Shown here: piece by piece, positions 1 through 64,000 of the stretch
How positions within the stretch are numbered: position 1 is the first letter of the stretch
Layout of the letters: the number at the start of each line of letters is the position of its first letter
Assembly (NCBI GenBank): GCA_965200315.1
Contig: OZ241362.1
Span: 224,001 to 288,000, forward strand
Origin: Candidatus Latescibacterota bacterium
GTDB lineage: Bacteria > Latescibacterota > UBA2968 > UBA8231
Length of the DNA stretch: 64,000 bases
Direction of reading: 5' to 3'
Position numbers and translations under genes: made by a program
The notes under the pieces: model-generated
Database searches by the model: none
The model's input: only the letters and a program-made list of their open reading frames with translations
What the model was told of the DNA's origin: nothing

Positions 1-61
1 CCTCGTCGAGACGCCTAGCTAGCACGCGGTCGGCGAGAGGTTTAATATTGATGGTGGCCAT
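1..61 (-). CDS. groES: Co-chaperonin GroES, 5' part (runs off the window)
   Basis: Manual translation from ATG at 61: MATINIKPLADRVLARRLDE, matching the GroES N-terminal (I/L)xPLxDRV motif; strong RBS AAGGAGGAG upstream. Confidence 0.9.
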   Translation of the reverse strand, partial: MATINIKPLADRVLARRLDE

Positions 62-106
62 GATTGGCTCCTCCTTTTAGGGGTAAAATGGCGATGGGAT
101 GCTATA

Positions 107-122
107 TGCAAAGTTCGTGCCA
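107..122 (-). promoter_or_regulatory. Sigma-54 (-24/-12) promoter of groES
   Basis: Minus strand reads TGGCAC-GAACT-TTGCA, an exact match to TGGCAC-N5-TTGCW, about 45 nt upstream of the groES ATG. Confidence 0.75.
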
Positions 123-151
123 ATGGACGAAGATTTTGCTAGTGGTTTGTT

Positions 152-164
152 TATAAAGAACTTA
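152..164. promoter_or_regulatory. IHF-like binding site upstream of the sigma-54 promoter
   Basis: TATAAAGAACTTA vs WATCAANNNNTTR (one mismatch), 30 bp upstream of the -24 element. Confidence 0.4.
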
Positions 165-321
165 TGCCGTACTTTGGCGCAGAGCCGTAAACGGCCATTT
201 TCCCGTATTGATAAAAATAAAGTGCAAAATGTATATAAGTGTATTAAAAATAACTTATTGTGTTTTTCTCTAAATGAAAATATAAAGCTCTGATTCCCAT
301 TATGAAAAAATTGAGGGGATA

Positions 322-1104
322 ATGGACTGGGATGACCAGCGAGTTGTGCTTACCGGGGCCAGCAGCGGCATTGGTCGCGCCTTGGCTCTCGTGCTGGCCG
401 AGCGCGGGGCGCGCTTGGTGTTGGTGGCTCGCCGCGCCGAGGCGCTAGCCGAACTGGGAGCGGCCATTGAAGCAAGCGGCGGTCTCCAGCCGCTAGTGGT
501 GCCGTGCGACGTAGGCGATCTGGCCCAAGTCAGTGCTTTGCACGCCGAGGTGGAAGCGCAATGGGGTGGGGCCGATGTGCTGATCAACAACGCGGGTCGG
601 GGGCATTACCGCTCCTTTGCCGACGCGGATGTGCGCGAATGCGAGGCTGTGGTGCAAACAAATCTGCTCGGCACCATCTACTGCACCCGCGCCTTTTTGC
701 CGGGGATGCTGGCGCAAAGACGGGGCCGGTTGGTTTTCATATCGAGTATTGTCGGCGAATTTCCCGTGCCCAAGCACGCCGTGTACAGCGCGACGAAATT
801 CGCGGTGAGCGGGTTGGCCGAAAGCCTTGACTACGAGCTGGCACCCCAAGGCATTGGCGTCCACCTCGTGGAGCCGGGCTTGGTGCATACCGAGTTTGCT
901 GCGCGGGCCGGCACTAAGCACTTGCCCGTACAGAAAAAGTTCGCCAAATCGGCCGAGGAAGTGGCCGCGGCCATCGCAGATGCCGTGGCCGCGGGCAAGC
1001 ACAAGAGCGTCCCAGACGCGGCCGCGCATTTGCTGATCAAGCTGCGCCAGCACTTGCCCCGCTTGACGCGGTTCGCTTTTCGGAGAGCCTGCCGTCGGCT
1101 CTAG
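322..1104 (+). CDS. SDR family NAD(P)-dependent oxidoreductase
   Basis: TGASSGIG, NNAG and YSATK (YxxxK) motifs; RBS GAGGGG. Confidence 0.93.
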   Translation: MDWDDQRVVLTGASSGIGRALALVLAERGARLVLVARRAEALAELGAAIEASGGLQPLVVPCDVGDLAQVSALHAEVEAQWGGADVLINNAGRGHYRSFADADVRECEAVVQTNLLGTIYCTRAFLPGMLAQRRGRLVFISSIVGEFPVPKHAVYSATKFAVSGLAESLDYELAPQGIGVHLVEPGLVHTEFAARAGTKHLPVQKKFAKSAEEVAAAIADAVAAGKHKSVPDAAAHLLIKLRQHLPRLTRFAFRRACRRL

Positions 1105-1110
1105 TAACGC

Positions 1111-1193
1111 AGTGGTTAGTGGTTAGTGGTTAGTCCCGACCCTACTCCCAAGGCAGGGGAGCGGGGCGGACTCATCACTGGCCACTGACCACT
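1111..1193 (+). repeat. Heptamer-repeat inverted hairpin between convergent SDR genes (REP/terminator-like)
   Basis: Left arm (AGTGGTT)x3-AGTCC pairs with right arm GGACTCATCACTGGCCACTGACCACT; inner CTCCC/GGGAG stem. Confidence 0.7.
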
Positions 1194-1196
1194 AAT

Positions 1197-1979
1197 TTAC
1201 TGAGCGGTGTACCCGCCATCGACGACTAAGGTCGCGCCGGTGGTAAAGCCAGAGGCTTCTGAGGCAAAGTAGAGGACGGCCGTGGCCAGTTCGCTTGGGT
1301 CGCCCCAGCGGTCCATGGGGACCTTGGCGATCATTTCGCGCGCTTTGGCCGGGTCTTGCAGCAGGATGGCGTTGATCGGGGTGATAAAGGGGCCGGGGCA
1401 GATGGCGTTGACAGTGATCCCGTGCGCTGCCCATTCGAGGGCGAGGGTCTTGGTGAGTTGGACGATGCCGCCTTTGCTCGATGCGTACGGCGTGCGGTCG
1501 GCGATTGAGACCTGAGACACGGTGGAGCCGAGGTTGATGACGCGGCCGTAGCCGCGCTCGATCATCTGCGGCCCCACGGCTCGGCAGTAGTACATCGGGC
1601 CGGTGAGGTTGATGGCGATGACCGCGTCCCAATCCTCGTCGCGCAGTTCGACGATGGGGCTGCGAATGTTGATGCCGGCGTTGTTGACCAAGATGTCGAT
1701 GGGCCCCAAGTCATCGTTGGTTTGGCGCACTGAGGCTTCCACTTGGGCGCGGTCGGCCGCATCGGCTTGCAAAGCGAGCACGCGGCCGTTGGTGTGAGCA
1801 CTGATTTGCGCGGCTACGGCGCGGGCCTCTTCTGCATGACGGCTGGTGAGGGCCACATCGGCACCGGCCGAAGACAGCGCACAAGCCATAGCTTCGCCGA
1901 GGCCCTTGCTGCCGCCGGTCACCAAGGCCGTGCGCCCCTTGAGGCTGAAGAGTTCGAGCGAGGAGGGTGGAATCATCAT
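1197..1979 (-). CDS. SDR oxidoreductase (gluconate 5-dehydrogenase/KduD-like)
   Basis: [24 protein letters not shown] and VDGG motifs. Confidence 0.92.
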
Positions 1980-2221
1980 AGCGAGGACCAGCCTTCGGCT
2001 TCGACCATGGACTTGGCGAGGTCGCCCAACTCGGCGACTAGGGCCTGTTGATCTTGGGCGCGAGCCTTATTGGTGATCTGCATGGTTAGGGCGATCAGCC
2101 CCAAGCCGAAGATCCGCTGCAAGCTCTGCGGCGAGTCTGGTTCGAGGTCGGGAATCAGCTCGGACAGGCGGTTGAGCAGGTCGCGGTGCTCAGTGGGAAT
2201 TTCAATAACTTCCAAGGACAT
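1976..2221 (-). CDS. Small hypothetical protein (81 aa)
   Basis: ATG with purine-rich RBS; stop overlaps the SDR start (ATGA-type coupling); no recognisable motif. Confidence 0.6.
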
Positions 2222-2382
2222 GTTTCAATCCGCTCCCCCGCCGAAGCGAGGGGAGATTCCTATTGCTTCAGGCACTATGTGGAGTGCCACTAAGTGGCGT
2301 TAAAGGTAACGCATGGCCTAGTCGCGGTCAAAGCGGACTGTGATTTGTGGGATTGCGGGATTTACAGGATGAAAAGCCGCGG

Positions 2383-3228
2383 TTAAAGTTCGCCATCGCG
2401 GGCGACGAAGTGTTCGCCATCTTGGGCGATGCGGCTCCACAGCGCGTCGGGATCGTGGTCCCAAGCCACGATCCATCCCCGGGCAGCGGCCTCCGCAGTA
2501 AAGTGCTGTTTGCGGGTCAAGGTCTGGTAGGGGAACATGTCGTAGGCCATGTTCCAATAGGGCCGCAGGTGAAGGCGCGTGGGGATCAGCTCCCCAGGAT
2601 AGACGAGAGTGTGCCCGCTGGCTTTGAGGCGAAAGCCCTGATGGGCGCGAGTATGGCCGCCGGTGACAAAAGTCGTCAGCCCGGGGGCCAATTCGCTGTC
2701 GCCGTCGAGGAAGCGCATCTCGACTTGGCGGGCGAGAGTGTGCAGCTCTTCGGGCCGATAGCTGCTCCGCATGGTGCTGCGACCAGCCAAGGCGTCGTCC
2801 CACTCGCCGCGCTGCACTGCGTAGATGGCGTTGGGAAAAAGCGGGGCTAGGTCCGTAGGCCCCTCGACGAGACAGCCGCAGAAGTGGTCGAAGTGCAGGT
2901 GGGTGAGCGCGACCATAGTAATCGCCTCCGGGGCTACGCCTGCGGCAGCGAGCGAGCCGCGCAGCGTATGCTCGCCGTCCATGCCGTACATAGTGCGTTC
3001 GCGCGAGGAAAAGCGCTCGCCGAACCCGGCGTCGAGCAGCACGAGCTCGCGGCCCGTTTTCAGGAGCAGGCAGTTGCACGACAGGCGGATGCGGTTGTGT
3101 TCGTCGGCGGTGGCAGCGCGTTGCCACAGGACCTTGGGTACTAGGCCGAACATGGTCCCCCCGTCGAGCCGAAAATCGCCGCCGGGCAGGTGTACGGCCT
3201 CTGCGTCGCCTAGGTCAAGGGTGTGCAT
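2383..3228 (-). CDS. MBL-fold metallo-hydrolase (YtnP-like)
   Basis: LDGGTMFG, THLHFDH (HxHxDH), GGHT and HDP motifs. Confidence 0.92.
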   Translation of the reverse strand: MHTLDLGDAEAVHLPGGDFRLDGGTMFGLVPKVLWQRAATADEHNRIRLSCNCLLLKTGRELVLLDAGFGERFSSRERTMYGMDGEHTLRGSLAAAGVAPEAITMVALTHLHFDHFCGCLVEGPTDLAPLFPNAIYAVQRGEWDDALAGRSTMRSSYRPEELHTLARQVEMRFLDGDSELAPGLTTFVTGGHTRAHQGFRLKASGHTLVYPGELIPTRLHLRPYWNMAYDMFPYQTLTRKQHFTAEAAARGWIVAWDHDPDALWSRIAQDGEHFVARDGEL

Positions 3229-3245
3229 CAGGCTTCGACCTGAGC

Positions 3246-4241
3246 TCAGCCGAAGGTGGGGACGAGGACCGCGACGCCCTCGGTGGCAAATTGGCAGCGC
3301 ATCTCGCGCAGGCCCTCTTGGGCCATACTTGTGCGCAGCTTGGCGTGGTGTTCAGCCGGGCAGTAGAACATGAGAAAACCACCACCGCCAGCCCCTAGCA
3401 GTTTGCCGCCGAGGGCACCGGCGGCGCGGCCGGCCGCGTACCAGCGGTCGATGTCCGCATTGGATATCTGCTGCGCCCGCTGTTTTTTGGTCATCCAGTG
3501 CTCGTGGAGCAATTCGCCGAAGCGGTCTAGTGAGTCTCGTTCGAGTGCCTCCTTGATTTGGTAGCCGATCTGCTTGGTCTGATGCAGGCTGTCTAGGACT
3601 TGGTTGTCGCCTTGTTGGGTATCTTGGTTTTGCTGGGCGAGGATGTCCGAACTCTCGCGCCGGATGCCGGTAAAAAAGACCAGCATGTTGGCGGCTAGGG
3701 TCTCGGCGGTGGGCGCGGAGATCGCCAGTGGCGCAACAACGACGCGACCGCTGGTGTCGATGTCGAGGCAAGTCAGGCCGCCAAAAGTGCCCAAGTAGTG
3801 ATCGTGTTTGCCCGCTGGCTGAGCGGCTCGCACCGCTTCGATATAGTGGGCTTCCTCCGCTAGCGCTTGGGGAGAGGGCTGTTCGCGCTTATAGGCGTGG
3901 AGTGCGGCCAACAGTGCTACGGTGAACGTTCCCGACGACCCCAAACCCGTGCGTCCGGGCACATCGGACATCGCGCTTATTTCGATCCCAGCCTCGATCC
4001 CGGCGTAGATCAGGGCTTCGCGTAGAAGAGGGTGTTGGATCTGACCGGGCGCATCGACCTTTTCGGTCTGCGAGTACTTGACGCGAATGAAGTCTTCCAC
4101 CTTGAGGTCGTTGAGTTGGATATAGACGTATTTGTCAATGCCAGCGCTGAGCACAAAGCCGCCGTAGTGGGCGTAATAAGACGCTAGGTCGGTGCCGCCG
4201 CCGCCGAGCGGAATGCGCAGGGGTGCTCTGGTGATGATCAA
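3246..4241 (-). CDS. GHMP-family sugar kinase (HddA/heptose-7-phosphate kinase-like)
   Basis: RAPLRIPLGGGGTD, PGRTGLGSS and GGKLLGAGGGGF motifs. Confidence 0.88.
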   Translation of the reverse strand: MIITRAPLRIPLGGGGTDLASYYAHYGGFVLSAGIDKYVYIQLNDLKVEDFIRVKYSQTEKVDAPGQIQHPLLREALIYAGIEAGIEISAMSDVPGRTGLGSSGTFTVALLAALHAYKREQPSPQALAEEAHYIEAVRAAQPAGKHDHYLGTFGGLTCLDIDTSGRVVVAPLAISAPTAETLAANMLVFFTGIRRESSDILAQQNQDTQQGDNQVLDSLHQTKQIGYQIKEALERDSLDRFGELLHEHWMTKKQRAQQISNADIDRWYAAGRAAGALGGKLLGAGGGGFLMFYCPAEHHAKLRTSMAQEGLREMRCQFATEGVAVLVPTFG

Positions 4242-4253
4242 ACTAGCCTCGTT

Positions 4254-4973
4254 TCAAGGAAGGGCAAAAGCGCCCGAGTCCACGCACTGACAGGCGTGGC
4301 GGTAGCGCTCTGGCGTATCGGTCGAAAGGAGCTGACCGCGCAGGGGATGCCCGCGCAGGGGGCGGCCTGCGGCGAGCAAGTCGGCGAAGACCTCGCTGAA
4401 GTCGCAGGGGGTGTCGGGGGGGATGCGGTCGAGGATTTCGGGTTGTAGAGCGTAGATTCCGGCGTTGACCCAATAGTTGTCGAATACTTGGTTGGGCCGC
4501 GGTTTTTCGACGAAGCGGGTGATGCGGCCGTGCGCGTCGAGCCCGACGATGCCCCGCGTGGTCGGGTCGTCCATCCACAGGAGTCCGATGCTGGCGATTT
4601 CGTCCTCGCGTTGGTGGGTTTGCCACAAGTCGCCTAGGTCGAAGTTGGTCAGGTTGTCTCCGTAGTACACTAAAAAAGGGCCGTCGAAAAAGTCGGCAAC
4701 TTGCCGCACAGCGCCAGCGGTGCCGAGTAACTCGTCCTCCAGCGAATAGGTAATCGACACGCCCCAAGCTCGACCATCGCCGAAATGGTCGGTGATGACT
4801 TGGGGTAAGTGGTGGAGGTTGATGACGAGGTCGTCGAATCCGTGCTGCGCCAACAGGCGCACGACGTATTCGAGCAGGGGTTTGCCGGCAAAGGGGACCA
4901 TGGCCTTGGGGGTCGCGTCGGTGAGCGGGCGCAGGCGCGTACCGCGCCCGGCCGCTAGGATCATCGCCTTCAC
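4254..4973 (-). CDS. Sugar-phosphate nucleotidyltransferase (HddC/mannose-1-P guanylyltransferase-like)
   Basis: ILAAGRGTRLRPLT..PK, LGTAG, YGD and FVEKP motifs. Confidence 0.9.
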   Translation of the reverse strand: MKAMILAAGRGTRLRPLTDATPKAMVPFAGKPLLEYVVRLLAQHGFDDLVINLHHLPQVITDHFGDGRAWGVSITYSLEDELLGTAGAVRQVADFFDGPFLVYYGDNLTNFDLGDLWQTHQREDEIASIGLLWMDDPTTRGIVGLDAHGRITRFVEKPRPNQVFDNYWVNAGIYALQPEILDRIPPDTPCDFSEVFADLLAAGRPLRGHPLRGQLLSTDTPERYRHACQCVDSGAFALP

Positions 4974-6085
4974 GTGCTAACCCGGCGAAGGACGTTGGCG
5001 GCGCGCATATTCGCTTGAGCCGATGCGTAGAAGTCCGCGAGCTCGGGCTGCCCTTTGATCCACTCGATGTATTCGCCAATGGTTTGTTCTAGCGAAACCT
5101 CGGGCTGCCAGCCGAGGGCTTGTAGGGCTGCACCGGAGGAGACGGTGTGGCGGGTGTCGCCAAAGCGGTATTCGCCGCTTACGAGCGGTGCGATGGCCCG
5201 CCCGGCGATGCGCGTTACTAGTTGGGCGTATTCGAGGACGGTGGTGCCGCGCTGTCCGGCGACATTGAAGGAGCTGAAACTAGCGCGCTCGTCTTCGAGA
5301 CATAGGACATTGGCGTGGGCCACATCGCCGACATAGACGTAGTCGCGCAGCGATTGGCCGTCCTCGTAGCAGACCGGGGGCTGGTCGTGCAGGACGCGGA
5401 GGGCAAAAATGCGGCCAATGCCCGAGTAGGCATTGAAAAAGGAGTTGCGCGGCCCTTGGACGATGGAGTAGCGCATATTGACTGTGGGAATGTCGTATTT
5501 GCGGCCTAGGCTGAAGGAAGTCAGTTCGGCTGCGTATTTGGAGATGCCATAGGGGGTGTGGGGGTTGACGGTGGCTTCGGTGATCGGCCGGTGTTCGAGT
5601 TCCGCGGCGCAGTGGGGGCAGCGGACTTCCCATTCAGCTCGGGCTAGCTGCGCGTCAGGGCGGGCGTCGGGATAGACGATGCCGTGCTCGCCGCAGCGGT
5701 ACTTGCCCTCGCCATAGACAGCTTGCGACGAGGCTAAGACGACTTTCCGCACGGGCAACTTCTCGGCGACGATTAGCTCGTAGAGCAGGGTGGATCCGAC
5801 CGTGTTGACGTGGTGGAAGGTGGAAAAATCGGTCATGTAGTCTTGGTAGGCGGCTAAGTGGATGACGCCGTCGATGCCGTCGAGTGCGGCTCGCCAATCG
5901 GCGCGTTGGCGCACGTCGCCGCGCATCTTTTCCACGCTCGCGGGCAGATAGTTGGGCCAGCCTTCGGGGTGGACCCGCTCTTGGAGGGAGTCGAGGATGC
6001 GGACTCGATAGCCCGCGGCAACGAGGCGATCTACGGTGTGCGAGCCGATAAAGCCGGCACCGCCTGTGACTAGAATGTGGCGCAT
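4970..6085 (-). CDS. NAD-dependent epimerase/dehydratase with Cys/His insert
   Basis: VTGGAGFIG, YGISK and RDYVYVGD motifs; start moved to ATG 6085 (MRHILVTGG) because the ORF-track extension lies in the AT-rich insert. Confidence 0.9.
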   Translation of the reverse strand: MRHILVTGGAGFIGSHTVDRLVAAGYRVRILDSLQERVHPEGWPNYLPASVEKMRGDVRQRADWRAALDGIDGVIHLAAYQDYMTDFSTFHHVNTVGSTLLYELIVAEKLPVRKVVLASSQAVYGEGKYRCGEHGIVYPDARPDAQLARAEWEVRCPHCAAELEHRPITEATVNPHTPYGISKYAAELTSFSLGRKYDIPTVNMRYSIVQGPRNSFFNAYSGIGRIFALRVLHDQPPVCYEDGQSLRDYVYVGDVAHANVLCLEDERASFSSFNVAGQRGTTVLEYAQLVTRIAGRAIAPLVSGEYRFGDTRHTVSSGAALQALGWQPEVSLEQTIGEYIEWIKGQPELADFYASAQANMRAANVLRRVST

Positions 6086-6129
6086 GGGTTGGGGGCGGAG
6101 TGCTTCGCTACACAGTACGGCATTTTTCA

Positions 6130-6432
6130 TCAACCGATGGAAATAACAAGGTTCAAATTTTCTTTTCGCAGCATATCTTGTAATGTAAGCTGAACCCAAA
6201 AACTTTCTGGCTCGCCAAGTTTTCTGGCAATTTTAGCTGCCCTACTGGGATTTGGAATTCTTCTTTCTTTTTCAATATCACAAAGGCTTTGAGGTGAAAT
6301 ACCCCAAAAAATAGCAAACTCTCTCTAGCTTTTTTCTTCTCCTATTCGATGGCTTGCCAGAGCATTTCCAAATGTCAGACATCCAAAGTCTCTCTCCAAA
6401 TTAGAAATCCCATATTGTCCTTTAGTAATCAT
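6130..6432 (-). pseudogene. XRE/HigA-like HTH protein interrupted by an in-frame TAG
   Basis: Manual translation: MITKGQYGISNLERDFGCLTFGNALASHRIGEEKS*REFAIFWGISPQSLCDIEKERRIPNPSRAAKIARKLGEPESFWVQLTLQDMLRKENLNLVISIG*; RBS GAGGAG; TAG at 6325-6327; AT-rich. Confidence 0.8.
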
Positions 6433-6640
6433 GTTTATTGATCTCCTCAAAATGCCGGTAGCGGTAATGTCCACGCCCGTATTGTCCTCGATCTTGTTGG
6501 GGGGTTCGTGAGCATCCCGTCATGTGCCGGTGCAATATAGATAAGGCGCGAAGTCCCGGCCAAGGGCGTCGCGGTTGACAGAAAATCGCTGTTGTGTGGA
6601 TTTTCAGAGGCAGCAGTGAATTAAACGGACGAAACAGAGA

Positions 6641-7762
6641 ATGCGCTACGCACCCAAGATAGCCCTCGCACTGGCCAGCTTAGTCATCGGGATCGCGCTG
6701 TGCGAGCTGGCGTTGAGCTTCTTGCACCCGCAGCTCTTCCGCCGGCCCCCGGTCTGGCGCTACGATCCCGAACTGGGTTGGAGCCACATCCCGGACCGCG
6801 TCGGCCGCTTGATCACCCCGGAATTCGACGTGGAAATGCGGATCAACAGCATGGGCTTGCGCGACCGCGAGTTTGCAACAGAAAAGGCCGCAGGCGTTCG
6901 CCGCGTTGCCCTGTTCGGCGACTCGTTTGTCGAAGGGTGGGGCGTTCCCGTAGAGGCCGCGGTCAGCCGTCAACTCGAAGCCTGTCTGCGGCGCGAAGGG
7001 GGCGCGGTGGAGGTGGCCAACTTCGGGGTGGCTGGCTACGGCACCGACCAAGCGTTGCTGTTTTTTGAACAACAGGGCGTGAGCTTTGGGGCCGATGAGG
7101 TGGTGCTCTTTTTTTACGGCAACGACCTGTGGAACAATGCGTCGCGCCGGGGCATTGGTGCCGAGCGGGGCTTTAAGCCCTACTTCCGGGTGCGGATCAA
7201 CGGGCAGCTTGCGCTCGCGGGCGTCCCGGTCAAGGAGTCGAGTTTTTGGCGACAGCCCGCCAACGAGTTGCCCCTCGCAGTAAGGTTGGATCGCTACTTT
7301 TCGCAGCACTGGCATTTGTACCGGCTGGTGCAAAAGGCGTGGCAGCCGAAGGTGCCGCGCGGGCAGCAGCAGGATTTTTACGCGGGTCTGTACGGCGCGG
7401 AGGTGCGCTTTGCCCCGGCTTGGGAGCTGACCGGCCGCATCCTCGCGGCCTTTAAGCGCAGCGTTGAGCAGCACGGCGCACGCCTGACCGTCGTGTACGT
7501 GCCGTCGATCGTCCAGGTAGAAGAGGACAACTGGCGCACCAAGCGCGAGCTGTACGGTCTGATCGGCGAGTTTGACCTGAGCAAGCCCAATGCCAAGCTA
7601 GCCAGCTTTGCCGAGGAGTACGGATTCGCGTTGATCGACTTGCTCGATGAGTTCAGGCAAACGGCCCAAACCCAAACGTTGTATTGGCGCGATAGCCACT
7701 GGAACGCGGCTGGCCACGCCTTGGCGGCCGAGCGGCTCTGCGCCCATCTGCGGAGGCCCTAA
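6641..7762 (+). CDS. SGNH/GDSL hydrolase family protein (AlgX/AlgJ-like)
   Basis: N-terminal TM; FGDSF, NFGVAGYG, GND and DSHWNAAGH motifs. Confidence 0.88.
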   Translation: MRYAPKIALALASLVIGIALCELALSFLHPQLFRRPPVWRYDPELGWSHIPDRVGRLITPEFDVEMRINSMGLRDREFATEKAAGVRRVALFGDSFVEGWGVPVEAAVSRQLEACLRREGGAVEVANFGVAGYGTDQALLFFEQQGVSFGADEVVLFFYGNDLWNNASRRGIGAERGFKPYFRVRINGQLALAGVPVKESSFWRQPANELPLAVRLDRYFSQHWHLYRLVQKAWQPKVPRGQQQDFYAGLYGAEVRFAPAWELTGRILAAFKRSVEQHGARLTVVYVPSIVQVEEDNWRTKRELYGLIGEFDLSKPNAKLASFAEEYGFALIDLLDEFRQTAQTQTLYWRDSHWNAAGHALAAERLCAHLRRP

Positions 7763-7765
7763 CCC

Positions 7766-10123
7766 GTGGAGTGGCGCAAGGACCTAGGTGCGGTGGGGCT
7801 GCTCGGGGCCGCGGTCGCCGTTTTCTTTTGGCCGGCCACTGCGCTAGAGGGGGCGTTTTTCGTGCAGGACGTGATGGTGCAAAACCACCCGTTCCGCGAC
7901 TTTTTCGCCCGCGCCCTCCGCGAAGGTCAATTGCCGCTGTGGAATGCGGCCATCAACTGCGGCTTCCCCCTGTTTGCCGAAGGCCAAGCCGGGCCGCTGT
8001 ATCCGCCCAATGTGATTTTGGCGTTGCTTTTGCCCACATGGGCCGCGCTAAACTGGAACATAGTCTTGCACCTGTGGTTGGCGAGCGCGGGCATGTACGC
8101 ACTGGTGCGTGCCTTTGGCGTGGTGCGACCGGCTGCGCTGTGCGCCGGGCTTTGCTACGCCCTGAGCGGATACATGGTCGTGCGGGCCATGTCGCCCAAC
8201 TTCATCGACGTATGCGCTTGGCTGCCGCTGCTGTTTTGGCTCGTCGATCGCATCCTGAAGCGGGGGCACTTTTTTTACGTATTGCTCTTTGCCTTGGTGT
8301 TTGGCTTGCAACTGCTGGCCGGCCACCCCCAAGCCGCCCTATACGGGGCCGTCGCTGTTGCGGGCTACTGGCTCTATCGGAGTTGGGTTCAGGGCGCGGG
8401 ATGGATCGCTTGGCTGGCACTGGCGGTCGCATTCGCGTTGGGGGCAGCCCTAGCCGCTGTCCAGCTAGGACCTACCGCCGAATTAGTGCAGCTATCCAAT
8501 CGCGGGGCTGGCTTGTCGTGGGCCAGCTTTGTGGCGATGTCGCTGCCGCCCGAGCGGCTGGCTACCTTGTTGTGGCCCAATTTCTTCGGCAATTCGGCGC
8601 ACGGCACCTACGGGAGCCGAGAGCTAGGGTTCTTCATCCAACTCTGTGCCTACGTCGGCGTGGTGCCGCTGTTTTTGGCGTGGGCGGCCCTGCGCGAGCG
8701 GCGGGACGGCCAAGTCGGTTTTTTTGCCGCGCTCGCCCTCGCTGGCTTGGTGCTCGCACTGGGCCAATACACGGCCATCTTTTCCTTTTTTCATCAAATC
8801 CCGGGATTTAGCCTGTTCCGCATCCCGACGCGCTTTTTGTTGTGGTTTGCCGTGGGGGTATCCGTGCTCTGCGGCCTCGGCCTCGACCAAGTGCTGCGCC
8901 GCCAGCGTCAACGGCCGGCGAATGGCTGGCTGCTGGCTGTAGTTTTCGGTGCGGTCAGTGTGGGTCTGCTGTGGGTCAGCGAGGTCGCGCTTTTTGGCGA
9001 CCCAGAAACGCGCTACATCCACCACTTACGTGGCGACAGCCTGCGGCTTGTAGGGGCCTTGATGATCGGCGCGTGGCTGCTCGGGCGACGAGCGCGGCGA
9101 GCCGCAGCGTGGGCCGCGCCCGTGGCCATTTTTGCCGAGTTGTACAGCTTTGGCGCGGATTTTAACGGTACTATAGAACCGGCTGCGTACACGGAGACTC
9201 CGACGACGGCGCACGAGATTTTGGCCGACCACTCGGCGGCTGTACCGCCGCGAATCGTCAGCTTGGTCTCCGAGCGCAACTCGCCATTTGACTGGCACGG
9301 GGGATGGGCCTACGACTTGGGGTCCTATCGGCGTTATAACGAAACCTTGCGGATGTATTCGGGGGGGCTATACGGCGTGGCCAACGCGCTGCCGGGGTGG
9401 AGCCCGCTGCACCTGTATCGCCACGGAGAATTCGCCCGCGGCTATCCGGCGTTTGCCGCCTTGGCCGGCGTGGAATACGCGGTGCGCTACAGCCGCGACG
9501 GGGACCTCGATGTGCAGCGGCTGCCGGCGGCCTTGCCCCGCGCGTACGTGGTGGGCCAATTCCACCGCGCCACCAGCCCGCGAGCCGGGCTGAGTTATAT
9601 GGCTCGCGGGTTTCCCATGCGGCGCGAAGTCGTCTTGGAGGAAGCGCCCGCCACCTCGATTGGTCCGGGCGGTGCGGCGCAGATCGTCCGCTACGAGGAC
9701 GAGGAAGTCGCCGTGGCCCTCGCCGACGCGGCCGGGGGAATTTTGGTCTTGAGCGATACGTACTATCCGGGCTGGCGGGCCTTTGTCGATGGGGTCGAGC
9801 GCCCTATTCTTCGCGCCAATCACGTATTCCGCGCCGTAGTGGTCCCGGCCGGGGCGCAAGAGGTCGTCTTTTCGTACGAGCCGGATAGTTTCCGCTATGG
9901 CTTGCTGGTCAGCGTGGCCGCGGCCGCGCTCTGGCTGGGGCTGGCTTGGGGTAGGCGGTGGCTGATCCTTCCTCCGGTGAGGAACATGCCGGTGGATGCG
10001 GGGGCGCAGTTGAAGGTCCGGGCTGTGCTGGGAGTCTTGATCTTCGTGATTCACGGAATAGCTACGCAGGGGCCTTTGTGGAGCGGGTGGCTCGAACGCC
10101 TGCGGCTAGGGGTGGGGGCGTGA
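7766..10123 (+). CDS. YfhO family multi-TM membrane protein (GT-C-like)
   Basis: PLWN..GFP, LLAGHPQ, many TM segments and C-terminal LSDTYYPGWRAFVDG. Confidence 0.85.
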   Translation: MEWRKDLGAVGLLGAAVAVFFWPATALEGAFFVQDVMVQNHPFRDFFARALREGQLPLWNAAINCGFPLFAEGQAGPLYPPNVILALLLPTWAALNWNIVLHLWLASAGMYALVRAFGVVRPAALCAGLCYALSGYMVVRAMSPNFIDVCAWLPLLFWLVDRILKRGHFFYVLLFALVFGLQLLAGHPQAALYGAVAVAGYWLYRSWVQGAGWIAWLALAVAFALGAALAAVQLGPTAELVQLSNRGAGLSWASFVAMSLPPERLATLLWPNFFGNSAHGTYGSRELGFFIQLCAYVGVVPLFLAWAALRERRDGQVGFFAALALAGLVLALGQYTAIFSFFHQIPGFSLFRIPTRFLLWFAVGVSVLCGLGLDQVLRRQRQRPANGWLLAVVFGAVSVGLLWVSEVALFGDPETRYIHHLRGDSLRLVGALMIGAWLLGRRARRAAAWAAPVAIFAELYSFGADFNGTIEPAAYTETPTTAHEILADHSAAVPPRIVSLVSERNSPFDWHGGWAYDLGSYRRYNETLRMYSGGLYGVANALPGWSPLHLYRHGEFARGYPAFAALAGVEYAVRYSRDGDLDVQRLPAALPRAYVVGQFHRATSPRAGLSYMARGFPMRREVVLEEAPATSIGPGGAAQIVRYEDEEVAVALADAAGGILVLSDTYYPGWRAFVDGVERPILRANHVFRAVVVPAGAQEVVFSYEPDSFRYGLLVSVAAAALWLGLAWGRRWLILPPVRNMPVDAGAQLKVRAVLGVLIFVIHGIATQGPLWSGWLERLRLGVGA

Positions 10124-11988
10124 GGGTGGGGGCTTCGGCAAGCTCAGCCGAGACGATTATCGGGCTGGCCGCAGGGACTGCCGCGCTTGTAATCTATGGC
10201 ATGACGCTGTGCCCGACCGTGTACGTAGAGGGGAGCGGCGAGCTGATCGGCGCGGCCTACGGGTTGGGGACGGCGCATCCGACCGGCTATCCCTTGTTTT
10301 GCCTCAGCAGCCGCTTGCTCGCGCTGGTGCTGCCGTGGGTCAGCCCGGCCGTGGCGATTAATGCCGCGTCGGCCCTGTTTGCCGCGGCCTGTTGTGGGAC
10401 TTTGGCAGCCGTGCTCTACGGGCGCGGGGCGCGGCCTGTGGTGGCTTTGGCCGCGGCCTTGGCGCTGGCGTTTTCGCGCACCTTTTGGTCCCAAGCCGTC
10501 ATCGCCGAAGTCTATGGCTTGGCTTTATTACTGGTGATCTTGGTGTTGGCCCAAGCCCTTAGAGTGTGTGAGAGCAAGGAGCCGCGCCAAGTGCTCCTCT
10601 TGGGCTGGCTGATGGGCTTGGGGCTGACGGCTCACTTGATGCAGGTGCTCGTGTGGCCGGGTGTGGTCGCGGTCTTGGCTTGGCGCTGGCCTGCGCTGTG
10701 GCGACGGCCCTTGTTGCTGGCGCAGGGGATGCTCGCTGCGCTGGGGGGATACAGCTTGGTGTCGTACCTGCCGCTGCGCAATGGCCAGGGTGGTGGGTTT
10801 CACTGGGGGCCGCTTGACGACCTAACGGCCCTGTGGGAGCACTTGAGCGGTGCGCTGTATCGCTCGTCGTTTTTTTCCCTGCCCTTAGAGGGCATGCTGC
10901 TCAATGCCCAGCGCTGGCTGGTGCAGGCCGCGGGCGAGTTTCACCTCGCGTTAGTGCCACTGATTGCTTGGGGTGGGTGGGCGGCTTGGCGGCGCGATCG
11001 CAGTGCGTTTGTCTTGGTTGGAGGGGCCATCGCCTGTAATTTGATCGCCGCGCTCAACTACCACCGCGATCCCAATGGCCTGCCGGTGTTTTACCTGCTC
11101 AGCATAGTGGGGTTGGCCGTGTGGTTGGGCATGGGGTTGGATGCGCTGGCTAGCCGGGTGCGGTCGGTTGTCTCGGTGCCGCTCGCCGCGCTCGTCGTCG
11201 CCTTGGTGCTAGCCACTCACTACGAGGAATCCGACCGCAGCGAAAATTGGGTCGCCGATCGCTATGGCCGCGACCTTCTCGCCGACTTGCCCGAGGGCGC
11301 GATCCTGATTACCGAGGGGGACGATGCGGCCTTTGTGCTCGACTACCTGCTGAGGATAGAGGGATTGCGCCCGGACGTGACTCTATACAACCGCATGGGA
11401 CGAGGGACGGATGTACTCGCTTGGAGCGAGTACGCGCTGCCCTCGCTAAGGCGGGAGCAACTGCGCTGGCGGCGCGAGGCCGCATTGGCTCGGGGCGAGC
11501 GGCCCCTTTTTTATTTGGTCCCGCGCCGCTCGCCGATTGCGGGATGGGTGTTTGTTCCGGCAGGCTTGGTCTATCGCCTGCAAGCACCTGACGACAGCAC
11601 GGGGGCCGCCCGGCAGATCGAGATGGGCAACGCGTTGGCCACGGGCTTTTTCCGCGACCCTTGGGTGAGAAAGATCCAGAGTAATTATTATTTTATGGCC
11701 GGCGAAGAGCGGCTATGGGCTGGAGATCGGGCCGGGGCTACGGCCGCGTACGAGCAGGCGGCGGCCCTCGCTTTCGACTCGCGCACCGTGCGCTTTAACG
11801 TGGCGCTTAAGTTGTTTGCAGCCGGCGAATTGGATCGCGCTATGGACCATGCGGCGGCCGCGGCCGCCATTGATCCTTGGCGGCCTATACCCTATCGCTT
11901 GATGGCGCGCATCGAGCGCGAACAGGGTCGCTATGCCGAGGCGCGACAACTGCTCGAAAAGGCCAATCGATTAGGAAAGACGCCTTGA
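10120..11988 (+). CDS. DUF2723 / TMEM260-like membrane protein with C-terminal TPR
   Basis: TLCPTV..SGEL, AHPTGYPL and WSQAVIAEVY motifs; TPR-like tail; GTG start overlaps the upstream TGA. Confidence 0.85.
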   Translation: MRVGASASSAETIIGLAAGTAALVIYGMTLCPTVYVEGSGELIGAAYGLGTAHPTGYPLFCLSSRLLALVLPWVSPAVAINAASALFAAACCGTLAAVLYGRGARPVVALAAALALAFSRTFWSQAVIAEVYGLALLLVILVLAQALRVCESKEPRQVLLLGWLMGLGLTAHLMQVLVWPGVVAVLAWRWPALWRRPLLLAQGMLAALGGYSLVSYLPLRNGQGGGFHWGPLDDLTALWEHLSGALYRSSFFSLPLEGMLLNAQRWLVQAAGEFHLALVPLIAWGGWAAWRRDRSAFVLVGGAIACNLIAALNYHRDPNGLPVFYLLSIVGLAVWLGMGLDALASRVRSVVSVPLAALVVALVLATHYEESDRSENWVADRYGRDLLADLPEGAILITEGDDAAFVLDYLLRIEGLRPDVTLYNRMGRGTDVLAWSEYALPSLRREQLRWRREAALARGERPLFYLVPRRSPIAGWVFVPAGLVYRLQAPDDSTGAARQIEMGNALATGFFRDPWVRKIQSNYYFMAGEERLWAGDRAGATAAYEQAAALAFDSRTVRFNVALKLFAAGELDRAMDHAAAAAAIDPWRPIPYRLMARIEREQGRYAEARQLLEKANRLGKTP

Positions 11989-12107
11989 CTTGGTTGCATG
12001 GTCCGTCCTTTTTCTGGCCAATTGGGGCCGGGGGTGCAGGATTTTTTTCCTCAAACCAATGTATGTTTGTAGGCATGAATAACGAGCGGTCTAACCGGTG
12101 ATTGGGT

Positions 12108-13520
12108 ATGCAGACCTTATTTTATGATGAACTGGCGTCCGCTCCATTTGCTTCTTGTGGCGGCCCGGCCCGGACGGACCTACAGAGGCGCTTTGCACAG
12201 CGGCTGCGAGTCAACCCGCAATTGAGCCGCAAGTTAGTGTCGTACCAAGGGAACAAGGGGGCGGTTGGGTTCCGTTGGCTGAAGTACAAAGAGGGGTTTT
12301 CCACCACGCTTGTCCGCCAGTTTATTGAACGCGGGCAGGCAAAGCAGGTTTTGGACCCGTTTTCAGGGGCCGGGACGACGGTGCTGACGGCGATGGGCAT
12401 GGGGATACCGGCCACGGGCATAGAAATTTTACCGCTCGGCACCTTGGCCGCGCAGACCGTTGCGTATGCCGCTAATGGGATGCCGCTCGCCGCGTTCCGC
12501 ACCACCGCTCACGCCTTGCTGAACGCCATCGCCGAAGGCAGCGACGCCGGCCAGCATGCGCTGGCCCACGTTCCGATTACACAGGGGGCCTTTCCCTGTC
12601 GCACGGCCCACGAGATCGCTCGCGCCCGCAAGTTCATCGCCGCGCTGACGGACCCGGCCTTGGCGACCGCGCTGAGCCTCGCTTGCGTGAGCGTCTTGGA
12701 AGAAGTCAGCTACACCCGCAAGGATGGTCAGTTCTTGCGCTGGGATCCACGCTCGGGCCGCACCGTTTCCACCAAGCTGAACAAGGGGCCGCTGCCGTCG
12801 TTTGCCCCGGCTCTCTCCACGCGCCTCCAGCAGATGATGCACGATTTTCCCCTGCTGAAAGCGCACTATGCCGGCCCGCTCCCGACGTTTATCACTGGCT
12901 CTAGTTTGACCGAGTTGCACAAATTGGACACTGGCCAGTTCGATTGCGTCGTCACTTCGCCCCCCTATGCCAATCGCTACGACTACACGCGGACGTATGC
13001 CCTTGAACTGGTCTATTTGGGCTATGACGACGTTCAGATCAAGGCATTGCGGCAGGCCCTGTTATCGGCAACAGTGGAAAACCGCTGTAAGCGCGCCGGA
13101 CTATGTGCTGCTTGGGAGGATGTGCCGACCCTCGAGCGCGTCTTTCGCATGGTGGATCAGCAAGCGGCCTTACAGGAGGTTCTCACCATTTTGCGTGACC
13201 GCGCCGCCGAGCTAAGCAATCGCAATGTGATTACTCTACTGGAAAACTACTTTACGGAAATGGCCGTCATCGTACATGAGTTGGGCCGCGTCGTACGCGC
13301 CGGGGGCCGCGTGTTCATGGTCAACGACAACGTGCGCTATCACGGCGAAGAGGTGCCGGTCGATTTGATTTTGTCGGACTTTGCCGAGCAATGTGGTTTT
13401 CACTGCGCCGCGATATGGATGTTGAAGCGAGGCAAGGGCAATTCCAGTCAACAGATGGGCCGCTTCGGTCGGCGCGAGATCAGGAAATGCGTATATGAAT
13501 GGATCAAGGTCGATGAATGA
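12108..13520 (+). CDS. Site-specific amino-DNA methyltransferase (SPPY type, likely m4C), type II R-M
   Basis: Motif I LDPFSGAGTT N-terminal to catalytic TSPPY; overlaps the downstream REase. Confidence 0.88.
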   Translation: MQTLFYDELASAPFASCGGPARTDLQRRFAQRLRVNPQLSRKLVSYQGNKGAVGFRWLKYKEGFSTTLVRQFIERGQAKQVLDPFSGAGTTVLTAMGMGIPATGIEILPLGTLAAQTVAYAANGMPLAAFRTTAHALLNAIAEGSDAGQHALAHVPITQGAFPCRTAHEIARARKFIAALTDPALATALSLACVSVLEEVSYTRKDGQFLRWDPRSGRTVSTKLNKGPLPSFAPALSTRLQQMMHDFPLLKAHYAGPLPTFITGSSLTELHKLDTGQFDCVVTSPPYANRYDYTRTYALELVYLGYDDVQIKALRQALLSATVENRCKRAGLCAAWEDVPTLERVFRMVDQQAALQEVLTILRDRAAELSNRNVITLLENYFTEMAVIVHELGRVVRAGGRVFMVNDNVRYHGEEVPVDLILSDFAEQCGFHCAAIWMLKRGKGNSSQQMGRFGRREIRKCVYEWIKVDE

Positions 13521-14475
13521 CGCACAACTTAGCAGTGCCCAAGCCCGAGCATTGATATTGTCGAAGGCCATCAAACGCCGAGATGACGTACGAATCCGCA
13601 TGTTGATTGAGGATTTTGATAGCGCGTTGGATTACGAGGAATATGGGCTGGAAGAACTTGCAATCTCCGATAAAGCGTGGGCCTGTGTCCAGCGGTTAAA
13701 GCTCGAGCCTAAAATGGTCTTTGCCCATCCGGCCTTGCTGCAACAATACCCGAAAGCCTCGCTCTATTATCGGGGTATTGCGACCTTATCCTTGAAACGG
13801 GTAAGTAGCATGGCGACAAACGTTGATGCTTGGGAAAACCCGTCCCAAGGTAAAAGGCACACTGCTAAGAAAGAAGCCGTCTTTAAGGTGACGAGGCTCT
13901 ACAATGCGGTGATTTCTTCGATTGTAGAAGGAACAGATGCGTGGGCGTTGGAAAACGGCTACCGCAATATCTTGGCGACCATTGGCATCAGCCAAGACGG
14001 GAAGATGCGCAACATCATCGGCCAAGAAGCTGAACGCGCAGTTCGAGATAAGTTGCTCCAGTGGATTAAAGATGTGGGGATTCCTTGTGAACAAAAAGGG
14101 GCGTGGTTTGAATTAGGCGCGGCGAAAACCGTCCGCATGACCTACGGCTCTGAGCCTGATATTATGTTTGAAAGATACGACGAAAAGGCGCAAAGCTGGG
14201 CTTTAGAGGTGACGATTGAGATCAAAGGCGGAATGGACCCAGCCGGTGCTCTAGAGCGATTGGGGGCCATCAAGAAGAGCTTCGATCAAACCCCGGCCCG
14301 AGTGGAAAACATCGCCATACTGGGCGTGGTCACGTCTGCGATGCGTGCAGAGTTAGACCAAATGAAGATAGTGGATTTCGACCTGTATGACGTGGTCAAT
14401 TCCAAAGAAGGTTGGGACAGGTTTGTGGAAGAGTTGTTCTGCCACAAACTGCGGTTACTGCTATGGAAAAATTAA
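13513..14475 (+). CDS. XcyI-family-like type II restriction endonuclease
   Basis: SEPDI...IEIKGG PD-(D/E)XK core followed by ERLGAIKKSF; AT-richer than flanks; coupled to the MTase. Confidence 0.75.
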   Translation: MNDAQLSSAQARALILSKAIKRRDDVRIRMLIEDFDSALDYEEYGLEELAISDKAWACVQRLKLEPKMVFAHPALLQQYPKASLYYRGIATLSLKRVSSMATNVDAWENPSQGKRHTAKKEAVFKVTRLYNAVISSIVEGTDAWALENGYRNILATIGISQDGKMRNIIGQEAERAVRDKLLQWIKDVGIPCEQKGAWFELGAAKTVRMTYGSEPDIMFERYDEKAQSWALEVTIEIKGGMDPAGALERLGAIKKSFDQTPARVENIAILGVVTSAMRAELDQMKIVDFDLYDVVNSKEGWDRFVEELFCHKLRLLLWKN

Positions 14476-14927
14476 ATCGCATACTCAATCCTCATAAGGT
14501 CGTCCTAAACTTGGCGGCGCAACGCAACTTCGACGCCATCCGCGAATTGGCTACCGTGCTGTGGCAAGACGAGATCGTGCCCGATCAAAAGCGCTTGCTG
14601 GCGGCCTTGATTCGGCGCGAACAACAAGCCTCTACGGGCATTGGCAAGGGCGTGGCCGTACCCCATGCACACGAGGATGGGATCCAGCGCCAGCTCTTGG
14701 CCATCGGCATCTCGCAGGCCGGCATTGACTTTGGCGCACCCGATGCCCAGCCCGTCCACATCATCGCGCTGTTGGTCACGCCCCGCAAACACCAAAAACA
14801 GCACATGGTGCTGCTGGCGGCCCTGTCACAACGCTTGCAGCAAGCGGAAGTACGCCAGCGCTTGCTGCAAGCGGCTGATGCGGCTGAGGTCGTCGATATT
14901 TTTACGGGCGATTCACCTTCCGGCTGA
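14463..14927 (+). CDS. PTS EIIA domain protein (Fru/Ntr type)
   Basis: RE..STGIGKGVAVPHA phospho-His motif and DFGAPDAQPV. Confidence 0.9.
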   Translation: MEKLNRILNPHKVVLNLAAQRNFDAIRELATVLWQDEIVPDQKRLLAALIRREQQASTGIGKGVAVPHAHEDGIQRQLLAIGISQAGIDFGAPDAQPVHIIALLVTPRKHQKQHMVLLAALSQRLQQAEVRQRLLQAADAAEVVDIFTGDSPSG

Positions 14928-14943
14928 GCGCAGCGCAAAAATC

Positions 14944-17016
14944 ATGGTTCCAGCATTCACTAGGGCGGTACACGGCCCTCTATTCGAGCGGCACTCGTGC
15001 TTTCTCGCCGGACCGCTCGTGGCGGGGCAGCGGCAGGCCCTGATTGAACGGCTGCGGGTTTTGCTCGCCGCCGGGGTGCCCGGGTACGCAATCTTGGTGC
15101 TGTTGCCCGACCGGGCGACCGCACGGCACTTTCGCCAATCAGTAGATCGGCTCGACTTGGGCCCGTACAGCAGCATTGATCTACAGACGTACTACGGGCT
15201 GGCGAGTAGGTTGGTGCGGCTGTTTTGGCCGCTGGTGGCTGGCAAGGCCGGCTTTGCGGCTCCAGCGCGGCCGCCGGTCTTCCTCAACTACGAAGCCGCC
15301 CAATACCTGATGGGGCAGGTGGTTGAGCCGCTGCTCGCCGAGGGCTATTTCGAGGGGCTGTACCTGCGGCCCCAGCGCATCCTCTCCCAATTGCTCGACA
15401 ATTTAAACAAGGCGGCTGTAGCGGATTTCGCGCTCGCGGAGGTGGCACCGCGCCTGAGTCGCGCTTGGGCTGGGGAAGAGCAGCGGTTGCGCGTGTACGA
15501 ACAGGTGCAGACGTGCGTCGACGGCTACCGCAGCCACTGCCTGCGGCACGGGTTGCTCGACGCGTCGCTGGTCTTTGAGGTCTGCAACCGCCACCTGATC
15601 GCGCAGGAGGAGTTCTGGCGCTACTTCACTGAGCGCTATCGCCACCTCTTGGTTGATTCGGCCGAGGAGCTGGTGCCGGTGGCCGGCGATCTGGTGCGGC
15701 GACTCTTGCCGAGGTGCGACTCGGCCCTGTTGGGGGGAGACGCGCAAGCCGGCTTCCGCATTTTTTTGGGCGTTGATGCGCCCGGTGCCACCGAGCTACA
15801 GCAGCAGTGCAAGGAGATGATTGCCGCGGCACCGGCGGCATGTGCCAGCCGGGATATGGTGGCTTTTGCCAACTGCCTTGGCGCGAAGTTGGGACAAACA
15901 ACCGACGGAGCCTCAGGAGGATCGCCGCGGCTGGCGGTGGCGGATGTAGTGCAGACCCGCTACCGGGGGCAGATGATCGAGGCCGTGGCCCAGCGGATTG
16001 GCGAGAAGATCGCCGAGGGCGTGGCCCCGGGCGAAATCGCGGTTGTGGCCCCACACGCCGACGGGGTGTTACGCTTTCTCTTGTCCGAGACTTTTCGCGC
16101 TGCCGACATCCCCTTTGCGATCGTGCGGCGCTACGAGGCGTTGCGCGAAGAGCCGGTGGTGCGCACCTGTCTGGCGCTGGCCATTCTCGCCCACCCCGAT
16201 TGGGGGCTGCGACTTTCGCTCTTCGATTTGTCCGGGGCGTTGGAGCGGGTGCTCAAGCCCCTCGACCGGCTGCGAGCCGAACTGATGACTCGGCACTTGT
16301 ACGATCCGCGCTCGGGCCAGCTCAAACCCGCGAGCGCGTTGAATGCTGCGCTGGGAGAGCGAATAGGCCGGGCTGCGCTCGTCCGCTATGAAGCCCTGCG
16401 AGCTTGGATTGAGGCGTATCGCAGCGGCGCGGCCGACCCTTGGGACCACTTTTTGCGCCGGCTTTTCGGAGAGGTGCTGTCGCATGCCGCGCTAGATCCT
16501 GAAGACGCCGAGGTGTACAGCAAGCTGATCGCCTCGGCTACCTCGTTCCGCGAGGTGGCTCCAGCGATGGGGCTAGCGGGCGCGGCGGTTGGCCAGCGCT
16601 ACGTCGAGATGATAGGGTCCGGGGTCGTCGCCGCCCAGTATCTGACCGATGTCGATCTAGACGAGGCTCCAGAGTCCATTGCCCTCGTCGCGCCGGTCTA
16701 TACCTATTTGCTCTCCGGCCACGTGGCGCGCTACCAGTTCTGGCTGGACATTGGCTCGGCCAACTGGTGGGAGCCGCTGCACCAGCCCTTGACCAACCAC
16801 TACGTGTTGACGCGGCGTTGGGATACCGAAGAACGCTGGACCGACGCGGTGGATTACTCAATCCGCAACCGCAACCTCTACCGCTTGGTGCGGGGTTTGT
16901 GCCTGCGCTGCCGCGATGGGATTTACCTGTGCGCCAGCGAACAGGAGGGGCATGGTTCGGCGCAGGATGGGCCGCTGATGATGGCGGTGCAACAGGTCTT
17001 GCAGGAAAGTGGGTGA
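14944..17016 (+). CDS. Catalytically degenerate SF1 (UvrD-like) helicase
   Basis: Eroded Walker A (GPLVAGQR), ILVL motif Ia, Walker B LLVDSAEE and GEIAVV; no nuclease domain; start set at ATG 14944. Confidence 0.72.
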   Translation: MVPAFTRAVHGPLFERHSCFLAGPLVAGQRQALIERLRVLLAAGVPGYAILVLLPDRATARHFRQSVDRLDLGPYSSIDLQTYYGLASRLVRLFWPLVAGKAGFAAPARPPVFLNYEAAQYLMGQVVEPLLAEGYFEGLYLRPQRILSQLLDNLNKAAVADFALAEVAPRLSRAWAGEEQRLRVYEQVQTCVDGYRSHCLRHGLLDASLVFEVCNRHLIAQEEFWRYFTERYRHLLVDSAEELVPVAGDLVRRLLPRCDSALLGGDAQAGFRIFLGVDAPGATELQQQCKEMIAAAPAACASRDMVAFANCLGAKLGQTTDGASGGSPRLAVADVVQTRYRGQMIEAVAQRIGEKIAEGVAPGEIAVVAPHADGVLRFLLSETFRAADIPFAIVRRYEALREEPVVRTCLALAILAHPDWGLRLSLFDLSGALERVLKPLDRLRAELMTRHLYDPRSGQLKPASALNAALGERIGRAALVRYEALRAWIEAYRSGAADPWDHFLRRLFGEVLSHAALDPEDAEVYSKLIASATSFREVAPAMGLAGAAVGQRYVEMIGSGVVAAQYLTDVDLDEAPESIALVAPVYTYLLSGHVARYQFWLDIGSANWWEPLHQPLTNHYVLTRRWDTEERWTDAVDYSIRNRNLYRLVRGLCLRCRDGIYLCASEQEGHGSAQDGPLMMAVQQVLQESG

Positions 17017-17085
17017 GGGGTTGTGAAGAGTAGATATTGAGTTCGGGGAGGAATTACAAAACCTGATCGGTAGCGAGCTCTTTTC

Positions 17086-17115
17086 TTGACAATTTAGAAA
17101 GTCCCATATTATAGC
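17086..17115 (+). promoter_or_regulatory. Possible sigma-70 promoter in AT-rich insert
   Basis: TTGACA at 17086 followed by TATTATAG; spacing not ideal. Confidence 0.35.
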
Positions 17116-17459
17116 TACCGCAAGACAAATTCTGACGTTTTGACTTTGAAAAATGTTATGGATTAATAAAAGTTATATGGGAGATGTCCTCAGTAAATAA
17201 ATAAATAAAAAACACCCTAGAAGAATGTATGGTCGGCATAGAGTCTGATAGTCCTCTATTCAATAATTTCTTCCGGCCTCCCTCCACGTTTACTGACGAG
17301 ACTATTACTCCTTATTCGATCCGCTCTCGATCCTAAGATACCTTTTTAACCCCCTCCTTTAGATGGTGCTTGCTTAGAGTAATACGTCATTCTTATAGCT
17401 ATTGTCTCCCAAAAATAGCGATAGTGGCTCAATAGGGCCTTCAAGCTATCGGAAATTTA

Positions 17460-17863
17460 ATGCGACTCCATATTTTCTGTGGCATCTTATTGCTTCATTT
17501 TTTCTGCCCTGCATCTGCAATTGCCGGGCTTGCCCCTGAAGCTTGCGGCGTTTGTCATCTTCCCCGAATTATAGAGTGGAAGGCTTCAAAACACGCTCTA
17601 AAAAAACAAAATGCGAGACCTGCCACGATGAAGGTCATAGTGCTGATGTGATGAGAGCCAGACAATGCGCACGTTGCCATACTAAGGATTTGGTTTTCTT
17701 GGTGCAAAAAGCTAACTTTGCTCCTTGGGAACCTCATGATTTGGAACTCACACAACAAGCACTGTCAATGAAACAGATAGGTTACAGGCTGATTGCTGTC
17801 AGCGTCCTCCTGTTGGCTATTTATGGAGTATTCAGGAAATACAGAAAACGAGAGCGTGTGTAG
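17460..17863 (+). pseudogene. Membrane-anchored triheme cytochrome c split by a frameshift at an A7 run
   Basis: Frame 1: signal peptide plus CGVCH..EWKASKH; frame -1: CETCH, CARCH and a C-terminal TM with basic tail; junction at A7 (17600-17606). Confidence 0.75.
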
Positions 17864-20084
17864 CCCGGCGTCGATTTTTGAGCCGCGCACCGGCCAGCGC
17901 GAGATTTTGGCCTACCAAGGCGGTCTGCTGGGCGTGTCGGCCGTGCCCGGCAGCGGCAAGACCACCGCGATTGTCGCCTTGGCGACTCGGATGATCGCCG
18001 CAAGGCGCGCCGAGGGCGGGCAAGTGCTTATAGTGACCTACCAAAACGCAGCCGTGGACAATGTCCGCGCCCGCATCGGCCAGCACCTGCAAGAAATGGA
18101 CTTGCTCCAAGTCGGCTACGACGTGCGGACCTTGCACAGCTTGGCCTACGGCATCGTCCAAGCCAATCCCGGGCTGGTGGGGGCCGCCGAATTTACGGTC
18201 CTCGACGAGCGCGCCAGCGAGAGTTTGCTCGACAAGGCGGTGCGGAGCTGGAACGACGACAACAAGAGGGTGTGGGGTCGGTTGGGGCCTGGGGAATACG
18301 TAGATCAGCGGTGGGAGCAGGAGTGGCGCGACATTGCGCGGAAAGTCGCCCGCACACTCATCACCACGGCCAAGAACCGCCGGTTGCGGGCCGAGGACCT
18401 CTTGGCGCGGATCGGTGGCCGGGACGACAGAAACCAGTTTTTGCGGATCGGCGCGGAAATCTACCGGCTCTACCAGCAGCAGGTGGAGACCATCGGCGGC
18501 CTCGACTTCGACGACTTGGTGTGGATGGCCGTAGAGATGTTGCAGCAGTACCCGGATTTGTGCAGCCGCTACCGCCGGCGTTGGCCCTTCGTCTTGGAGG
18601 ACGAGGCGCAAGACAGCGTCCCCTTGCAGGAGGAGCTGATTGCGCTGTTGGTGGGGCCGGGCGGCAATTGGATTCGGGTCGGCGATCCCAATCAGGCGAT
18701 TATGAGCACCTTCACCGCGGCCGATCCGCGCTATTTGCGCGACTTCTTGGATCGGGAAGACGTCGCGGTCGCAGAGATGACGATTTCTGGTCGTTGTGCC
18801 CCCAAGATCATGGATTTGGCCAATTTTCTGGTCGAGTGGGCCGCGGTCGAACACCCGCTAGCCGAGGTGCGCCAGCGCACTTTCCGGCCCCAGCAGATGC
18901 ATCCCACCGACCGCGGCGACCCTCAGCAAAACCCCGCGGATGCCGATAGTGCCATAGGGTTCCGCGAATACAACAACCGCCACGATGAATTCGACAGCAT
19001 TGCGCGGCGAGCCAAGGGCTTTGCCGAGCGCAATCCGAGCTTGACGGTAGCGGTGTTGGTGCCGACCAACCGCATCGGCTACGACATGGCCGAACGCTTG
19101 CGCCAAGCCGGAGCGGACTTCGACGAGGTGCTGCAAAGCCCGCGCTCGGCGCGACGGGTGGGCGAGGCGCTGTGTGCAGTGTTGGATTTTCTTTCAGAGC
19201 CTTTGGGGCGCAATCAGTTAGAGCGATCCTATCGCGCTTTGGTCGGCTTTTGGCCTGGGCCGAGTGGGCCGGGTAATGAGGAGGCCGTGGCCATGCTGTT
19301 GCGGAGTTGCTATCGGCCCGAAGCGCTGCTCTACCCAGAGGGCGGTAAGCGCATGGAGGAGGCCCTGCCCCCGGTGGATCACATCGAACCGCAGGATTTG
19401 GAAGCTATTGAGCTCCTGTGTGGTTATCTGCGGCGCTGGCTGCGGGCGGTCGAGCTGCCGGTGGATCAGCTTTTGATGACGGTCGCCCAAGATTTGCTAG
19501 TAGAGGAAGTAGATATGGCGCGGGCGCAGCAACTAGCGGTCTATGTGCGCATCCGCGCCGACCAAAACACAGACTGGCAGTTGCCCGAATTAGTGCGCGA
19601 ACTGAGCGAGGCCGTGCAGGGCCGAGCGGGCGCGCTCGCCGAGGCCGAGGCCGCATTGGGACCTCAGCCGCGGCGGATTTTCCTGACGACCATGCACAAG
19701 GCCAAGGGGATGGAGTGGGATTTAGTTTATGTCATGGGGGTTGATGGCGATTGGTTTCCCCACGACCTCGACGCGCGGTTTTTGGGCGAGTACGAATTTT
19801 TAGGCGGCGATCCCTGCGAGGATGCAAAGGCCGAGCTGTTGGACCTGCTCGGCGAAATCGGGTCGAGCCGACTGTCGGCCACTGATCGTTCGCACGCCGA
19901 GGTGATCGCCGAGCGACTGCGGCTACTCTACGTGGCCATTACCCGGGCGCGGCGCTATTTGGTCTTGAGCTGGAGTCGCCAAATTCCGCGCGCCACGCGG
20001 ATGCAGCCCGCGCCCATGGCCGAGGTGTTCCGCCAGTTGCAGCTCTATTGCGAGCAGCAGGGCGGCAGTCGAAGTTCTGGATAA
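17856..20084 (+). CDS. ATP-dependent SF1 DNA helicase (UvrD/Rep family, atypical)
   Basis: AVPGSGKT, TLHSLA, DFDDL, EDEAQD, VGDPNQAI, TMHKAKGMEW and RLLYVAITRA motifs; start uncertain (GTG 17856 or ATG 17823). Confidence 0.92.
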   Translation: MCSPASIFEPRTGQREILAYQGGLLGVSAVPGSGKTTAIVALATRMIAARRAEGGQVLIVTYQNAAVDNVRARIGQHLQEMDLLQVGYDVRTLHSLAYGIVQANPGLVGAAEFTVLDERASESLLDKAVRSWNDDNKRVWGRLGPGEYVDQRWEQEWRDIARKVARTLITTAKNRRLRAEDLLARIGGRDDRNQFLRIGAEIYRLYQQQVETIGGLDFDDLVWMAVEMLQQYPDLCSRYRRRWPFVLEDEAQDSVPLQEELIALLVGPGGNWIRVGDPNQAIMSTFTAADPRYLRDFLDREDVAVAEMTISGRCAPKIMDLANFLVEWAAVEHPLAEVRQRTFRPQQMHPTDRGDPQQNPADADSAIGFREYNNRHDEFDSIARRAKGFAERNPSLTVAVLVPTNRIGYDMAERLRQAGADFDEVLQSPRSARRVGEALCAVLDFLSEPLGRNQLERSYRALVGFWPGPSGPGNEEAVAMLLRSCYRPEALLYPEGGKRMEEALPPVDHIEPQDLEAIELLCGYLRRWLRAVELPVDQLLMTVAQDLLVEEVDMARAQQLAVYVRIRADQNTDWQLPELVRELSEAVQGRAGALAEAEAALGPQPRRIFLTTMHKAKGMEWDLVYVMGVDGDWFPHDLDARFLGEYEFLGGDPCEDAKAELLDLLGEIGSSRLSATDRSHAEVIAERLRLLYVAITRARRYLVLSWSRQIPRATRMQPAPMAEVFRQLQLYCEQQGGSRSSG

Positions 20085-20105
20085 ACGTAGAATCAGGAGG
20101 CCAAC

Positions 20106-20720
20106 ATGGACAAAGTTTTTATCTATTGGGACGACTCCAACATTTTCATCAGTGCTCAGCAAGTGGCTATTGAACGAGAAGGCGAAGCCGTGCGCTCTCG
20201 GGTGCGCATTCACTTTCGCAATTTGCTGGAATTGGCGCGGGCCGGGCGAGACATTGAGCACGCTGTCGCTGTTGGCTCCATTCCACCGGAGTTGCGACAG
20301 GTGTGGAATCGCTTGGAAAACGAAGGCGTCCCCGTCCACTTACTAGAACGCGGTGCCATGCAGGGGCGGGAACAGGGAGTGGACCAAGTGTTGCAAACCG
20401 CGATGCTGCGCGATGGATTCGATTACAACGGCGATCCGGGCATTGCGGTACTGCTCACCGGGGACGGGGCTGGCTTTGACGATGGCGTTGGCTTTCACGC
20501 CGACTTAGAGCGCATGCGCCGCCGCGGCTGGCGCATTGAAGTAGTGTCGTGGCGGCATAGTTGCAATCGCCGGATGCGAGAATGGGCCGAAGAGAATGGT
20601 CAATTTATTGCGTTGGATGATTTTTACGATAGTGTAACGTTTCTCGAGCGGCCCGCCCCGGGCGAACCCATAGCACCTCCGCGCTATGCGGTGCCGGTTG
20701 ACCTCGACCAGTGCCGATGA
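20106..20720 (+). CDS. NYN (LabA/DUF88, PIN-like) domain protein
   Basis: YWDDSN, EQGVD and LLTGDG acidic motifs; RBS AGGAGG. Confidence 0.85.
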   Translation: MDKVFIYWDDSNIFISAQQVAIEREGEAVRSRVRIHFRNLLELARAGRDIEHAVAVGSIPPELRQVWNRLENEGVPVHLLERGAMQGREQGVDQVLQTAMLRDGFDYNGDPGIAVLLTGDGAGFDDGVGFHADLERMRRRGWRIEVVSWRHSCNRRMREWAEENGQFIALDDFYDSVTFLERPAPGEPIAPPRYAVPVDLDQCR

Positions 20721-21520
20721 TACCGCAAGGATTCCAGTACAGCCAGAGCAGTCTGACGGCTTTTGAGCGCTGTCGGCGGCAGTTTCTGTTGCGCTATGTC
20801 GAGCGGTTGGCGTGGCCAGCGCCACTGACCGACCAACTCGACGAGTGGGAGGCAGCAGCCGACCGCGGGCGGTCGTTCCACCAGTTCGTGCTGCAGGAGA
20901 GCTTGGGCATGGATGTGGAAGACGCAGTGCAGCGCAGCCGCGACCCGCTGTTAGCCGCTTGGTGGCGCAATTGGCGCGAGCAGCCGCCGGTGGTGCCCGA
21001 GGGGGCCATGTTCGGAGAAACCATGCTTTCCGTGCCCCTAGCGGGTCGGCGTCTAGTCGCTAAGTTCGACCGCGTGGTCTTAGCCGACGATGGCCGCGCT
21101 TGGATATTCGACTGGAAGACCGGCCGCAAAAAGCCAGCGCAAGCCGCATACTTCCAAAGCTGGCAAACGCTGGTCTATCGCTTTGTGTTGGTCGAGGCCG
21201 GTGCGGTCTTGAACGATGGCCGCGCCCTCGCGCCCGACGACGTGACGTTGGTCTATTGGCACGCTCAGTATCCGCAGGCTCTGCAGCCGATTGCCTATTC
21301 GGCTGCCGAGCACGAGCGGTCGCGTGCGCTTTTGTCAGAGGCAATCGCCGCCATCGAAACTCTGCCAGACGCGGATGCGTTTGCCAAAACCGACGACGAA
21401 GGCGAGTGCCGGCGCTGCGAATTTCACACCTATTGCAACCGGTCGGCGGCGCGGAGCGACGATTGGGACATCGACGATGATGAGTTGGAGTGGGAGCAGA
21501 TTCCCGAAGCAGAGCTTTGA
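20717..21520 (+). CDS. Stand-alone PD-(D/E)XK (RecB/AddB-like) nuclease with 4-Cys Fe-S motif
   Basis: SQSSL..FERCRRQF, G..FH, KFDRV, DWKTG, QTLVY and CRRCEFHTYC motifs; acidic tail; ATGA overlap with the NYN gene. Confidence 0.88.
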   Translation: MIPQGFQYSQSSLTAFERCRRQFLLRYVERLAWPAPLTDQLDEWEAAADRGRSFHQFVLQESLGMDVEDAVQRSRDPLLAAWWRNWREQPPVVPEGAMFGETMLSVPLAGRRLVAKFDRVVLADDGRAWIFDWKTGRKKPAQAAYFQSWQTLVYRFVLVEAGAVLNDGRALAPDDVTLVYWHAQYPQALQPIAYSAAEHERSRALLSEAIAAIETLPDADAFAKTDDEGECRRCEFHTYCNRSAARSDDWDIDDDELEWEQIPEAEL

Positions 21521-21526
21521 CGCTAA

Positions 21527-23008
21527 TCAGCCTTTGAGCGCACCGAGCTGGATGCCGCGCACGAAGAACCGCTGGCCGAAAACAAAGAGCACGATCATCG
21601 GAAGCATCATCAGGACGCTCCCTGTCATCAACAGCGAGTAGTTGGTCCCCTGTGAAGAGTCGAAGTAGCGCAGGGCCACCGGCAGGACTCGCATGTGTTC
21701 GGAGTGGGTGACGATCAGTGGCCAGGTAAAGGACTGCCAAGTGCCCATAAAAGAGAAGATGGAGAGGGTGATCAACGCCGGCTTGGACAAGGGCATGACG
21801 ATGGTCCAGAAGGTCTTCCAGAGGTTGGCGCCGTCGATTTCAGCAGCCTCTTCCAGCCCCCTCGGCAGCCCAGTCATAAACTGGCGCATCATAAAGGTGC
21901 CAAAAGCAGTGAACATGGCTGGGATGATGAGTGCTTGGAACGAATCGAGCCAGCCGAGGCTTTTGAGGATCACGTAGTTGGGAAGCAAGGTGACAATCCC
22001 GGGAACCATCAAGGTGGCCAAGTAGAGCAGGAAGACGGCGTCTCGGTAGCGCCATTCGAGGCGGGCAAAGGCAAAGCCGGCCATGGCCGAAGTAACCACT
22101 TGGCCGACCATTACGCAGACGGCGACAAAAAGGCTGTTCCAGCCATAGAGCGAGAACTTGATGTCCTTGTCGCGCAAGACCCGGATGTAGTTGGACCACA
22201 TGAAGCGTGACTCGCTAATTTTCAACACGTCGCTGCCGTATGCGATGCGCAGCTCGTCCTCTCCGGGGAAACGGGCGTAGAGGACGTCGCCTCCGGCTTT
22301 TTCCGTCAGCGGGTCGTTATCGCTTCTGAGCAAGGGAGAAGCCGAGCGAAAGGGCATGGTGTTGCCGTCGGCGTCGAGAATTGGCTCTTTGGCTTGGATG
22401 TCCAAAACCGGGTCCCCGACGCGGTCCCAGGAAATGTCGCGGTACGTGTAGGGTGTGCCGTCGGTGCGCAACAGTGGAGTGCCATCGGCAAGCTCGACTG
22501 AAGCTGGCGGTAGCTGCTCGGCCGTGCGCCAACTCTGGCGCTGCTGTATGAGCCGCTTCTGCCACTTGTGGCGCAGAGTTTCGGTCAACAGCAGGGGGGC
22601 ACCTTCGACGAGAATCGGATTCCAGCGGTTTTTGTACACGGCGATGCCGCCGCGCTCTTCGACGTTCTTGCCGGGGATGGGCTGACCTTCCGGATCGTAG
22701 ATCAGGCGGCCCTGATGGTCGCGGATGGGGTCGCCGGGGGCACCGAGTATTACTGGGTTGCCGAGGGTGATGCGGATTGGCCCGCCTTGGGCGTCGAGCA
22801 GCGGTTGGCCATCGCGGGTCCGCAGCAGGTCGCCTTCGTTGCCGAGGCGCACTTCCTGCGGCCAGACGTGGCTCTGGAAGACCTCGTTTTCGCTCTTGAG
22901 CGAGGTGAGCACCATCCACAGGAACGGCACGAGCGTGGTAAAGCCGAAGAGGACGAGCAGCCCGTGGCTCAGCGAGTGGAGCGCAGTCGTGCGCGCAACT
23001 TTAGCCAT
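21527..23008 (-). CDS. Carbohydrate ABC transporter permease (MalG type) with large soluble insertion
   Basis: MVLTSLK, NSLFVA and LEEAAEIDGA (EAA loop); ~220-aa insert after TM1. Confidence 0.92.
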   Translation of the reverse strand: MAKVARTTALHSLSHGLLVLFGFTTLVPFLWMVLTSLKSENEVFQSHVWPQEVRLGNEGDLLRTRDGQPLLDAQGGPIRITLGNPVILGAPGDPIRDHQGRLIYDPEGQPIPGKNVEERGGIAVYKNRWNPILVEGAPLLLTETLRHKWQKRLIQQRQSWRTAEQLPPASVELADGTPLLRTDGTPYTYRDISWDRVGDPVLDIQAKEPILDADGNTMPFRSASPLLRSDNDPLTEKAGGDVLYARFPGEDELRIAYGSDVLKISESRFMWSNYIRVLRDKDIKFSLYGWNSLFVAVCVMVGQVVTSAMAGFAFARLEWRYRDAVFLLYLATLMVPGIVTLLPNYVILKSLGWLDSFQALIIPAMFTAFGTFMMRQFMTGLPRGLEEAAEIDGANLWKTFWTIVMPLSKPALITLSIFSFMGTWQSFTWPLIVTHSEHMRVLPVALRYFDSSQGTNYSLLMTGSVLMMLPMIVLFVFGQRFFVRGIQLGALKG

Positions 23009-23020
23009 GCGCCTTGCCCC

Positions 23021-24178
23021 TCAGTTGACTGCGCCCCGACCGAAGCGCCAGTTGAACAGCGTGATGGTGAATATGATGACAAACATAAACCAAGCTACGG
23101 CGGCCGCGTACCCGAACTCTAGGTTTTCAAAGGCCGAGCGATAGATGTAGTAGCCGAGCGTTACGGTGTTGTCCCCGTCCTTGCCCGGGCCGCCATTGGT
23201 CATCAAGTAAGCGATCTCAAAGCCTCCTTGCAGCCCGCCGATAATAGACATGACACAGATAAAGAAGGTCGTCGGGGCGATCATCGGCCACGTGATGTGC
23301 CAAAATTGCTGCCACCGCGAGGCTCCGTCGATGTCCGAGGCTTCGTATAGCTCCTCGGGCACATTGGCGAGGGCCGCGAGGTAGAGGATCATGTTGCCCC
23401 CGCCCATGGACGCCCAGATGCCCATAAAAATGATGGCTGTCTTGGCCCAGTAGGCAGCTTGCTCTAGGCCGAGCCAAGACAGCCAGCCCAAATCGACGCT
23501 ACTGGAAAGCCAATTGGGCAAGTCGTCGATGCTGTTGAGACCCGACAGCAAGGCCATGCGCCCCGATAGCCAAGCCCAAGGACCGCCGTATTCGTAGAGG
23601 CCGCTGACGATCCAGTAGAGCGTGGCTACTGAAAGAAGCGCGAACAGGACTTGGGTCGGCCGTTCGGACATAGCCTTGCGCACGAGGGATTGCAGGGCCA
23701 AACCTACCAGCACGAGGATCGCCACGCGCACGGCGAGCGAGAAGTAGGGCCAAGAGAGCACGGGCAACAGGATCGAATTGACGAGACCGTACTTGGGGTT
23801 GTAAAGCCACTTCCAGAGCAAGAACAGCGCGACCCCATTGGTGACGGTGGGGAGGTAGAAGACGGTGCGATAGACGATGATGCCGCGCAGCTTTTGCGAG
23901 AGGACGATGGCCAATATGAGCGAGCCGCCGATGGACAGGGGCAAGCCTACCATGAGAAAGACCGTGTTGTAGAGATAAAACCAGAGCTTGGGGTCGGTCA
24001 GTAGCCGAATAAAGTTGTCGAAGCCAATGAAGCGGGGCGCGGAGAACGTGTCCCACTGAAAGAACGCGAGGCCAAAGGAAAAAAACACCGGCAGGGACGT
24101 GAAGATCAAAAACCCGGTCAGATTGGGCGCGAGGAAGAGCAGCGCCCAGCGCAGAATTCTCTTTTCGCGAGGTTTCAA
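23021..24178 (-). CDS. Sugar ABC transporter permease (MalF type)
   Basis: FIGFDNF, YRTVFYLP and ELYEASDIDGA motifs; two extra TM helices. Confidence 0.92.
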   Translation of the reverse strand: MKPREKRILRWALLFLAPNLTGFLIFTSLPVFFSFGLAFFQWDTFSAPRFIGFDNFIRLLTDPKLWFYLYNTVFLMVGLPLSIGGSLILAIVLSQKLRGIIVYRTVFYLPTVTNGVALFLLWKWLYNPKYGLVNSILLPVLSWPYFSLAVRVAILVLVGLALQSLVRKAMSERPTQVLFALLSVATLYWIVSGLYEYGGPWAWLSGRMALLSGLNSIDDLPNWLSSSVDLGWLSWLGLEQAAYWAKTAIIFMGIWASMGGGNMILYLAALANVPEELYEASDIDGASRWQQFWHITWPMIAPTTFFICVMSIIGGLQGGFEIAYLMTNGGPGKDGDNTVTLGYYIYRSAFENLEFGYAAAVAWFMFVIIFTITLFNWRFGRGAVN

Positions 24179-25884
24179 GCGTCCATCTCCGCGCGTTGCC
24201 GCCGTGCGTAAAACGCTAGGCCAACGCCGATTGCCGCTAGAAGGACCGCGATTCCGAGGAGATCGAGCACGTGGCTGCGGCTGGAGAGTGTGCTGTTGCG
24301 CTTGGCCTTGGCCAAGGACTCGCGCATGCGGACGGACATTTCGCGGACGGCCGCTTGGCCGACCGTGGGGTTGCTCACCGCGCTCTGGTGGGGCTGGCGG
24401 CCGAGAAATCGGTAGGTCTGGCGGGCTGTTGAGTCGGCGGGCTGGTAAGCCGCGTTGATGAGGTTGGTACCCAGTGCGCCCTGCAACCGGGTAATGTCAA
24501 AAGCAGCTCCGTAGGCCGCGGCCTGCTCTGCGACGGGGTGTTCCATGGCGTCGAGGAGGGCCGAGCGGTGTTGGTCTTCATTGGGGAATTCGGGGTCGGG
24601 CTGAGAGAAGTAGCGCACTGAGAACTGCTTGCGACTGCCGAAGGCGTCTGCGTCCTTGGTCAACAAGTTGTTGAAATCCGGGCTGGACAAGTATTCCAAA
24701 AAGTAAAAAGCCTCCCGCTCGTGCTGCGTGCCCTTGCGGATGGCCGTCACGCGTCCGCCCATCTCGCCCGCCTTGCCCCGGTGGCGGCCGGTCCCGCTGA
24801 TTTCGCCCCAAGGGCCGTCGCGCCGGCTCGGATTGGCGCGGACCTCGGGATCGCTCATCCAGCGCTCCCATTCCTCATAGGGCACGTAGCGGGGCATGGG
24901 GTAAATCTCGGTGGTAAAGCGGGCCTCGCGGCGCACCTTAATAAGCCCCCAGCGGCCGATGAGGATAGTGCCCAGTTTGCCTGCCGAATACAGCCCTAAG
25001 ATGGATTGCCCGCCCCAACCGCCCCCACCTGTTTGCGCGGATTGATCTTCGGCCGAGGGCACGACGTGGAAGGTGTTGACGAGGTCGTATAGGTATTGGG
25101 CGGCTGTGGCACCGGCTGGCGAATCGAGGGCGATTTTGGTGCCATCGTCGTTGAGGAAGCTGCCACCGGCCTGATAGATGAAGTTGTTCAGCCCTCCGCC
25201 GAAACCGGCCCCGCCCGAGCCAAAGGTCTCATAGCGCCGGCCATCGGCGCTCTTTTTGGTGAGGGCTTGGCACAAGAGGACGTAGTCCCACCAAGTCCAG
25301 TGGTTCCACGGCAAGGGCGGCATGGCCAAGTTCTGCGCCTGACGCTCGCGCTGGACTGCGTCGTAGAGCGAGCGGTTGAGAAAGGTAACGCTGACGGTGA
25401 CGTTGTTGGGGACGGCAAAGATGCTAAAGTGCTCGTATTCGTCGGCCTCGGCTGGCGCACCGGCCACGGATACGGCGAGGGCGTTGCGCCGGTGCAGCCA
25501 GAAGTCGTCGAGGCTTAGCTTGGCCTCTTGCATGTAGTCGTTCAGTTCGACCATGACGCCCTTAGAGGCATAGAGCGCAAAGGTCGCATAGCTATAAATA
25601 TCGAAAACGTCCGGGCCGGAGCCAGCCGCGGCTTGGGTGAGAATTTTTTGCACATCCGCGCTCGGGTCGAGGACGACGCGCACTTTTTTGTCTTCGTAGA
25701 GCCGGTTGAAGAGGGCCATTTGTTCGGTGCGCGCCGGATTGGGGTCGGAGGCCCAGCGGATGACGGTGTACTCGCCGCCTGCGGACGGGTCGGCTGGATA
25801 GACGGATAAGCCCCAGCGGTTGAGGGCGTACCAACCGACCAAGATCAGGGCGAGGACGGCGATAGTCGTAGATAGATCGCGCAA
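24175..25884 (-). CDS. ABC sugar-binding protein (family 1) with C-terminal TM
   Basis: GPDVF, LNDY, FAVP, WTWWD and A..FLEYL SBP_bac_1-like motifs; N- and C-terminal hydrophobic segments. Confidence 0.82.
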   Translation of the reverse strand: MRDLSTTIAVLALILVGWYALNRWGLSVYPADPSAGGEYTVIRWASDPNPARTEQMALFNRLYEDKKVRVVLDPSADVQKILTQAAAGSGPDVFDIYSYATFALYASKGVMVELNDYMQEAKLSLDDFWLHRRNALAVSVAGAPAEADEYEHFSIFAVPNNVTVSVTFLNRSLYDAVQRERQAQNLAMPPLPWNHWTWWDYVLLCQALTKKSADGRRYETFGSGGAGFGGGLNNFIYQAGGSFLNDDGTKIALDSPAGATAAQYLYDLVNTFHVVPSAEDQSAQTGGGGWGGQSILGLYSAGKLGTILIGRWGLIKVRREARFTTEIYPMPRYVPYEEWERWMSDPEVRANPSRRDGPWGEISGTGRHRGKAGEMGGRVTAIRKGTQHEREAFYFLEYLSSPDFNNLLTKDADAFGSRKQFSVRYFSQPDPEFPNEDQHRSALLDAMEHPVAEQAAAYGAAFDITRLQGALGTNLINAAYQPADSTARQTYRFLGRQPHQSAVSNPTVGQAAVREMSVRMRESLAKAKRNSTLSSRSHVLDLLGIAVLLAAIGVGLAFYARRQRAEMDA

Positions 25885-25920
25885 GGAAAAACCCGTTGAG
25901 GATGCGAGGCGAAAGGGCCA

Positions 25921-25948
25921 ATTGTAAAAAAAAATGTAGGATTGTCAA
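25921..25948 (-). promoter_or_regulatory. Sigma-70 promoter of the ABC operon
   Basis: Minus strand TTGACA-N16-TACAAT. Confidence 0.65.
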
Positions 25949-26012
25949 TGCAGTAGAGGGTAACGCTATTTAATAACTATTATAAAACAATAATAATAAA
26001 TAACAAAATAGC

Positions 26013-26041
26013 TTGACATGTATGGGAACAGTGCATAGATT
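26013..26041 (+). promoter_or_regulatory. Sigma-70 promoter of the envelope cluster with A-rich UP element
   Basis: TTGACA-N17-TAGATT; A-rich tract at 25970-26010. Confidence 0.7.
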
Positions 26042-26095
26042 GAGCACTTCGTCTCTCGCCCTATTAACCTTGAACCTTGCCAAAGGAGGCTTCCC

Positions 26096-26992
26096 TTGAA
26101 GAGACTGAGTCTTCTCGCTTTGATTGCGGTGATGGCTGCTTCGGCTGCTTTCGCGCACCAAGCTAATTATTTCATGCCGCAGATTCCCAACCCCGACAAC
26201 ATGGTCGTCGACGGCAACGACGACGACTGGGGTTGGATTGATCCGGCTTTCGCCATCAACCCGGACACCATGTTCGAGATTCTCGGTAGTGAGTGGCCCC
26301 CGGCCAAAGACGACTGGGACTGCATTCTCTACGTGGCTTGGAGCTCGTCCCCCGACAATTCGCTTTACTACTTTGCTCGGGTTACCGATGACTCGCTGGG
26401 CCTCTTCGTCGAGAACCCCCAGGAGTATTGGAAGGACGACTCGCTGGAAATCATCATCGATGCCGACCACTCGAGTGAGAATTTCAACGAGACCGAGATG
26501 ACCTCCGGCCAGCAGTACGGTATCCGCGTTTTGCCCGCCGCTGGTCAGAAGGACACTTGGATCTTCAACGTGCCGCAGGAGAGCATCCTGTGGTCCACCG
26601 AGCGTCCTTGGTTCGTCTATGAGTGGACGCTCGATCCGCCGGACGCCCGCCCGATGGAGCAGCCCGCTGGTAGCTCGGTGACCTATACTTACGAGGTCAA
26701 GCAAGCTGTGTGGACCTTCCACGACAAGACGGGTCCCGATGGCAGCGCCCGCCACAACTTCGCCCCCGACCAGATCATCGGTCTGACCTTCCAGTTTGAC
26801 GAGACCGAGAATCCCGAAGCGGGCCGCGAAAAACAGCCGGGCACGACGCCGGTCAACGGCGCGTTCCAAGACAACTCAAACGGCTCGGACTTCATCACGG
26901 TGGAGACCGAAGGGGCTACGGGTGGTACAGGCGGCACGACGGCAGTCGAGGCCGATAGCTGGGGTCGGATCAAAAGCTACATGGTCCAATAA
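26096..26992 (+). CDS. Secreted CBM9/DOMON-like protein with C-terminal TAVEADSWGRIK motif
   Basis: Signal peptide (AFA); VDGNDDDW, LYYFARVTDD, WKDDSLEIIID and YTYEV motifs; G/T linker; RBS AAGGAGG with TTG start. Confidence 0.78.
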   Translation: MKRLSLLALIAVMAASAAFAHQANYFMPQIPNPDNMVVDGNDDDWGWIDPAFAINPDTMFEILGSEWPPAKDDWDCILYVAWSSSPDNSLYYFARVTDDSLGLFVENPQEYWKDDSLEIIIDADHSSENFNETEMTSGQQYGIRVLPAAGQKDTWIFNVPQESILWSTERPWFVYEWTLDPPDARPMEQPAGSSVTYTYEVKQAVWTFHDKTGPDGSARHNFAPDQIIGLTFQFDETENPEAGREKQPGTTPVNGAFQDNSNGSDFITVETEGATGGTGGTTAVEADSWGRIKSYMVQ

Positions 26993-27111
26993 GGGGCACC
27001 CTAGCATCTTCTGCTAGATCGCACATTGTGCGCAATTGATAAAGAGAGGTGGAGGCGACTTCATCTCTCTTTATCTATCGCCTCTGCACCGCTTTCAGGA
27101 AGGCATTCTCA

Positions 27112-27858
27112 ATGAGGATACGGAACATCGCAACGAGCGGGCTTTTGTCGGCTCTTTATCTGTTCGCGCTTGTCGGGTGCATCTCACAGGTGGGGCTGCG
27201 GCGCTTTGCAACGTCTCCCGAGCCCGTTCCTCAACAATACGAGGCCATGACCGTCCTCGACGACGGGACGATTGTCTACGCCAAGGATCGCTTGGAGATC
27301 TCGCTACAGGTGTTGGATGACGGATTCCTCAATCGCCAGTTCGCGGCGGATTCAAGAAAGGGTGCTGAATCAACCAATCCATACACCTATGGCAATTGGA
27401 AGCCTTGGGGCCAAGACTGGACTCCAGAGCGCTTTACCGTGGTCTTGCTAAAGGTCAAAAACTACGAGTATCCCAAGGTTTTCATCGACCCCAAGGCGCT
27501 CGTGATCACCACGTCGAACAGCCGAGTGTACAATGCACTCGACAGCGGACAGCTCGAAGATCTCTTCAGCCCGTATCTGCGGGCTTATACCGGCAACCAG
27601 CGGCGGCAGTTTGAGGCTACCACCGACCTGCTCAAACGCACCGTCTATCGGCCCGACATGATCTTTTCTGGCCAAGAGGAAGAAGGATATATCGTTTTCC
27701 CGGTTTTGCACAAAGACGTGAGCAACTTCACCATCAGTGTGTCGGACGTGGCCGTGCGGTTCGACTACAAGGGCGAACCGGTGGAGACGATTGACCTAGC
27801 ATTCAAATTTCAACGCGAAATTTACCACGCACTTCATCCGCACGCGGAGACGCCGTAA
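27112..27858 (+). CDS. Hypothetical lipoprotein
   Basis: Lipobox LVGC; RBS AGGAAGG; stop overlaps the next start. Confidence 0.8.
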   Translation: MRIRNIATSGLLSALYLFALVGCISQVGLRRFATSPEPVPQQYEAMTVLDDGTIVYAKDRLEISLQVLDDGFLNRQFAADSRKGAESTNPYTYGNWKPWGQDWTPERFTVVLLKVKNYEYPKVFIDPKALVITTSNSRVYNALDSGQLEDLFSPYLRAYTGNQRRQFEATTDLLKRTVYRPDMIFSGQEEEGYIVFPVLHKDVSNFTISVSDVAVRFDYKGEPVETIDLAFKFQREIYHALHPHAETP

Positions 27859-29819
27859 TGAATCGGGGGACGGCCCGCATTGCGGCGCTGTTGTTCGCCT
27901 TGTGCACCTGTGTGCAGTGGCTCAGCGCCGACGAATGGGTCCTCGGAGGGGATGGATTCCCTTGGCGTGATCTTGTCCAGGTCCGCGCCCAGATCGACGA
28001 CCAGAGCAGCCCCGGCGCGATTCAACTCCGAGGCTTTACGCCCGACGAGAACATCATCGCCACGCTCTCTTGGAAATACGGCAAGCCCAACGACTTAGTC
28101 AGCGAGGGCAATGCGGCGCTGTGGGATAATACGGCGGCTAGGAATTCCATTTCGCTGTCGATTGTCGATGGCGATGACACCACAAGCACGGCAGACCTTT
28201 TTAAAACCGCTGGCGTTGATCAAGACGGGCGCACGTTCTTTTTGGACATAGGCTCGCGCGTGCCAGCCGACAGCTTGGTTTTCTTTCCCCGGCAAGAGGG
28301 GACATACGCCAACGGCAAGCCCTTTAGCGAGGACTTTGTTCGCAAGCACCGGATTTCCGTCAGCGATGGGCTGACGTACGTGAACGAACAGCCGCTTTTC
28401 ACCTTGCTGCGCGACGTCCCGGTGAACCCCAACAGCGTGTTCACCATGAAATTTCCCCAGCAGTTCATTCGTTTTATTCAGTTGCGCGTGGGGTCGCGGA
28501 GCCCCTTTGAGATTGCCGAATTTGAACTCTACGGCAACGGCTTCGTGCCGCGGGCTACGTACCGGAGTCAAGTTATTGACTTGGGCGAGGTCTCCAACTA
28601 TGGCACCATATCTTGGGCCCAGCGGGCGCTGGAGTTGGTGGACGGCGAGTTGATCGAGTTGCCGGATCTGGGGCAGACCTCGGTCGCGGTGCGCATGAAG
28701 ACGGGCCAAGACGACAGCCCGCTGGTTCACTTCCAAAAGGTTGTTGATGACGAAACGCGGGCCGTGAGCCAAGTAGTGGTCTCGGAAGCGGATTACAACA
28801 AGCTGCCTTCGGGCGAGAAGGGCGATATCGAGAACGACGCTGATAACTGGAGTCCTTGGTCGTTGCCGCTCGAATCCGGGCAATTGATTCCGCTGCCTAG
28901 TCCGCGTCCCTATTTTCAGCTACAGATCATCATGGAGAGCCAAGCCGTGACGCAGACGGTGCGCATCGATTCGTTGCGGATTGAGCATTCGCTACCCTCG
29001 GCTGCTGCAGTCGTCGGCGAGATCTCCTTGGCCGACGAGCCCAACCCACCGACCGACATCGGCGTAATCGACAAAGACGATGCCGTTGTGCTGCCGAGCA
29101 TCGACGGGGGTGAAGAGGTGCTCTTCGCCTATGATGTGCGAGCCACAATAAACAGCAACCAGAACGGCTTTGATGCTTTGCGCATCGATACGCCGACGCC
29201 AGCGCGCTTTGTCGGCTTGCAGATGGGCGATCCGCTCGAGCCTGTGGAGCCAGATCGCGTGAACGCGGACGACAGAAGCATTGAAGTGATCTTCACTAGC
29301 AACAAGATCTCCTTTGACAACAATGTGCCGCTACGTGTGCTCTTTGAGGGATCAACCGTGGTATTCGGCACGATTTTCACCGGCGCGGTCTGGGATACTC
29401 AGTCCGATATTCTCGGCCAGCCCGTGCTCGAAGGCGATGCCAATTTCGACGTCAGCACCAACTCGCTGCGCGTGGCCCTGACCCAGAAGTCCGTGGGCGA
29501 AATCGTCCGTGCTATAGAGTTTAACCCTTCGGTCTTCACGCCGAATGGAGATGGCATCAACGACCACATCGCCATCAAGTACACCGTAATTCAGATCTCC
29601 GAGCCTAAGCCCATTGAGGTGGCCATTTACGACTTGGCGGGTCGGCTGGTGCGCGTGCTGGCCGACCGCGAGCAGCCTGGCGGGATTTACACCGAGCTGT
29701 GGGATGGGCGAAGCGGTGCAGACGAGGCCGTGCCCCCGGGCAGTTACGTGGTCTCGCTCTCGGTTAATAGCGGAATTGGCAACTTCAGGCGAGTCGGCGT
29801 CGTCGGCGTGGCCTATTGA
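27858..29819 (+). CDS. Secreted protein with discoidin-like region and FlgD-Ig/T9SS type B-like CTD (paralog 1)
   Basis: Signal peptide; IVDGD, FLDIG, WSPWS, GFDALRI, FTPNGDGIND and WDGR motifs; ends GVAY. Confidence 0.82.
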   Translation: MNRGTARIAALLFALCTCVQWLSADEWVLGGDGFPWRDLVQVRAQIDDQSSPGAIQLRGFTPDENIIATLSWKYGKPNDLVSEGNAALWDNTAARNSISLSIVDGDDTTSTADLFKTAGVDQDGRTFFLDIGSRVPADSLVFFPRQEGTYANGKPFSEDFVRKHRISVSDGLTYVNEQPLFTLLRDVPVNPNSVFTMKFPQQFIRFIQLRVGSRSPFEIAEFELYGNGFVPRATYRSQVIDLGEVSNYGTISWAQRALELVDGELIELPDLGQTSVAVRMKTGQDDSPLVHFQKVVDDETRAVSQVVVSEADYNKLPSGEKGDIENDADNWSPWSLPLESGQLIPLPSPRPYFQLQIIMESQAVTQTVRIDSLRIEHSLPSAAAVVGEISLADEPNPPTDIGVIDKDDAVVLPSIDGGEEVLFAYDVRATINSNQNGFDALRIDTPTPARFVGLQMGDPLEPVEPDRVNADDRSIEVIFTSNKISFDNNVPLRVLFEGSTVVFGTIFTGAVWDTQSDILGQPVLEGDANFDVSTNSLRVALTQKSVGEIVRAIEFNPSVFTPNGDGINDHIAIKYTVIQISEPKPIEVAIYDLAGRLVRVLADREQPGGIYTELWDGRSGADEAVPPGSYVVSLSVNSGIGNFRRVGVVGVAY

Positions 29820-29878
29820 TGGTTGATTATGGTGTTGGCGGTACTGACCGGTAAAAATTCAAAAGGGAGGATTCCAGC

Positions 29879-32509
29879 GTGAAGTGCATGCTCTACGCAG
29901 CAGTTGTCACAGCCGGTGTCGCGCTCCTGTGCGATGCAGCTTTTGCCCAACGGGTCGGCTTTCTGACCGGACGCGAACCGCGCGGCGTGGATGTCTATGA
30001 GATGGCGATGACACCGGCGCAGCGAAAGTGGCAATATCCGCAAAGCCTATACCACTTCTACCGTTGGACTGGCGAGGAGTACAGCAATTACGCCCGCCAA
30101 AACTACGAGCGCTACGTATCTACCGAGCTTGAAGGCTTTCGCACCTACGACCTCTACGGGAACTATATCACTCGTGGTTTCGAGGTGTACAACTGGTCCA
30201 TGGACAGTCCAGTAACTTCGGGCAGCACGGTGCGCAAGGGACCCAAATACAGTGGGTGGTTTCAAAGCTTAATCGTCTCGTCGATGTCCAAGGGACAGTT
30301 TTATTCCTCGATGACCATTGGCGACGCCTTGCGCACCACCCTGACGCCGCTGACCTTTTCCAAGCCAACCTTTAATGGCGTCCAGTGGGACTTTGCCGCC
30401 GATAAGTACCAGATGACTCTCTTGGCATCGCGCTTGGCCTCCCCGGGCACACGCGTAGATAATGAAAGTTCGCTTGGACAGATCCTAGGCGACATGACAA
30501 ACCTCTTCGGTGCGCACTCCAAAGTGCAGCTCGGGGATTTTTCTAAGTTGGGCTTTACCTATCTGAACATTGCCAACTTCTCTACAGGTCGCAAGCTGGG
30601 TGATAACTCGCTCAAAGGCGTGTTGACCGAGGCCCAAAACGGCGGCAACGTCGAGACGATCGTCCTGCGGCTCTCGGACGATTCGCCCGAAGACGGCGTA
30701 GGCGGTGCTCAGCTTTTTTCCGAACGCATTATCATCAACGGAGTTGATCATCCCGAAATCGTGCCCTCGCCGCGCGGTGGTGTGCGGCGCGCCGGCGTCA
30801 TTGAGGCCAATGGTGCTGAGACGTTGGAACTGACCTTTAATATTGCCCGCGACTTCCGCCAACAGCCCGATGACGAGATCACCACGTTTCAGGAGATCAG
30901 CGAAATCGAGTTCGAGCTGGTCATCGCCAACGACTACCGGATCGAAATCACCTCCAATCTGCAAGTCAATGCCCAGGGTGAGCCGGTGTTCTTGGAAGTC
31001 GAGCGCGCCCACGGCAACGTCAGCGATGGTTCGAACCAGCGCTTCATCCGCTTTAAATACGGCCTGCCCACCGGCAAGGACATCATCGGACTCAACTTTG
31101 ATATAGACGATATCAAGGGCTTCAATATGCGCTCGGAGCTTGCTTTCAGCCGGGCGTTTCGCCGCTTCCCCAACCAGAACTTCCAAGAGCACGCTGTCGC
31201 CCAAGACGACGGTTTAGCCTACTACCTTACGGCCTCGCAGGACGCATATCCGTTCTTTGCGTACGGAGAATTCTATCGTCTGGAGCCTGAGTACCAGACC
31301 AATGCGTTCATCTCGGATGCACGGGGTTTTATCGACTACGAACATCCAGAGCGCTATTCCTTTGAGGCCGTTGATGACAACGACGACCAAGACCGCTTTG
31401 CCGACTGGAAACGCCTGTGGCACAACGGCGACTTCGCCTTTGGCCAAACGCCTTTTGGCACAGGCGGCGCAGCCGACCCGCAGGTCTTTCCTGGGTACGA
31501 CGAGAACGCGGACTTCATCTCGGATTTTAACCAAAACGACAACAGCCATCCGGATTTCGCCGAGCCGTTTCTGCGCTACAACGTCGATCCACCTGAGTTT
31601 CTCTTTGGCGTTGACATGAACAACAACAACGTCATCGACCGCTTTGAGAACGATAACTTTGCCGACTATCCCTACCGACACGATCGCGATGGCTACAACG
31701 TGTACGGAGGCGTTCACTTGACCGAAGCCATCAAGGTGACTCTGGGCTACTCCACGGCCGACGAAATCAGTTCCAAGCGCAACGCGCAGATGAGCTATGC
31801 GGTAGTCACGGGCGAGTGGAAATGGCCGGGCATTGAGGCTCGGGCTTTCCAGTACGCTCGCTCGGTCCAAGACGACATCGAAGACGATGTGATCCAATGG
31901 GTCGATCCAGATGGATTTCGCGAAACCATTGACCCACTGATCGCCCAAGACACCTTTGTCTGGACCGGCTATCTGACGTTCGATTACCTGCGCCTTAAAA
32001 ACCTGAATATCTACAACAAGGTGAAGTACGATTGGTTCAGGCAGCGCGGCGAGCAGGCCGAAGTCAAAGACAATCGCCTCTTTTTTGGCGCGATTAACAA
32101 GGTGGATTATCCACTGTCGATTACCGACAACCTGTCTTTCTGGCCGCGCTACAAGAGCGTCTTCCGCAAGATCAACCCGACCTTTAGCACTGACCTCGAC
32201 ATCACCGAGTGGTCGCAGTTTTACATGCTGACCTCGAAGTACTTCCTCCTGCCCGGGACCTTTATCGAATACGGTGTCGAGTTCAACCTCTTTCGCAACC
32301 TCGAAGAGCGCCCAGAGATTTTGCCACCTGGGTACGCGGATGACTTCACGGGTTCGGTGCTCGCCTTGCAGTTTTCCAACAAGTCGGCGTACCACGGTTA
32401 TGCACTAACTATGAACACAGGTTTTCGCTGGGAGCGTCAGGCCTTTGCTGAAGCGACCGAAACGAACACCCTGCTCTTCATTCGGGCTTTCGTAGGTGTC
32501 CAAGAATAG
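29879..32509 (+). CDS. Large secreted protein, putative outer-membrane beta-barrel with acidic Ca-binding-like loops
   Basis: Signal peptide (AFA-Q); many alternating aromatic/hydrophobic strands in the C-terminal third; DENADFISD and DMNNNNVID loops. Confidence 0.7.
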   Translation: MKCMLYAAVVTAGVALLCDAAFAQRVGFLTGREPRGVDVYEMAMTPAQRKWQYPQSLYHFYRWTGEEYSNYARQNYERYVSTELEGFRTYDLYGNYITRGFEVYNWSMDSPVTSGSTVRKGPKYSGWFQSLIVSSMSKGQFYSSMTIGDALRTTLTPLTFSKPTFNGVQWDFAADKYQMTLLASRLASPGTRVDNESSLGQILGDMTNLFGAHSKVQLGDFSKLGFTYLNIANFSTGRKLGDNSLKGVLTEAQNGGNVETIVLRLSDDSPEDGVGGAQLFSERIIINGVDHPEIVPSPRGGVRRAGVIEANGAETLELTFNIARDFRQQPDDEITTFQEISEIEFELVIANDYRIEITSNLQVNAQGEPVFLEVERAHGNVSDGSNQRFIRFKYGLPTGKDIIGLNFDIDDIKGFNMRSELAFSRAFRRFPNQNFQEHAVAQDDGLAYYLTASQDAYPFFAYGEFYRLEPEYQTNAFISDARGFIDYEHPERYSFEAVDDNDDQDRFADWKRLWHNGDFAFGQTPFGTGGAADPQVFPGYDENADFISDFNQNDNSHPDFAEPFLRYNVDPPEFLFGVDMNNNNVIDRFENDNFADYPYRHDRDGYNVYGGVHLTEAIKVTLGYSTADEISSKRNAQMSYAVVTGEWKWPGIEARAFQYARSVQDDIEDDVIQWVDPDGFRETIDPLIAQDTFVWTGYLTFDYLRLKNLNIYNKVKYDWFRQRGEQAEVKDNRLFFGAINKVDYPLSITDNLSFWPRYKSVFRKINPTFSTDLDITEWSQFYMLTSKYFLLPGTFIEYGVEFNLFRNLEERPEILPPGYADDFTGSVLALQFSNKSAYHGYALTMNTGFRWERQAFAEATETNTLLFIRAFVGVQE

Positions 32510-32533
32510 GGGATACTATTTCTCTATGGATTC

Positions 32534-32573
32534 AAAGCGCCCGGCGTTCTCTGGCGGAGATGCCGGGCGCTTT
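32534..32573 (+). terminator. GC-rich hairpin (intrinsic terminator or mRNA stabiliser)
   Basis: AAAGCGCCCGGC...GCCGGGCGCTTT 12-bp perfect arms directly after the 876-aa gene. Confidence 0.7.
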
Positions 32574-32586
32574 ACTGCCTAACAAC

Positions 32587-33831
32587 ATGGACATGCGTCT
32601 TGCCGTGGTGTGGATAGGGATAATTGCCCTCCTCGGAGAGATCGGCTGTGGCTCCTCGGAACGCCACGTCCTCAAAAAGCCCGCCACGCCCCGGCCCCTC
32701 GCGTTCTACCAACACGCCTACGAGCAAAATCCCGCAGATTCTGAGGTTCTCTTGGCCTTGGGATGGGTCTACCTGCAAAAGGACCGCACGCGCCGCGCCG
32801 TTGACGTGCTGTCCGAACTGGTCGCGATCGCGCCCGACGACGCGGATGCCCACTACTATCTCGGGGTTGCCCTCGCCAAAGAGCACCGCAAGAGCGAGGC
32901 CATAGCTACCTTTAAGCACGCACTCGAAAAAGCGCCGGGCTTTGCCGAAGTGTACTGGGCCTTGGCGCTGCTGTACAACGAGCGCGGCGACGGATACGAA
33001 AAGGCGCTTGCAACGGCCGCAGAGGGGCTACAACTGGCCGGGCAGAGCGGCTATGGGCACTTCGTGTTGGGCTTTGTGTTGTGCTCGCGCGGCGACAATG
33101 AAAACGCCAAGACCGCGCTACTGAAGGCCATTGAACTCAACCCCGACTTGGCCCACGCTCACTACTACTTGGCGTTGGTGTACTTGCGCTTGCAGGACGA
33201 TCCGCGGGCCATGGCGGCCATGGAGCAGACCATTGCCACAGACCCGGGCTACACCTCGGCCTATTACAGCTTGGGCACGCTCTATGCGCGCACGGGCCGC
33301 GACGCTGAGGGAGCGCGAATGATCGAGCTTTTCCAGCAGTTGAGTAGCGCGACGATGGACGAGGATCACTACCGCCGCTTGCTCTATCGCCAGGCCGTGC
33401 CGCTGGCGGCCAATAAGCGGGCGGCCACGCATTTCAACTTGGGGTTGGTGCATTTGCGCCGAAAGGAGTTGGCGGCGGCACTCGAGCAGTTCGAGGCGGC
33501 CTTGGCCCTCGATTCCACGTATGCGGAGGCCAGCCACAACATCGGGGTGATCTATTCGCTGCAAGAGCAACACGCGGCTGCTCGGCCCTTTTTGCTGCGT
33601 GCGGTCCGCCACAAGCCCGACTACGCGTTGGCCTTTGAAAACATAGGCAACAACAGCTTGGCCCTCGGCGAGTACGCAGAGGCGGTCGCTGCGTTTCACC
33701 GCGCCTTGTCCCTCGACGGGAGCATGGTCTCAGCCCTCGACGGCTTGGGGACTGCGCTAATCCAGCAGGGCCAAGTGGCAGAAGGCCACGCGGCTCGTGC
33801 CGAGGCCGCAGCCTTGAGGGCGCAACAGTAA
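32587..33831 (+). CDS. TPR-repeat protein (probable lipoprotein)
   Basis: IGC lipobox-like signal; repeated AHYYLG/AYYSLG/HFNLG TPR units; start placed after the hairpin. Confidence 0.88.
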   Translation: MDMRLAVVWIGIIALLGEIGCGSSERHVLKKPATPRPLAFYQHAYEQNPADSEVLLALGWVYLQKDRTRRAVDVLSELVAIAPDDADAHYYLGVALAKEHRKSEAIATFKHALEKAPGFAEVYWALALLYNERGDGYEKALATAAEGLQLAGQSGYGHFVLGFVLCSRGDNENAKTALLKAIELNPDLAHAHYYLALVYLRLQDDPRAMAAMEQTIATDPGYTSAYYSLGTLYARTGRDAEGARMIELFQQLSSATMDEDHYRRLLYRQAVPLAANKRAATHFNLGLVHLRRKELAAALEQFEAALALDSTYAEASHNIGVIYSLQEQHAAARPFLLRAVRHKPDYALAFENIGNNSLALGEYAEAVAAFHRALSLDGSMVSALDGLGTALIQQGQVAEGHAARAEAAALRAQQ

Positions 33832-35532
33832 ATGTGGTTTGTACTAGTTGCTATTTGGGCATTAGCAGGGTGTGGGGGAGACAGAGGCGAAGCGGCGCGG
33901 CCCAGTTTCGTCGATGTAGCCGCCGAAGCGGGAGTCCAATTGCGCACCGTATCTGGGACGCCGCAAAAAGAGCACATCGTCGAATGCAATACGGGCGGGA
34001 CAGCCCTTTTAGACTACGACCTCGACGGAGACGTGGATATTTTTATCGTCAACGGCTCGCGTATCGCCGGATACGCCCCGGGCCGCGAACCCCGCGCCGA
34101 GCTGTACCGCAACGACGGCGCTTGGTGCTTTACCGGCGTTGGCCGAGAAGCTGGCGTCGCGCACGTGGGCTGGGGCATGGGGGGCACGGCGGCTGACTAC
34201 AACGCCGATGGATGGCCCGATCTGTACTTGGCGAACTACGGTCCCAATGCCCTGTACGAAAACGAGGGCGACGGCACGTTCGTCGATGTGGCGGCCGAGC
34301 GGGGCGTGGACTTTAGCGGCTGGAGCTCGTCTGCGGCCTTCGGAGACTATGACCTCGACGGCGACTTGGACTTTTACTTGGCGAATTACATCGACTTTGA
34401 TCCGGCGTTTCGCCCGGTTGATCCGAGCTATTGCACCTGGCGCGGGATAGACGTATTCTGCGGCCCGCGCGGGATGCCGGGCGAGCGAGATCAATTCTAT
34501 CGTAACGACGGCCCAAGTGCGGGTTGGACCTTTGCCGAGGCGAGTGCGGCGTTTGGCATTGCCGACTACGAGTACTATGGTTTTGCCGCGCTGGCCGGCG
34601 ACTGGGATGAGGACGGCGACTTGGACATCTACATTGCCAATGATTCGACGCCGAATGTACTCTACCGCAACGACCAAGGTACATTTGCGGATGTATCGCT
34701 CCTGTCGGCCACTGCGTACAGCGAGGACGGCCGCGAACAGGGCGGCATGGGTTTGGCGAGCGGCGACTACGACCAAGACGGCGATTTCGACTTGTTCGTC
34801 ACTAATTTCTCGCACGATAACAACTCGCTCTACGACAACAATGGCCGGGGATTTTTCACCGACGCCAGTTTTAGTTCGGCCCTAGGCCGCGCGAGCATTA
34901 GCTCTTTGGGGTGGGGGACGGGTTTTTTCGATTACGACAACGATGGCGACGACGACCTGTTTGTCGCCAACGGCCATGTGTACCCGGCTGTTGATCGCCG
35001 CGACTTGGGAACCCGCTACGCCCAGCGCAACCACCTGTTTGAGAATCGCGACGGCGCATTTGTCGAAGTAGGTGTAGCCTCAGGTCCGGGCCTAACGGTG
35101 GAAAAGTCGAGTCGCGGCTCGGCCTTCGGCGATTTGGACAACGACGGCGACTTGGACCTTGTGGTGGTCAATATCGACGACACGCCGACCTTGCTGCGCA
35201 ACGACCGAGGCAATCACCGCAACTATCTGATGGTCAGGCTGCTAGGTGCTGAGGGCAATACAGATGCCATTGGTGCGCGAGTTGTCGTAGCGGTGGGGGG
35301 GGCGGTGCAGATGCGGGAGGTGCGCGCGGGCACGGGCTACCTGTCGCAGGACGACCTGCGGCTACACTTCGGCTTGGGGATGGCGACCGAGGCCGATCAC
35401 CTCGTAGTGCGCTGGCCCGATGGGGTGGAAGAGCGCATAGATGGGGTGGCGGGCAATCGGCTGATCACCATCCGGCGCGGTACGGGCCTCGTCGCCGAGG
35501 GGTTTGGACCTGTGTCGAGGCTGAGGCCGTGA
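33832..35532 (+). CDS. CRTAC1 family protein (FG-GAP/VCBS repeats plus ASPIC/UnbV), lipoprotein
   Basis: LAGC; repeated DYDxDGDxD; C-terminal AIGARV..GYLSQ..LHFGLG..VRWP. Confidence 0.92.
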   Translation: MWFVLVAIWALAGCGGDRGEAARPSFVDVAAEAGVQLRTVSGTPQKEHIVECNTGGTALLDYDLDGDVDIFIVNGSRIAGYAPGREPRAELYRNDGAWCFTGVGREAGVAHVGWGMGGTAADYNADGWPDLYLANYGPNALYENEGDGTFVDVAAERGVDFSGWSSSAAFGDYDLDGDLDFYLANYIDFDPAFRPVDPSYCTWRGIDVFCGPRGMPGERDQFYRNDGPSAGWTFAEASAAFGIADYEYYGFAALAGDWDEDGDLDIYIANDSTPNVLYRNDQGTFADVSLLSATAYSEDGREQGGMGLASGDYDQDGDFDLFVTNFSHDNNSLYDNNGRGFFTDASFSSALGRASISSLGWGTGFFDYDNDGDDDLFVANGHVYPAVDRRDLGTRYAQRNHLFENRDGAFVEVGVASGPGLTVEKSSRGSAFGDLDNDGDLDLVVVNIDDTPTLLRNDRGNHRNYLMVRLLGAEGNTDAIGARVVVAVGGAVQMREVRAGTGYLSQDDLRLHFGLGMATEADHLVVRWPDGVEERIDGVAGNRLITIRRGTGLVAEGFGPVSRLRP

Positions 35533-37166
35533 AGGCGCACTACGGAATGGTCCTGCTGCTTTGTTGCAATGCCGCAGCGGAATCGCGCTTTGTCGATATC
35601 ACGCAATCGGCTGGGGTCGATTTCGTCCACCACAGCGGTGCAACCGGGGCGCGCTATTTGCCCGAGGCTTATGGCTCTGGGGCCGCGTTTTTGGATTTCG
35701 ATGGCGATGGCGCACTCGACCTGTACTTGGTCAACGCCGGGCGACTGCCTCAGCTATCAAACGAGCCTGAGGCGACCAACGCGCTTTTTCGCAACGAAGG
35801 TGCGGGCCGCTTCTCAGAACAGACGGCACGAGCGGGCGTCGGCGACCAAGGCTACGGAATGGGGGCGACCGTGGGCGACTACGACAACGACGGCTGGGCC
35901 GACCTCTACGTCACCAATTTTGGGCCCAACGCGCTCTTCAACAATCGCGGCGAGGGTCGCTTTGCCGACGTTACAGCTACCGCCAACGTGGGTTGCCCGG
36001 GATGGGGGACGAGTGCGGCCTTTGCCGACGTGGATCTCGACGGGGATTTGGACCTATTCGTCGGCAACTACCTCGACTATCCGACCGAAAATCCGCTCGT
36101 GTGCCGGATCGGCAATAGCGAGGAGCGGCTCTACTGCGACCCGCGCAAGTTCGACGGTCAGGTCGATCGCCTCTATATCAACGAGGGCCGCGTAGGTAGT
36201 TGGGCTTTTGCCGACCGCACGGAGGCCTTCGGCCTCGCTAGCACTGCTGGCAAGGAGTTGGGGGTCGTCTTTGGCGACTACGATCAAGACGGCGATCCCG
36301 ACCTGTACTTGGCCAACGACCTCGTGCCCAACATGCTCTATCGCAACGACGGCGCGCGCTTTGTCGATCGGGGTCTTGCCAGCGGCACCAGCCTCAACGG
36401 CGAAGGGGTTGCCGAGGCCGGGATGGGCGTTGACATGGCCGATGCAGATGGCGATGGCGACTTGGATTTGTTCGTGACCAACTTCCAGTGGGAGAGCAAT
36501 ACCCTGTACAGCAACTTGGGTGGGGGATTTTTTGCCGACGCGACCGTGGCGTCGGGCATCACCCGCGCCAGCATGGCCTTTCTCGGGTTTGGTACGGGAT
36601 TTTTCGACTGCGACAATGACGGTGATCTCGACCTGTTTGTCGCCAATGGCCACGTGTACGACAACGTAGAAAAGGTCGATCGAGCGGCGGCGTACGCGCA
36701 GCGCAATCAGCTACTCGAAAATATCGGTGAGGGCATCTTTGTTGATCGCAGCGACCGCGGCCCGGGCCTCGCGCTGGTGCAGGTTAGTCGCGGGGCTGCG
36801 TTCGGCGATATCGACGGCGACGGCGACTTGGATATTGTGGTGAACAACTCCAACGAGCGACCCGCTCTATTGCGCAACGACGCAGATGGCGGTGGGTGGT
36901 TGGGGCTTAGGCTGCGGGGCTCGGTGAGCAATCGCGACGCCATTGGGGCGCGGATCGCGCTGACGACCGGTGGCCGTACCCTCGTGCGCGAGGTTCGCCG
37001 CAGCGCGAGCTATCTGTCGTCGAACGACCCCCGCGTGCTCTTTGGCCTTGGGAATGCCGCGGTCGCCGAGCGGGTTGAGATCCGCTGGCCGTCCGGTGTC
37101 ATCCAAGTTGTCGAGGCCCTGCCCGGGCGGCAATACGCGGCCATAGAGGAGGATACTAGTCGGTGA
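35529..37166 (+). CDS. CRTAC1 family protein (FG-GAP plus ASPIC/UnbV)
   Basis: Repeated DxDGDGDLD; AIGARI..SYLSSND..FGLG..IRWPSG. Confidence 0.92.
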   Translation: MKAHYGMVLLLCCNAAAESRFVDITQSAGVDFVHHSGATGARYLPEAYGSGAAFLDFDGDGALDLYLVNAGRLPQLSNEPEATNALFRNEGAGRFSEQTARAGVGDQGYGMGATVGDYDNDGWADLYVTNFGPNALFNNRGEGRFADVTATANVGCPGWGTSAAFADVDLDGDLDLFVGNYLDYPTENPLVCRIGNSEERLYCDPRKFDGQVDRLYINEGRVGSWAFADRTEAFGLASTAGKELGVVFGDYDQDGDPDLYLANDLVPNMLYRNDGARFVDRGLASGTSLNGEGVAEAGMGVDMADADGDGDLDLFVTNFQWESNTLYSNLGGGFFADATVASGITRASMAFLGFGTGFFDCDNDGDLDLFVANGHVYDNVEKVDRAAAYAQRNQLLENIGEGIFVDRSDRGPGLALVQVSRGAAFGDIDGDGDLDIVVNNSNERPALLRNDADGGGWLGLRLRGSVSNRDAIGARIALTTGGRTLVREVRRSASYLSSNDPRVLFGLGNAAVAERVEIRWPSGVIQVVEALPGRQYAAIEEDTSR

Positions 37167-38551
37167 TTAAATGGGTTTCATTCGCACTGAGCGTCGCACT
37201 GGCAGCCGGCTGTCAGACCGAGCCGGAAGTTCCGCCCGCTCAGCCTGTAGTGCAGCCGCCTCCGGTTGAGGACCCGCTGCTGATCGGACGCGTCCTGTTG
37301 CGGCAGAAGCGCTACGCGGACGCGCTTGAGATATACGGGGAAGCGCGGAAGCGTCATCCCCAGTCGGGCGAGGTGCTGGCCACGCTGGGCCGGATTCACT
37401 TGGCCTTGGGCCAGCCCGAAGAAGCGATCCAATTCTACGAAATGGCCGTGGCCCTCGAATCCGAGCAGCCTGAATGGCTCGTCGCCTTGGGCAATGTGCA
37501 TCTGAAGCTGAGCCGCTACGACGAAGCCCACGCCGCGTTTGCCTCGGCCTTGGCCTTGGACTCGACGTACGCGCCAGCGCGGCGCAACAAAGCGGCGGTG
37601 TACAGCAAGCAGGGGCGATTGGGCGACGCCGCGCACGAATACGAGTGCGCCTTGGCACTGCGGCCCGAGCACCTCCACACCCGCTTCAACCTCGGGCTGG
37701 TGTACGCCAGCTTGGGGCGCTATGCCGACGCCAGCGAGGCCCTGCAACAGGTCTTGGTGGCAGCGCCGAAAAACGCGCGTGCGCTCTACGCGATGGGGGA
37801 GATCAAGCTCCAAGAGGGCGATGGCGAGGGAGCCGTCGAGTACTTTGAGCGCACGCTGGCAGCCGACACCACATACGCGGAAGCGCATCTGCAACTGGGG
37901 AGGATTCAGATGAGCCAAAACGATCTGGCGGCTGCGGCCGAGCACTTCCGCCGGGCCATCCTAATCGAACCCGGGCTGTCCGAGTCCTTCCGTCTGCTGG
38001 GCCAAATCCACCTGCGGCAGGGCCGCGAGACAGCCGGCGAAAAATCCCTCGCCGCCTACGAAAAGGTCAAGCAGGTCGAGGGGGATATCCTGCGCTATCG
38101 CGAGCGACTGCGCAGCGATTCAGACGACGCTGAAGCTCATTATAGTTTGGGTTTTGTGTACAACCGCTTGGGGTTTACCGGCGTGGCTCTGCCGCACTAT
38201 GCCCAAGCCGTGCGAATCAATCCCGCGCATCTGCGGGCGCTGAACAACATGGGCAACATCTACTTGCGCACCGGACATTTCGATCAAGCGGCAGCGGCCT
38301 ATCAGCAGATTGTCGAACAAGACCCCGAGCATGTGGCCGCCTTTGCGGCCCTTGGACAAGTCTATTTGAATCAGCAGCTCACGGATGAAGCCATCGCCAT
38401 GCTCAATCGCGCCCTCGCGCTCGACGAAAACTGGCTCGGTGCCCACCAAGCCTTGGCCGAAGCCTACAAACGGCTGGGTCAGATTGCCAAAAGCGAAGAA
38501 CACAAACGCATGGCCGACGCCTTGCTTAGAAAGCGAAAAGATGACCAATAA
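37163..38551 (+). CDS. TPR-repeat lipoprotein
   Basis: LAAGC lipobox; many TPR units. Confidence 0.9.
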   Translation: MIKWVSFALSVALAAGCQTEPEVPPAQPVVQPPPVEDPLLIGRVLLRQKRYADALEIYGEARKRHPQSGEVLATLGRIHLALGQPEEAIQFYEMAVALESEQPEWLVALGNVHLKLSRYDEAHAAFASALALDSTYAPARRNKAAVYSKQGRLGDAAHEYECALALRPEHLHTRFNLGLVYASLGRYADASEALQQVLVAAPKNARALYAMGEIKLQEGDGEGAVEYFERTLAADTTYAEAHLQLGRIQMSQNDLAAAAEHFRRAILIEPGLSESFRLLGQIHLRQGRETAGEKSLAAYEKVKQVEGDILRYRERLRSDSDDAEAHYSLGFVYNRLGFTGVALPHYAQAVRINPAHLRALNNMGNIYLRTGHFDQAAAAYQQIVEQDPEHVAAFAALGQVYLNQQLTDEAIAMLNRALALDENWLGAHQALAEAYKRLGQIAKSEEHKRMADALLRKRKDDQ

Positions 38552-40283
38552 CGTGAGAAAATGGGTAGGGCTTGCAGCCTGTGCATTCCTTTTTTGTTGT
38601 GCCCAAGAGCCGGCGGCCCCAGTCTCCGAAGGGGGCGGTTTAGTGGTGACTGGTACGGCCTTGGCCCAAGTAGGCGACGATCGGATTGACGAACGCGAAT
38701 TCCGCCGCTACGAAGCCCGGATCCAACCTCAGCACCGCTCGGGAGCGCAAGGCGTGGAAAAGCACCGCGAGCACCTGATGAGTTTGATCGATATCAAGCT
38801 CATGGTGCGCGAGGCGCGCGTACGCGGACTGGACAAAAATCCCGAATCGATCAAGGCTGTAGAACTCGCCCGGCACAAGGCCATGATCGAAGCCTATATA
38901 CGCGAGCAAGTCGGTCTGCAAATCGAGATTTCCGAAGACGAGTTGCGCACCAATTTTGCTGCGCATCCGGCCCGGTACGCCGTGCGCGGGGCGCACATCC
39001 TGCTCGACAGCCGCGCTCGCGCCGATTCCATCTACGCGGAGATCGCATCCGGCCGAGTTACTTTTGAGGACATGGCACACAAGCACTCGCTGGACGAGGC
39101 GACGGCGGCCGCTGGGGGCTGGTTTGACTCGTACTATGCCTTCGACCGGGTCTCAGACCGAGTGTACGAGCGCGTGTTCTCGTTGGACGTAGGCGAGGTC
39201 AGCCAGCCTTTCCGCACGCCCCAAGGCTGGGAAATTGCCAAGGTAGTAGATAAGAAATTGGTGCCTTTTGAAAAGTACCGCACGGTGATCCAGCGGGCGA
39301 CTTTTCTCGAAAAAATCGAGAACTTGCGCAGCGAGCACATCGACGAGCTCGTCGCCGAGAGCGGCTTGCGCCCGGTGGAGCAGCAGATGCGGCGCTTTGT
39401 CGCGGCTTGGAACGAGCAGCCTGGCGCACCGCAGCTAACGCCCGAGGAGTGGGCCGCCCCGCTCTACGAGTACGATGGCGGCGTCATCACCGTGCAGCAG
39501 GGCAGCAATTTGTTGCACAATTCGCGGCTGGGCCGCGCCCAAATCGACAGCGCCTTGCTCGACGACCTCGTGCGTCGCCGTGGAGCACCTGACCTGCTGT
39601 TGGGCTTGGCGGCCGAGCGCGATGGATACGCCGAGCAGCCCGAAGTGCAGGAGCAGGTGGCAGCCGAACAGGAGCGCCTGCTGCTGCAAGGGCTGTGGGA
39701 AGAGCTGATTGAAGACGCCTTAGAGGTGAGCGAAGAGGAAGTACGCGCTCACTACGATGCGCATCCCGATATGTACTGGACACCAGAGGAAATCATCGTC
39801 CAAGAAATCATGCTCACCGACGAGTCGCTTGCGCAAGAGCTGATGGAGCAGATTCGCGCCGGTGCCGACATGGCCGCGCTGGCAACCAAGCACAGCATCC
39901 GCCGCGACGCAGATGAAAACGGCGGCCTCTACGCGCTGCGCGCATTTGAAAAAATCATTTACAAGGAGCTGATGGACGCGGCCATATCTGCGCCCGAAAG
40001 GGAATTACAAGGTCCGATTGAACTAGTCGATCCCTTGCCGGCTTCTCTGCGCGAGCCTCAGCCTTTGGAACGGGCCTTTTCAATCTTCAAGGTCTTGCAG
40101 CGTCGGCCCAAGCGAGTACAAGAATACGACTTGGCCCAACAGAAGGCCCACTATTTGGCCCGCCTAGAAAAACAACAGCGCGAATTGCGCACCCTCAGCC
40201 TGCAGTTGCGCGACAAATGGCACAATGCTTATGGCATCAACGACGACGCGCTCGAAAAGTACGCGCTGGCCAATCCTTCATAA
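38541..40283 (+). CDS. Parvulin-type peptidyl-prolyl isomerase with two PpiC domains (SurA/PrsA-like)
   Basis: AHILL..FEDMAHKHSLD..GG..GEVSQPFRTPQGW and a second QEIML..LATKHS..NGG; Cys-containing signal. Confidence 0.88.
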   Translation: MTNNVRKWVGLAACAFLFCCAQEPAAPVSEGGGLVVTGTALAQVGDDRIDEREFRRYEARIQPQHRSGAQGVEKHREHLMSLIDIKLMVREARVRGLDKNPESIKAVELARHKAMIEAYIREQVGLQIEISEDELRTNFAAHPARYAVRGAHILLDSRARADSIYAEIASGRVTFEDMAHKHSLDEATAAAGGWFDSYYAFDRVSDRVYERVFSLDVGEVSQPFRTPQGWEIAKVVDKKLVPFEKYRTVIQRATFLEKIENLRSEHIDELVAESGLRPVEQQMRRFVAAWNEQPGAPQLTPEEWAAPLYEYDGGVITVQQGSNLLHNSRLGRAQIDSALLDDLVRRRGAPDLLLGLAAERDGYAEQPEVQEQVAAEQERLLLQGLWEELIEDALEVSEEEVRAHYDAHPDMYWTPEEIIVQEIMLTDESLAQELMEQIRAGADMAALATKHSIRRDADENGGLYALRAFEKIIYKELMDAAISAPERELQGPIELVDPLPASLREPQPLERAFSIFKVLQRRPKRVQEYDLAQQKAHYLARLEKQQRELRTLSLQLRDKWHNAYGINDDALEKYALANPS

Positions 40284-40316
40284 CGAAAGAACACAGCGAC
40301 GCTTCAGTAAATTTTT

Positions 40317-40340
40317 TATACTATATATAGATATAGTATA
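40317..40340. promoter_or_regulatory. Perfect AT-rich palindrome, candidate operator
   Basis: TATACTATAT-ATAG-ATATAGTATA, immediately before the RBS (GGGAG) of 40356. Confidence 0.55.
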
Positions 40341-40355
40341 TCGGGAGTAAGAACC

Positions 40356-42401
40356 ATGAAACATCTAGCAAATTTGTGGCTTTGGTTGTTCGCAGTGGCA
40401 TCGGCTACGAGCGCGGCGGCGGACATTTTTTTGTGGCAGATCGGCGGCAGCGGCCTTCGCTGGGCCGATAGCGACTCGGCCCAAGTAATGATTGACTTTA
40501 CCGGACCGAATAACTCGATCCAGCCAGTACTGGTGAGTTCAGATACGACGGTCTTTCCGCTGCTCGAGAATTGGTCGCCGAAAAAGGCTCCGGACGAGTT
40601 GGGTTTTGTCGATGGCGAGCGTCCCCGCGCTTGGAAGGGTTGCTGTGGCACCTCTTCGACGGTTGACAACGCGCTCAACCTCATCGACGGCAATGGCGCG
40701 ACGTACAATCCGGTGACCAGCAACAGCATTAACAGCGAGTACTACACCATTGATTTGGGAGTGCCGGTGCCGTTATTCCGCTTTGCCATGAGCACGCCGG
40801 ATAAGGGATTTTTCCGCTCGGACGGAACCCCGCTAGAAGAGGACGCCATCCCGGCCTTTGAGGTGTCGATCGCCCCAGACACCAACAACGACGTGCTGAA
40901 CACGTCTAATCCCATCGGAGAAGTCATCGTCGAGGTGCGCGAGAATGTCGTCCCCCAGATATCCACGAAATTTCCCTTGCAATACGTGCGCTATGTGCGC
41001 TACAAGCGCAAGAATTCAATCCTCGACGAAGCGACGAATCAGTCGTCTGGGCATTCGGGCACGGCGCGCAAGGGGACGGTGGCCGAGTTCTTCCTCTGGG
41101 GAGAGGGAATCCCCAAGCGGGCCACGTACAAGACGGTCATTTTCGACTTAGGCACGGTCGTCAACTTCGGGCGGCTGTTCTGGAAGGCTACGTCCATGCG
41201 CCTGGTCAACGGCGTGGCCGAGGAAGCCCCGGACGCCAACGCGCAGATCGAGGTCGAAGCGCGCACCGGGATTGATGCGGATCCTGACCTCTACTACGAG
41301 TTTACGGACATGGGGACGCGCGTCGTCGTCGAGCAACAGCGCTATCAGGGTGTGCTGAAAAACCAGAGCGCGGCCGTTACTAATGCCGACGGGCTGGGCG
41401 GCACTCTGACCCTTTCCACTCGGCCCAAGCCGGGGCTTCGCGCCGGCATTGAGTACGACCAACAAAACTGGACGTTCTGGTCTTTTCCGACGACTGAGTC
41501 CGACCGGCCTCTCAATCTCAACCGGGGATCGCATTTGCAGATCAAGGTAGTGCTGCACAGCGAGCGGTTCGACGAGTTTGTGCGCCTCGATTCCCTGTGG
41601 ATCGAGACCTCGCCGATCTTGGCCAGCCGCGTCGTAGCCGAGGTGGCCGAACTCGGCCAGCCCAATCCGGTGCGCGGCGTGGCCGAGGTGGCCTTGGGCG
41701 AGATGACGGACTTCACCTACGACATCAAGGCGGAATTCGCGGCGGGTGAGGTGGGTTTTGACGCTTTGCGGATTAGCACCGGCAGTGCGCAAACCGAGTT
41801 CAAGGAACTGGAACTGGATGGAATTGCAACCAATCCAGCCGGGATAGAGGCTGCCGCTGACGGCTTTGTCGTGCAGCTACCACAGCGCATAAGCCGCGCC
41901 CACAACCCGAGCGTGCGGGTGACCTTTTCCGCCGAGGTCTTCGACTTTGCGCGCACCTTTGAGGGCGAGGTCTTCAACACCGGCAGCGCGGACCTGCCGC
42001 AGCCAGTCGAGGGTGGGGACGTCAGCGATGCGATCGGCACCAATAGTCTGCGAGTCTTGGCTGCGAGCGCGTCCAATCCGCAATTAGTGCAAGATGTGCA
42101 GTTTTCCAGCGGCGTGATCACCCCTAACGACGACGGGGTCAACGATGAGTTGGTCATTTCCTACTCGCTCTTCGCGCTGCCGCAATCGGTGCCGGTGCAG
42201 CTACAAGTGTTCTCGCTGGACGGTCGTCAGGTGGCGCAAGTCCAGCATGGCGAGCAAGGGTCCGGGCCTCAGCAATTGCACTGGGATGGCCGCGACCAGC
42301 GCGGTGAGACGCTCGTTCCCGGCCTGTACCTTTTGGGCATCGGCATCGAAGCCGAAGATAAGAGTGCCCTACAACTGCGGCCCATTAACATCGCTTATTG
42401 A
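40356..42401 (+). CDS. Secreted protein with FlgD-Ig/T9SS type B-like CTD (paralog 2)
   Basis: Signal peptide; LIDGN, TIDLG, WTFWS, GFDALRI, ITPNDDGVND and WDGR motifs; ends NIAY. Confidence 0.82.
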   Translation: MKHLANLWLWLFAVASATSAAADIFLWQIGGSGLRWADSDSAQVMIDFTGPNNSIQPVLVSSDTTVFPLLENWSPKKAPDELGFVDGERPRAWKGCCGTSSTVDNALNLIDGNGATYNPVTSNSINSEYYTIDLGVPVPLFRFAMSTPDKGFFRSDGTPLEEDAIPAFEVSIAPDTNNDVLNTSNPIGEVIVEVRENVVPQISTKFPLQYVRYVRYKRKNSILDEATNQSSGHSGTARKGTVAEFFLWGEGIPKRATYKTVIFDLGTVVNFGRLFWKATSMRLVNGVAEEAPDANAQIEVEARTGIDADPDLYYEFTDMGTRVVVEQQRYQGVLKNQSAAVTNADGLGGTLTLSTRPKPGLRAGIEYDQQNWTFWSFPTTESDRPLNLNRGSHLQIKVVLHSERFDEFVRLDSLWIETSPILASRVVAEVAELGQPNPVRGVAEVALGEMTDFTYDIKAEFAAGEVGFDALRISTGSAQTEFKELELDGIATNPAGIEAAADGFVVQLPQRISRAHNPSVRVTFSAEVFDFARTFEGEVFNTGSADLPQPVEGGDVSDAIGTNSLRVLAASASNPQLVQDVQFSSGVITPNDDGVNDELVISYSLFALPQSVPVQLQVFSLDGRQVAQVQHGEQGSGPQQLHWDGRDQRGETLVPGLYLLGIGIEAEDKSALQLRPINIAY

Positions 42402-42412
42402 GGGAAGCACTC

Positions 42413-44863
42413 ATGTACAACTGTGCCATCGCCTTAGCACTACTACTCGCCTGCCACGCCCGCGCTGAGTTTCTCACCTTTGACCGCCAAGAGACTTGGG
42501 AGGCCAGCTGGTCGCTCAAGCCCCAGTTAAACATCTTCACGCCGGAAGGGCACTTGGGGCTGATCAAGTTCCGCAAGGACATCAACGCCGCGCTCGACGC
42601 CCATCTCTTCGTCCACCCGACCAATGAGCGCGGGGATGTGGCCGGTGGCATCTGGTCTGCGCTGAGCAACCCGAACGACGCTGCTCTAATCATCGACGGG
42701 GATGCCGCTACCTTTTGGCAGCCAGCCGGCGACGACCCGCTCGACAAGTGGATCGTGCAAATCGACTTGGGCCGCGCGGTACTGGCCCAAGAGATCCGCA
42801 TCCACTTCCCCGATGAAGAAGGGGCCAAACCCTTCCGTCAGTTCAGCGTTTTCGCCTCTACGGGTGCCCACGTGGCGGCCTTAGAGGACGTATATCGCTT
42901 CGCGCCGGTCTATCGCACGACCAAGCCCAACTTGGATACGTATGTCAGCTTTGGCTTCAAGCCGGCCGTGGAGGATACCACCCGCGCCGTGGAGCAACTA
43001 GGCGACGCTGGCGGCAATGCGGATTTTGCCGCTCCAGAGTTCACCGGCGATGCCAATACCGCCACCACGGGGGGCCGCAACAAGCTAGTGGCGACCGGCC
43101 AAGAGAATTCGCGGGTGGCCGCTAACTCTAGGTGGCAGATGATCCAGTTCATCCGCTTCCTCGTCGATGAGCACCAGCTCGATGGCGCACTCGCCGAAAT
43201 CGAGGTCATTACCGTTGGCGACAATATCAGCCTTGGGGTCGAGGAAAAGGGCGGCACGTACATCAATGGATCGCGGGCGACCGATCCCTTCTTCTGGCTC
43301 GACGGCAACCTCAATACGTACGGCGTTATCGAGGTACATCAGCAGTTTACCGAGTCGCGCGGCACGGCCTTTGAAGGGGGTTTGTGGTGGCAGGTCGATC
43401 TGGGGGCGACCTACTGGGTGGACGACGCGTTCGTCTATTGGCAAAAAGCTGGTGAGCGTCTCGCTGACTTTCGCTTGGGGACCAACAACGCCGGCACAGG
43501 GTACACCTTTTTCTCTTCCGACGGCACCAAGACCCTGACCGGAGAAATTGACTTTGATACGTGGATTTTTGAACCGGAATGGACCAATGCCCGCGAGCAA
43601 TACAAGCGGCACTACCGATATTTGTTCAATCCGCGCAAGGTGCGGCACATCTTCTGGTTGGCCTTGCACGATTTGGGTTGGCGCGCCCATCCCATGGAGC
43701 TACAGATGTTCTCCCCAGGCTACCCGGCCCAAGTCGTGATCCAATCGAACTTTTTGGACCTGAGTGCGCTCGCAGGCGAACCCAAGGTGATCAAGGCCGT
43801 CCACTACGACGCCGACCTGCCGCCCAATACCCAGATCGAACTGCGCTCCCGCTCGGGCAACGAGATGGGCGAGGTGTACACCTTTCACAACAAAATCGGC
43901 GAAGTAGTAACCGAGGAGAAGTGGAAAAGTTCGCCCAAGGTGCTGCGGGGCCGAGTGGATACCTCGGTCGTCGTCGGGGAGGATTGGAGCGAGTGGAGCA
44001 ACGTGTACAAGCTGTCGGGCGAGCCTTTTAAGTCGGACTCGCCGCGCAAGTTCGTGCAGCTAGAGCTGGTTATGAGCACGGAAGATCCCGAGGTGGCTCC
44101 TACGGTGCGCTCGGTCGAGCTGGAATTTGTCGATGCGCTGGTCAACGAGGCGCACGGGTCGATTCTGCCGCGTCAAGCCAAGCCCAACGAGAATACCCGT
44201 TTCACCTATATGCTGTGGCCGTCCGTGACCTCGGGGAACACGGGCTTTGATCGCCTGCGCTTGGTCGTGCCCGACTTGGTGCGGGCCGATGAAGTCGAGG
44301 TAATGATCGCCGCTCAGGTGGTTGCGCCGACGGCTATGAACATTGCCGCGGATTCGCTGTTGATCGACTTGCCGCAGGTGGTTCAAGGCGACTCGGTGCA
44401 GGTCGCTTTCACTACTCGGATAGTGCGGAACGCCGCAGTCGTAGAAGCCGATCTGGGTCTGAGCGACGCGCCCGGCCTGTGGCAGGACGTCGAGCCTGCC
44501 CAGCGCCGGTCCAACATAGTGCTCTTGCCCGAACTAGCCGATAGCGACCGCTTGATTGGCGACTTGCAGCTTTCGAGCCGAGTGCTCACGCCCAATGGCG
44601 ATGGAGTCAACGATGCAGTGGAGTTGAGCTTTGTCGTCTTCAAGGCCCAAGATGCGGTGCCCATAGTCGAGGTGAGCGACTTAGTCGGCCGGCCAGTGGC
44701 CCAATTGACGCCGATCTCAGAGGGGCCGCCCCACCGTTTTGAGTGGAATGGGCAAGACGCAGCCGGCGCGATTGTGCCTCCGGGCATCTATCTCTGGCGC
44801 ATAGACGTAAATGCGGACTCGGGCGATACCATTGAACTGCGCGTCGTCGAGGTGGCCTACTGA
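42413..44863 (+). CDS. Secreted protein with two discoidin-like regions and FlgD-Ig-like CTD (paralog 3)
   Basis: IIDGD..FWQP, QIDLG, QVDLG, WSEWS, GFDRLRL and LTPNGDGVND motifs; ends EVAY. Confidence 0.82.
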   Translation: MYNCAIALALLLACHARAEFLTFDRQETWEASWSLKPQLNIFTPEGHLGLIKFRKDINAALDAHLFVHPTNERGDVAGGIWSALSNPNDAALIIDGDAATFWQPAGDDPLDKWIVQIDLGRAVLAQEIRIHFPDEEGAKPFRQFSVFASTGAHVAALEDVYRFAPVYRTTKPNLDTYVSFGFKPAVEDTTRAVEQLGDAGGNADFAAPEFTGDANTATTGGRNKLVATGQENSRVAANSRWQMIQFIRFLVDEHQLDGALAEIEVITVGDNISLGVEEKGGTYINGSRATDPFFWLDGNLNTYGVIEVHQQFTESRGTAFEGGLWWQVDLGATYWVDDAFVYWQKAGERLADFRLGTNNAGTGYTFFSSDGTKTLTGEIDFDTWIFEPEWTNAREQYKRHYRYLFNPRKVRHIFWLALHDLGWRAHPMELQMFSPGYPAQVVIQSNFLDLSALAGEPKVIKAVHYDADLPPNTQIELRSRSGNEMGEVYTFHNKIGEVVTEEKWKSSPKVLRGRVDTSVVVGEDWSEWSNVYKLSGEPFKSDSPRKFVQLELVMSTEDPEVAPTVRSVELEFVDALVNEAHGSILPRQAKPNENTRFTYMLWPSVTSGNTGFDRLRLVVPDLVRADEVEVMIAAQVVAPTAMNIAADSLLIDLPQVVQGDSVQVAFTTRIVRNAAVVEADLGLSDAPGLWQDVEPAQRRSNIVLLPELADSDRLIGDLQLSSRVLTPNGDGVNDAVELSFVVFKAQDAVPIVEVSDLVGRPVAQLTPISEGPPHRFEWNGQDAAGAIVPPGIYLWRIDVNADSGDTIELRVVEVAY

Positions 44864-44893
44864 ACTTGAAGCGACCCGCTGGAGTTTGTTGCC

Positions 44894-45547
44894 ATGTTGA
44901 ACATTGTGAGAATTTCCTCGCTAGTTGTATTCATCGCTCTCACGGCCTGTGCCCAAGGATCGGGCGTGGTGTCCAAACGCCAGTTGAACTTATCCAAGCG
45001 TGGGATATCAACGACTCCTCCCAGCGTTACCGAGGGACAGGTCGGGCCTTTGCTGATACGGGGCCGCAGTGCATATCAGGCCGAAGTTGAAAGGACGATA
45101 GAGAGAGCCCAATCCGTGCCCATGGAAGATTCTGGTCTATTCGCCTTTTTCGGCACTGTTGATAAAAGCTATCTCCGATCGCAGGTGACAGATGTCCATC
45201 TGGAGATCATCCCCCGTATCATCGGGGTATTGCAAAGTCAAGGAGATGCCTTTACGAACAAAAATGTATCGCTTGAGTTTGCGGTTTCTTTTGTGATCAC
45301 AGACCTCCATTTTTGGTATGAAGTACCCAGGGATCATCTCAACCATCGGGTGGGCAATGGCTCTATGCACTTGGAGTTAGAAATAAGGCGCTTGGAAACC
45401 AACGAGGTCGAAGCGACGCATTTTTTGATCGAACAGCTAAAAAAACCCGAGTCCGCTGGCATGTACAGGTTGGATGGCCTACTTGATGAGGTCGCACAGC
45501 AGACGGGCCAAGTTGTCGTAGAATTCATGAGGTCGTTGGAACTGTAA
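44894..45547 (+). CDS. Hypothetical lipoprotein (AT-richer insert)
   Basis: LTAC lipobox; composition differs from the flanking paralogs. Confidence 0.65.
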   Translation: MLNIVRISSLVVFIALTACAQGSGVVSKRQLNLSKRGISTTPPSVTEGQVGPLLIRGRSAYQAEVERTIERAQSVPMEDSGLFAFFGTVDKSYLRSQVTDVHLEIIPRIIGVLQSQGDAFTNKNVSLEFAVSFVITDLHFWYEVPRDHLNHRVGNGSMHLELEIRRLETNEVEATHFLIEQLKKPESAGMYRLDGLLDEVAQQTGQVVVEFMRSLEL

Positions 45548-45600
45548 AACCTTCTGGCGATGGGAAGTTTAACTTCAATATCAACGAGGCTTGCAGTAGC

Positions 45601-47949
45601 ATGATCGAGAGACTCGGGATTTGCTGCATGCTCACGGCCTTGTTCATCTGCGGTGCGAGCCGTGCCGAGGAAATCCGCTTCGATACCCCGGCCGAGTGGG
45701 CGACTTGGGAAGTCCCGGAGGACATCGTCCAGTTTGCAGACGACGGCTCGCTGGAACTGAGGAAATTCCGCAAGCAGATCAACGCCACTCTTGATGCTCA
45801 TCTCTTCACCCAGCCTACCCAGACTCGCGGTAAGGTCCAGGGGGGGATCTGGCAGGTCGGCTCCAATCCGACCGCAGCCCGGCGCATCATGGACGGGAAC
45901 GAGGAGACAGTGTGGCGGCCTAGCCAAGCCGACGACTTGGTCGATTGGGTGGTGACCATTGACTTGGGGCGGCCCGTGCTAGCCGAGCGCATTCGCTTGG
46001 TGTTTCCCGACCGCGCAGGGGCGCGTCCTTGGCGACAATTCAGCGTTTTCACGGCCAATGGTGCGCGCATTCAGGCCACGGACGACATTTTCAAGTTCGA
46101 CCAAACCTTTCAGACGACCCAGCCCAACCAAGAGCAGGTCGTCGATATCGAATTGGTCGGTGAGCGCGACGTAACGCGAGTCATCGACGAAAGCCTTGGG
46201 CTGGAACCAGCCGCGCTGAACACCTTCCGCATGGTGCGCTTTGTGCGCGTGCGCGCCGACGAAAAGAGCACTGACGCGGCCTTGGCAGAAGTAGAGGTGA
46301 TCGCCGCCGGCGACAACATAAGTCTCGGGGTTTTGGCGCGCGGGGGCAGCTTTGACAACGGACTTTTGGCGCGTGAGCCGCAGAACATGTTCGACGGCAT
46401 CACCGACACGTACGGCAATATATTCACCGTCAAGACCAAGGGCGGCTGGCGCGAGAGCGGGGTGTGGTGGTCGGTTGATTTAGGGGCGCTGTTCTGGCTC
46501 GACGAGGCATTCATCTACTGGCAGCATCGCGGCGAGGGCCTGTCGAGCTTCCTATTCGAGGGATTGCAGGCTGGTTCCGGCTACCAAATCCTCTTTTCCG
46601 ATGGGCGGCGCACCATTGCCGGAGACATCGACTACACGCCACTGATCTTTGAGCCAAGGCCAGTCGGCGCAGAGTGGAACTTGCGCCACCATCGCTACGC
46701 ATTTGCCCCGCGCAAGATCCGCTACTTGTTCTGGCATTCGCTGACCGATACCGGCTGGTTTTCGCATCCCATGGAGCTGATGCTGTTTTCGCCGGGTTAT
46801 CCCGCGCAAGTGGTGTTGCGCTCGGGCTTTATCGATCTCGGCCAACTCGCTGGCGATGGTCGCGCCAAGGCCATCAAACGCTTGCGCTGGGAGGCGACAA
46901 CGCCGGCTCAGACGCGATTACAGGTGCGCTCGCGGTCGGGCAACACCCTGCAAGAGTTCTACACGTTCTACGACAAAAAGGGCGAGGAAGTTACCGAGAC
47001 GCGCTACGGGAGCCTGCCCAAAGTCATCCGCGGCCCTATTGACACCACGGTCGTCGTGGGGGCCGATTGGGGTGCGTGGAGCAACTTCTACCAGTTTTCC
47101 GGCGATGCGTTTAAGTCGGAGACGCCGCGCCGCTTTATTCAATTGGAACTGATTCTCTCCACCGAGGAGCCGGCTGTCGCGCCAGTGCTGCACGCGCTGG
47201 CGCTAGATTTTGAGGATGCGCTAGTCGCACAGGTAGCTGGGCAGATTACACCGCGCCACGCCGTACCCAACGCGGCGACACAGTTCACGTACACGTTGTG
47301 GACCAACGCGGCCGAAGGCGACACGGGCTTTGACCGGCTGCGCTTGTCCACGCCGAGTGCGGTGGATGCTGCGGCCGTGCGGCTGTGGATTGGTGGTGCG
47401 GCGCACGAGCCGAGAGGGGTGCGGGTGGAAGGGGATTCGCTGCTGTTGGTAGATTTACCGCAGGTGGTGCGGACGGATTCGATCGCCGTGGAGTTTACCG
47501 CGAAGGTGTTGCGCAATGCCACGGTCTTTGCCGCGGACTTGGGGCAAGCAGCGCGTCCCGATCTGTGGCAGTCGGTCGAGGCGGCTGCGCGACAAGCGAA
47601 CTTGGTCTTTTTGCCGGATCTGCCCGGCAGCGCGCGGCTGATCGGCGATTTGCAGATTGTGCCGTCGGTGTTTTCGCCCAACGGCGACGGGATCAACGAC
47701 CGCGTGCAGATTCGCTTTGCGCTGTTCAAGGCGGTGGATGCGTCTCCGCGCGTGGGCATCTTCGACTTGGCGGGTCGGGAAGTGGCGACTCTTGCATCGT
47801 CTGGTGGGGATGTGTTGCAGTCGTTTAGCTGGGATGGGTTGGATGCGTCGGGTGCGCGGGTGGGGCCTGGGGTGTACGTGTGCCGCATTGACGCGGGAGC
47901 CGATGCCGGGCAAGGGAAAGTAATACGCACCCTAGCCGTAGCCTATTGA
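45601..47949 (+). CDS. Secreted protein with two discoidin-like regions and FlgD-Ig-like CTD (paralog 4, close to paralog 3)
   Basis: KFRKxINAxLDAHLF, GDNISLG and HPMEL shared with 42413; FSPNGDGIND; ends AVAY. Confidence 0.82.
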   Translation: MIERLGICCMLTALFICGASRAEEIRFDTPAEWATWEVPEDIVQFADDGSLELRKFRKQINATLDAHLFTQPTQTRGKVQGGIWQVGSNPTAARRIMDGNEETVWRPSQADDLVDWVVTIDLGRPVLAERIRLVFPDRAGARPWRQFSVFTANGARIQATDDIFKFDQTFQTTQPNQEQVVDIELVGERDVTRVIDESLGLEPAALNTFRMVRFVRVRADEKSTDAALAEVEVIAAGDNISLGVLARGGSFDNGLLAREPQNMFDGITDTYGNIFTVKTKGGWRESGVWWSVDLGALFWLDEAFIYWQHRGEGLSSFLFEGLQAGSGYQILFSDGRRTIAGDIDYTPLIFEPRPVGAEWNLRHHRYAFAPRKIRYLFWHSLTDTGWFSHPMELMLFSPGYPAQVVLRSGFIDLGQLAGDGRAKAIKRLRWEATTPAQTRLQVRSRSGNTLQEFYTFYDKKGEEVTETRYGSLPKVIRGPIDTTVVVGADWGAWSNFYQFSGDAFKSETPRRFIQLELILSTEEPAVAPVLHALALDFEDALVAQVAGQITPRHAVPNAATQFTYTLWTNAAEGDTGFDRLRLSTPSAVDAAAVRLWIGGAAHEPRGVRVEGDSLLLVDLPQVVRTDSIAVEFTAKVLRNATVFAADLGQAARPDLWQSVEAAARQANLVFLPDLPGSARLIGDLQIVPSVFSPNGDGINDRVQIRFALFKAVDASPRVGIFDLAGREVATLASSGGDVLQSFSWDGLDASGARVGPGVYVCRIDAGADAGQGKVIRTLAVAY

Positions 47950-47957
47950 GGAATGCC

Positions 47958-49832
47958 ATGACTGTAGCTCCAGCCGTATACCGCGATCAAAAGTGGATCA
48001 TCTCGCCCTTTGGCGACCTGTTCTTTTTTATTGGTACGCCACTTTTGTGCTTGGTGACCATGCTGCCATTGCGGGCCGTGTTTGACTCGCAGACCATCGC
48101 CTTCTACGCGCTGGCCCTGTTTGCCACCGGCCACCATTTGCCGGGCTTTATGCGCGCATACGGCGACCCGGAGCTATTCAGTACCTTCAAGGAGAGGTTT
48201 ATCGTCGCGCCCATCGTCGTGCTCTTTGTGACGGCGCTGGCGCAATTCAATACCCTGCACGGGCTTTTCCTGGTGGTGCTAGTATGGGAGATCTGGCACC
48301 TGTTTATGCAGCACTACGGCATTATGCGAATCTACGATGCCAAAAACAAAATTTTCTCCAAGCTCGACGCCCGGCTCGACTGGCTATTGACCTTATGTGC
48401 CTTTGCAACGGTGGTCATCTATAGCCCCGAATACTTCCACCGCATCCTTGACCACAACCAGCGGGTTGGCGTGCCCTTCCTGTCGGCCGAATGGACGTTC
48501 CTGCTCAAAAAGGTGCTGTTCTATGTTGCGATGGCCGTGCTCGCGGCGTACTTGGCCAATATCGCCCGGCGGGCAATTACCGGTCAGAAGATAAGCCTAC
48601 CCAAAATCGCGGTGATGGCGACCACGGTGTTTATCATCTACTATGGCTGGATACATATCAACGACCTCGTCATCGGCTACGCGGCCTTTGCCGTTTTCCA
48701 CGATATCCAGTACTTCGCCATCGTCTGGATCTACAACAACAACCTCGTCAAAAGGCAGGAGCGCACCACCAAGCTCCTGCGCACGTTCTTCACCACGCGC
48801 ACCTTGCCCATTTTAGTCGCGTATGTGCTCGTCTGCTTTGCCTACGGCAGCATCAACATGATGGAGGGCTTCCTCAAGTCCGAGCAGGCGATCAAAATGG
48901 TCGAGATTTTCGTCATCACCTCGACGCTTTTGCACTACTACTTCGACGGGTTCATCTGGAAGATCCGCGACCGCAAAAACCAAGCCAATCTGGGGATCAA
49001 CGCTGAGGACGGGTCGGACCGCATTGGGTTGCGGGCGTTGACTGGCGGCTTGGCCTCGTACTTCCGCGAGACCGGCCGACAGTTGGCCTATTTCGCGGTG
49101 CCGATGGTGACGCTGTCGCTTTTCCAGTTTTACTGGACGGCCGACGAGGCCGAGGCGCGGGAGAAGATGGTCGAATTGTTCCCGGACTTGGCCGGTGCCC
49201 ACAACAACCTCGGCGTCTTTTATGCGCGGCAGGGCGATTGGGAAAGGGCCGCCGGAGAGTATCGGCGGGCGCTAGCGCTGGATGCGGGGGCCTATGAGGC
49301 GCACAAGAACCTCGGCCTGCTCTACGCGCGGCAGGGGGCGCTCGACAAGGCGCATCAGCACTACCAGCAGGCGATTGACCACAAGCCGCGCTACGTCGAG
49401 GCGCTCAACGCGCAGGGCTTGGTCTTTTTGCAGCGGGGCGAGTTTGCCAAGGCCGAGGAACGCTTCCGCGAGGCCCTTGACGAGTTCGACTATGCTCCGG
49501 CGTACAACAACCTCGGCACGGCCTATTTGCAGATGGAAAACGTGCCGGAGGCGATCTCTGCCTACCAAAAGGCCGTCGCGCTCAACCGGGCCGATGCTTC
49601 GCACCACTTCAACTTGGGGCTGGCCTTGCAGAAGGCCGGAGAGAACGAGCGGGCGGTCGCCGCGTTTGCCGCGGCGCTCTCTTTAGAGCCACGCCACGTC
49701 AAAGCCTATTTGAGCATGGCGCTTTCCTACCAGCGGCTGGGCCATATTGCCGCGGCGCGGCAGGCCTTGCAGCAACTCTTGGCGGTGGAGCCGAACCACG
49801 CCACGGCAGCGCGGCTGTTGGCCCAGTTGTGA
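47958..49832 (+). CDS. Multi-TM His-motif membrane protein fused to C-terminal TPRs
   Basis: About 9 TM; GHH, WHLFMQHYG, FHDIQY and LHYYFDGFIW motifs; then AHNNLG/AHKNLG/AYNNLG TPRs. Confidence 0.82.
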   Translation: MTVAPAVYRDQKWIISPFGDLFFFIGTPLLCLVTMLPLRAVFDSQTIAFYALALFATGHHLPGFMRAYGDPELFSTFKERFIVAPIVVLFVTALAQFNTLHGLFLVVLVWEIWHLFMQHYGIMRIYDAKNKIFSKLDARLDWLLTLCAFATVVIYSPEYFHRILDHNQRVGVPFLSAEWTFLLKKVLFYVAMAVLAAYLANIARRAITGQKISLPKIAVMATTVFIIYYGWIHINDLVIGYAAFAVFHDIQYFAIVWIYNNNLVKRQERTTKLLRTFFTTRTLPILVAYVLVCFAYGSINMMEGFLKSEQAIKMVEIFVITSTLLHYYFDGFIWKIRDRKNQANLGINAEDGSDRIGLRALTGGLASYFRETGRQLAYFAVPMVTLSLFQFYWTADEAEAREKMVELFPDLAGAHNNLGVFYARQGDWERAAGEYRRALALDAGAYEAHKNLGLLYARQGALDKAHQHYQQAIDHKPRYVEALNAQGLVFLQRGEFAKAEERFREALDEFDYAPAYNNLGTAYLQMENVPEAISAYQKAVALNRADASHHFNLGLALQKAGENERAVAAFAAALSLEPRHVKAYLSMALSYQRLGHIAAARQALQQLLAVEPNHATAARLLAQL

Positions 49833-49833
49833 G

Positions 49834-52008
49834 CTAGTGGCTATGCGCTGGCTGGCCCTCGTTGGCTAGCGCGAGGGGATTGATGTTCAAACGCTCCAAA
49901 GCCGTGGCGTCCTCGCGCACCCGATACACTTCATTGACCGGCACGTTGGTAAAAGTTTGCACTGTGCCCGACGGCCAGTGCAAAATCAGCGCGTCGAGTA
50001 TCTGAGCCTGCCCCAATCCGATCTCCTGCTGTAAGGTCGAAGCCCCAAAACTCGCGCCCGTGCCGGCGACGATGTGAATCGTCCGCGTCCCCATGCGAGC
50101 TTGAATCCGCGTTCCAATCCCAGCTCGATTCGACTTGGTTCCCTCCAGTTTGAGGGTGATCCAATGGTTGCCGTGCCCAGGGTTTTCGAAGAGCACGTTG
50201 GTGTACACGTCTCCCGAATAGGCACCGCCGACTACCGAGTAGATATCCTGATCGCCGTCGTTATCGATATCGCCGAAGGCGACGCCGTGCCCTTTTTGCA
50301 GGTGCCCGAAACCGCCGGAGGTGGTCACGTCTTCGAAGTGCTGTCCTGCGGCGTTGCGGAACATGCGGTTGGGCATTAGGGAACGGTAATCGGGATCGCC
50401 GGTGCCAGCGTAGAAATCGAGCCAGCCGTCGTTGTCGAGGTCGCCGAAGTTGCAGCCCATCGTATAGAGGACCTTGTCGCTGTGGGTTTGTTGGGCCATG
50501 TCGGCGAAAGTGCCGTCGCCTTGGTTGCGGTAGAGACGAGGCGGCTCTCCCTTGTGAGGTAGGTCCATGTAGTCGGCGGCGACATCGCCAGCGTCGGCCT
50601 TGTAGCCAGAGACGAATAGGTCGAGCCAGCCGTCGTTGTCGTAGTCCCAAAACCACACTGGGAAGCTGAAAGTTGGCTGACTCACGCCAGCGCGGGCGGT
50701 TATGTTGGAGAAACGCCAGCGGCCGTTGGCCGCTGGACCGTCGTTGTAGAAAAGCAGGTTGGGCTGGCCGAGGCGGGAGATGTAGAGGTCGGGCCGGCGG
50801 TCGTTGTCGATGTCGCCCCAAGCCACCCCTTTGACGAAGCCCTCGACGGCCAAGCCGACTTCGGCCGCCACATCAACGAAGGTTCCGTCACCTTGATTGC
50901 GGAACAGCTCGCAGGGATGCTGCTCTTCGGCGGAGGATTCATTGCCTACGAACAGGTCGAGCCAACCGTCGTTGTCGAAGTCGGCCCAGGCAGCCGTCTG
51001 CGTGGGGTGCAATGTGAGCAGCCCAGCCGCCGCGGTTACATCGGCGAAAGTGCCGTCGCCTTGGTTGCGCAATAGCGAATTGGGGTGGAGTCCGTCGGCA
51101 CCAAACCAGCCGCCGCGCAGAACCAGCACATCGGCGAAGCCGTCGTTGTCAAAGTCCGTCTGGACGGCGTTGAGGCCGCCAACTAGGCCGGTCAAACCAG
51201 CGGCGGCCGTGCGCTCGGCAAAGGTTCCGTCGCCTTGATTGCGGAAGTAGCGCAGGGGATCGTCGAGACCCCAAGAAGTGGCGATGATGTCGAGGAAACC
51301 GTCGTTGTCAAAGTCTTCCATAATGCCGCCTCCAGCCAAGCCGAGGACATTCAACCCCAAGTCGGGAGCGCGGTCGGGGAAGTGGCCGATATCGGCGTCA
51401 GCGGCGAATAGCTCGGGGGGAATGAGATGGGCGGCTGGCACTTGATGCGGATATTCGCCTACGGTCATATAGGCGATGTTGAGCAACCAGCGCGAAGTCA
51501 GGTCGTAGGGCGTCTTTTTTAGAATTGCTCGATAGTAAGCGATAGCCGCACGCGATCCATCTTGTGTCTTGTGAACTCCCTCGGCCGCGATGGGCAGCAG
51601 GCAGGAAGCGAGATTGTGCTCGTCAAGGCAGTTTTGCTGCTCGCCGAGCCGCAAATAGGCGAGAGCGATCATCTCTTCAAGGCTCGGTCGGGTGCGAAAG
51701 CGGTGGGCATCGGCTTGCTCGCGCACCTGCTCAAACAGGGCGGCTGCCTCGGCGGATGCGCCGGCGCGCAACAACTCTTTGGCTAGTTCGACCTGTCGGC
51801 TGAGTTGTTGCACGGGATCGTCTGGCGCGGGCTGGCGGCGCAGCCAGTCAACGCGGTGCTGGCTCAAATAGATGTTGTCCTCGGCGTTGGCCTGAGTAGC
51901 GAGGGCGGCGAGTTGCTCGGCCATGCGCTGGGTGCCGGGAGTTTGGTAGGGATCGGCAGCGCAACTGGCTAAAGCAAAAACCAAGAAGGCGATGGCGCAG
52001 GGGTTCAT
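49834..52008 (-). CDS. CRTAC1 family lipoprotein (helical N-terminus, FG-GAP, ASPIC/UnbV)
   Basis: LASC lipobox; repeated DFDNDGxLD; EIGLG..HWPSG. Confidence 0.9.
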   Translation of the reverse strand: MNPCAIAFLVFALASCAADPYQTPGTQRMAEQLAALATQANAEDNIYLSQHRVDWLRRQPAPDDPVQQLSRQVELAKELLRAGASAEAAALFEQVREQADAHRFRTRPSLEEMIALAYLRLGEQQNCLDEHNLASCLLPIAAEGVHKTQDGSRAAIAYYRAILKKTPYDLTSRWLLNIAYMTVGEYPHQVPAAHLIPPELFAADADIGHFPDRAPDLGLNVLGLAGGGIMEDFDNDGFLDIIATSWGLDDPLRYFRNQGDGTFAERTAAAGLTGLVGGLNAVQTDFDNDGFADVLVLRGGWFGADGLHPNSLLRNQGDGTFADVTAAAGLLTLHPTQTAAWADFDNDGWLDLFVGNESSAEEQHPCELFRNQGDGTFVDVAAEVGLAVEGFVKGVAWGDIDNDRRPDLYISRLGQPNLLFYNDGPAANGRWRFSNITARAGVSQPTFSFPVWFWDYDNDGWLDLFVSGYKADAGDVAADYMDLPHKGEPPRLYRNQGDGTFADMAQQTHSDKVLYTMGCNFGDLDNDGWLDFYAGTGDPDYRSLMPNRMFRNAAGQHFEDVTTSGGFGHLQKGHGVAFGDIDNDGDQDIYSVVGGAYSGDVYTNVLFENPGHGNHWITLKLEGTKSNRAGIGTRIQARMGTRTIHIVAGTGASFGASTLQQEIGLGQAQILDALILHWPSGTVQTFTNVPVNEVYRVREDATALERLNINPLALANEGQPAHSH

Positions 52009-52051
52009 AAGGGGCTAGATCAGATAGAGACGGCGATTATTCCGACGGCGA

Positions 52052-55006
52052 TTATTTTAGCAAAGTCAATTGCTTGGTGCTTATGTAGGCTCCGGCCTGT
52101 AACCTGTAGAAATAGGTGCCGCTGGCGACCCGGCGACCGGCGTCGTCGCGCCCGGTCCACTGGGTGCGGTAGCGGCCGGTGCTCAGGTGCCCGGCGAACA
52201 GGGTGCGGATTTTTTGGCCGGCTGCGTTGTACAGGGCTAGCTCGACGCCAGCCGGAGCCGCGAGTTGGAAGGCGATGGTGGTGGCCGCGTTGAAGGGGTT
52301 GGGGTAGTTCTGGTCGAGGGCAAAGGCGGCCGGTGTGGTCTCTTTGGCTGCGCCGGGGTCTAGACTGGCGATCCATGCAGCTATGAGATCAGCGCCGCGC
52401 TCGTCGATGATGGAAGAAGCCAGCGGCGGCATGCGAAAGGTGCCCAGCGTCAACATCCGCAGGTAGAGCGTGGAAAGCTGCGGTTCTCCGGGGGAGAGGA
52501 TGAGGGCCTCTGGCTGGCCTATGTCGCCGAGCGTGGGGAAGGCCCCGACCGTATTGGTTTCGGCCAAGGGCGTGTCGTAGCGCAGGTCGATGATGGTGCG
52601 GCTGACGCTCTCGGGCCGGTGGCACGGCGCACAGTTGACGGCCAAATACGAGCGGGCGCGCTGGTTGAGCGGGATGCTGGGGTTGAAGGGGTTGGGCAGG
52701 TGAGGCAAGGAAGACAGGTCGGTTGGCAATGCTTCGGTGAAAAGGCCCTGTTGGGCGAGGGTGTGCAACTGGACTGCGGCGAGCTCATCGTCGAAGCGAG
52801 TCGAGTCGTTTTGCTTCGCGCTTGTGTGAAGTTGGGCCGTGTGGACGCCGAGGACGTAGCCCGCGCCCTTGGTGTGGCAGACCTCGCAGTCTTGGCGTGC
52901 GGGAAAGTAGTACTCCTGCAAGAGAAATCCCACTGGATCTTGGGGGTCGTCAATCACGTACTCAACGGTCGTGCTATCGGCGAGCAAGGTGGCGTCGGTG
53001 CCGGCTTCGTTCCACAGATAGCTATAACCGTCCCAACCTATGGCATCCACGCGCTTGATGAGAAAGCGCGTTTCGATGATGCGTCGGCTGGCCGGATTGC
53101 CGCGCTCTAAGTCGAGGTAAAAGTTCTTGATCAGGAGGGTCTCGTCGGGAAAGCCCCAAGGCCCATGTCTGGCAAAGGCAATGCGCTCGCTAGGCGGCAG
53201 GCGAATGAATCGCGTTTTTGTGGCTCCATCCGACCAAAACGGCGCATTGATTTCGTACGGCACCACGCCGGCCGCGGGCGTTTGCGTGCCGAGGTCGCTG
53301 AAAACCTGCGCGTCGGCCAAGCGGGCGGGCGGGAACTCCTCAGCGGGCGGCAGGACGATTTCCCACAGCCCGCGCTGGCCGCTCCATTCGATTACATAGA
53401 GGCGCTGGCCGATGATTTCCGCGTCAATGGGGTTAGAAAATCCGCCGACAATGCGGGTGACACGCGCCTCGTAATTGTCGGCGACTTTCGCCAAGTCGAG
53501 ATGCAACAAGTCTTGGCTGGGGTCGTTGAATGGGCCGTTGACGCTGTCGCCGTCGGGATCGCCCCGAGTCCAACTGAGCGTGAAGCCGTCGCCTTGGAAT
53601 GGCTCGGCGAGGGCATGGTCCACGTCGAATACCAGTCCGAGCGGCGAGCGGTGCGCGGTGAAGGTGCCGAAGCGCACACTCTCTTCGCTGGCGTCCTTGA
53701 TGCGGCCGTCGGCTGGGTCGCGGTAGGCGTCGGCGTCTGGTCCGAGATTAATAACCGGGTCGGTAAAGCGGCGTGGTGGCGGTGGGTACGTGGGATCGTT
53801 GTGGTAGTAGCCTTCGCGCACTGCCGTGGAGCGGGGGGAGAGGAGGAAATCGGTGGCCGGGTCGTAGTCGGGAAATTGCTGTGGGGTGTCGTCGAGACCC
53901 ATGCGCCAAGGGAATCCGTAGTGATGGCCTTGGCGCAGCCAATTGAGTTCCTCGGGCATGTCGCGGCCCGGCCCGTTTTCCGTGGCGAAGAGATCGCCGT
54001 TGGGCGCGAAGGCGAAATCGTAGGCATTGCGCAAGCCCTCGGCAAAGAGGAATCCTTGGTCGAGGAGGCCATAGCGGCTGTTGGGTAGTACGAGGTCGCG
54101 GGCGTCGGTCGGGACGCGCAAAATTACGGCGGTGAGCGCGGTTTCGCGCAGCCCGGGGAAGTGCCCATCGCCGTCTTGTATTTCGCCGTGATCGGTGCGC
54201 GAGCCGCTGTTGATAAAGAGCGAGCTATTGTCCGGGCTGACAATTAGCGCGTTGACCTCGTGGTTGTAGATACAGTCGCATCGCTCATAGGGTGCGGTTT
54301 CCGCGAGGGTAAACCAAGTGCGCTCGCCACTGCTTGGATCGACTTCGCCCTTGGTGATGGTAGCGATGTTGTAGATGGACAGGTCAATGCGCTTGAGGAC
54401 GTAAAAGGTGCCGTCGGCGTCGATAAACAGGGCATTGGGGCGGATGAAACCGTGGTCAGCAGCCGTGTACACCGTGCCCGCAGGCAAGAGGGTGATGTCG
54501 CCGTTGGTCTTGAGGACATAGCGGTTGGCGGTCGTGGGGTCGCGGCCAAAGATCGTGGCAGCGAGGATGTCGTCGATGGGAACATTGGCGGGCAGGTTGT
54601 CCGGGTCGAGTTGTTCCCACTGCCGCTCGCCAGTGTCGGCGTCGAGCAGAATGCCGCGGGCGAGTGCAAACTGGCCACTGTCGCGGGCGCCGTGGCGATT
54701 GGATGCCAAGTAAAACGAGCCATCCGGTCCGATGGCAAAGCCCGTGAAGCCGCTGCGGATGCCGTGATCGCGGTGGGAATACGCTAAGACGCGCTTGGCC
54801 GCCGCTAGGTAGATGCGCTCAATCGCGCCGTCTTGCCGCAAGATATAGAGCGCATCGTCGCGCGGATCTTTGGCGATGCGGATAGTGCCTTGGGAGACGC
54901 CGAGGATGCGGCGGATTTCAATGTCGTCGCGGGTAGCTTGCGGAACGGCGTCCGCAATGGAGCAAAGGGCTGCGAGCGCGACGAGCGAGAAGCAACGGAC
55001 CAGCAT
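52052..55006 (-). CDS. PQQ-dependent sugar dehydrogenase-like propeller plus diheme cytochrome c plus T9SS type A-like CTD
   Basis: GLRNAYD, ENGP, EELN..G.HYGFP and HRSPLG motifs; WSDGATK, CEVCH, CAPCH and MPPL; LDQNYPNPFN...LTLLK. Confidence 0.85.
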   Translation of the reverse strand: MLVRCFSLVALAALCSIADAVPQATRDDIEIRRILGVSQGTIRIAKDPRDDALYILRQDGAIERIYLAAAKRVLAYSHRDHGIRSGFTGFAIGPDGSFYLASNRHGARDSGQFALARGILLDADTGERQWEQLDPDNLPANVPIDDILAATIFGRDPTTANRYVLKTNGDITLLPAGTVYTAADHGFIRPNALFIDADGTFYVLKRIDLSIYNIATITKGEVDPSSGERTWFTLAETAPYERCDCIYNHEVNALIVSPDNSSLFINSGSRTDHGEIQDGDGHFPGLRETALTAVILRVPTDARDLVLPNSRYGLLDQGFLFAEGLRNAYDFAFAPNGDLFATENGPGRDMPEELNWLRQGHHYGFPWRMGLDDTPQQFPDYDPATDFLLSPRSTAVREGYYHNDPTYPPPPRRFTDPVINLGPDADAYRDPADGRIKDASEESVRFGTFTAHRSPLGLVFDVDHALAEPFQGDGFTLSWTRGDPDGDSVNGPFNDPSQDLLHLDLAKVADNYEARVTRIVGGFSNPIDAEIIGQRLYVIEWSGQRGLWEIVLPPAEEFPPARLADAQVFSDLGTQTPAAGVVPYEINAPFWSDGATKTRFIRLPPSERIAFARHGPWGFPDETLLIKNFYLDLERGNPASRRIIETRFLIKRVDAIGWDGYSYLWNEAGTDATLLADSTTVEYVIDDPQDPVGFLLQEYYFPARQDCEVCHTKGAGYVLGVHTAQLHTSAKQNDSTRFDDELAAVQLHTLAQQGLFTEALPTDLSSLPHLPNPFNPSIPLNQRARSYLAVNCAPCHRPESVSRTIIDLRYDTPLAETNTVGAFPTLGDIGQPEALILSPGEPQLSTLYLRMLTLGTFRMPPLASSIIDERGADLIAAWIASLDPGAAKETTPAAFALDQNYPNPFNAATTIAFQLAAPAGVELALYNAAGQKIRTLFAGHLSTGRYRTQWTGRDDAGRRVASGTYFYRLQAGAYISTKQLTLLK

Positions 55007-57010
55007 GGGATGCTTTAGAAATGATCACTTGAGCAATAGGAGCTGGCGGGTCGCGACAAAGTCGCCAGCCAATAGCTGATAAAGATATGCGCCGCTGGCC
55101 ACTGGCTCACCGCGCTCGTTGCGACCGTCCCATTGCCGGCGGTGGTATCCGGCGGGCAGGGTATCGCTGATTAGGGTGCATACGCGCTGGCCGCTAATGC
55201 TGTAAATGGACAATTCGACTAAGGAGGTGAGGGCGAGTTGGAAGGTAATGGTGGTGCTTGCGTTAAAGGGGTTAGGAAAGTTCTGCGCCAGCGCAAACTC
55301 CTCGGGTACAACGCCTGCGGCTTCGGCAACTGTCGGTTCGGTTGCGTCCAGTGGTAAGGTGATTTCCCACAGCCCTCGCCCGCCGCCCCACTCGATGACG
55401 TACATGCGATTGCCGATGATCTCCGCGTCAATGGGGTTGGAAAACCCGCCGACGATGCGGGTGACGTGTGCCTCGTAGGTGTCGCCGACTTTGGCTAAGT
55501 CGAGGTGCAGCAGATCTTCACTGGGGTCGTTAAACGGGCCGGCAACGTCATCGCCGTCGGGATCGCCCTCGGTCCAGCTAAGCACGAATCCGTCGCCTTG
55601 GAATGGTTCGGCGAGCGCATGCTCTGCGTCGAACACCAGCCCCAAGGGGGAACGATGCGCGGTGAAGGTGCCGAAGCGCACGCCCTCTTCGCTGGCATCT
55701 TTGATTTGGCCGTCGGCGGGGTCGCGGTAGGCGTCGGCATCCGGGCCGAGGTTGATCACCGGCTCGGTGAAGTCGCGTGGTGGCGGTGGGTACGTGGGAT
55801 CGTTGTGGTAGTAGCCTTCGCGCACGGCCGTGAAGCGGGCGGGGAGGAGGAAGTCGCTGGCTGGGTCGTAGTCGGGGAATTGCTGTGGGGTGTCTTCGAG
55901 ACCCATGCGCCAGGGGAAGCCGTAGTGATGGCCTTCGCGCAGCCAGTTGAGTTCCTCGGCCATGTCGCGGTCGGGGCCGTTTTCCGTGGCGAAGAGGTCG
56001 CCGTTGGGCGCGAAGGCGAGGTCGTAGGCATTGCGCAGGCCCTCGGCATAGAGGAAGCCTTGGGCGCGGAGCGCGTCGCGGTCGTTGGGTAGCACGAGGT
56101 CGCGGGCGTCGGTCGGGACTCGCAAGACGATAGCCGTGAGCGCGGTTTCGCGCAGATCGGGGAACTGTCTGTTGCCGTCTTGTATTTCGCCGTGATCGGT
56201 GCGCGAGCCGCTGTTGATAAAAAGCGAGCGGTTGTCCGGGCTGACGACTAGCCCGTTGACATCGTGGTTGAAGATGCAGTCGCACCGCTCATAGGGTGCG
56301 GTTTCTGCGAGGGTGAAAAAGGTGCGCTCGCCGCTGCTCGGATCGACTTCGCCCTTGGTGATGGTGGCGATGTTGTAGCTCGATAGGTCGATGCGTTTGA
56401 GGACGTAAAAGGTGCCGTCGGCGTCGATAAACAGGGCACTGGGGCGACTAAAGCCGTGATCCGCGGCCGTGTATACTGTGCCCTTGGGCACGAGGGTAAT
56501 GTCGCCGTTGGTCTTGAGTGCATAGCGGGTATTGGTCGTAGGATCGCGGCCGAGGCTGGTGGCGGCGAGGATGTCGTCGATGGGAATATCACCGGGCAAG
56601 TTGTCCGGGTCGAGTTGTTCCCACTTCCGCTCGCCGGTGTCGGCGTCGAGCAAAATGCCGCTGGCGAGGGCAAAATGGCCGCTGTCGCGGGGGCCGCGGC
56701 GATTGGATGCCAAGTAAAACGAGCCGTCCGGCCCGATAGCAAAGCCTGTGAAGCCGCTGCGGATGCCATGATCGTCTCTGGAATATGCCGGCGTGTGCGT
56801 GGCCGCCGCTAGGTCGATGCGATCAATTGCGCCATTTTGCCGCAAGATGTAGAGCTCGTTGGTACGCGGATCCTTGGCGATGCGCACCGTTCCTCGGGGG
56901 ACGTTGAGGGTGTGGCGGATTTCGATGTCGTCGCGAGTGGCTTGTGGGTCGGCATAGGCTATAGAGCAAAGGGCAGCGAGGACAGCGAATGAGAGGTAAT
57001 GGGCGAACAT
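53350..57010 (-). repeat. Tandem gene duplication: ~1.65 kb shared between 53350-55006 and 55355-57010
   Basis: Long identical nucleotide stretches, e.g. gcgtggtggcggtgggtacgtgggatcgttgtggtagtagccttcgcgcac at ~53770 and ~55775. Confidence 0.9.
55025..57010 (-). CDS. PQQ-dependent sugar dehydrogenase-like protein plus T9SS type A-like CTD
   Basis: Same GSDH motifs as the neighbour, no CxxCH; LAQNFPNPFN...LLLLK. Confidence 0.87.
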   Translation of the reverse strand: MFAHYLSFAVLAALCSIAYADPQATRDDIEIRHTLNVPRGTVRIAKDPRTNELYILRQNGAIDRIDLAAATHTPAYSRDDHGIRSGFTGFAIGPDGSFYLASNRRGPRDSGHFALASGILLDADTGERKWEQLDPDNLPGDIPIDDILAATSLGRDPTTNTRYALKTNGDITLVPKGTVYTAADHGFSRPSALFIDADGTFYVLKRIDLSSYNIATITKGEVDPSSGERTFFTLAETAPYERCDCIFNHDVNGLVVSPDNRSLFINSGSRTDHGEIQDGNRQFPDLRETALTAIVLRVPTDARDLVLPNDRDALRAQGFLYAEGLRNAYDLAFAPNGDLFATENGPDRDMAEELNWLREGHHYGFPWRMGLEDTPQQFPDYDPASDFLLPARFTAVREGYYHNDPTYPPPPRDFTEPVINLGPDADAYRDPADGQIKDASEEGVRFGTFTAHRSPLGLVFDAEHALAEPFQGDGFVLSWTEGDPDGDDVAGPFNDPSEDLLHLDLAKVGDTYEAHVTRIVGGFSNPIDAEIIGNRMYVIEWGGGRGLWEITLPLDATEPTVAEAAGVVPEEFALAQNFPNPFNASTTITFQLALTSLVELSIYSISGQRVCTLISDTLPAGYHRRQWDGRNERGEPVASGAYLYQLLAGDFVATRQLLLLK

Positions 57011-57035
57011 GGGGTCCTTTCAGAGGAAGAGTGGG

Positions 57036-57413
57036 TCAGGGCCGAAAGATTTTTAGATTGAGTTCGTTGATTTCGCGGTAGGGTTTTCTATTGGCTGTAC
57101 AAAGTGTTAAATGATGTTCAATAGCGGTTGCGGCAATCAAGGCATCGGCCAGATACAGTGCTGTCTTAAGGGCGTATTCTTCCATATATACAGACGCTCG
57201 ATGGCCAATGTTTTCAGTGAGAGGTACAGTCTGAAAGGCGTGATCCGTGAGAAAATTCTTGATCTTTTTCAGCTCCTGCCGATTTCTCGCACCCTCGATA
57301 AATTCCATGTACGTAACAATTGATATCTGACGATCAGCGATGCTGTCAACGAGGTTTGCAGCCCCTTCATGGCCTCTGAAAACCCATATCACAACATCGG
57401 TATCAAAAATCAT
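57036..57413 (-). CDS. vapC: VapC-family PIN toxin
   Basis: MIFDTDV, YMEF, LADALIAATA and TAN motifs. Confidence 0.88.
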   Translation of the reverse strand: MIFDTDVVIWVFRGHEGAANLVDSIADRQISIVTYMEFIEGARNRQELKKIKNFLTDHAFQTVPLTENIGHRASVYMEEYALKTALYLADALIAATAIEHHLTLCTANRKPYREINELNLKIFRP

Positions 57414-57648
57414 TCAAGCGGCCTTTTCGCAAACTGCGGACGCAAGCATCGACATCGGTCATATCTTTTCTGTCTCGCCACAGACCAAAAGCCTCATGGT
57501 CTTTTACTGATTTGTTTGTTCGCTGTCGGCTGGGAGACAGGATGGCTTTTTCCTTGCCGCGGTAAAAAATGGTGACCGATTCGTTGCGGTCGAGCGCGAG
57601 CAAAACATCTTTCATACGTCGTCTTAAGTCGAGAATAGATGCTTTCAC
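57403..57648 (-). CDS. Type II antitoxin (Phd/YefM-like)
   Basis: DLRRRMKDVL..ESVTIFYRGKEKAIL; upstream of and overlapping vapC; RBS AAGGAGG. Confidence 0.82.
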   Translation of the reverse strand: MKASILDLRRRMKDVLLALDRNESVTIFYRGKEKAILSPSRQRTNKSVKDHEAFGLWRDRKDMTDVDACVRSLRKGRLNDF

Positions 57649-57750
57649 AATGCCTCCTTTCAGCGAGCGTGGATTTCCGCGTTTGAATGCTTACAACCCG
57701 ATAGTCGAGTATCTGTAACTTTTGCCTAACAGGTTATTAGCAGGTTTATA

Positions 57751-59132
<1,382 letters not shown>

Positions 59133-59136
<4 letters not shown>

Positions 59137-60452
59137 TGGCGCGCTCCAAAAGTTAGCTCTTCGCGGGCTTGTTCAATCTGCACGTCCACCAACTCGTTGG
59201 GCACGGGCGGGCCGGCGAAAAGGACCTTGACGTAGTTATCGCTCAAGCCGACCTGCAAGCCGGTGGCTGAGTCTGAACGCCCTTCGGAGAGGACTTGGAG
59301 CGAGCGGCCGACAAAGCGCTGATGAAAGGCGAGTCGCTTGGCTGCGCCGAGGCCGATGAGTGCTTGGGTGCGCTCCTTTTTGATTGCGGTGTCTTGGTGT
59401 TCGGGCAGGTGCTCAGCCGGGGTGCCTGCCCGCTGGGAGTACGGAAAGACGTGGAGGTACGTCAGCGGCAGGTCGGCCAACAAGGCGCGGGTGTGGGCAA
59501 AATGCGCGTCGGTTTCCCCGGGGAAGCCGACCATGACATCGGCACCAATGGCGCAGTCAGGGATGCGGCTGGCGATTCGCTCGATCCGCTCGGCGTAATA
59601 GGCGCGGGTGTAGCGCCGCCCCATGCGCTTGAGAATGTGGTCGTCGCCGCTTTGCAAGGGCACGTGGAAGTGGCGGCAGATCGCTGAGGAAGCCGCGGCT
59701 TGGTCGATTAGTGCGTCGGTGACGTAACCCGGCTCAATGGAATTGAGGCGAATGCGCACCAAGCCATCGATTTGCTCCAGCGCGGCGAGCAACTCGACGA
59801 GAGCTTTGGGCTGGCCTTGGTCGAACCCGTAGCGGCCGGTGTGGACGCCGGTCAGGGCGAGCTCCCGGTAGCCGGCCGCGACCATGCCCCGGGCTTGGGC
59901 GACGACTTCGGCGGCTGGGCGGCTCGCGCTGCGACCGCGCACCGCCGGGATGATGCAGTAGGTGCAGTGTTCGTCGCAGCCGTCTTGGATTTGCAGGCTG
60001 CCGCGGGTGCGGCCTTGGGGCACTGCGCCGTCAATGGCGAGAAATTGCTCCGTGCGCGGCCTCGTTGCTGAGGGCGCGGGGATCTCAGTACCCGCCAGAT
60101 GTGCTTCGAGCAGCTCGACGAGCTGGACCTTCTGGCCGTTGCCCACGACCAAGTCGGCACCGGCCGCTGTGAGATCGGCAGGCCGTCGCTGGGCATAACA
60201 GCCGGTGGCGACGACCTCTGCGCTTGGATTGCGCCGCCGGGCGCGGCGCACGGCTTTGCGCGAGTCCGCATCGCCCGCGCCGGTTACCGTGCAGGTATTG
60301 ACCACGTACACGTCGGCCTCAGAGCCGAAGGGCACGATTGAATAGCCGCGCTCAGCTAGGCGGTGGGCGAGGGCTTCTACTTCGTAGGCATTGAGCTTGC
60401 AACCCACATTCTGTAGGGCCACGCGTGCGTTTGCGGATGTTGGAGTGCCCAT
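59133..60452 (-). CDS. mtaB: tRNA t6A methylthiotransferase MtaB
   Basis: GCKLN, NTCTVT, TGCYAQ, IQDGCDEHCTYC, LTGVH and HVFPYS motifs. Confidence 0.92.
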
Positions 60453-60530
60453 AAGTCGCGCAAGGAAAACGAGATAAACAATAGAAGCTATAAAAATTAA
60501 AGATCGGCCCTCTCTGGGGCAATGGGCCGC

Positions 60531-62741
60531 TCAGGCGGGTTCGAGCTGGGTGTAGGCGACGGCGATGCGTTTGGTCCTCGTCCCAAAGCGGATGGAGAGC
60601 TTCATCTTTTCGCCGTGTCCTTCGCGGCTGACGATCTGGCCGCGCCCCCATTGGGGGTGGCGCACCCACTGGCCAACGGCGAGGAAGTCGTCTTGGGCAA
60701 CTAACTCGTCGAAACCGGGCGTTTGCTCGGCGTCCCACTCGTAGTGGACCCCTTGGGGTGCCTTTTTGCGGGGCGGCGGGCCGACGCGCTGCCGCGAGCG
60801 GGCAAAGCCGCGGTCCAATTCGTAGGTCTGGGTCGTCAGCTCGGCGGGGATTTCGCTTAAAAACCGCGAGGGCTCGGTTGCGAGTAGTGAGCCGTACGCA
60901 TAGCGGCGCAGGGCATAGGTGAGACTGAGCTGCTCTTGCGCACGGGTCATGCCCACGTAGCAGAGGCGGCGCTCCTCTTCAATGGCTTGGGGATCGCCGA
61001 CGGCCCGCGCCGTGGGAAAGAGGTTTTCTTCGAGCCCGCAGACAAAAACCAAGGGGAACTCTAGGCCCTTGGCGCTGTGCAGGGTCATCAAGGTAACGGC
61101 GTTGCCATTGCTGTCGTTTTCGTCCGCCGAGGTCAGCAGCGACTTTTCTTCGAGATAGGTCGCCAAAGTTGAGTCTGGGTTCTCGTCTGCGTATTCGGTC
61201 ATCTCGGCCAGTAACTGGTCGAGATTCTGCAAGCGTGCCTCGGCTTCCGGGGTGTTTTCAGCCGCGAGCATGGCGCGGTATCCACTCTTTTCGACGACGG
61301 CAAGGCCCAGTTCGGGCAGGGAGCGTGCCTCGGCAGCGGCCATCAGCTCGCCGAGCAGGGCGGCGAAGGCCGTGAAGCTCTTTTGTGCGCGGCCGCTGAG
61401 GTTGGGCACATCGTCGAGGTGCTCAAGAGCCGTGGAAAGGCTCCAGCCTTGGGCTTGGGCAAAAGTCTGCAAGCGGTCGAGGGAGGTATCGCCAATGCCG
61501 CGACGGGGTGTATTGATGATGCGGCGCAGGGCAATGTCGTCGGCCGGGTTGACCAACAGGCGCAAATAGGACAGCACGTCGCGGATTTCGCGGCGGTCGT
61601 AAAAGCGGATGCCCCCGACGATTACATAGGGGAGACCAGCACGCTGTAACTCCTCTTCAAAGGGCCGCGACTGGGCGTTGGTGCGGTAGAGCACCGCGGC
61701 GTCCCTGAGGCCGTAACGTCCCAAGCGGTCGTAGCGGCGGATGGCATCGACGACGTGGCGAGCCTCGCGGCGGTCCGAGTCGCATTCGACGACCGCTATC
61801 GGGTCGCCCTCGGGGCCGTCCGTCCACAGCTCTTTGCCCTTGCGGCCTTGGTTGTGGCTGATGACGGCGTTGGCTGCGGCGAGGATGCGGCCGGTGGAAC
61901 GGTAGTTTTGCTCTAGCCGCACTAGGCGGGCGTCTGGATAGTCGCGCTCAAAGTCGAGGATGTTGCGGATGTCGGCTCCGCGGAATTGGTAAATCGACTG
62001 GTCGTCATCCCCGACCACGCAGATGTTGCGGTGGTGAGCTGCTAATTGGCGGCAGAGCAAGTACTGGGGCCGGTTGGTGTCTTGGTATTCATCGACGAGC
62101 AGGTGCTCAAAGCGCTCTTGGTAGGTTTGCAGAATGTCCGGGCAGCGCTCAAACTGGCGCACGACCTCAAGGAGCAAGTCGTCGAAATCAAGGGCTTGGT
62201 TGCGACGCAGTTCGCGCTCGTAGTCGGCGTAGAGTTCGGCGATTTGTCGCTGGTGCTCGTTTGCTTGGTGCGCGAATTCCAACGGGTCGAGCATGGCGTT
62301 CTTGGCGCGGCTGATCTGGCTGACGACCGCGCGCGGCGCGAGCTCGCGCTCGTCGATTTGGTGGGCATCAAGGACGCGGCGGATGGTGGCGCGGCGGTCG
62401 TCTTCGTCGTAGATGGAGAAGTTGGGATCTAGACCAAACCCCTCGGCTTGGTGGCGCAGGATGCGCGCACAGATCGAGTGGAAGGTGCCGATCCACAGAT
62501 CGGTGGCCGCCGGCCCGACTAACTGCTCGATGCGCTCGCGCATTTCGCCCGCTGCCTTGTTGGTAAAGGTGGCGGCGAGGATGCGCCACGGGGGCACACC
62601 GACTTCTTTGATGAGGAAAGCGATGCGATGGGTGAGTACGCGAGTCTTGCCCGAGCCGGCCCCGGCGAGGATCAACAGCGGGCCGCCCGTGGCCTCGGCG
62701 GCGCGGCGTTGCGCAGGATTGAGGGCGTCTAGTATGGACAT
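60531..62741 (-). CDS. pcrA: ATP-dependent DNA helicase PcrA/UvrD
   Basis: AGAGSGKT, TFTNKAA, DEYQD, VGDDDQSIY, LEQNYRS, HSAKGLEF and EERRL motifs; C-terminal VRHP.WG.G Tudor-like domain. Confidence 0.95.
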   Translation of the reverse strand: MSILDALNPAQRRAAEATGGPLLILAGAGSGKTRVLTHRIAFLIKEVGVPPWRILAATFTNKAAGEMRERIEQLVGPAATDLWIGTFHSICARILRHQAEGFGLDPNFSIYDEDDRRATIRRVLDAHQIDERELAPRAVVSQISRAKNAMLDPLEFAHQANEHQRQIAELYADYERELRRNQALDFDDLLLEVVRQFERCPDILQTYQERFEHLLVDEYQDTNRPQYLLCRQLAAHHRNICVVGDDDQSIYQFRGADIRNILDFERDYPDARLVRLEQNYRSTGRILAAANAVISHNQGRKGKELWTDGPEGDPIAVVECDSDRREARHVVDAIRRYDRLGRYGLRDAAVLYRTNAQSRPFEEELQRAGLPYVIVGGIRFYDRREIRDVLSYLRLLVNPADDIALRRIINTPRRGIGDTSLDRLQTFAQAQGWSLSTALEHLDDVPNLSGRAQKSFTAFAALLGELMAAAEARSLPELGLAVVEKSGYRAMLAAENTPEAEARLQNLDQLLAEMTEYADENPDSTLATYLEEKSLLTSADENDSNGNAVTLMTLHSAKGLEFPLVFVCGLEENLFPTARAVGDPQAIEEERRLCYVGMTRAQEQLSLTYALRRYAYGSLLATEPSRFLSEIPAELTTQTYELDRGFARSRQRVGPPPRKKAPQGVHYEWDAEQTPGFDELVAQDDFLAVGQWVRHPQWGRGQIVSREGHGEKMKLSIRFGTRTKRIAVAYTQLEPA

Positions 62742-62743
62742 CC

Positions 62744-63775
62744 TCAGTTTATCTGCATGCGCTGGGCTATCTTGATCCGGCGCTTGGCACGCTCGTGTTC
62801 TTTGTTGGTACGGCTGAAAACGTGGGTGCCGTCGCCGCGGGCGACGAAGTAGAGATACTCGGTTTCCACGGGATAGATCACGGCGAGGAGGGCCGTGCGG
62901 CCGGGGTTGCTGATGGGACCGGGGGGTAGGCCGTGGTGGCGATACGTATTAAAGGGCGAATCCACCTCCAAGTCGGCGTAGGTCAGCCGTTTCTTGTTCA
63001 CGCCGAGAGCGTAGTTGACCGTCGCACAGGATTCGAGGCGGCGGTTGAGCTTGAGACGGCGCTGGAAGACACCGGAGATAATGGGCTGCTCTTCAACGGC
63101 TACAGCTTCGCGCTCGACGATCGAGGCCAACGTCACAGCTTGGTGCAGCGACAGGCCGCGCCCCTTGAGCTGCTGGCGCAGGGAATCGGCGAATACGCGG
63201 TGGAACTGGCCGACCATGAGGGAGGCGATGGCTCGTTCATCGGCGTTTAGGTCGAAGAAGTACGTCTCGGGGAAGAGGTAGCCTTCGAGGGAGGCCGCGG
63301 CCACGCCGAGCTGGCGGATGAAGTGCGAATCTTCGGTGACGGCGATAAAGCGGGCCGAGTCCGCCACGCCTGCGGCTTGGAGTTGGCCCGCGATCTGGTG
63401 GCGATTTAGGCCTTCGGGAATCGTCGCCGGCTGGGTTTGGATGGGGGCCTTGAGCAGGGATTGGGCAATAGCGGCTGTAGTGCCGGTGCCGTCGAGCTTA
63501 TAGGTGCCCGCTTTGAGCTGATGACCGAGGCCCTTGAGCCGGACGGTCCAGGCAAAGACGTGTGCGCTATGGATCAAGTTTTCCCGCTCTAGCAACTGGC
63601 CGATCCAGCGGGCACTCGCGCCTTGGGGGATGTGAATAAGGTGCGCCGGGTATTCGTAGGTAGGTTGGTTCAAATACCACAACGCCCCAAGCGGTAACGC
63701 CGCCCCTACCAGCGCGAGTGCCGCGCCGAGTAGGAGCGTGCGGTACCAACGCGCAAACTTGGCTTGAGTTGACAT
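62744..63775 (-). CDS. mltG: Endolytic transglycosylase MltG
   Basis: N-terminal TM; TIPEG, LEGYLFPETY, LASIVERE, SPFNTY..GLPPGPISNPG and YLYFV motifs. Confidence 0.95.
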   Translation of the reverse strand: MSTQAKFARWYRTLLLGAALALVGAALPLGALWYLNQPTYEYPAHLIHIPQGASARWIGQLLERENLIHSAHVFAWTVRLKGLGHQLKAGTYKLDGTGTTAAIAQSLLKAPIQTQPATIPEGLNRHQIAGQLQAAGVADSARFIAVTEDSHFIRQLGVAAASLEGYLFPETYFFDLNADERAIASLMVGQFHRVFADSLRQQLKGRGLSLHQAVTLASIVEREAVAVEEQPIISGVFQRRLKLNRRLESCATVNYALGVNKKRLTYADLEVDSPFNTYRHHGLPPGPISNPGRTALLAVIYPVETEYLYFVARGDGTHVFSRTNKEHERAKRRIKIAQRMQIN

Positions 63776-63908
63776 ACTATTTGGTCTTATCTAAAAGAAG
63801 TGATTTGGGTGTGCCGGCTTCGCGCCCATGCCGGAAGACGCGGGCTGCGAACCTACTAGTACAAAAATATGAATCGGGAATTGTTTTACAACCAAGGCTG
63901 ACATCGCA

Positions 63909-63937
63909 AATTTATTAGAAAAGGCCGCGAGTGTCAA
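63909..63937 (-). promoter_or_regulatory. Sigma-70 promoter of the mltG-pcrA operon
   Basis: Minus strand TTGACA-N17-TAAATT. Confidence 0.55.
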
Positions 63938-63951
63938 TCTACATCGCTTTC

Positions 63952-63980
63952 TTGACGCTAGCAGGAAATCCGGCTAATTT
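63952..63980 (+). promoter_or_regulatory. Divergent sigma-70 promoter for an off-window gene
   Basis: TTGACG-N17-TAATTT. Confidence 0.45.
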
Positions 63981-64000
63981 CCCCATTTTTTTATCTTGCT

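Follow-up and report, generated by a model that had tools for sequence, protein, structure and literature searches.

In Bacteroidota, polysaccharide-utilisation loci (PULs) encode SusC/SusD together with the surface glycan-binding proteins SusE/F, and genes for type-B CTD cargo of the T9SS adjoin the gene for a cognate PorP/SprF-family protein of the outer membrane, e.g. SprB with SprF. TonB-dependent transporters are 22-strand barrels with an N-terminal plug, and SurA and PrsA are parvulin-type chaperones. We analyzed a row of 14 genes in a 64,000-nucleotide stretch of DNA (the window) from a complete Latescibacterota genome of 5.36 Mb. In the literature searched, no such module was found to be described. 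Our best explanation, which we put forward tentatively, is that a PUL-like capture-and-uptake machine, specific to Latescibacterota and assembled from unrelated parts, is encoded in many copies, of which the row is one.

The 14 ORFs at 26096..49832 all lie on the plus strand and are tightly packed, with intergenic gaps of -11 to +116 nt, a TAATG stop/start overlap at g2/g3, and 4-nt overlaps at g6/g7, g7/g8, g10/g11 and g13/g14 (Table 1). This confirmed a preliminary description of 14 co-oriented genes divergent from a sugar-type ABC importer, and every ORF was found where that description had placed it. Its statement that the row lacks SusC, SusD, a TonB plug, PorP and glycoside hydrolases was borne out by a Pfam search of the 14 genes, and no ATPase gene was seen beside the SBP_bac_1 and BPD_transp_1 genes of the importer. 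N-termini were judged by eye from the translations, without a predictor; read in this way, g1, g3, g4, g10, g11 and g13 begin with signal peptides, and g2, g5, g6, g7, g8, g9 and g12 carry lipobox-like Cys motifs.

Promoter-like sites point in both directions from the divergent intergenic region, and the whole region contains 10 such sites versus 6.8 ± 2.6 in shuffles, a number that is not above shuffles. Contigs from four RNA libraries of one study span all of 25500-45400 at very uneven depth (1589 at 26069-26418 and 6.4 at 25600-26050), and g1 lies under the deepest of them. Those from two runs start at 26064 and 26069, which, contig ends being imprecise, is consistent with use of the plus-strand site. 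Single contigs join g1 to g4, and also g8 to g12, a bridging that does not prove one transcript. Read without a silent-stretch control, these contigs give a weak hint that the row is expressed.

Table 1. Features of the 14-gene row and its divergent neighbor (positions in the window).
Feature	Position	Strand	Basis or remarks
BPD_transp_1 permease genes	23021-24178 and 21527-23008	-	Pfam
SBP_bac_1 binding protein gene	24175-25884	-	Pfam
Divergent ABC importer	21527..25884	-	SBP_bac_1 binding protein and two BPD_transp_1 permeases (Pfam)
Mirror promoter-like site TTGACA-16-TACAAT	25948-25921	-	Points toward ABC genes
Promoter-like site TTGACA-17-TAGATT	26013..26041	+	10/12 consensus match; AT-rich divergent intergenic region
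g1 (C9), secreted CBM9-like protein, 298 aa	26096..26992	+	Signal peptide; no CTD, no lipobox
g2 (Lp), lipoprotein of no known family	27049..27858	+	Likely start ATG at 27112 (MRIRN...)
g3, A-type CTD protein	27858..29819	+	Signal peptide, jelly roll, second jelly roll, Ig-like domain, T9SS CTD
g4 (BAR), 876-aa outer-membrane-type beta-barrel (modelled), unannotated family	29879..32509	+	AF2 model, fold matches
g5, TPR lipoprotein	32560..33831	+	Pfam TPR families; lipobox-like N-terminus by eye
g6, FG-GAP / ASPIC-UnbV (CRTAC1-like) lipoprotein	33832..35532	+	Pfam FG-GAP_3 3e-42, UnbV_ASPIC 2e-22
g7, FG-GAP / ASPIC-UnbV (CRTAC1-like) protein	35529..37166	+	Pfam; 46% identical to g6
g8, TPR lipoprotein	37163..38551	+	Pfam; N-terminus by eye
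g9 (PPI), double-parvulin peptidyl-prolyl isomerase	38385..40283	+	Likely start ATG at 38541 (MTNNVRKW...), then lipobox-like FLFCC
g10, second A-type CTD protein	40356..42401	+	FlgD_ig 27.6 bits, CHU_C 26.9 bits (Pfam)
g11, B-type CTD protein	42398..44863	+	Two F5/8 type C domains followed by the common C-terminal ~440 aa, which include the CTD
g12, small lipoprotein of no family	44894..45547	+	Outside recurrent module
g13, second B-type CTD protein	45601..47949	+	F5_F8_type_C_2, CHU_C 27.9 bits, FlgD_ig 26.8 bits (Pfam)
g14, polytopic membrane N-terminal half and C-terminal TPR	47946..49832	+	Pfam gives TPR only

Four CTD-tagged paralogs had been noted in the row, and our Pfam, AF2 and VIA results agreed, showing g3, g10, g11 and g13 to be lectin-like, non-catalytic proteins with a T9SS CTD. 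The C-terminal ~440 aa is common to all four and ends in CHU_C and/or FlgD_ig matches (in g3, 33.3 and 28.3 bits, respectively); g3 and g10 are 27% identical over 683 aa (E 1e-63), and g11 and g13 are 47% identical over 817 aa. Upstream of this part, g11 matched F5_F8_type_C_2 (1e-13) and F5_F8_type_C (2e-9), its CHU_C score of 22.7 bits being below cut-off. In g3 (AF2 model, pLDDT 86.4), a CBM32/F5-8C-like jelly roll at residues ~60-232 matched the CBM32 module 4a42_B (VIA; Z 13.9, rmsd 2.2, 123 aa), the T9SS CTD at 547-653 matched the PorU CTD 6za2_B (VIA; Z 12.7, rmsd 2.3, 99 aa), and the SusE-like protein 7m1a was also among the fold matches (Z 11.3). No catalytic domain was found in the paralogs, and their CTDs fell below cut-off for both the type-A and the type-B NCBIfam models. 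CBM32/discoidin folds bind proteins and lipids as well, which counts against the capture reading.

The core T9SS genes, whose presence had been proposed as a check, were recovered in part: SprA and PorU were found in the genome, GldL, GldM and GldN were not, and matches to GldK and PorV were below cut-off. Because of these missing and weak components, we treat T9SS export of the CTD proteins as presumptive.

The 876-aa product of g4 had been called barrel-like, and its AF2 model, with long antiparallel strands across residues 167-873, matched membrane barrels without exception among the Foldseek and VIA matches listed (Z 9.6-13.3), including MtrB (E 2e-8), LptD, FimD, SlpA and TonB-dependent transporters. 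Thus, g4 models as an outer-membrane-type barrel of an unannotated family, at middling confidence (pLDDT 61) and with residues 22-167 and 498-599 unmodelled. The protein has a conserved N-terminal domain (~25-165), and a beta-sandwich is inserted at ~260-393; an acidic, D/N-rich loop at ~498-600 is invariant. Searched against Pfam at E<=1, 34 members of the barrel family gave no relevant match, Plug, TonB_dep_Rec and PorP_SprF included, and NCBIfam gave no match to g4. Like TonB-dependent transporters, g4 belongs to a similar length class and has a conserved ~140-aa domain followed, according to the model, by some 21-22 long strands, and Cir, FyuA, BtuB and the SusC-like BT1762 are among its longest structural alignments (VIA; 350-370 aa, Z 10-11). 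However, it differs from them in having no Plug or TonB_dep_Rec match, in an N-terminus without a TonB-box-like stretch by eye, and in an N-terminal domain predicted, with low confidence, to be partly helical; the 15 true Plug-domain receptors of the genome, versus 39 barrels of the g4 family, are encoded elsewhere. The missing Plug, TonB-receptor or other family match and the middling confidence of the model weigh against the capture reading.

The best VIA rows for g4 also included FhaC (Z 13.3), the PgaA barrel 4y25_A (Z 12.6), PelBC and BcsC, as would be expected if the barrel and the TPR lipoproteins exported a polymer, or the A- and B-type proteins themselves, as a dedicated translocon akin to exopolysaccharide porins of the TPR-plus-barrel kind or to two-partner secretion. 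TPR lipoproteins on both sides of the CRTAC1 pair and GT-C+TPR proteins in sister modules would fit such a conduit, and the failure to detect GldL, GldM and GldN leaves room for another route. We nevertheless consider it very improbable, since these matches are no better than those to porins, ushers and TonB-dependent transporters, the row contains no synthase, polymerase, flippase or POTRA/TPS domain and none recurs in the flanks, the TPR genes belong to the block for which no co-divergence with the barrel was seen (below), the barrel itself has no TPR, and SprA and PorU are available for CTD cargo.

The barrel has 39 paralogs in the genome, lying in 26 clusters that hold A-type proteins in 23 cases, B-type proteins in 23 and the double-parvulin lipoprotein in 22, and the core families make up 6.6% of the genome. 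In related loci of other genomes, A and/or B adjoins the barrel in 65 of 80. That the same families stand together 26 times in one genome and in 65/80 foreign loci is far beyond chance, in agreement with the earlier proposal that they co-occur as a lineage-specific, multi-copy module. Pairwise identities of the barrels were correlated with those of the nearest B (r 0.66, n=17), A (r 0.59, n=25) and PPIase (r 0.54, n=19), and for each correlation 0/500 permutations reached the observed value. These results show that the A-type and B-type CTD proteins, the barrel and the double-parvulin lipoprotein form a core whose members recur together and co-diverge. Duplication of whole modules could alone yield this co-divergence, a point against the capture reading. 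The proposal that the paralogs are interchangeable subunits was not borne out: A and B stand side by side as pairs, each diverging along with its own barrel, a pattern that favors cognate sets. A-B pairs without a barrel also exist, e.g. three tandem B-A pairs at 4.94 Mb.

The same analysis did not support inclusion of the TPR-CRTAC1-CRTAC1-TPR block in one system, as the preliminary description had it: barrel and CRTAC1 identities were uncorrelated (r 0.01, a value reached by 193/500 permutations), and 20 of 44 CRTAC1 copies lie outside barrel clusters. This block looks like a separate unit often found nearby, and both it and g12, which had no Pfam or NCBIfam match and one weak paralog in the genome, are probably add-ons outside the core. 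These observations, the A-B pairs that lack a barrel, and a gene order that is permuted among paralogous copies would be expected if there were no single machine, and the contiguity of independently evolving units (a C9-Lp-A-BAR set, the TPR/CRTAC1 unit, the PPIase and an A-B-Lp2-B set) reflected shared envelope-directed expression. This seems improbable to us because the 10-gene order C9-Lp-A-BAR-t-CR-CR-t-PPI-A (t, TPR; CR, CRTAC1) is kept in orthologous loci down to ~79% barrel identity, A, B and PPIase co-diverge with the barrel, barrel clusters contain 23 of the 25 PPIase copies, neighboring genes overlap or have short gaps, and RNA-library contigs bridge parts of the row, short of proving one transcript.

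The PPIase resembles SurA and PrsA in its two parvulin domains (Rotamase, Rotamase_2 and Rotamase_3, each matched in two stretches) and weak SurA-like N-terminal match (SurA_N_3, E 0.0057), and PrsA in its lipoprotein-like N-terminus. Unlike these chaperones, it has ~25 paralogs per genome, 23 of them clustered and co-diverging with barrels, which means one chaperone per module and not a single housekeeping copy. Some module copies also encode the secreted CBM9-like protein and the g2 lipoprotein. The former, g1, matched CBM9_1 (27.8 bits; cut-off 23.4) and has 13-20 paralogs in the genome, some with strong CBM9_2 matches; the latter has an invariant lipobox Cys in its family alignment and no Pfam, NCBIfam or PDB-profile match. 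The preliminary description held that barrel and lipoprotein form the pore, but with 14 genomic copies versus 39 barrels, and presence in 11/26 barrel clusters, the g2 family is no general barrel partner. In g14, six hydropathy segments fall within residues 1-300. Comparable PMT_2(GT-C)+TPR proteins have 9 of 10 genomic copies within module regions, and the N-terminal half of g14 shows no similarity to those of sister modules.

Across the phylum, the barrel was found in 106/168 genomes and the A family in 99/168; both occur in 75/75 genomes of the source's own family and in 0/56 of families f2-f4, which are also without PorU above cut-off. With the exception of family f14, barrel and A families track bona fide PorU over the phylum's families. 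According to record titles, the barrel family is also present in groundwater, lake and pelagic MAGs, beyond host-associated ones. In addition, a barrel clade 65-71% identical to g4 stands solo amid housekeeping genes (loci L032-L043 and L045), which does not favor the capture reading.

This distribution bears on the main rival to that reading, a surface-display or adhesion cassette in which the barrel accepts A and B as its cognate T9SS cargo and anchors them, as PorP/SprF proteins do for type-B cargo, with nothing imported through it; the many diverged copies would then provide a varied lectin coat by which a symbiont attaches to host matrix or particles. As with type-B cargo, the CTD-tagged genes adjoin a cognate outer-membrane barrel gene, with which they co-diverge, several paralogous cargo-barrel sets occur per genome, and CHU_C, a type-B model, matches the CTDs with scores that reach its cut-off or come close to it (33.3, 27.9, 26.9 and 22.7 bits). 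The tracking of PorU (f14 excepted), the dedicated periplasmic parvulin and the absence of degradative enzymes from modules also fit, the GT-C+TPR proteins in module regions suggest surface glycoprotein maturation, and the FG-GAP/ASPIC and TPR neighbors are compatible with adhesion. Also in line with adhesion, eukaryote-like repeat and fibronectin-binding proteins are reported to be frequent in sponge-associated Latescibacterota (PMC8163846). However, the module barrel, at ~876 aa, far exceeds PorP-type proteins and has no PorP_SprF or other Pfam match among 34 members, the fold of the CTD most resembles that of PorU, which is type A, the CTDs are below cut-off for both NCBIfam models, solo barrels have no cargo neighbors, and the family extends to groundwater, lake and pelagic MAGs. 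Furthermore, importer-like genes (DUF6785 or ABC) are embedded in or beside many of the sets, which an anchor does not explain. We therefore regard this alternative as unlikely.

The ABC system had been proposed to import the product. The idea of an importer next door stands, and this particular transporter is restricted to close relatives: 15 close orthologous loci have retained it as neighbor, and in 7 more distant ones a DUF6785 membrane protein occupies the divergent position. DUF6785 proteins are polytopic (9-10 hydropathy segments); of their 35 copies in the genome, 14 fall within the 14.8% of it that is module region, and they are present in 40 of 80 foreign barrel loci, in some between BAR and A (L053, L075). 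Against the capture reading, DUF6785 and the barrel are not co-distributed: the former is present in families f2-f4, which have no barrel, and in family f10 it occurs in 0/13 genomes and the barrel in 12/13. A further difficulty is that a Pfam search of 273 flanking ORFs from 24 module regions found no glycoside hydrolase, lyase or regulator as a regular module member; the degradative domains among them were limited to GH108, a GH95 C-terminal fragment and one sulfatase. PhyH (4/35) and MR_MLE (6/63) enzymes near modules were not enriched.

Altogether, the modules resemble Bacteroidota PULs in their many diverged copies per genome, in having one large outer-membrane barrel with non-catalytic surface proteins of carbohydrate-binding fold per copy, and in the inner-membrane transporters close by. 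They differ in that no SusD was found in the genome, neither a Plug nor a TonB-receptor signature is present in the barrel, the binders bear T9SS CTDs in place of lipid anchors, CAZymes and regulators are not regular members, and a private parvulin lipoprotein is added to the set. The capture reading is favored by the recurrence, co-divergence and matching phyletic pattern of the core families, by the barrel fold, the binding-type folds and the importer-like neighbors, by the 39 barrels versus 15 Plug-domain receptors in a genome with no SusD and, weakly, by the RNA-library contigs. In the capture-and-uptake machine that we propose, Sec would take A and B across the inner membrane and the T9SS across the outer one, and the cognate pair would remain surface-bound. 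The barrel would be the outer-membrane conduit, or conduit and anchor, for their ligands, and the parvulin lipoprotein may be a periplasmic chaperone for the barrel and/or its cargo. An adjoining inner-membrane protein, here the ABC sugar-type importer and in relatives and sister copies probably the polytopic DUF6785/DUF6784 protein, would bring the ligand into the cell. If this is true, the modules would constitute an undescribed route for the capture and import of a surface ligand, probably a glycan.

All 14 ORFs of the row (g1 to g14) were present in one orientation, spaced at -11 to +116 nt, with several of them overlapping at stop and start codons, and a signal peptide or lipobox-like motif, read by eye, stands at the N-terminus of every product but that of g14. 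The divergent neighbor of g1 is an ABC transport set made up, by Pfam, of an SBP_bac_1 protein and two permeases, and the AT-rich spacer between them carries promoter-like hexamers facing both ways. The source genome consists of a single contig of 5.36 Mb, of which the window spans bases 224001-288000; depositors labeled the organisms carrying protein relatives as Latescibacterota, Latescibacteria or Handelsmanbacteria, with Gemmatimonadota used for some MAGs.

Four RNA libraries from one study yielded assembled contigs that together cover 25500-45400 completely, and single contigs span 26064-31402, bridging g1 to g4, and 36178-45400. Contig depth was 1589 at 26069-26418, 285 at 26450-31402, approximately 20-25 further downstream and 6 at 25600-26050. 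Because such contigs give no ends, strand or level, and there was no silent control stretch, the coverage is no more than a hint of transcription of the row, in particular of g1. In all four runs the contigs are interrupted at 31379-31402 inside g4, at an invariant DNDDQD motif (31376-31402) that is common to the paralogs, and the break is therefore probably an assembly branch rather than an RNA end.

Table. Family assignments and coordinates of the features discussed. Positions are those of the window unless the whole-genome contig G000:C1 is named; assignments of g1 to g14 are from Pfam/NCBIfam.
Feature	Position	Strand	Assignment or content
g1			CBM9-like
g2	most likely internal ATG start at 27112	+	no family
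g3, g10			C-terminal CHU_C and/or FlgD_ig (A-type)
g4			no family (876-aa barrel)
g5, g8			TPR proteins
g6, g7			FG-GAP and ASPIC/UnbV
g9	most likely internal ATG start at 38541	+	two parvulin domains
g11, g13			C-terminal CHU_C and/or FlgD_ig, plus F5/8 type C (B-type)
g12			no family
g14			hydrophobic half, then TPR
Consecutive ORFs	6641-11988	+	GDSL/AlgX-like SGNH hydrolase, YfhO membrane protein, TMEM260-like GT-C protein with TPR; a further periplasm-facing set for glycosyl or acyl transfer, located ~14 kb upstream of the module
ORF pair	12102-14475	+	DNA methylase-like ORF (weak N6_N4_Mtase match), then XcyI-type restriction endonuclease; probable type II restriction-modification
Single ORF	14641-17016	+	791 aa, no Pfam family at E<=1e-4
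Consecutive ORFs	17793-21520	+	UvrD-like helicase, NYN-domain protein, PD-(D/E)XK nuclease; may be a repair or defense set
Three ORFs convergent with g14	49834-57010	-	724-aa FG-GAP/ASPIC protein and two GSDH-like proteins (984 and 661 aa)
Variant module (L095)	G000:C1:1356893-1378261		DUF4159, FlgD_ig and CBM9-like proteins
Variant module (L124-125)	G000:C1:3924745-3946926		as for L095
Variant module (L135-136)	G000:C1:4824937-4857598		as for L095
SprA, PorU, adjacent PorV-like gene	G000:C1:1598517-1602835 and 3732263-3737719		outside the window
FGE-sulfatase-like genes directly beside CRTAC1-like genes	G000:C1:3855257-3855715, 1747254-1747688, 4711609-4712115		

The preliminary description had recognized no SusC, SusD, TonB plug, PorP or glycoside hydrolase in the row, and Pfam scans bore this out. 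SusC-type families (Plug, TonB_dep_Rec) matched none of the 14 row proteins at E<=0.01 and none of 34 members of the barrel family at E<=1. SusD_RagB was found neither in the row nor in the genome, the positive control being matched in B. thetaiotaomicron, and none of the 15 Plug-domain receptors of the genome is a barrel paralog. A Sus-like PUL combines SusC/SusD with co-located CAZymes and a dedicated regulator, none of which is among the 14 genes, whereas the PorP/SprF partner of type-B cargo is defined by PorP_SprF, and neither g4 nor the 34 family members match Pfam. The TPR-barrel exopolysaccharide porins (BcsC/PgaA/PelB) have a fused TPR and a synthase operon; by Pfam, g4 has no TPR match and the row no synthase or glycosyltransferase-2, and it is very improbable that the barrel serves as an export conduit. 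Membership of the SusC/SusD, PorP/SprF and TPR-barrel exporter classes fails in each case on a defining feature. A TonB-dependent transporter has a 22-strand barrel and an N-terminal plug with a TonB box. By its sequence signatures g4 fails this comparison; its fold could fit, since the model places approximately 21-22 long strands after a conserved 140-aa N-terminal domain, though this domain is modeled at pLDDT <50.

Neither Pfam nor NCBIfam matched g4, none of the 34 family members matched a relevant Pfam family at E<=1, and the best hit of a barrel-family profile against PDB sequences (E 0.46) is noise. The family comprises 689 clusters at 50% identity, and every named relative is called 'hypothetical protein'. 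The AF2 model of g4 (mean pLDDT 61) contains the long antiparallel strands in residues 167-873, with a beta-sandwich inserted at about 260-393. Residues 22-167 and 498-599 are unmodeled and are the most conserved parts of the family (61% and 66% mean identity); 498-599 is an invariant D/N-rich region that, to the eye, resembles calcium-binding loops. The Foldseek/VIA matches listed for g4 are all membrane beta-barrels, namely MtrB, SlpA, LptD, ushers, porins, FhaC and TonB-dependent transporters, with low TM-scores, Z of 9.6-13.3 and no family standing out; the transporters match no better than the other barrels. The model therefore supports a large outer-membrane-type barrel and nothing more specific.

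It had been proposed that the barrel and the g2 lipoprotein together form the pore. LptD, which holds its obligate lipoprotein LptE inside the barrel, is among the fold matches of g4, but copy numbers lend the proposal no support, as the genome has 14 g2-type genes against 39 barrels and only 11 of 26 barrel clusters contain one. Complex prediction with barrel residues 160-876 and mature g2 was equivocal, with scores of 0.18, 0.55 and 0.00 in three runs and a median below the mark. Profile and Pfam scans of the g2 family returned nothing usable, DUF4352 being matched by one of its 14 members at E 0.3.

Copies of the row were counted by searching the genome with the 14 products (tblastn), taking non-overlapping matches that covered at least half of the query, of which there were 270. 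The 39 g4-type barrels fall into 26 clusters, 23 of which contain an A-type gene, 23 a B-type gene and 22 a double-parvulin PPIase, and 23 of the 25 PPIase copies lie inside barrel clusters. A CRTAC1-like gene is found in 16 of the 26 clusters and a CBM9-like gene in 9. Six core families (CBM9-like, g2-type lipoprotein, A, B, barrel and PPIase) account for 191 genes and 6.6% of the genome, and all 14 families together for 8.6%. A pattern scan of other genomes found at least 529 barrel loci; in 65 of the best 80 of these, A and/or B adjoin the barrel. The claim that these families co-occur as a multi-copy module is thereby upheld, both within the genome and beyond it. Among the same best 80, the order CBM9-like, lipoprotein, A, barrel, TPR, CRTAC1, CRTAC1, TPR, PPIase, A is kept in orthologous loci down to approximately 79% barrel identity, and paralogous loci contain the same families in permuted orders. 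Thirteen of the 15 loci without A and B belong to one barrel clade, and the other two lie on short contigs.

Barrels of the clade L032-L043 and L045, in other genomes, are 65-71% identical to g4 and have no A, B, PPIase or CBM9-like neighbors. Its sole annotated locus, L040, has housekeeping surroundings, with thiamin pyrophosphokinase on one side and enolase-superfamily and BNR genes on the other. The most diverged barrel paralogs of the window's own genome (25-28% identity to g4) occur in the variant module listed in the table, one locus of which has a 1090-aa TPR protein and ExbB/ExbD genes alongside.

Pairwise barrel identities within the genome were compared with those of the nearest partner genes, using 500 label permutations. 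Barrel identities were correlated with those of B (r 0.66, n=17), A (r 0.59, n=25) and PPIase (r 0.54, n=19), and in none of the three cases did any of the 500 permutations reach the observed value. There was no correlation with the nearest CRTAC1 gene (r 0.01, n=10; 193 of 500 permutations reached the observed value). These results show that the barrel gene and its A, B and PPIase partners have been duplicated, and have diverged, as sets, which by itself does not imply physical contact, and we consider it improbable that the row is a mere juxtaposition of units. The TPR/CRTAC1 block appears to be a separate unit often parked near the module. Of 168 genomes in the phylum, 106 have the barrel family and 99 the A family, in the same taxonomic families; both are present in every one of the 75 genomes of the family to which the window belongs and in none of 56 in families f2-f4, a pattern that, owing to the kinship of the genomes, amounts to about 14 family-level observations.

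The two A-type proteins, g3 and g10, are 27% identical over their full length and the two B-type proteins, g11 and g13, 47% identical; the subtypes have a C-terminal region of approximately 440 residues in common, and all four paralogs end in V/I-x-V/I-A-Y. CHU_C scored above cut-off in g3 (33.3) and g13 (27.9) and below it in g10 (26.9) and g11 (22.7), FlgD_ig was above cut-off in g3 and g10, and NCBIfam TIGR04131 and TIGR04183 remained below cut-off. In the AF2 model of g3 (pLDDT 86.4), residues 60-232 align structurally with CBM32 modules (4a42_B, Z 13.9, rmsd 2.2, 123 aa; also 7blg_A and 2v72_A), next come another jelly roll and an Ig-like region, and residues 547-653 align with the P. gingivalis PorU CTD (6za2_B, Z 12.7, rmsd 2.3, 99 aa, 22% identity). 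Foldseek matched g3 only to binding and Ig modules of such kinds, and no catalytic domain was seen in A or B.

As in the SurA/PrsA chaperones, g9 has parvulin domains, with Rotamase, Rotamase_2 and Rotamase_3 each matching two stretches (E 1e-19 to 2e-20); SurA_N_3 (E 0.0057, 16.9 bits) and all NCBIfam equivalogs were below cut-off. The g6 and g7 products have the FG-GAP repeats (FG-GAP_3, 3e-42 and 4e-48) and C-terminal UnbV_ASPIC domain (2e-22 and 8e-19) of CRTAC1/ASPIC-UnbV proteins. Proteins combining PMT_2 (GT-C) with TPR have nine of their ten genomic copies in module regions. A role for g14 as a GT-C glycosyltransferase akin to these proteins of sister modules was considered and rejected, as the likeness is confined to the TPR half.

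The genome was also searched for the T9SS. SprA (622 bits summed) and PorU (615 bits) were both above cut-off and at least 50 further ORFs match the PorU model at its CTD end only; a PorV-like gene adjoining porU reached 150 bits against a cut-off of 250, GldK gave only weak FGE-like matches (68 bits), and GldL, GldM and GldN were not found by model searches run without a positive control. Either the motor/ring genes are too diverged for models trained on Bacteroidota, or this T9SS runs without them. PorU was above cut-off in 105 of the 168 genomes; in f2-f4, which have neither barrel nor A, PorU-like matches were partial only. The module was seen only where a PorU-type T9SS is present, whereas four of the five genomes of family f14 have PorU without the barrel, which shows that the barrel is not a core part of the T9SS. 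Both GSDH-like proteins encoded convergently with g14 have FlgD_ig C-termini, and the proteins of that stretch are probably further T9SS cargo outside the recurrent module.

Flanking genes were scanned with Pfam on 273 ORFs in and around 24 other module regions, with five long ORFs and one further ORF left out. No glycoside hydrolase, lyase or regulator recurs among them, the yield being one GH108, one GH95_C fragment and one sulfatase. PhyH and MR_MLE (enolase-superfamily) enzymes were rejected as substrate markers, since they are abundant genome-wide and not enriched near modules. What does recur is a protein of approximately 650 aa with DUF6785 and DUF6784, whose 9-10 hydropathy segments indicate that it is polytopic. 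Of 35 copies in the genome, 14 lie in module regions, which make up 14.8% of the genome, and 20 are no more than 15 kb away from a barrel; it is also found at 40 of the best 80 of at least 529 barrel loci in other genomes. The family, often in tandem, occurs in 154 of the 168 genomes, including f2-f4, and in none of the 13 of f10, a distribution that rules it out as a strict module member. In the literature searched, no mention of it was found.

Fifteen close orthologous loci retain the ABC importer upstream of g1, and at seven more distant ones a DUF6785 gene stands in its place, in the same divergent position; DUF6785 also lies between the barrel and A in some paralogous copies. The swap suggests that one inner-membrane component was displaced by another of like role, and no other single observation argues as strongly that the module feeds an importer. 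The main rival explanation is that the barrel is a cognate anchor for lectins displayed by the T9SS, which would account for the absence of enzymes and for the private chaperone but leaves the embedded membrane proteins unexplained, and which we regard as rather unlikely. The reading that we favor, tentatively, is that the module may well be a capture-and-uptake machine, PUL-like in its working without being a PUL.

Capture and uptake would proceed through a plug-less, ~22-strand barrel of a new family, assisted by a cognate lectin pair that the T9SS displays and folded by its own lipoprotein parvulin. The barrel would hand the substrate to DUF6785/DUF6784 proteins, putatively a new inner-membrane importer family interchangeable with ABC systems, and the dozens of diverged copies would represent the phylum's substrate-specific repertoire. 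That all of these parts together constitute a new class of outer-membrane nutrient-acquisition system, replacing SusCD loci, is a more doubtful proposition.

We regard the architecture as new, because the barrel and the lipoprotein have no family, the combination is undescribed in the literature searched and the module fails as a member of the SusC/SusD, PorP/SprF and TPR-barrel exporter classes; its function is what we infer. Searches on Latescibacterota, T9SS, outer membrane, DUF6785 and PUL/SusC found no description of the module. The accessible portions of PMC12993501, PMC4454575 and PMC8163846 deal only with porins, TonB receptors, CAZymes and eukaryote-like repeats, and in those portions no barrel of this family, T9SS link or module is mentioned.

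The module family takes up approximately 7-9% of the genome, and its core barrel carries no annotation at all. Latescibacterota occur widely in sediments, waters and sponges, and we know of no cultured model for them. Under either reading, the module offers concrete targets for structure work and glycan arrays. If the barrels are anchoring platforms, they would illuminate T9SS cargo sorting in a lineage without detected Bacteroidota motor/ring genes. If they serve uptake, the module would represent a second answer, independently arrived at, to the task that falls to SusCD loci in Bacteroidota, would assign a function to the 689-cluster barrel family and to DUF6785/DUF6784, and would provide a genomic handle for predicting the diet of Latescibacterota.
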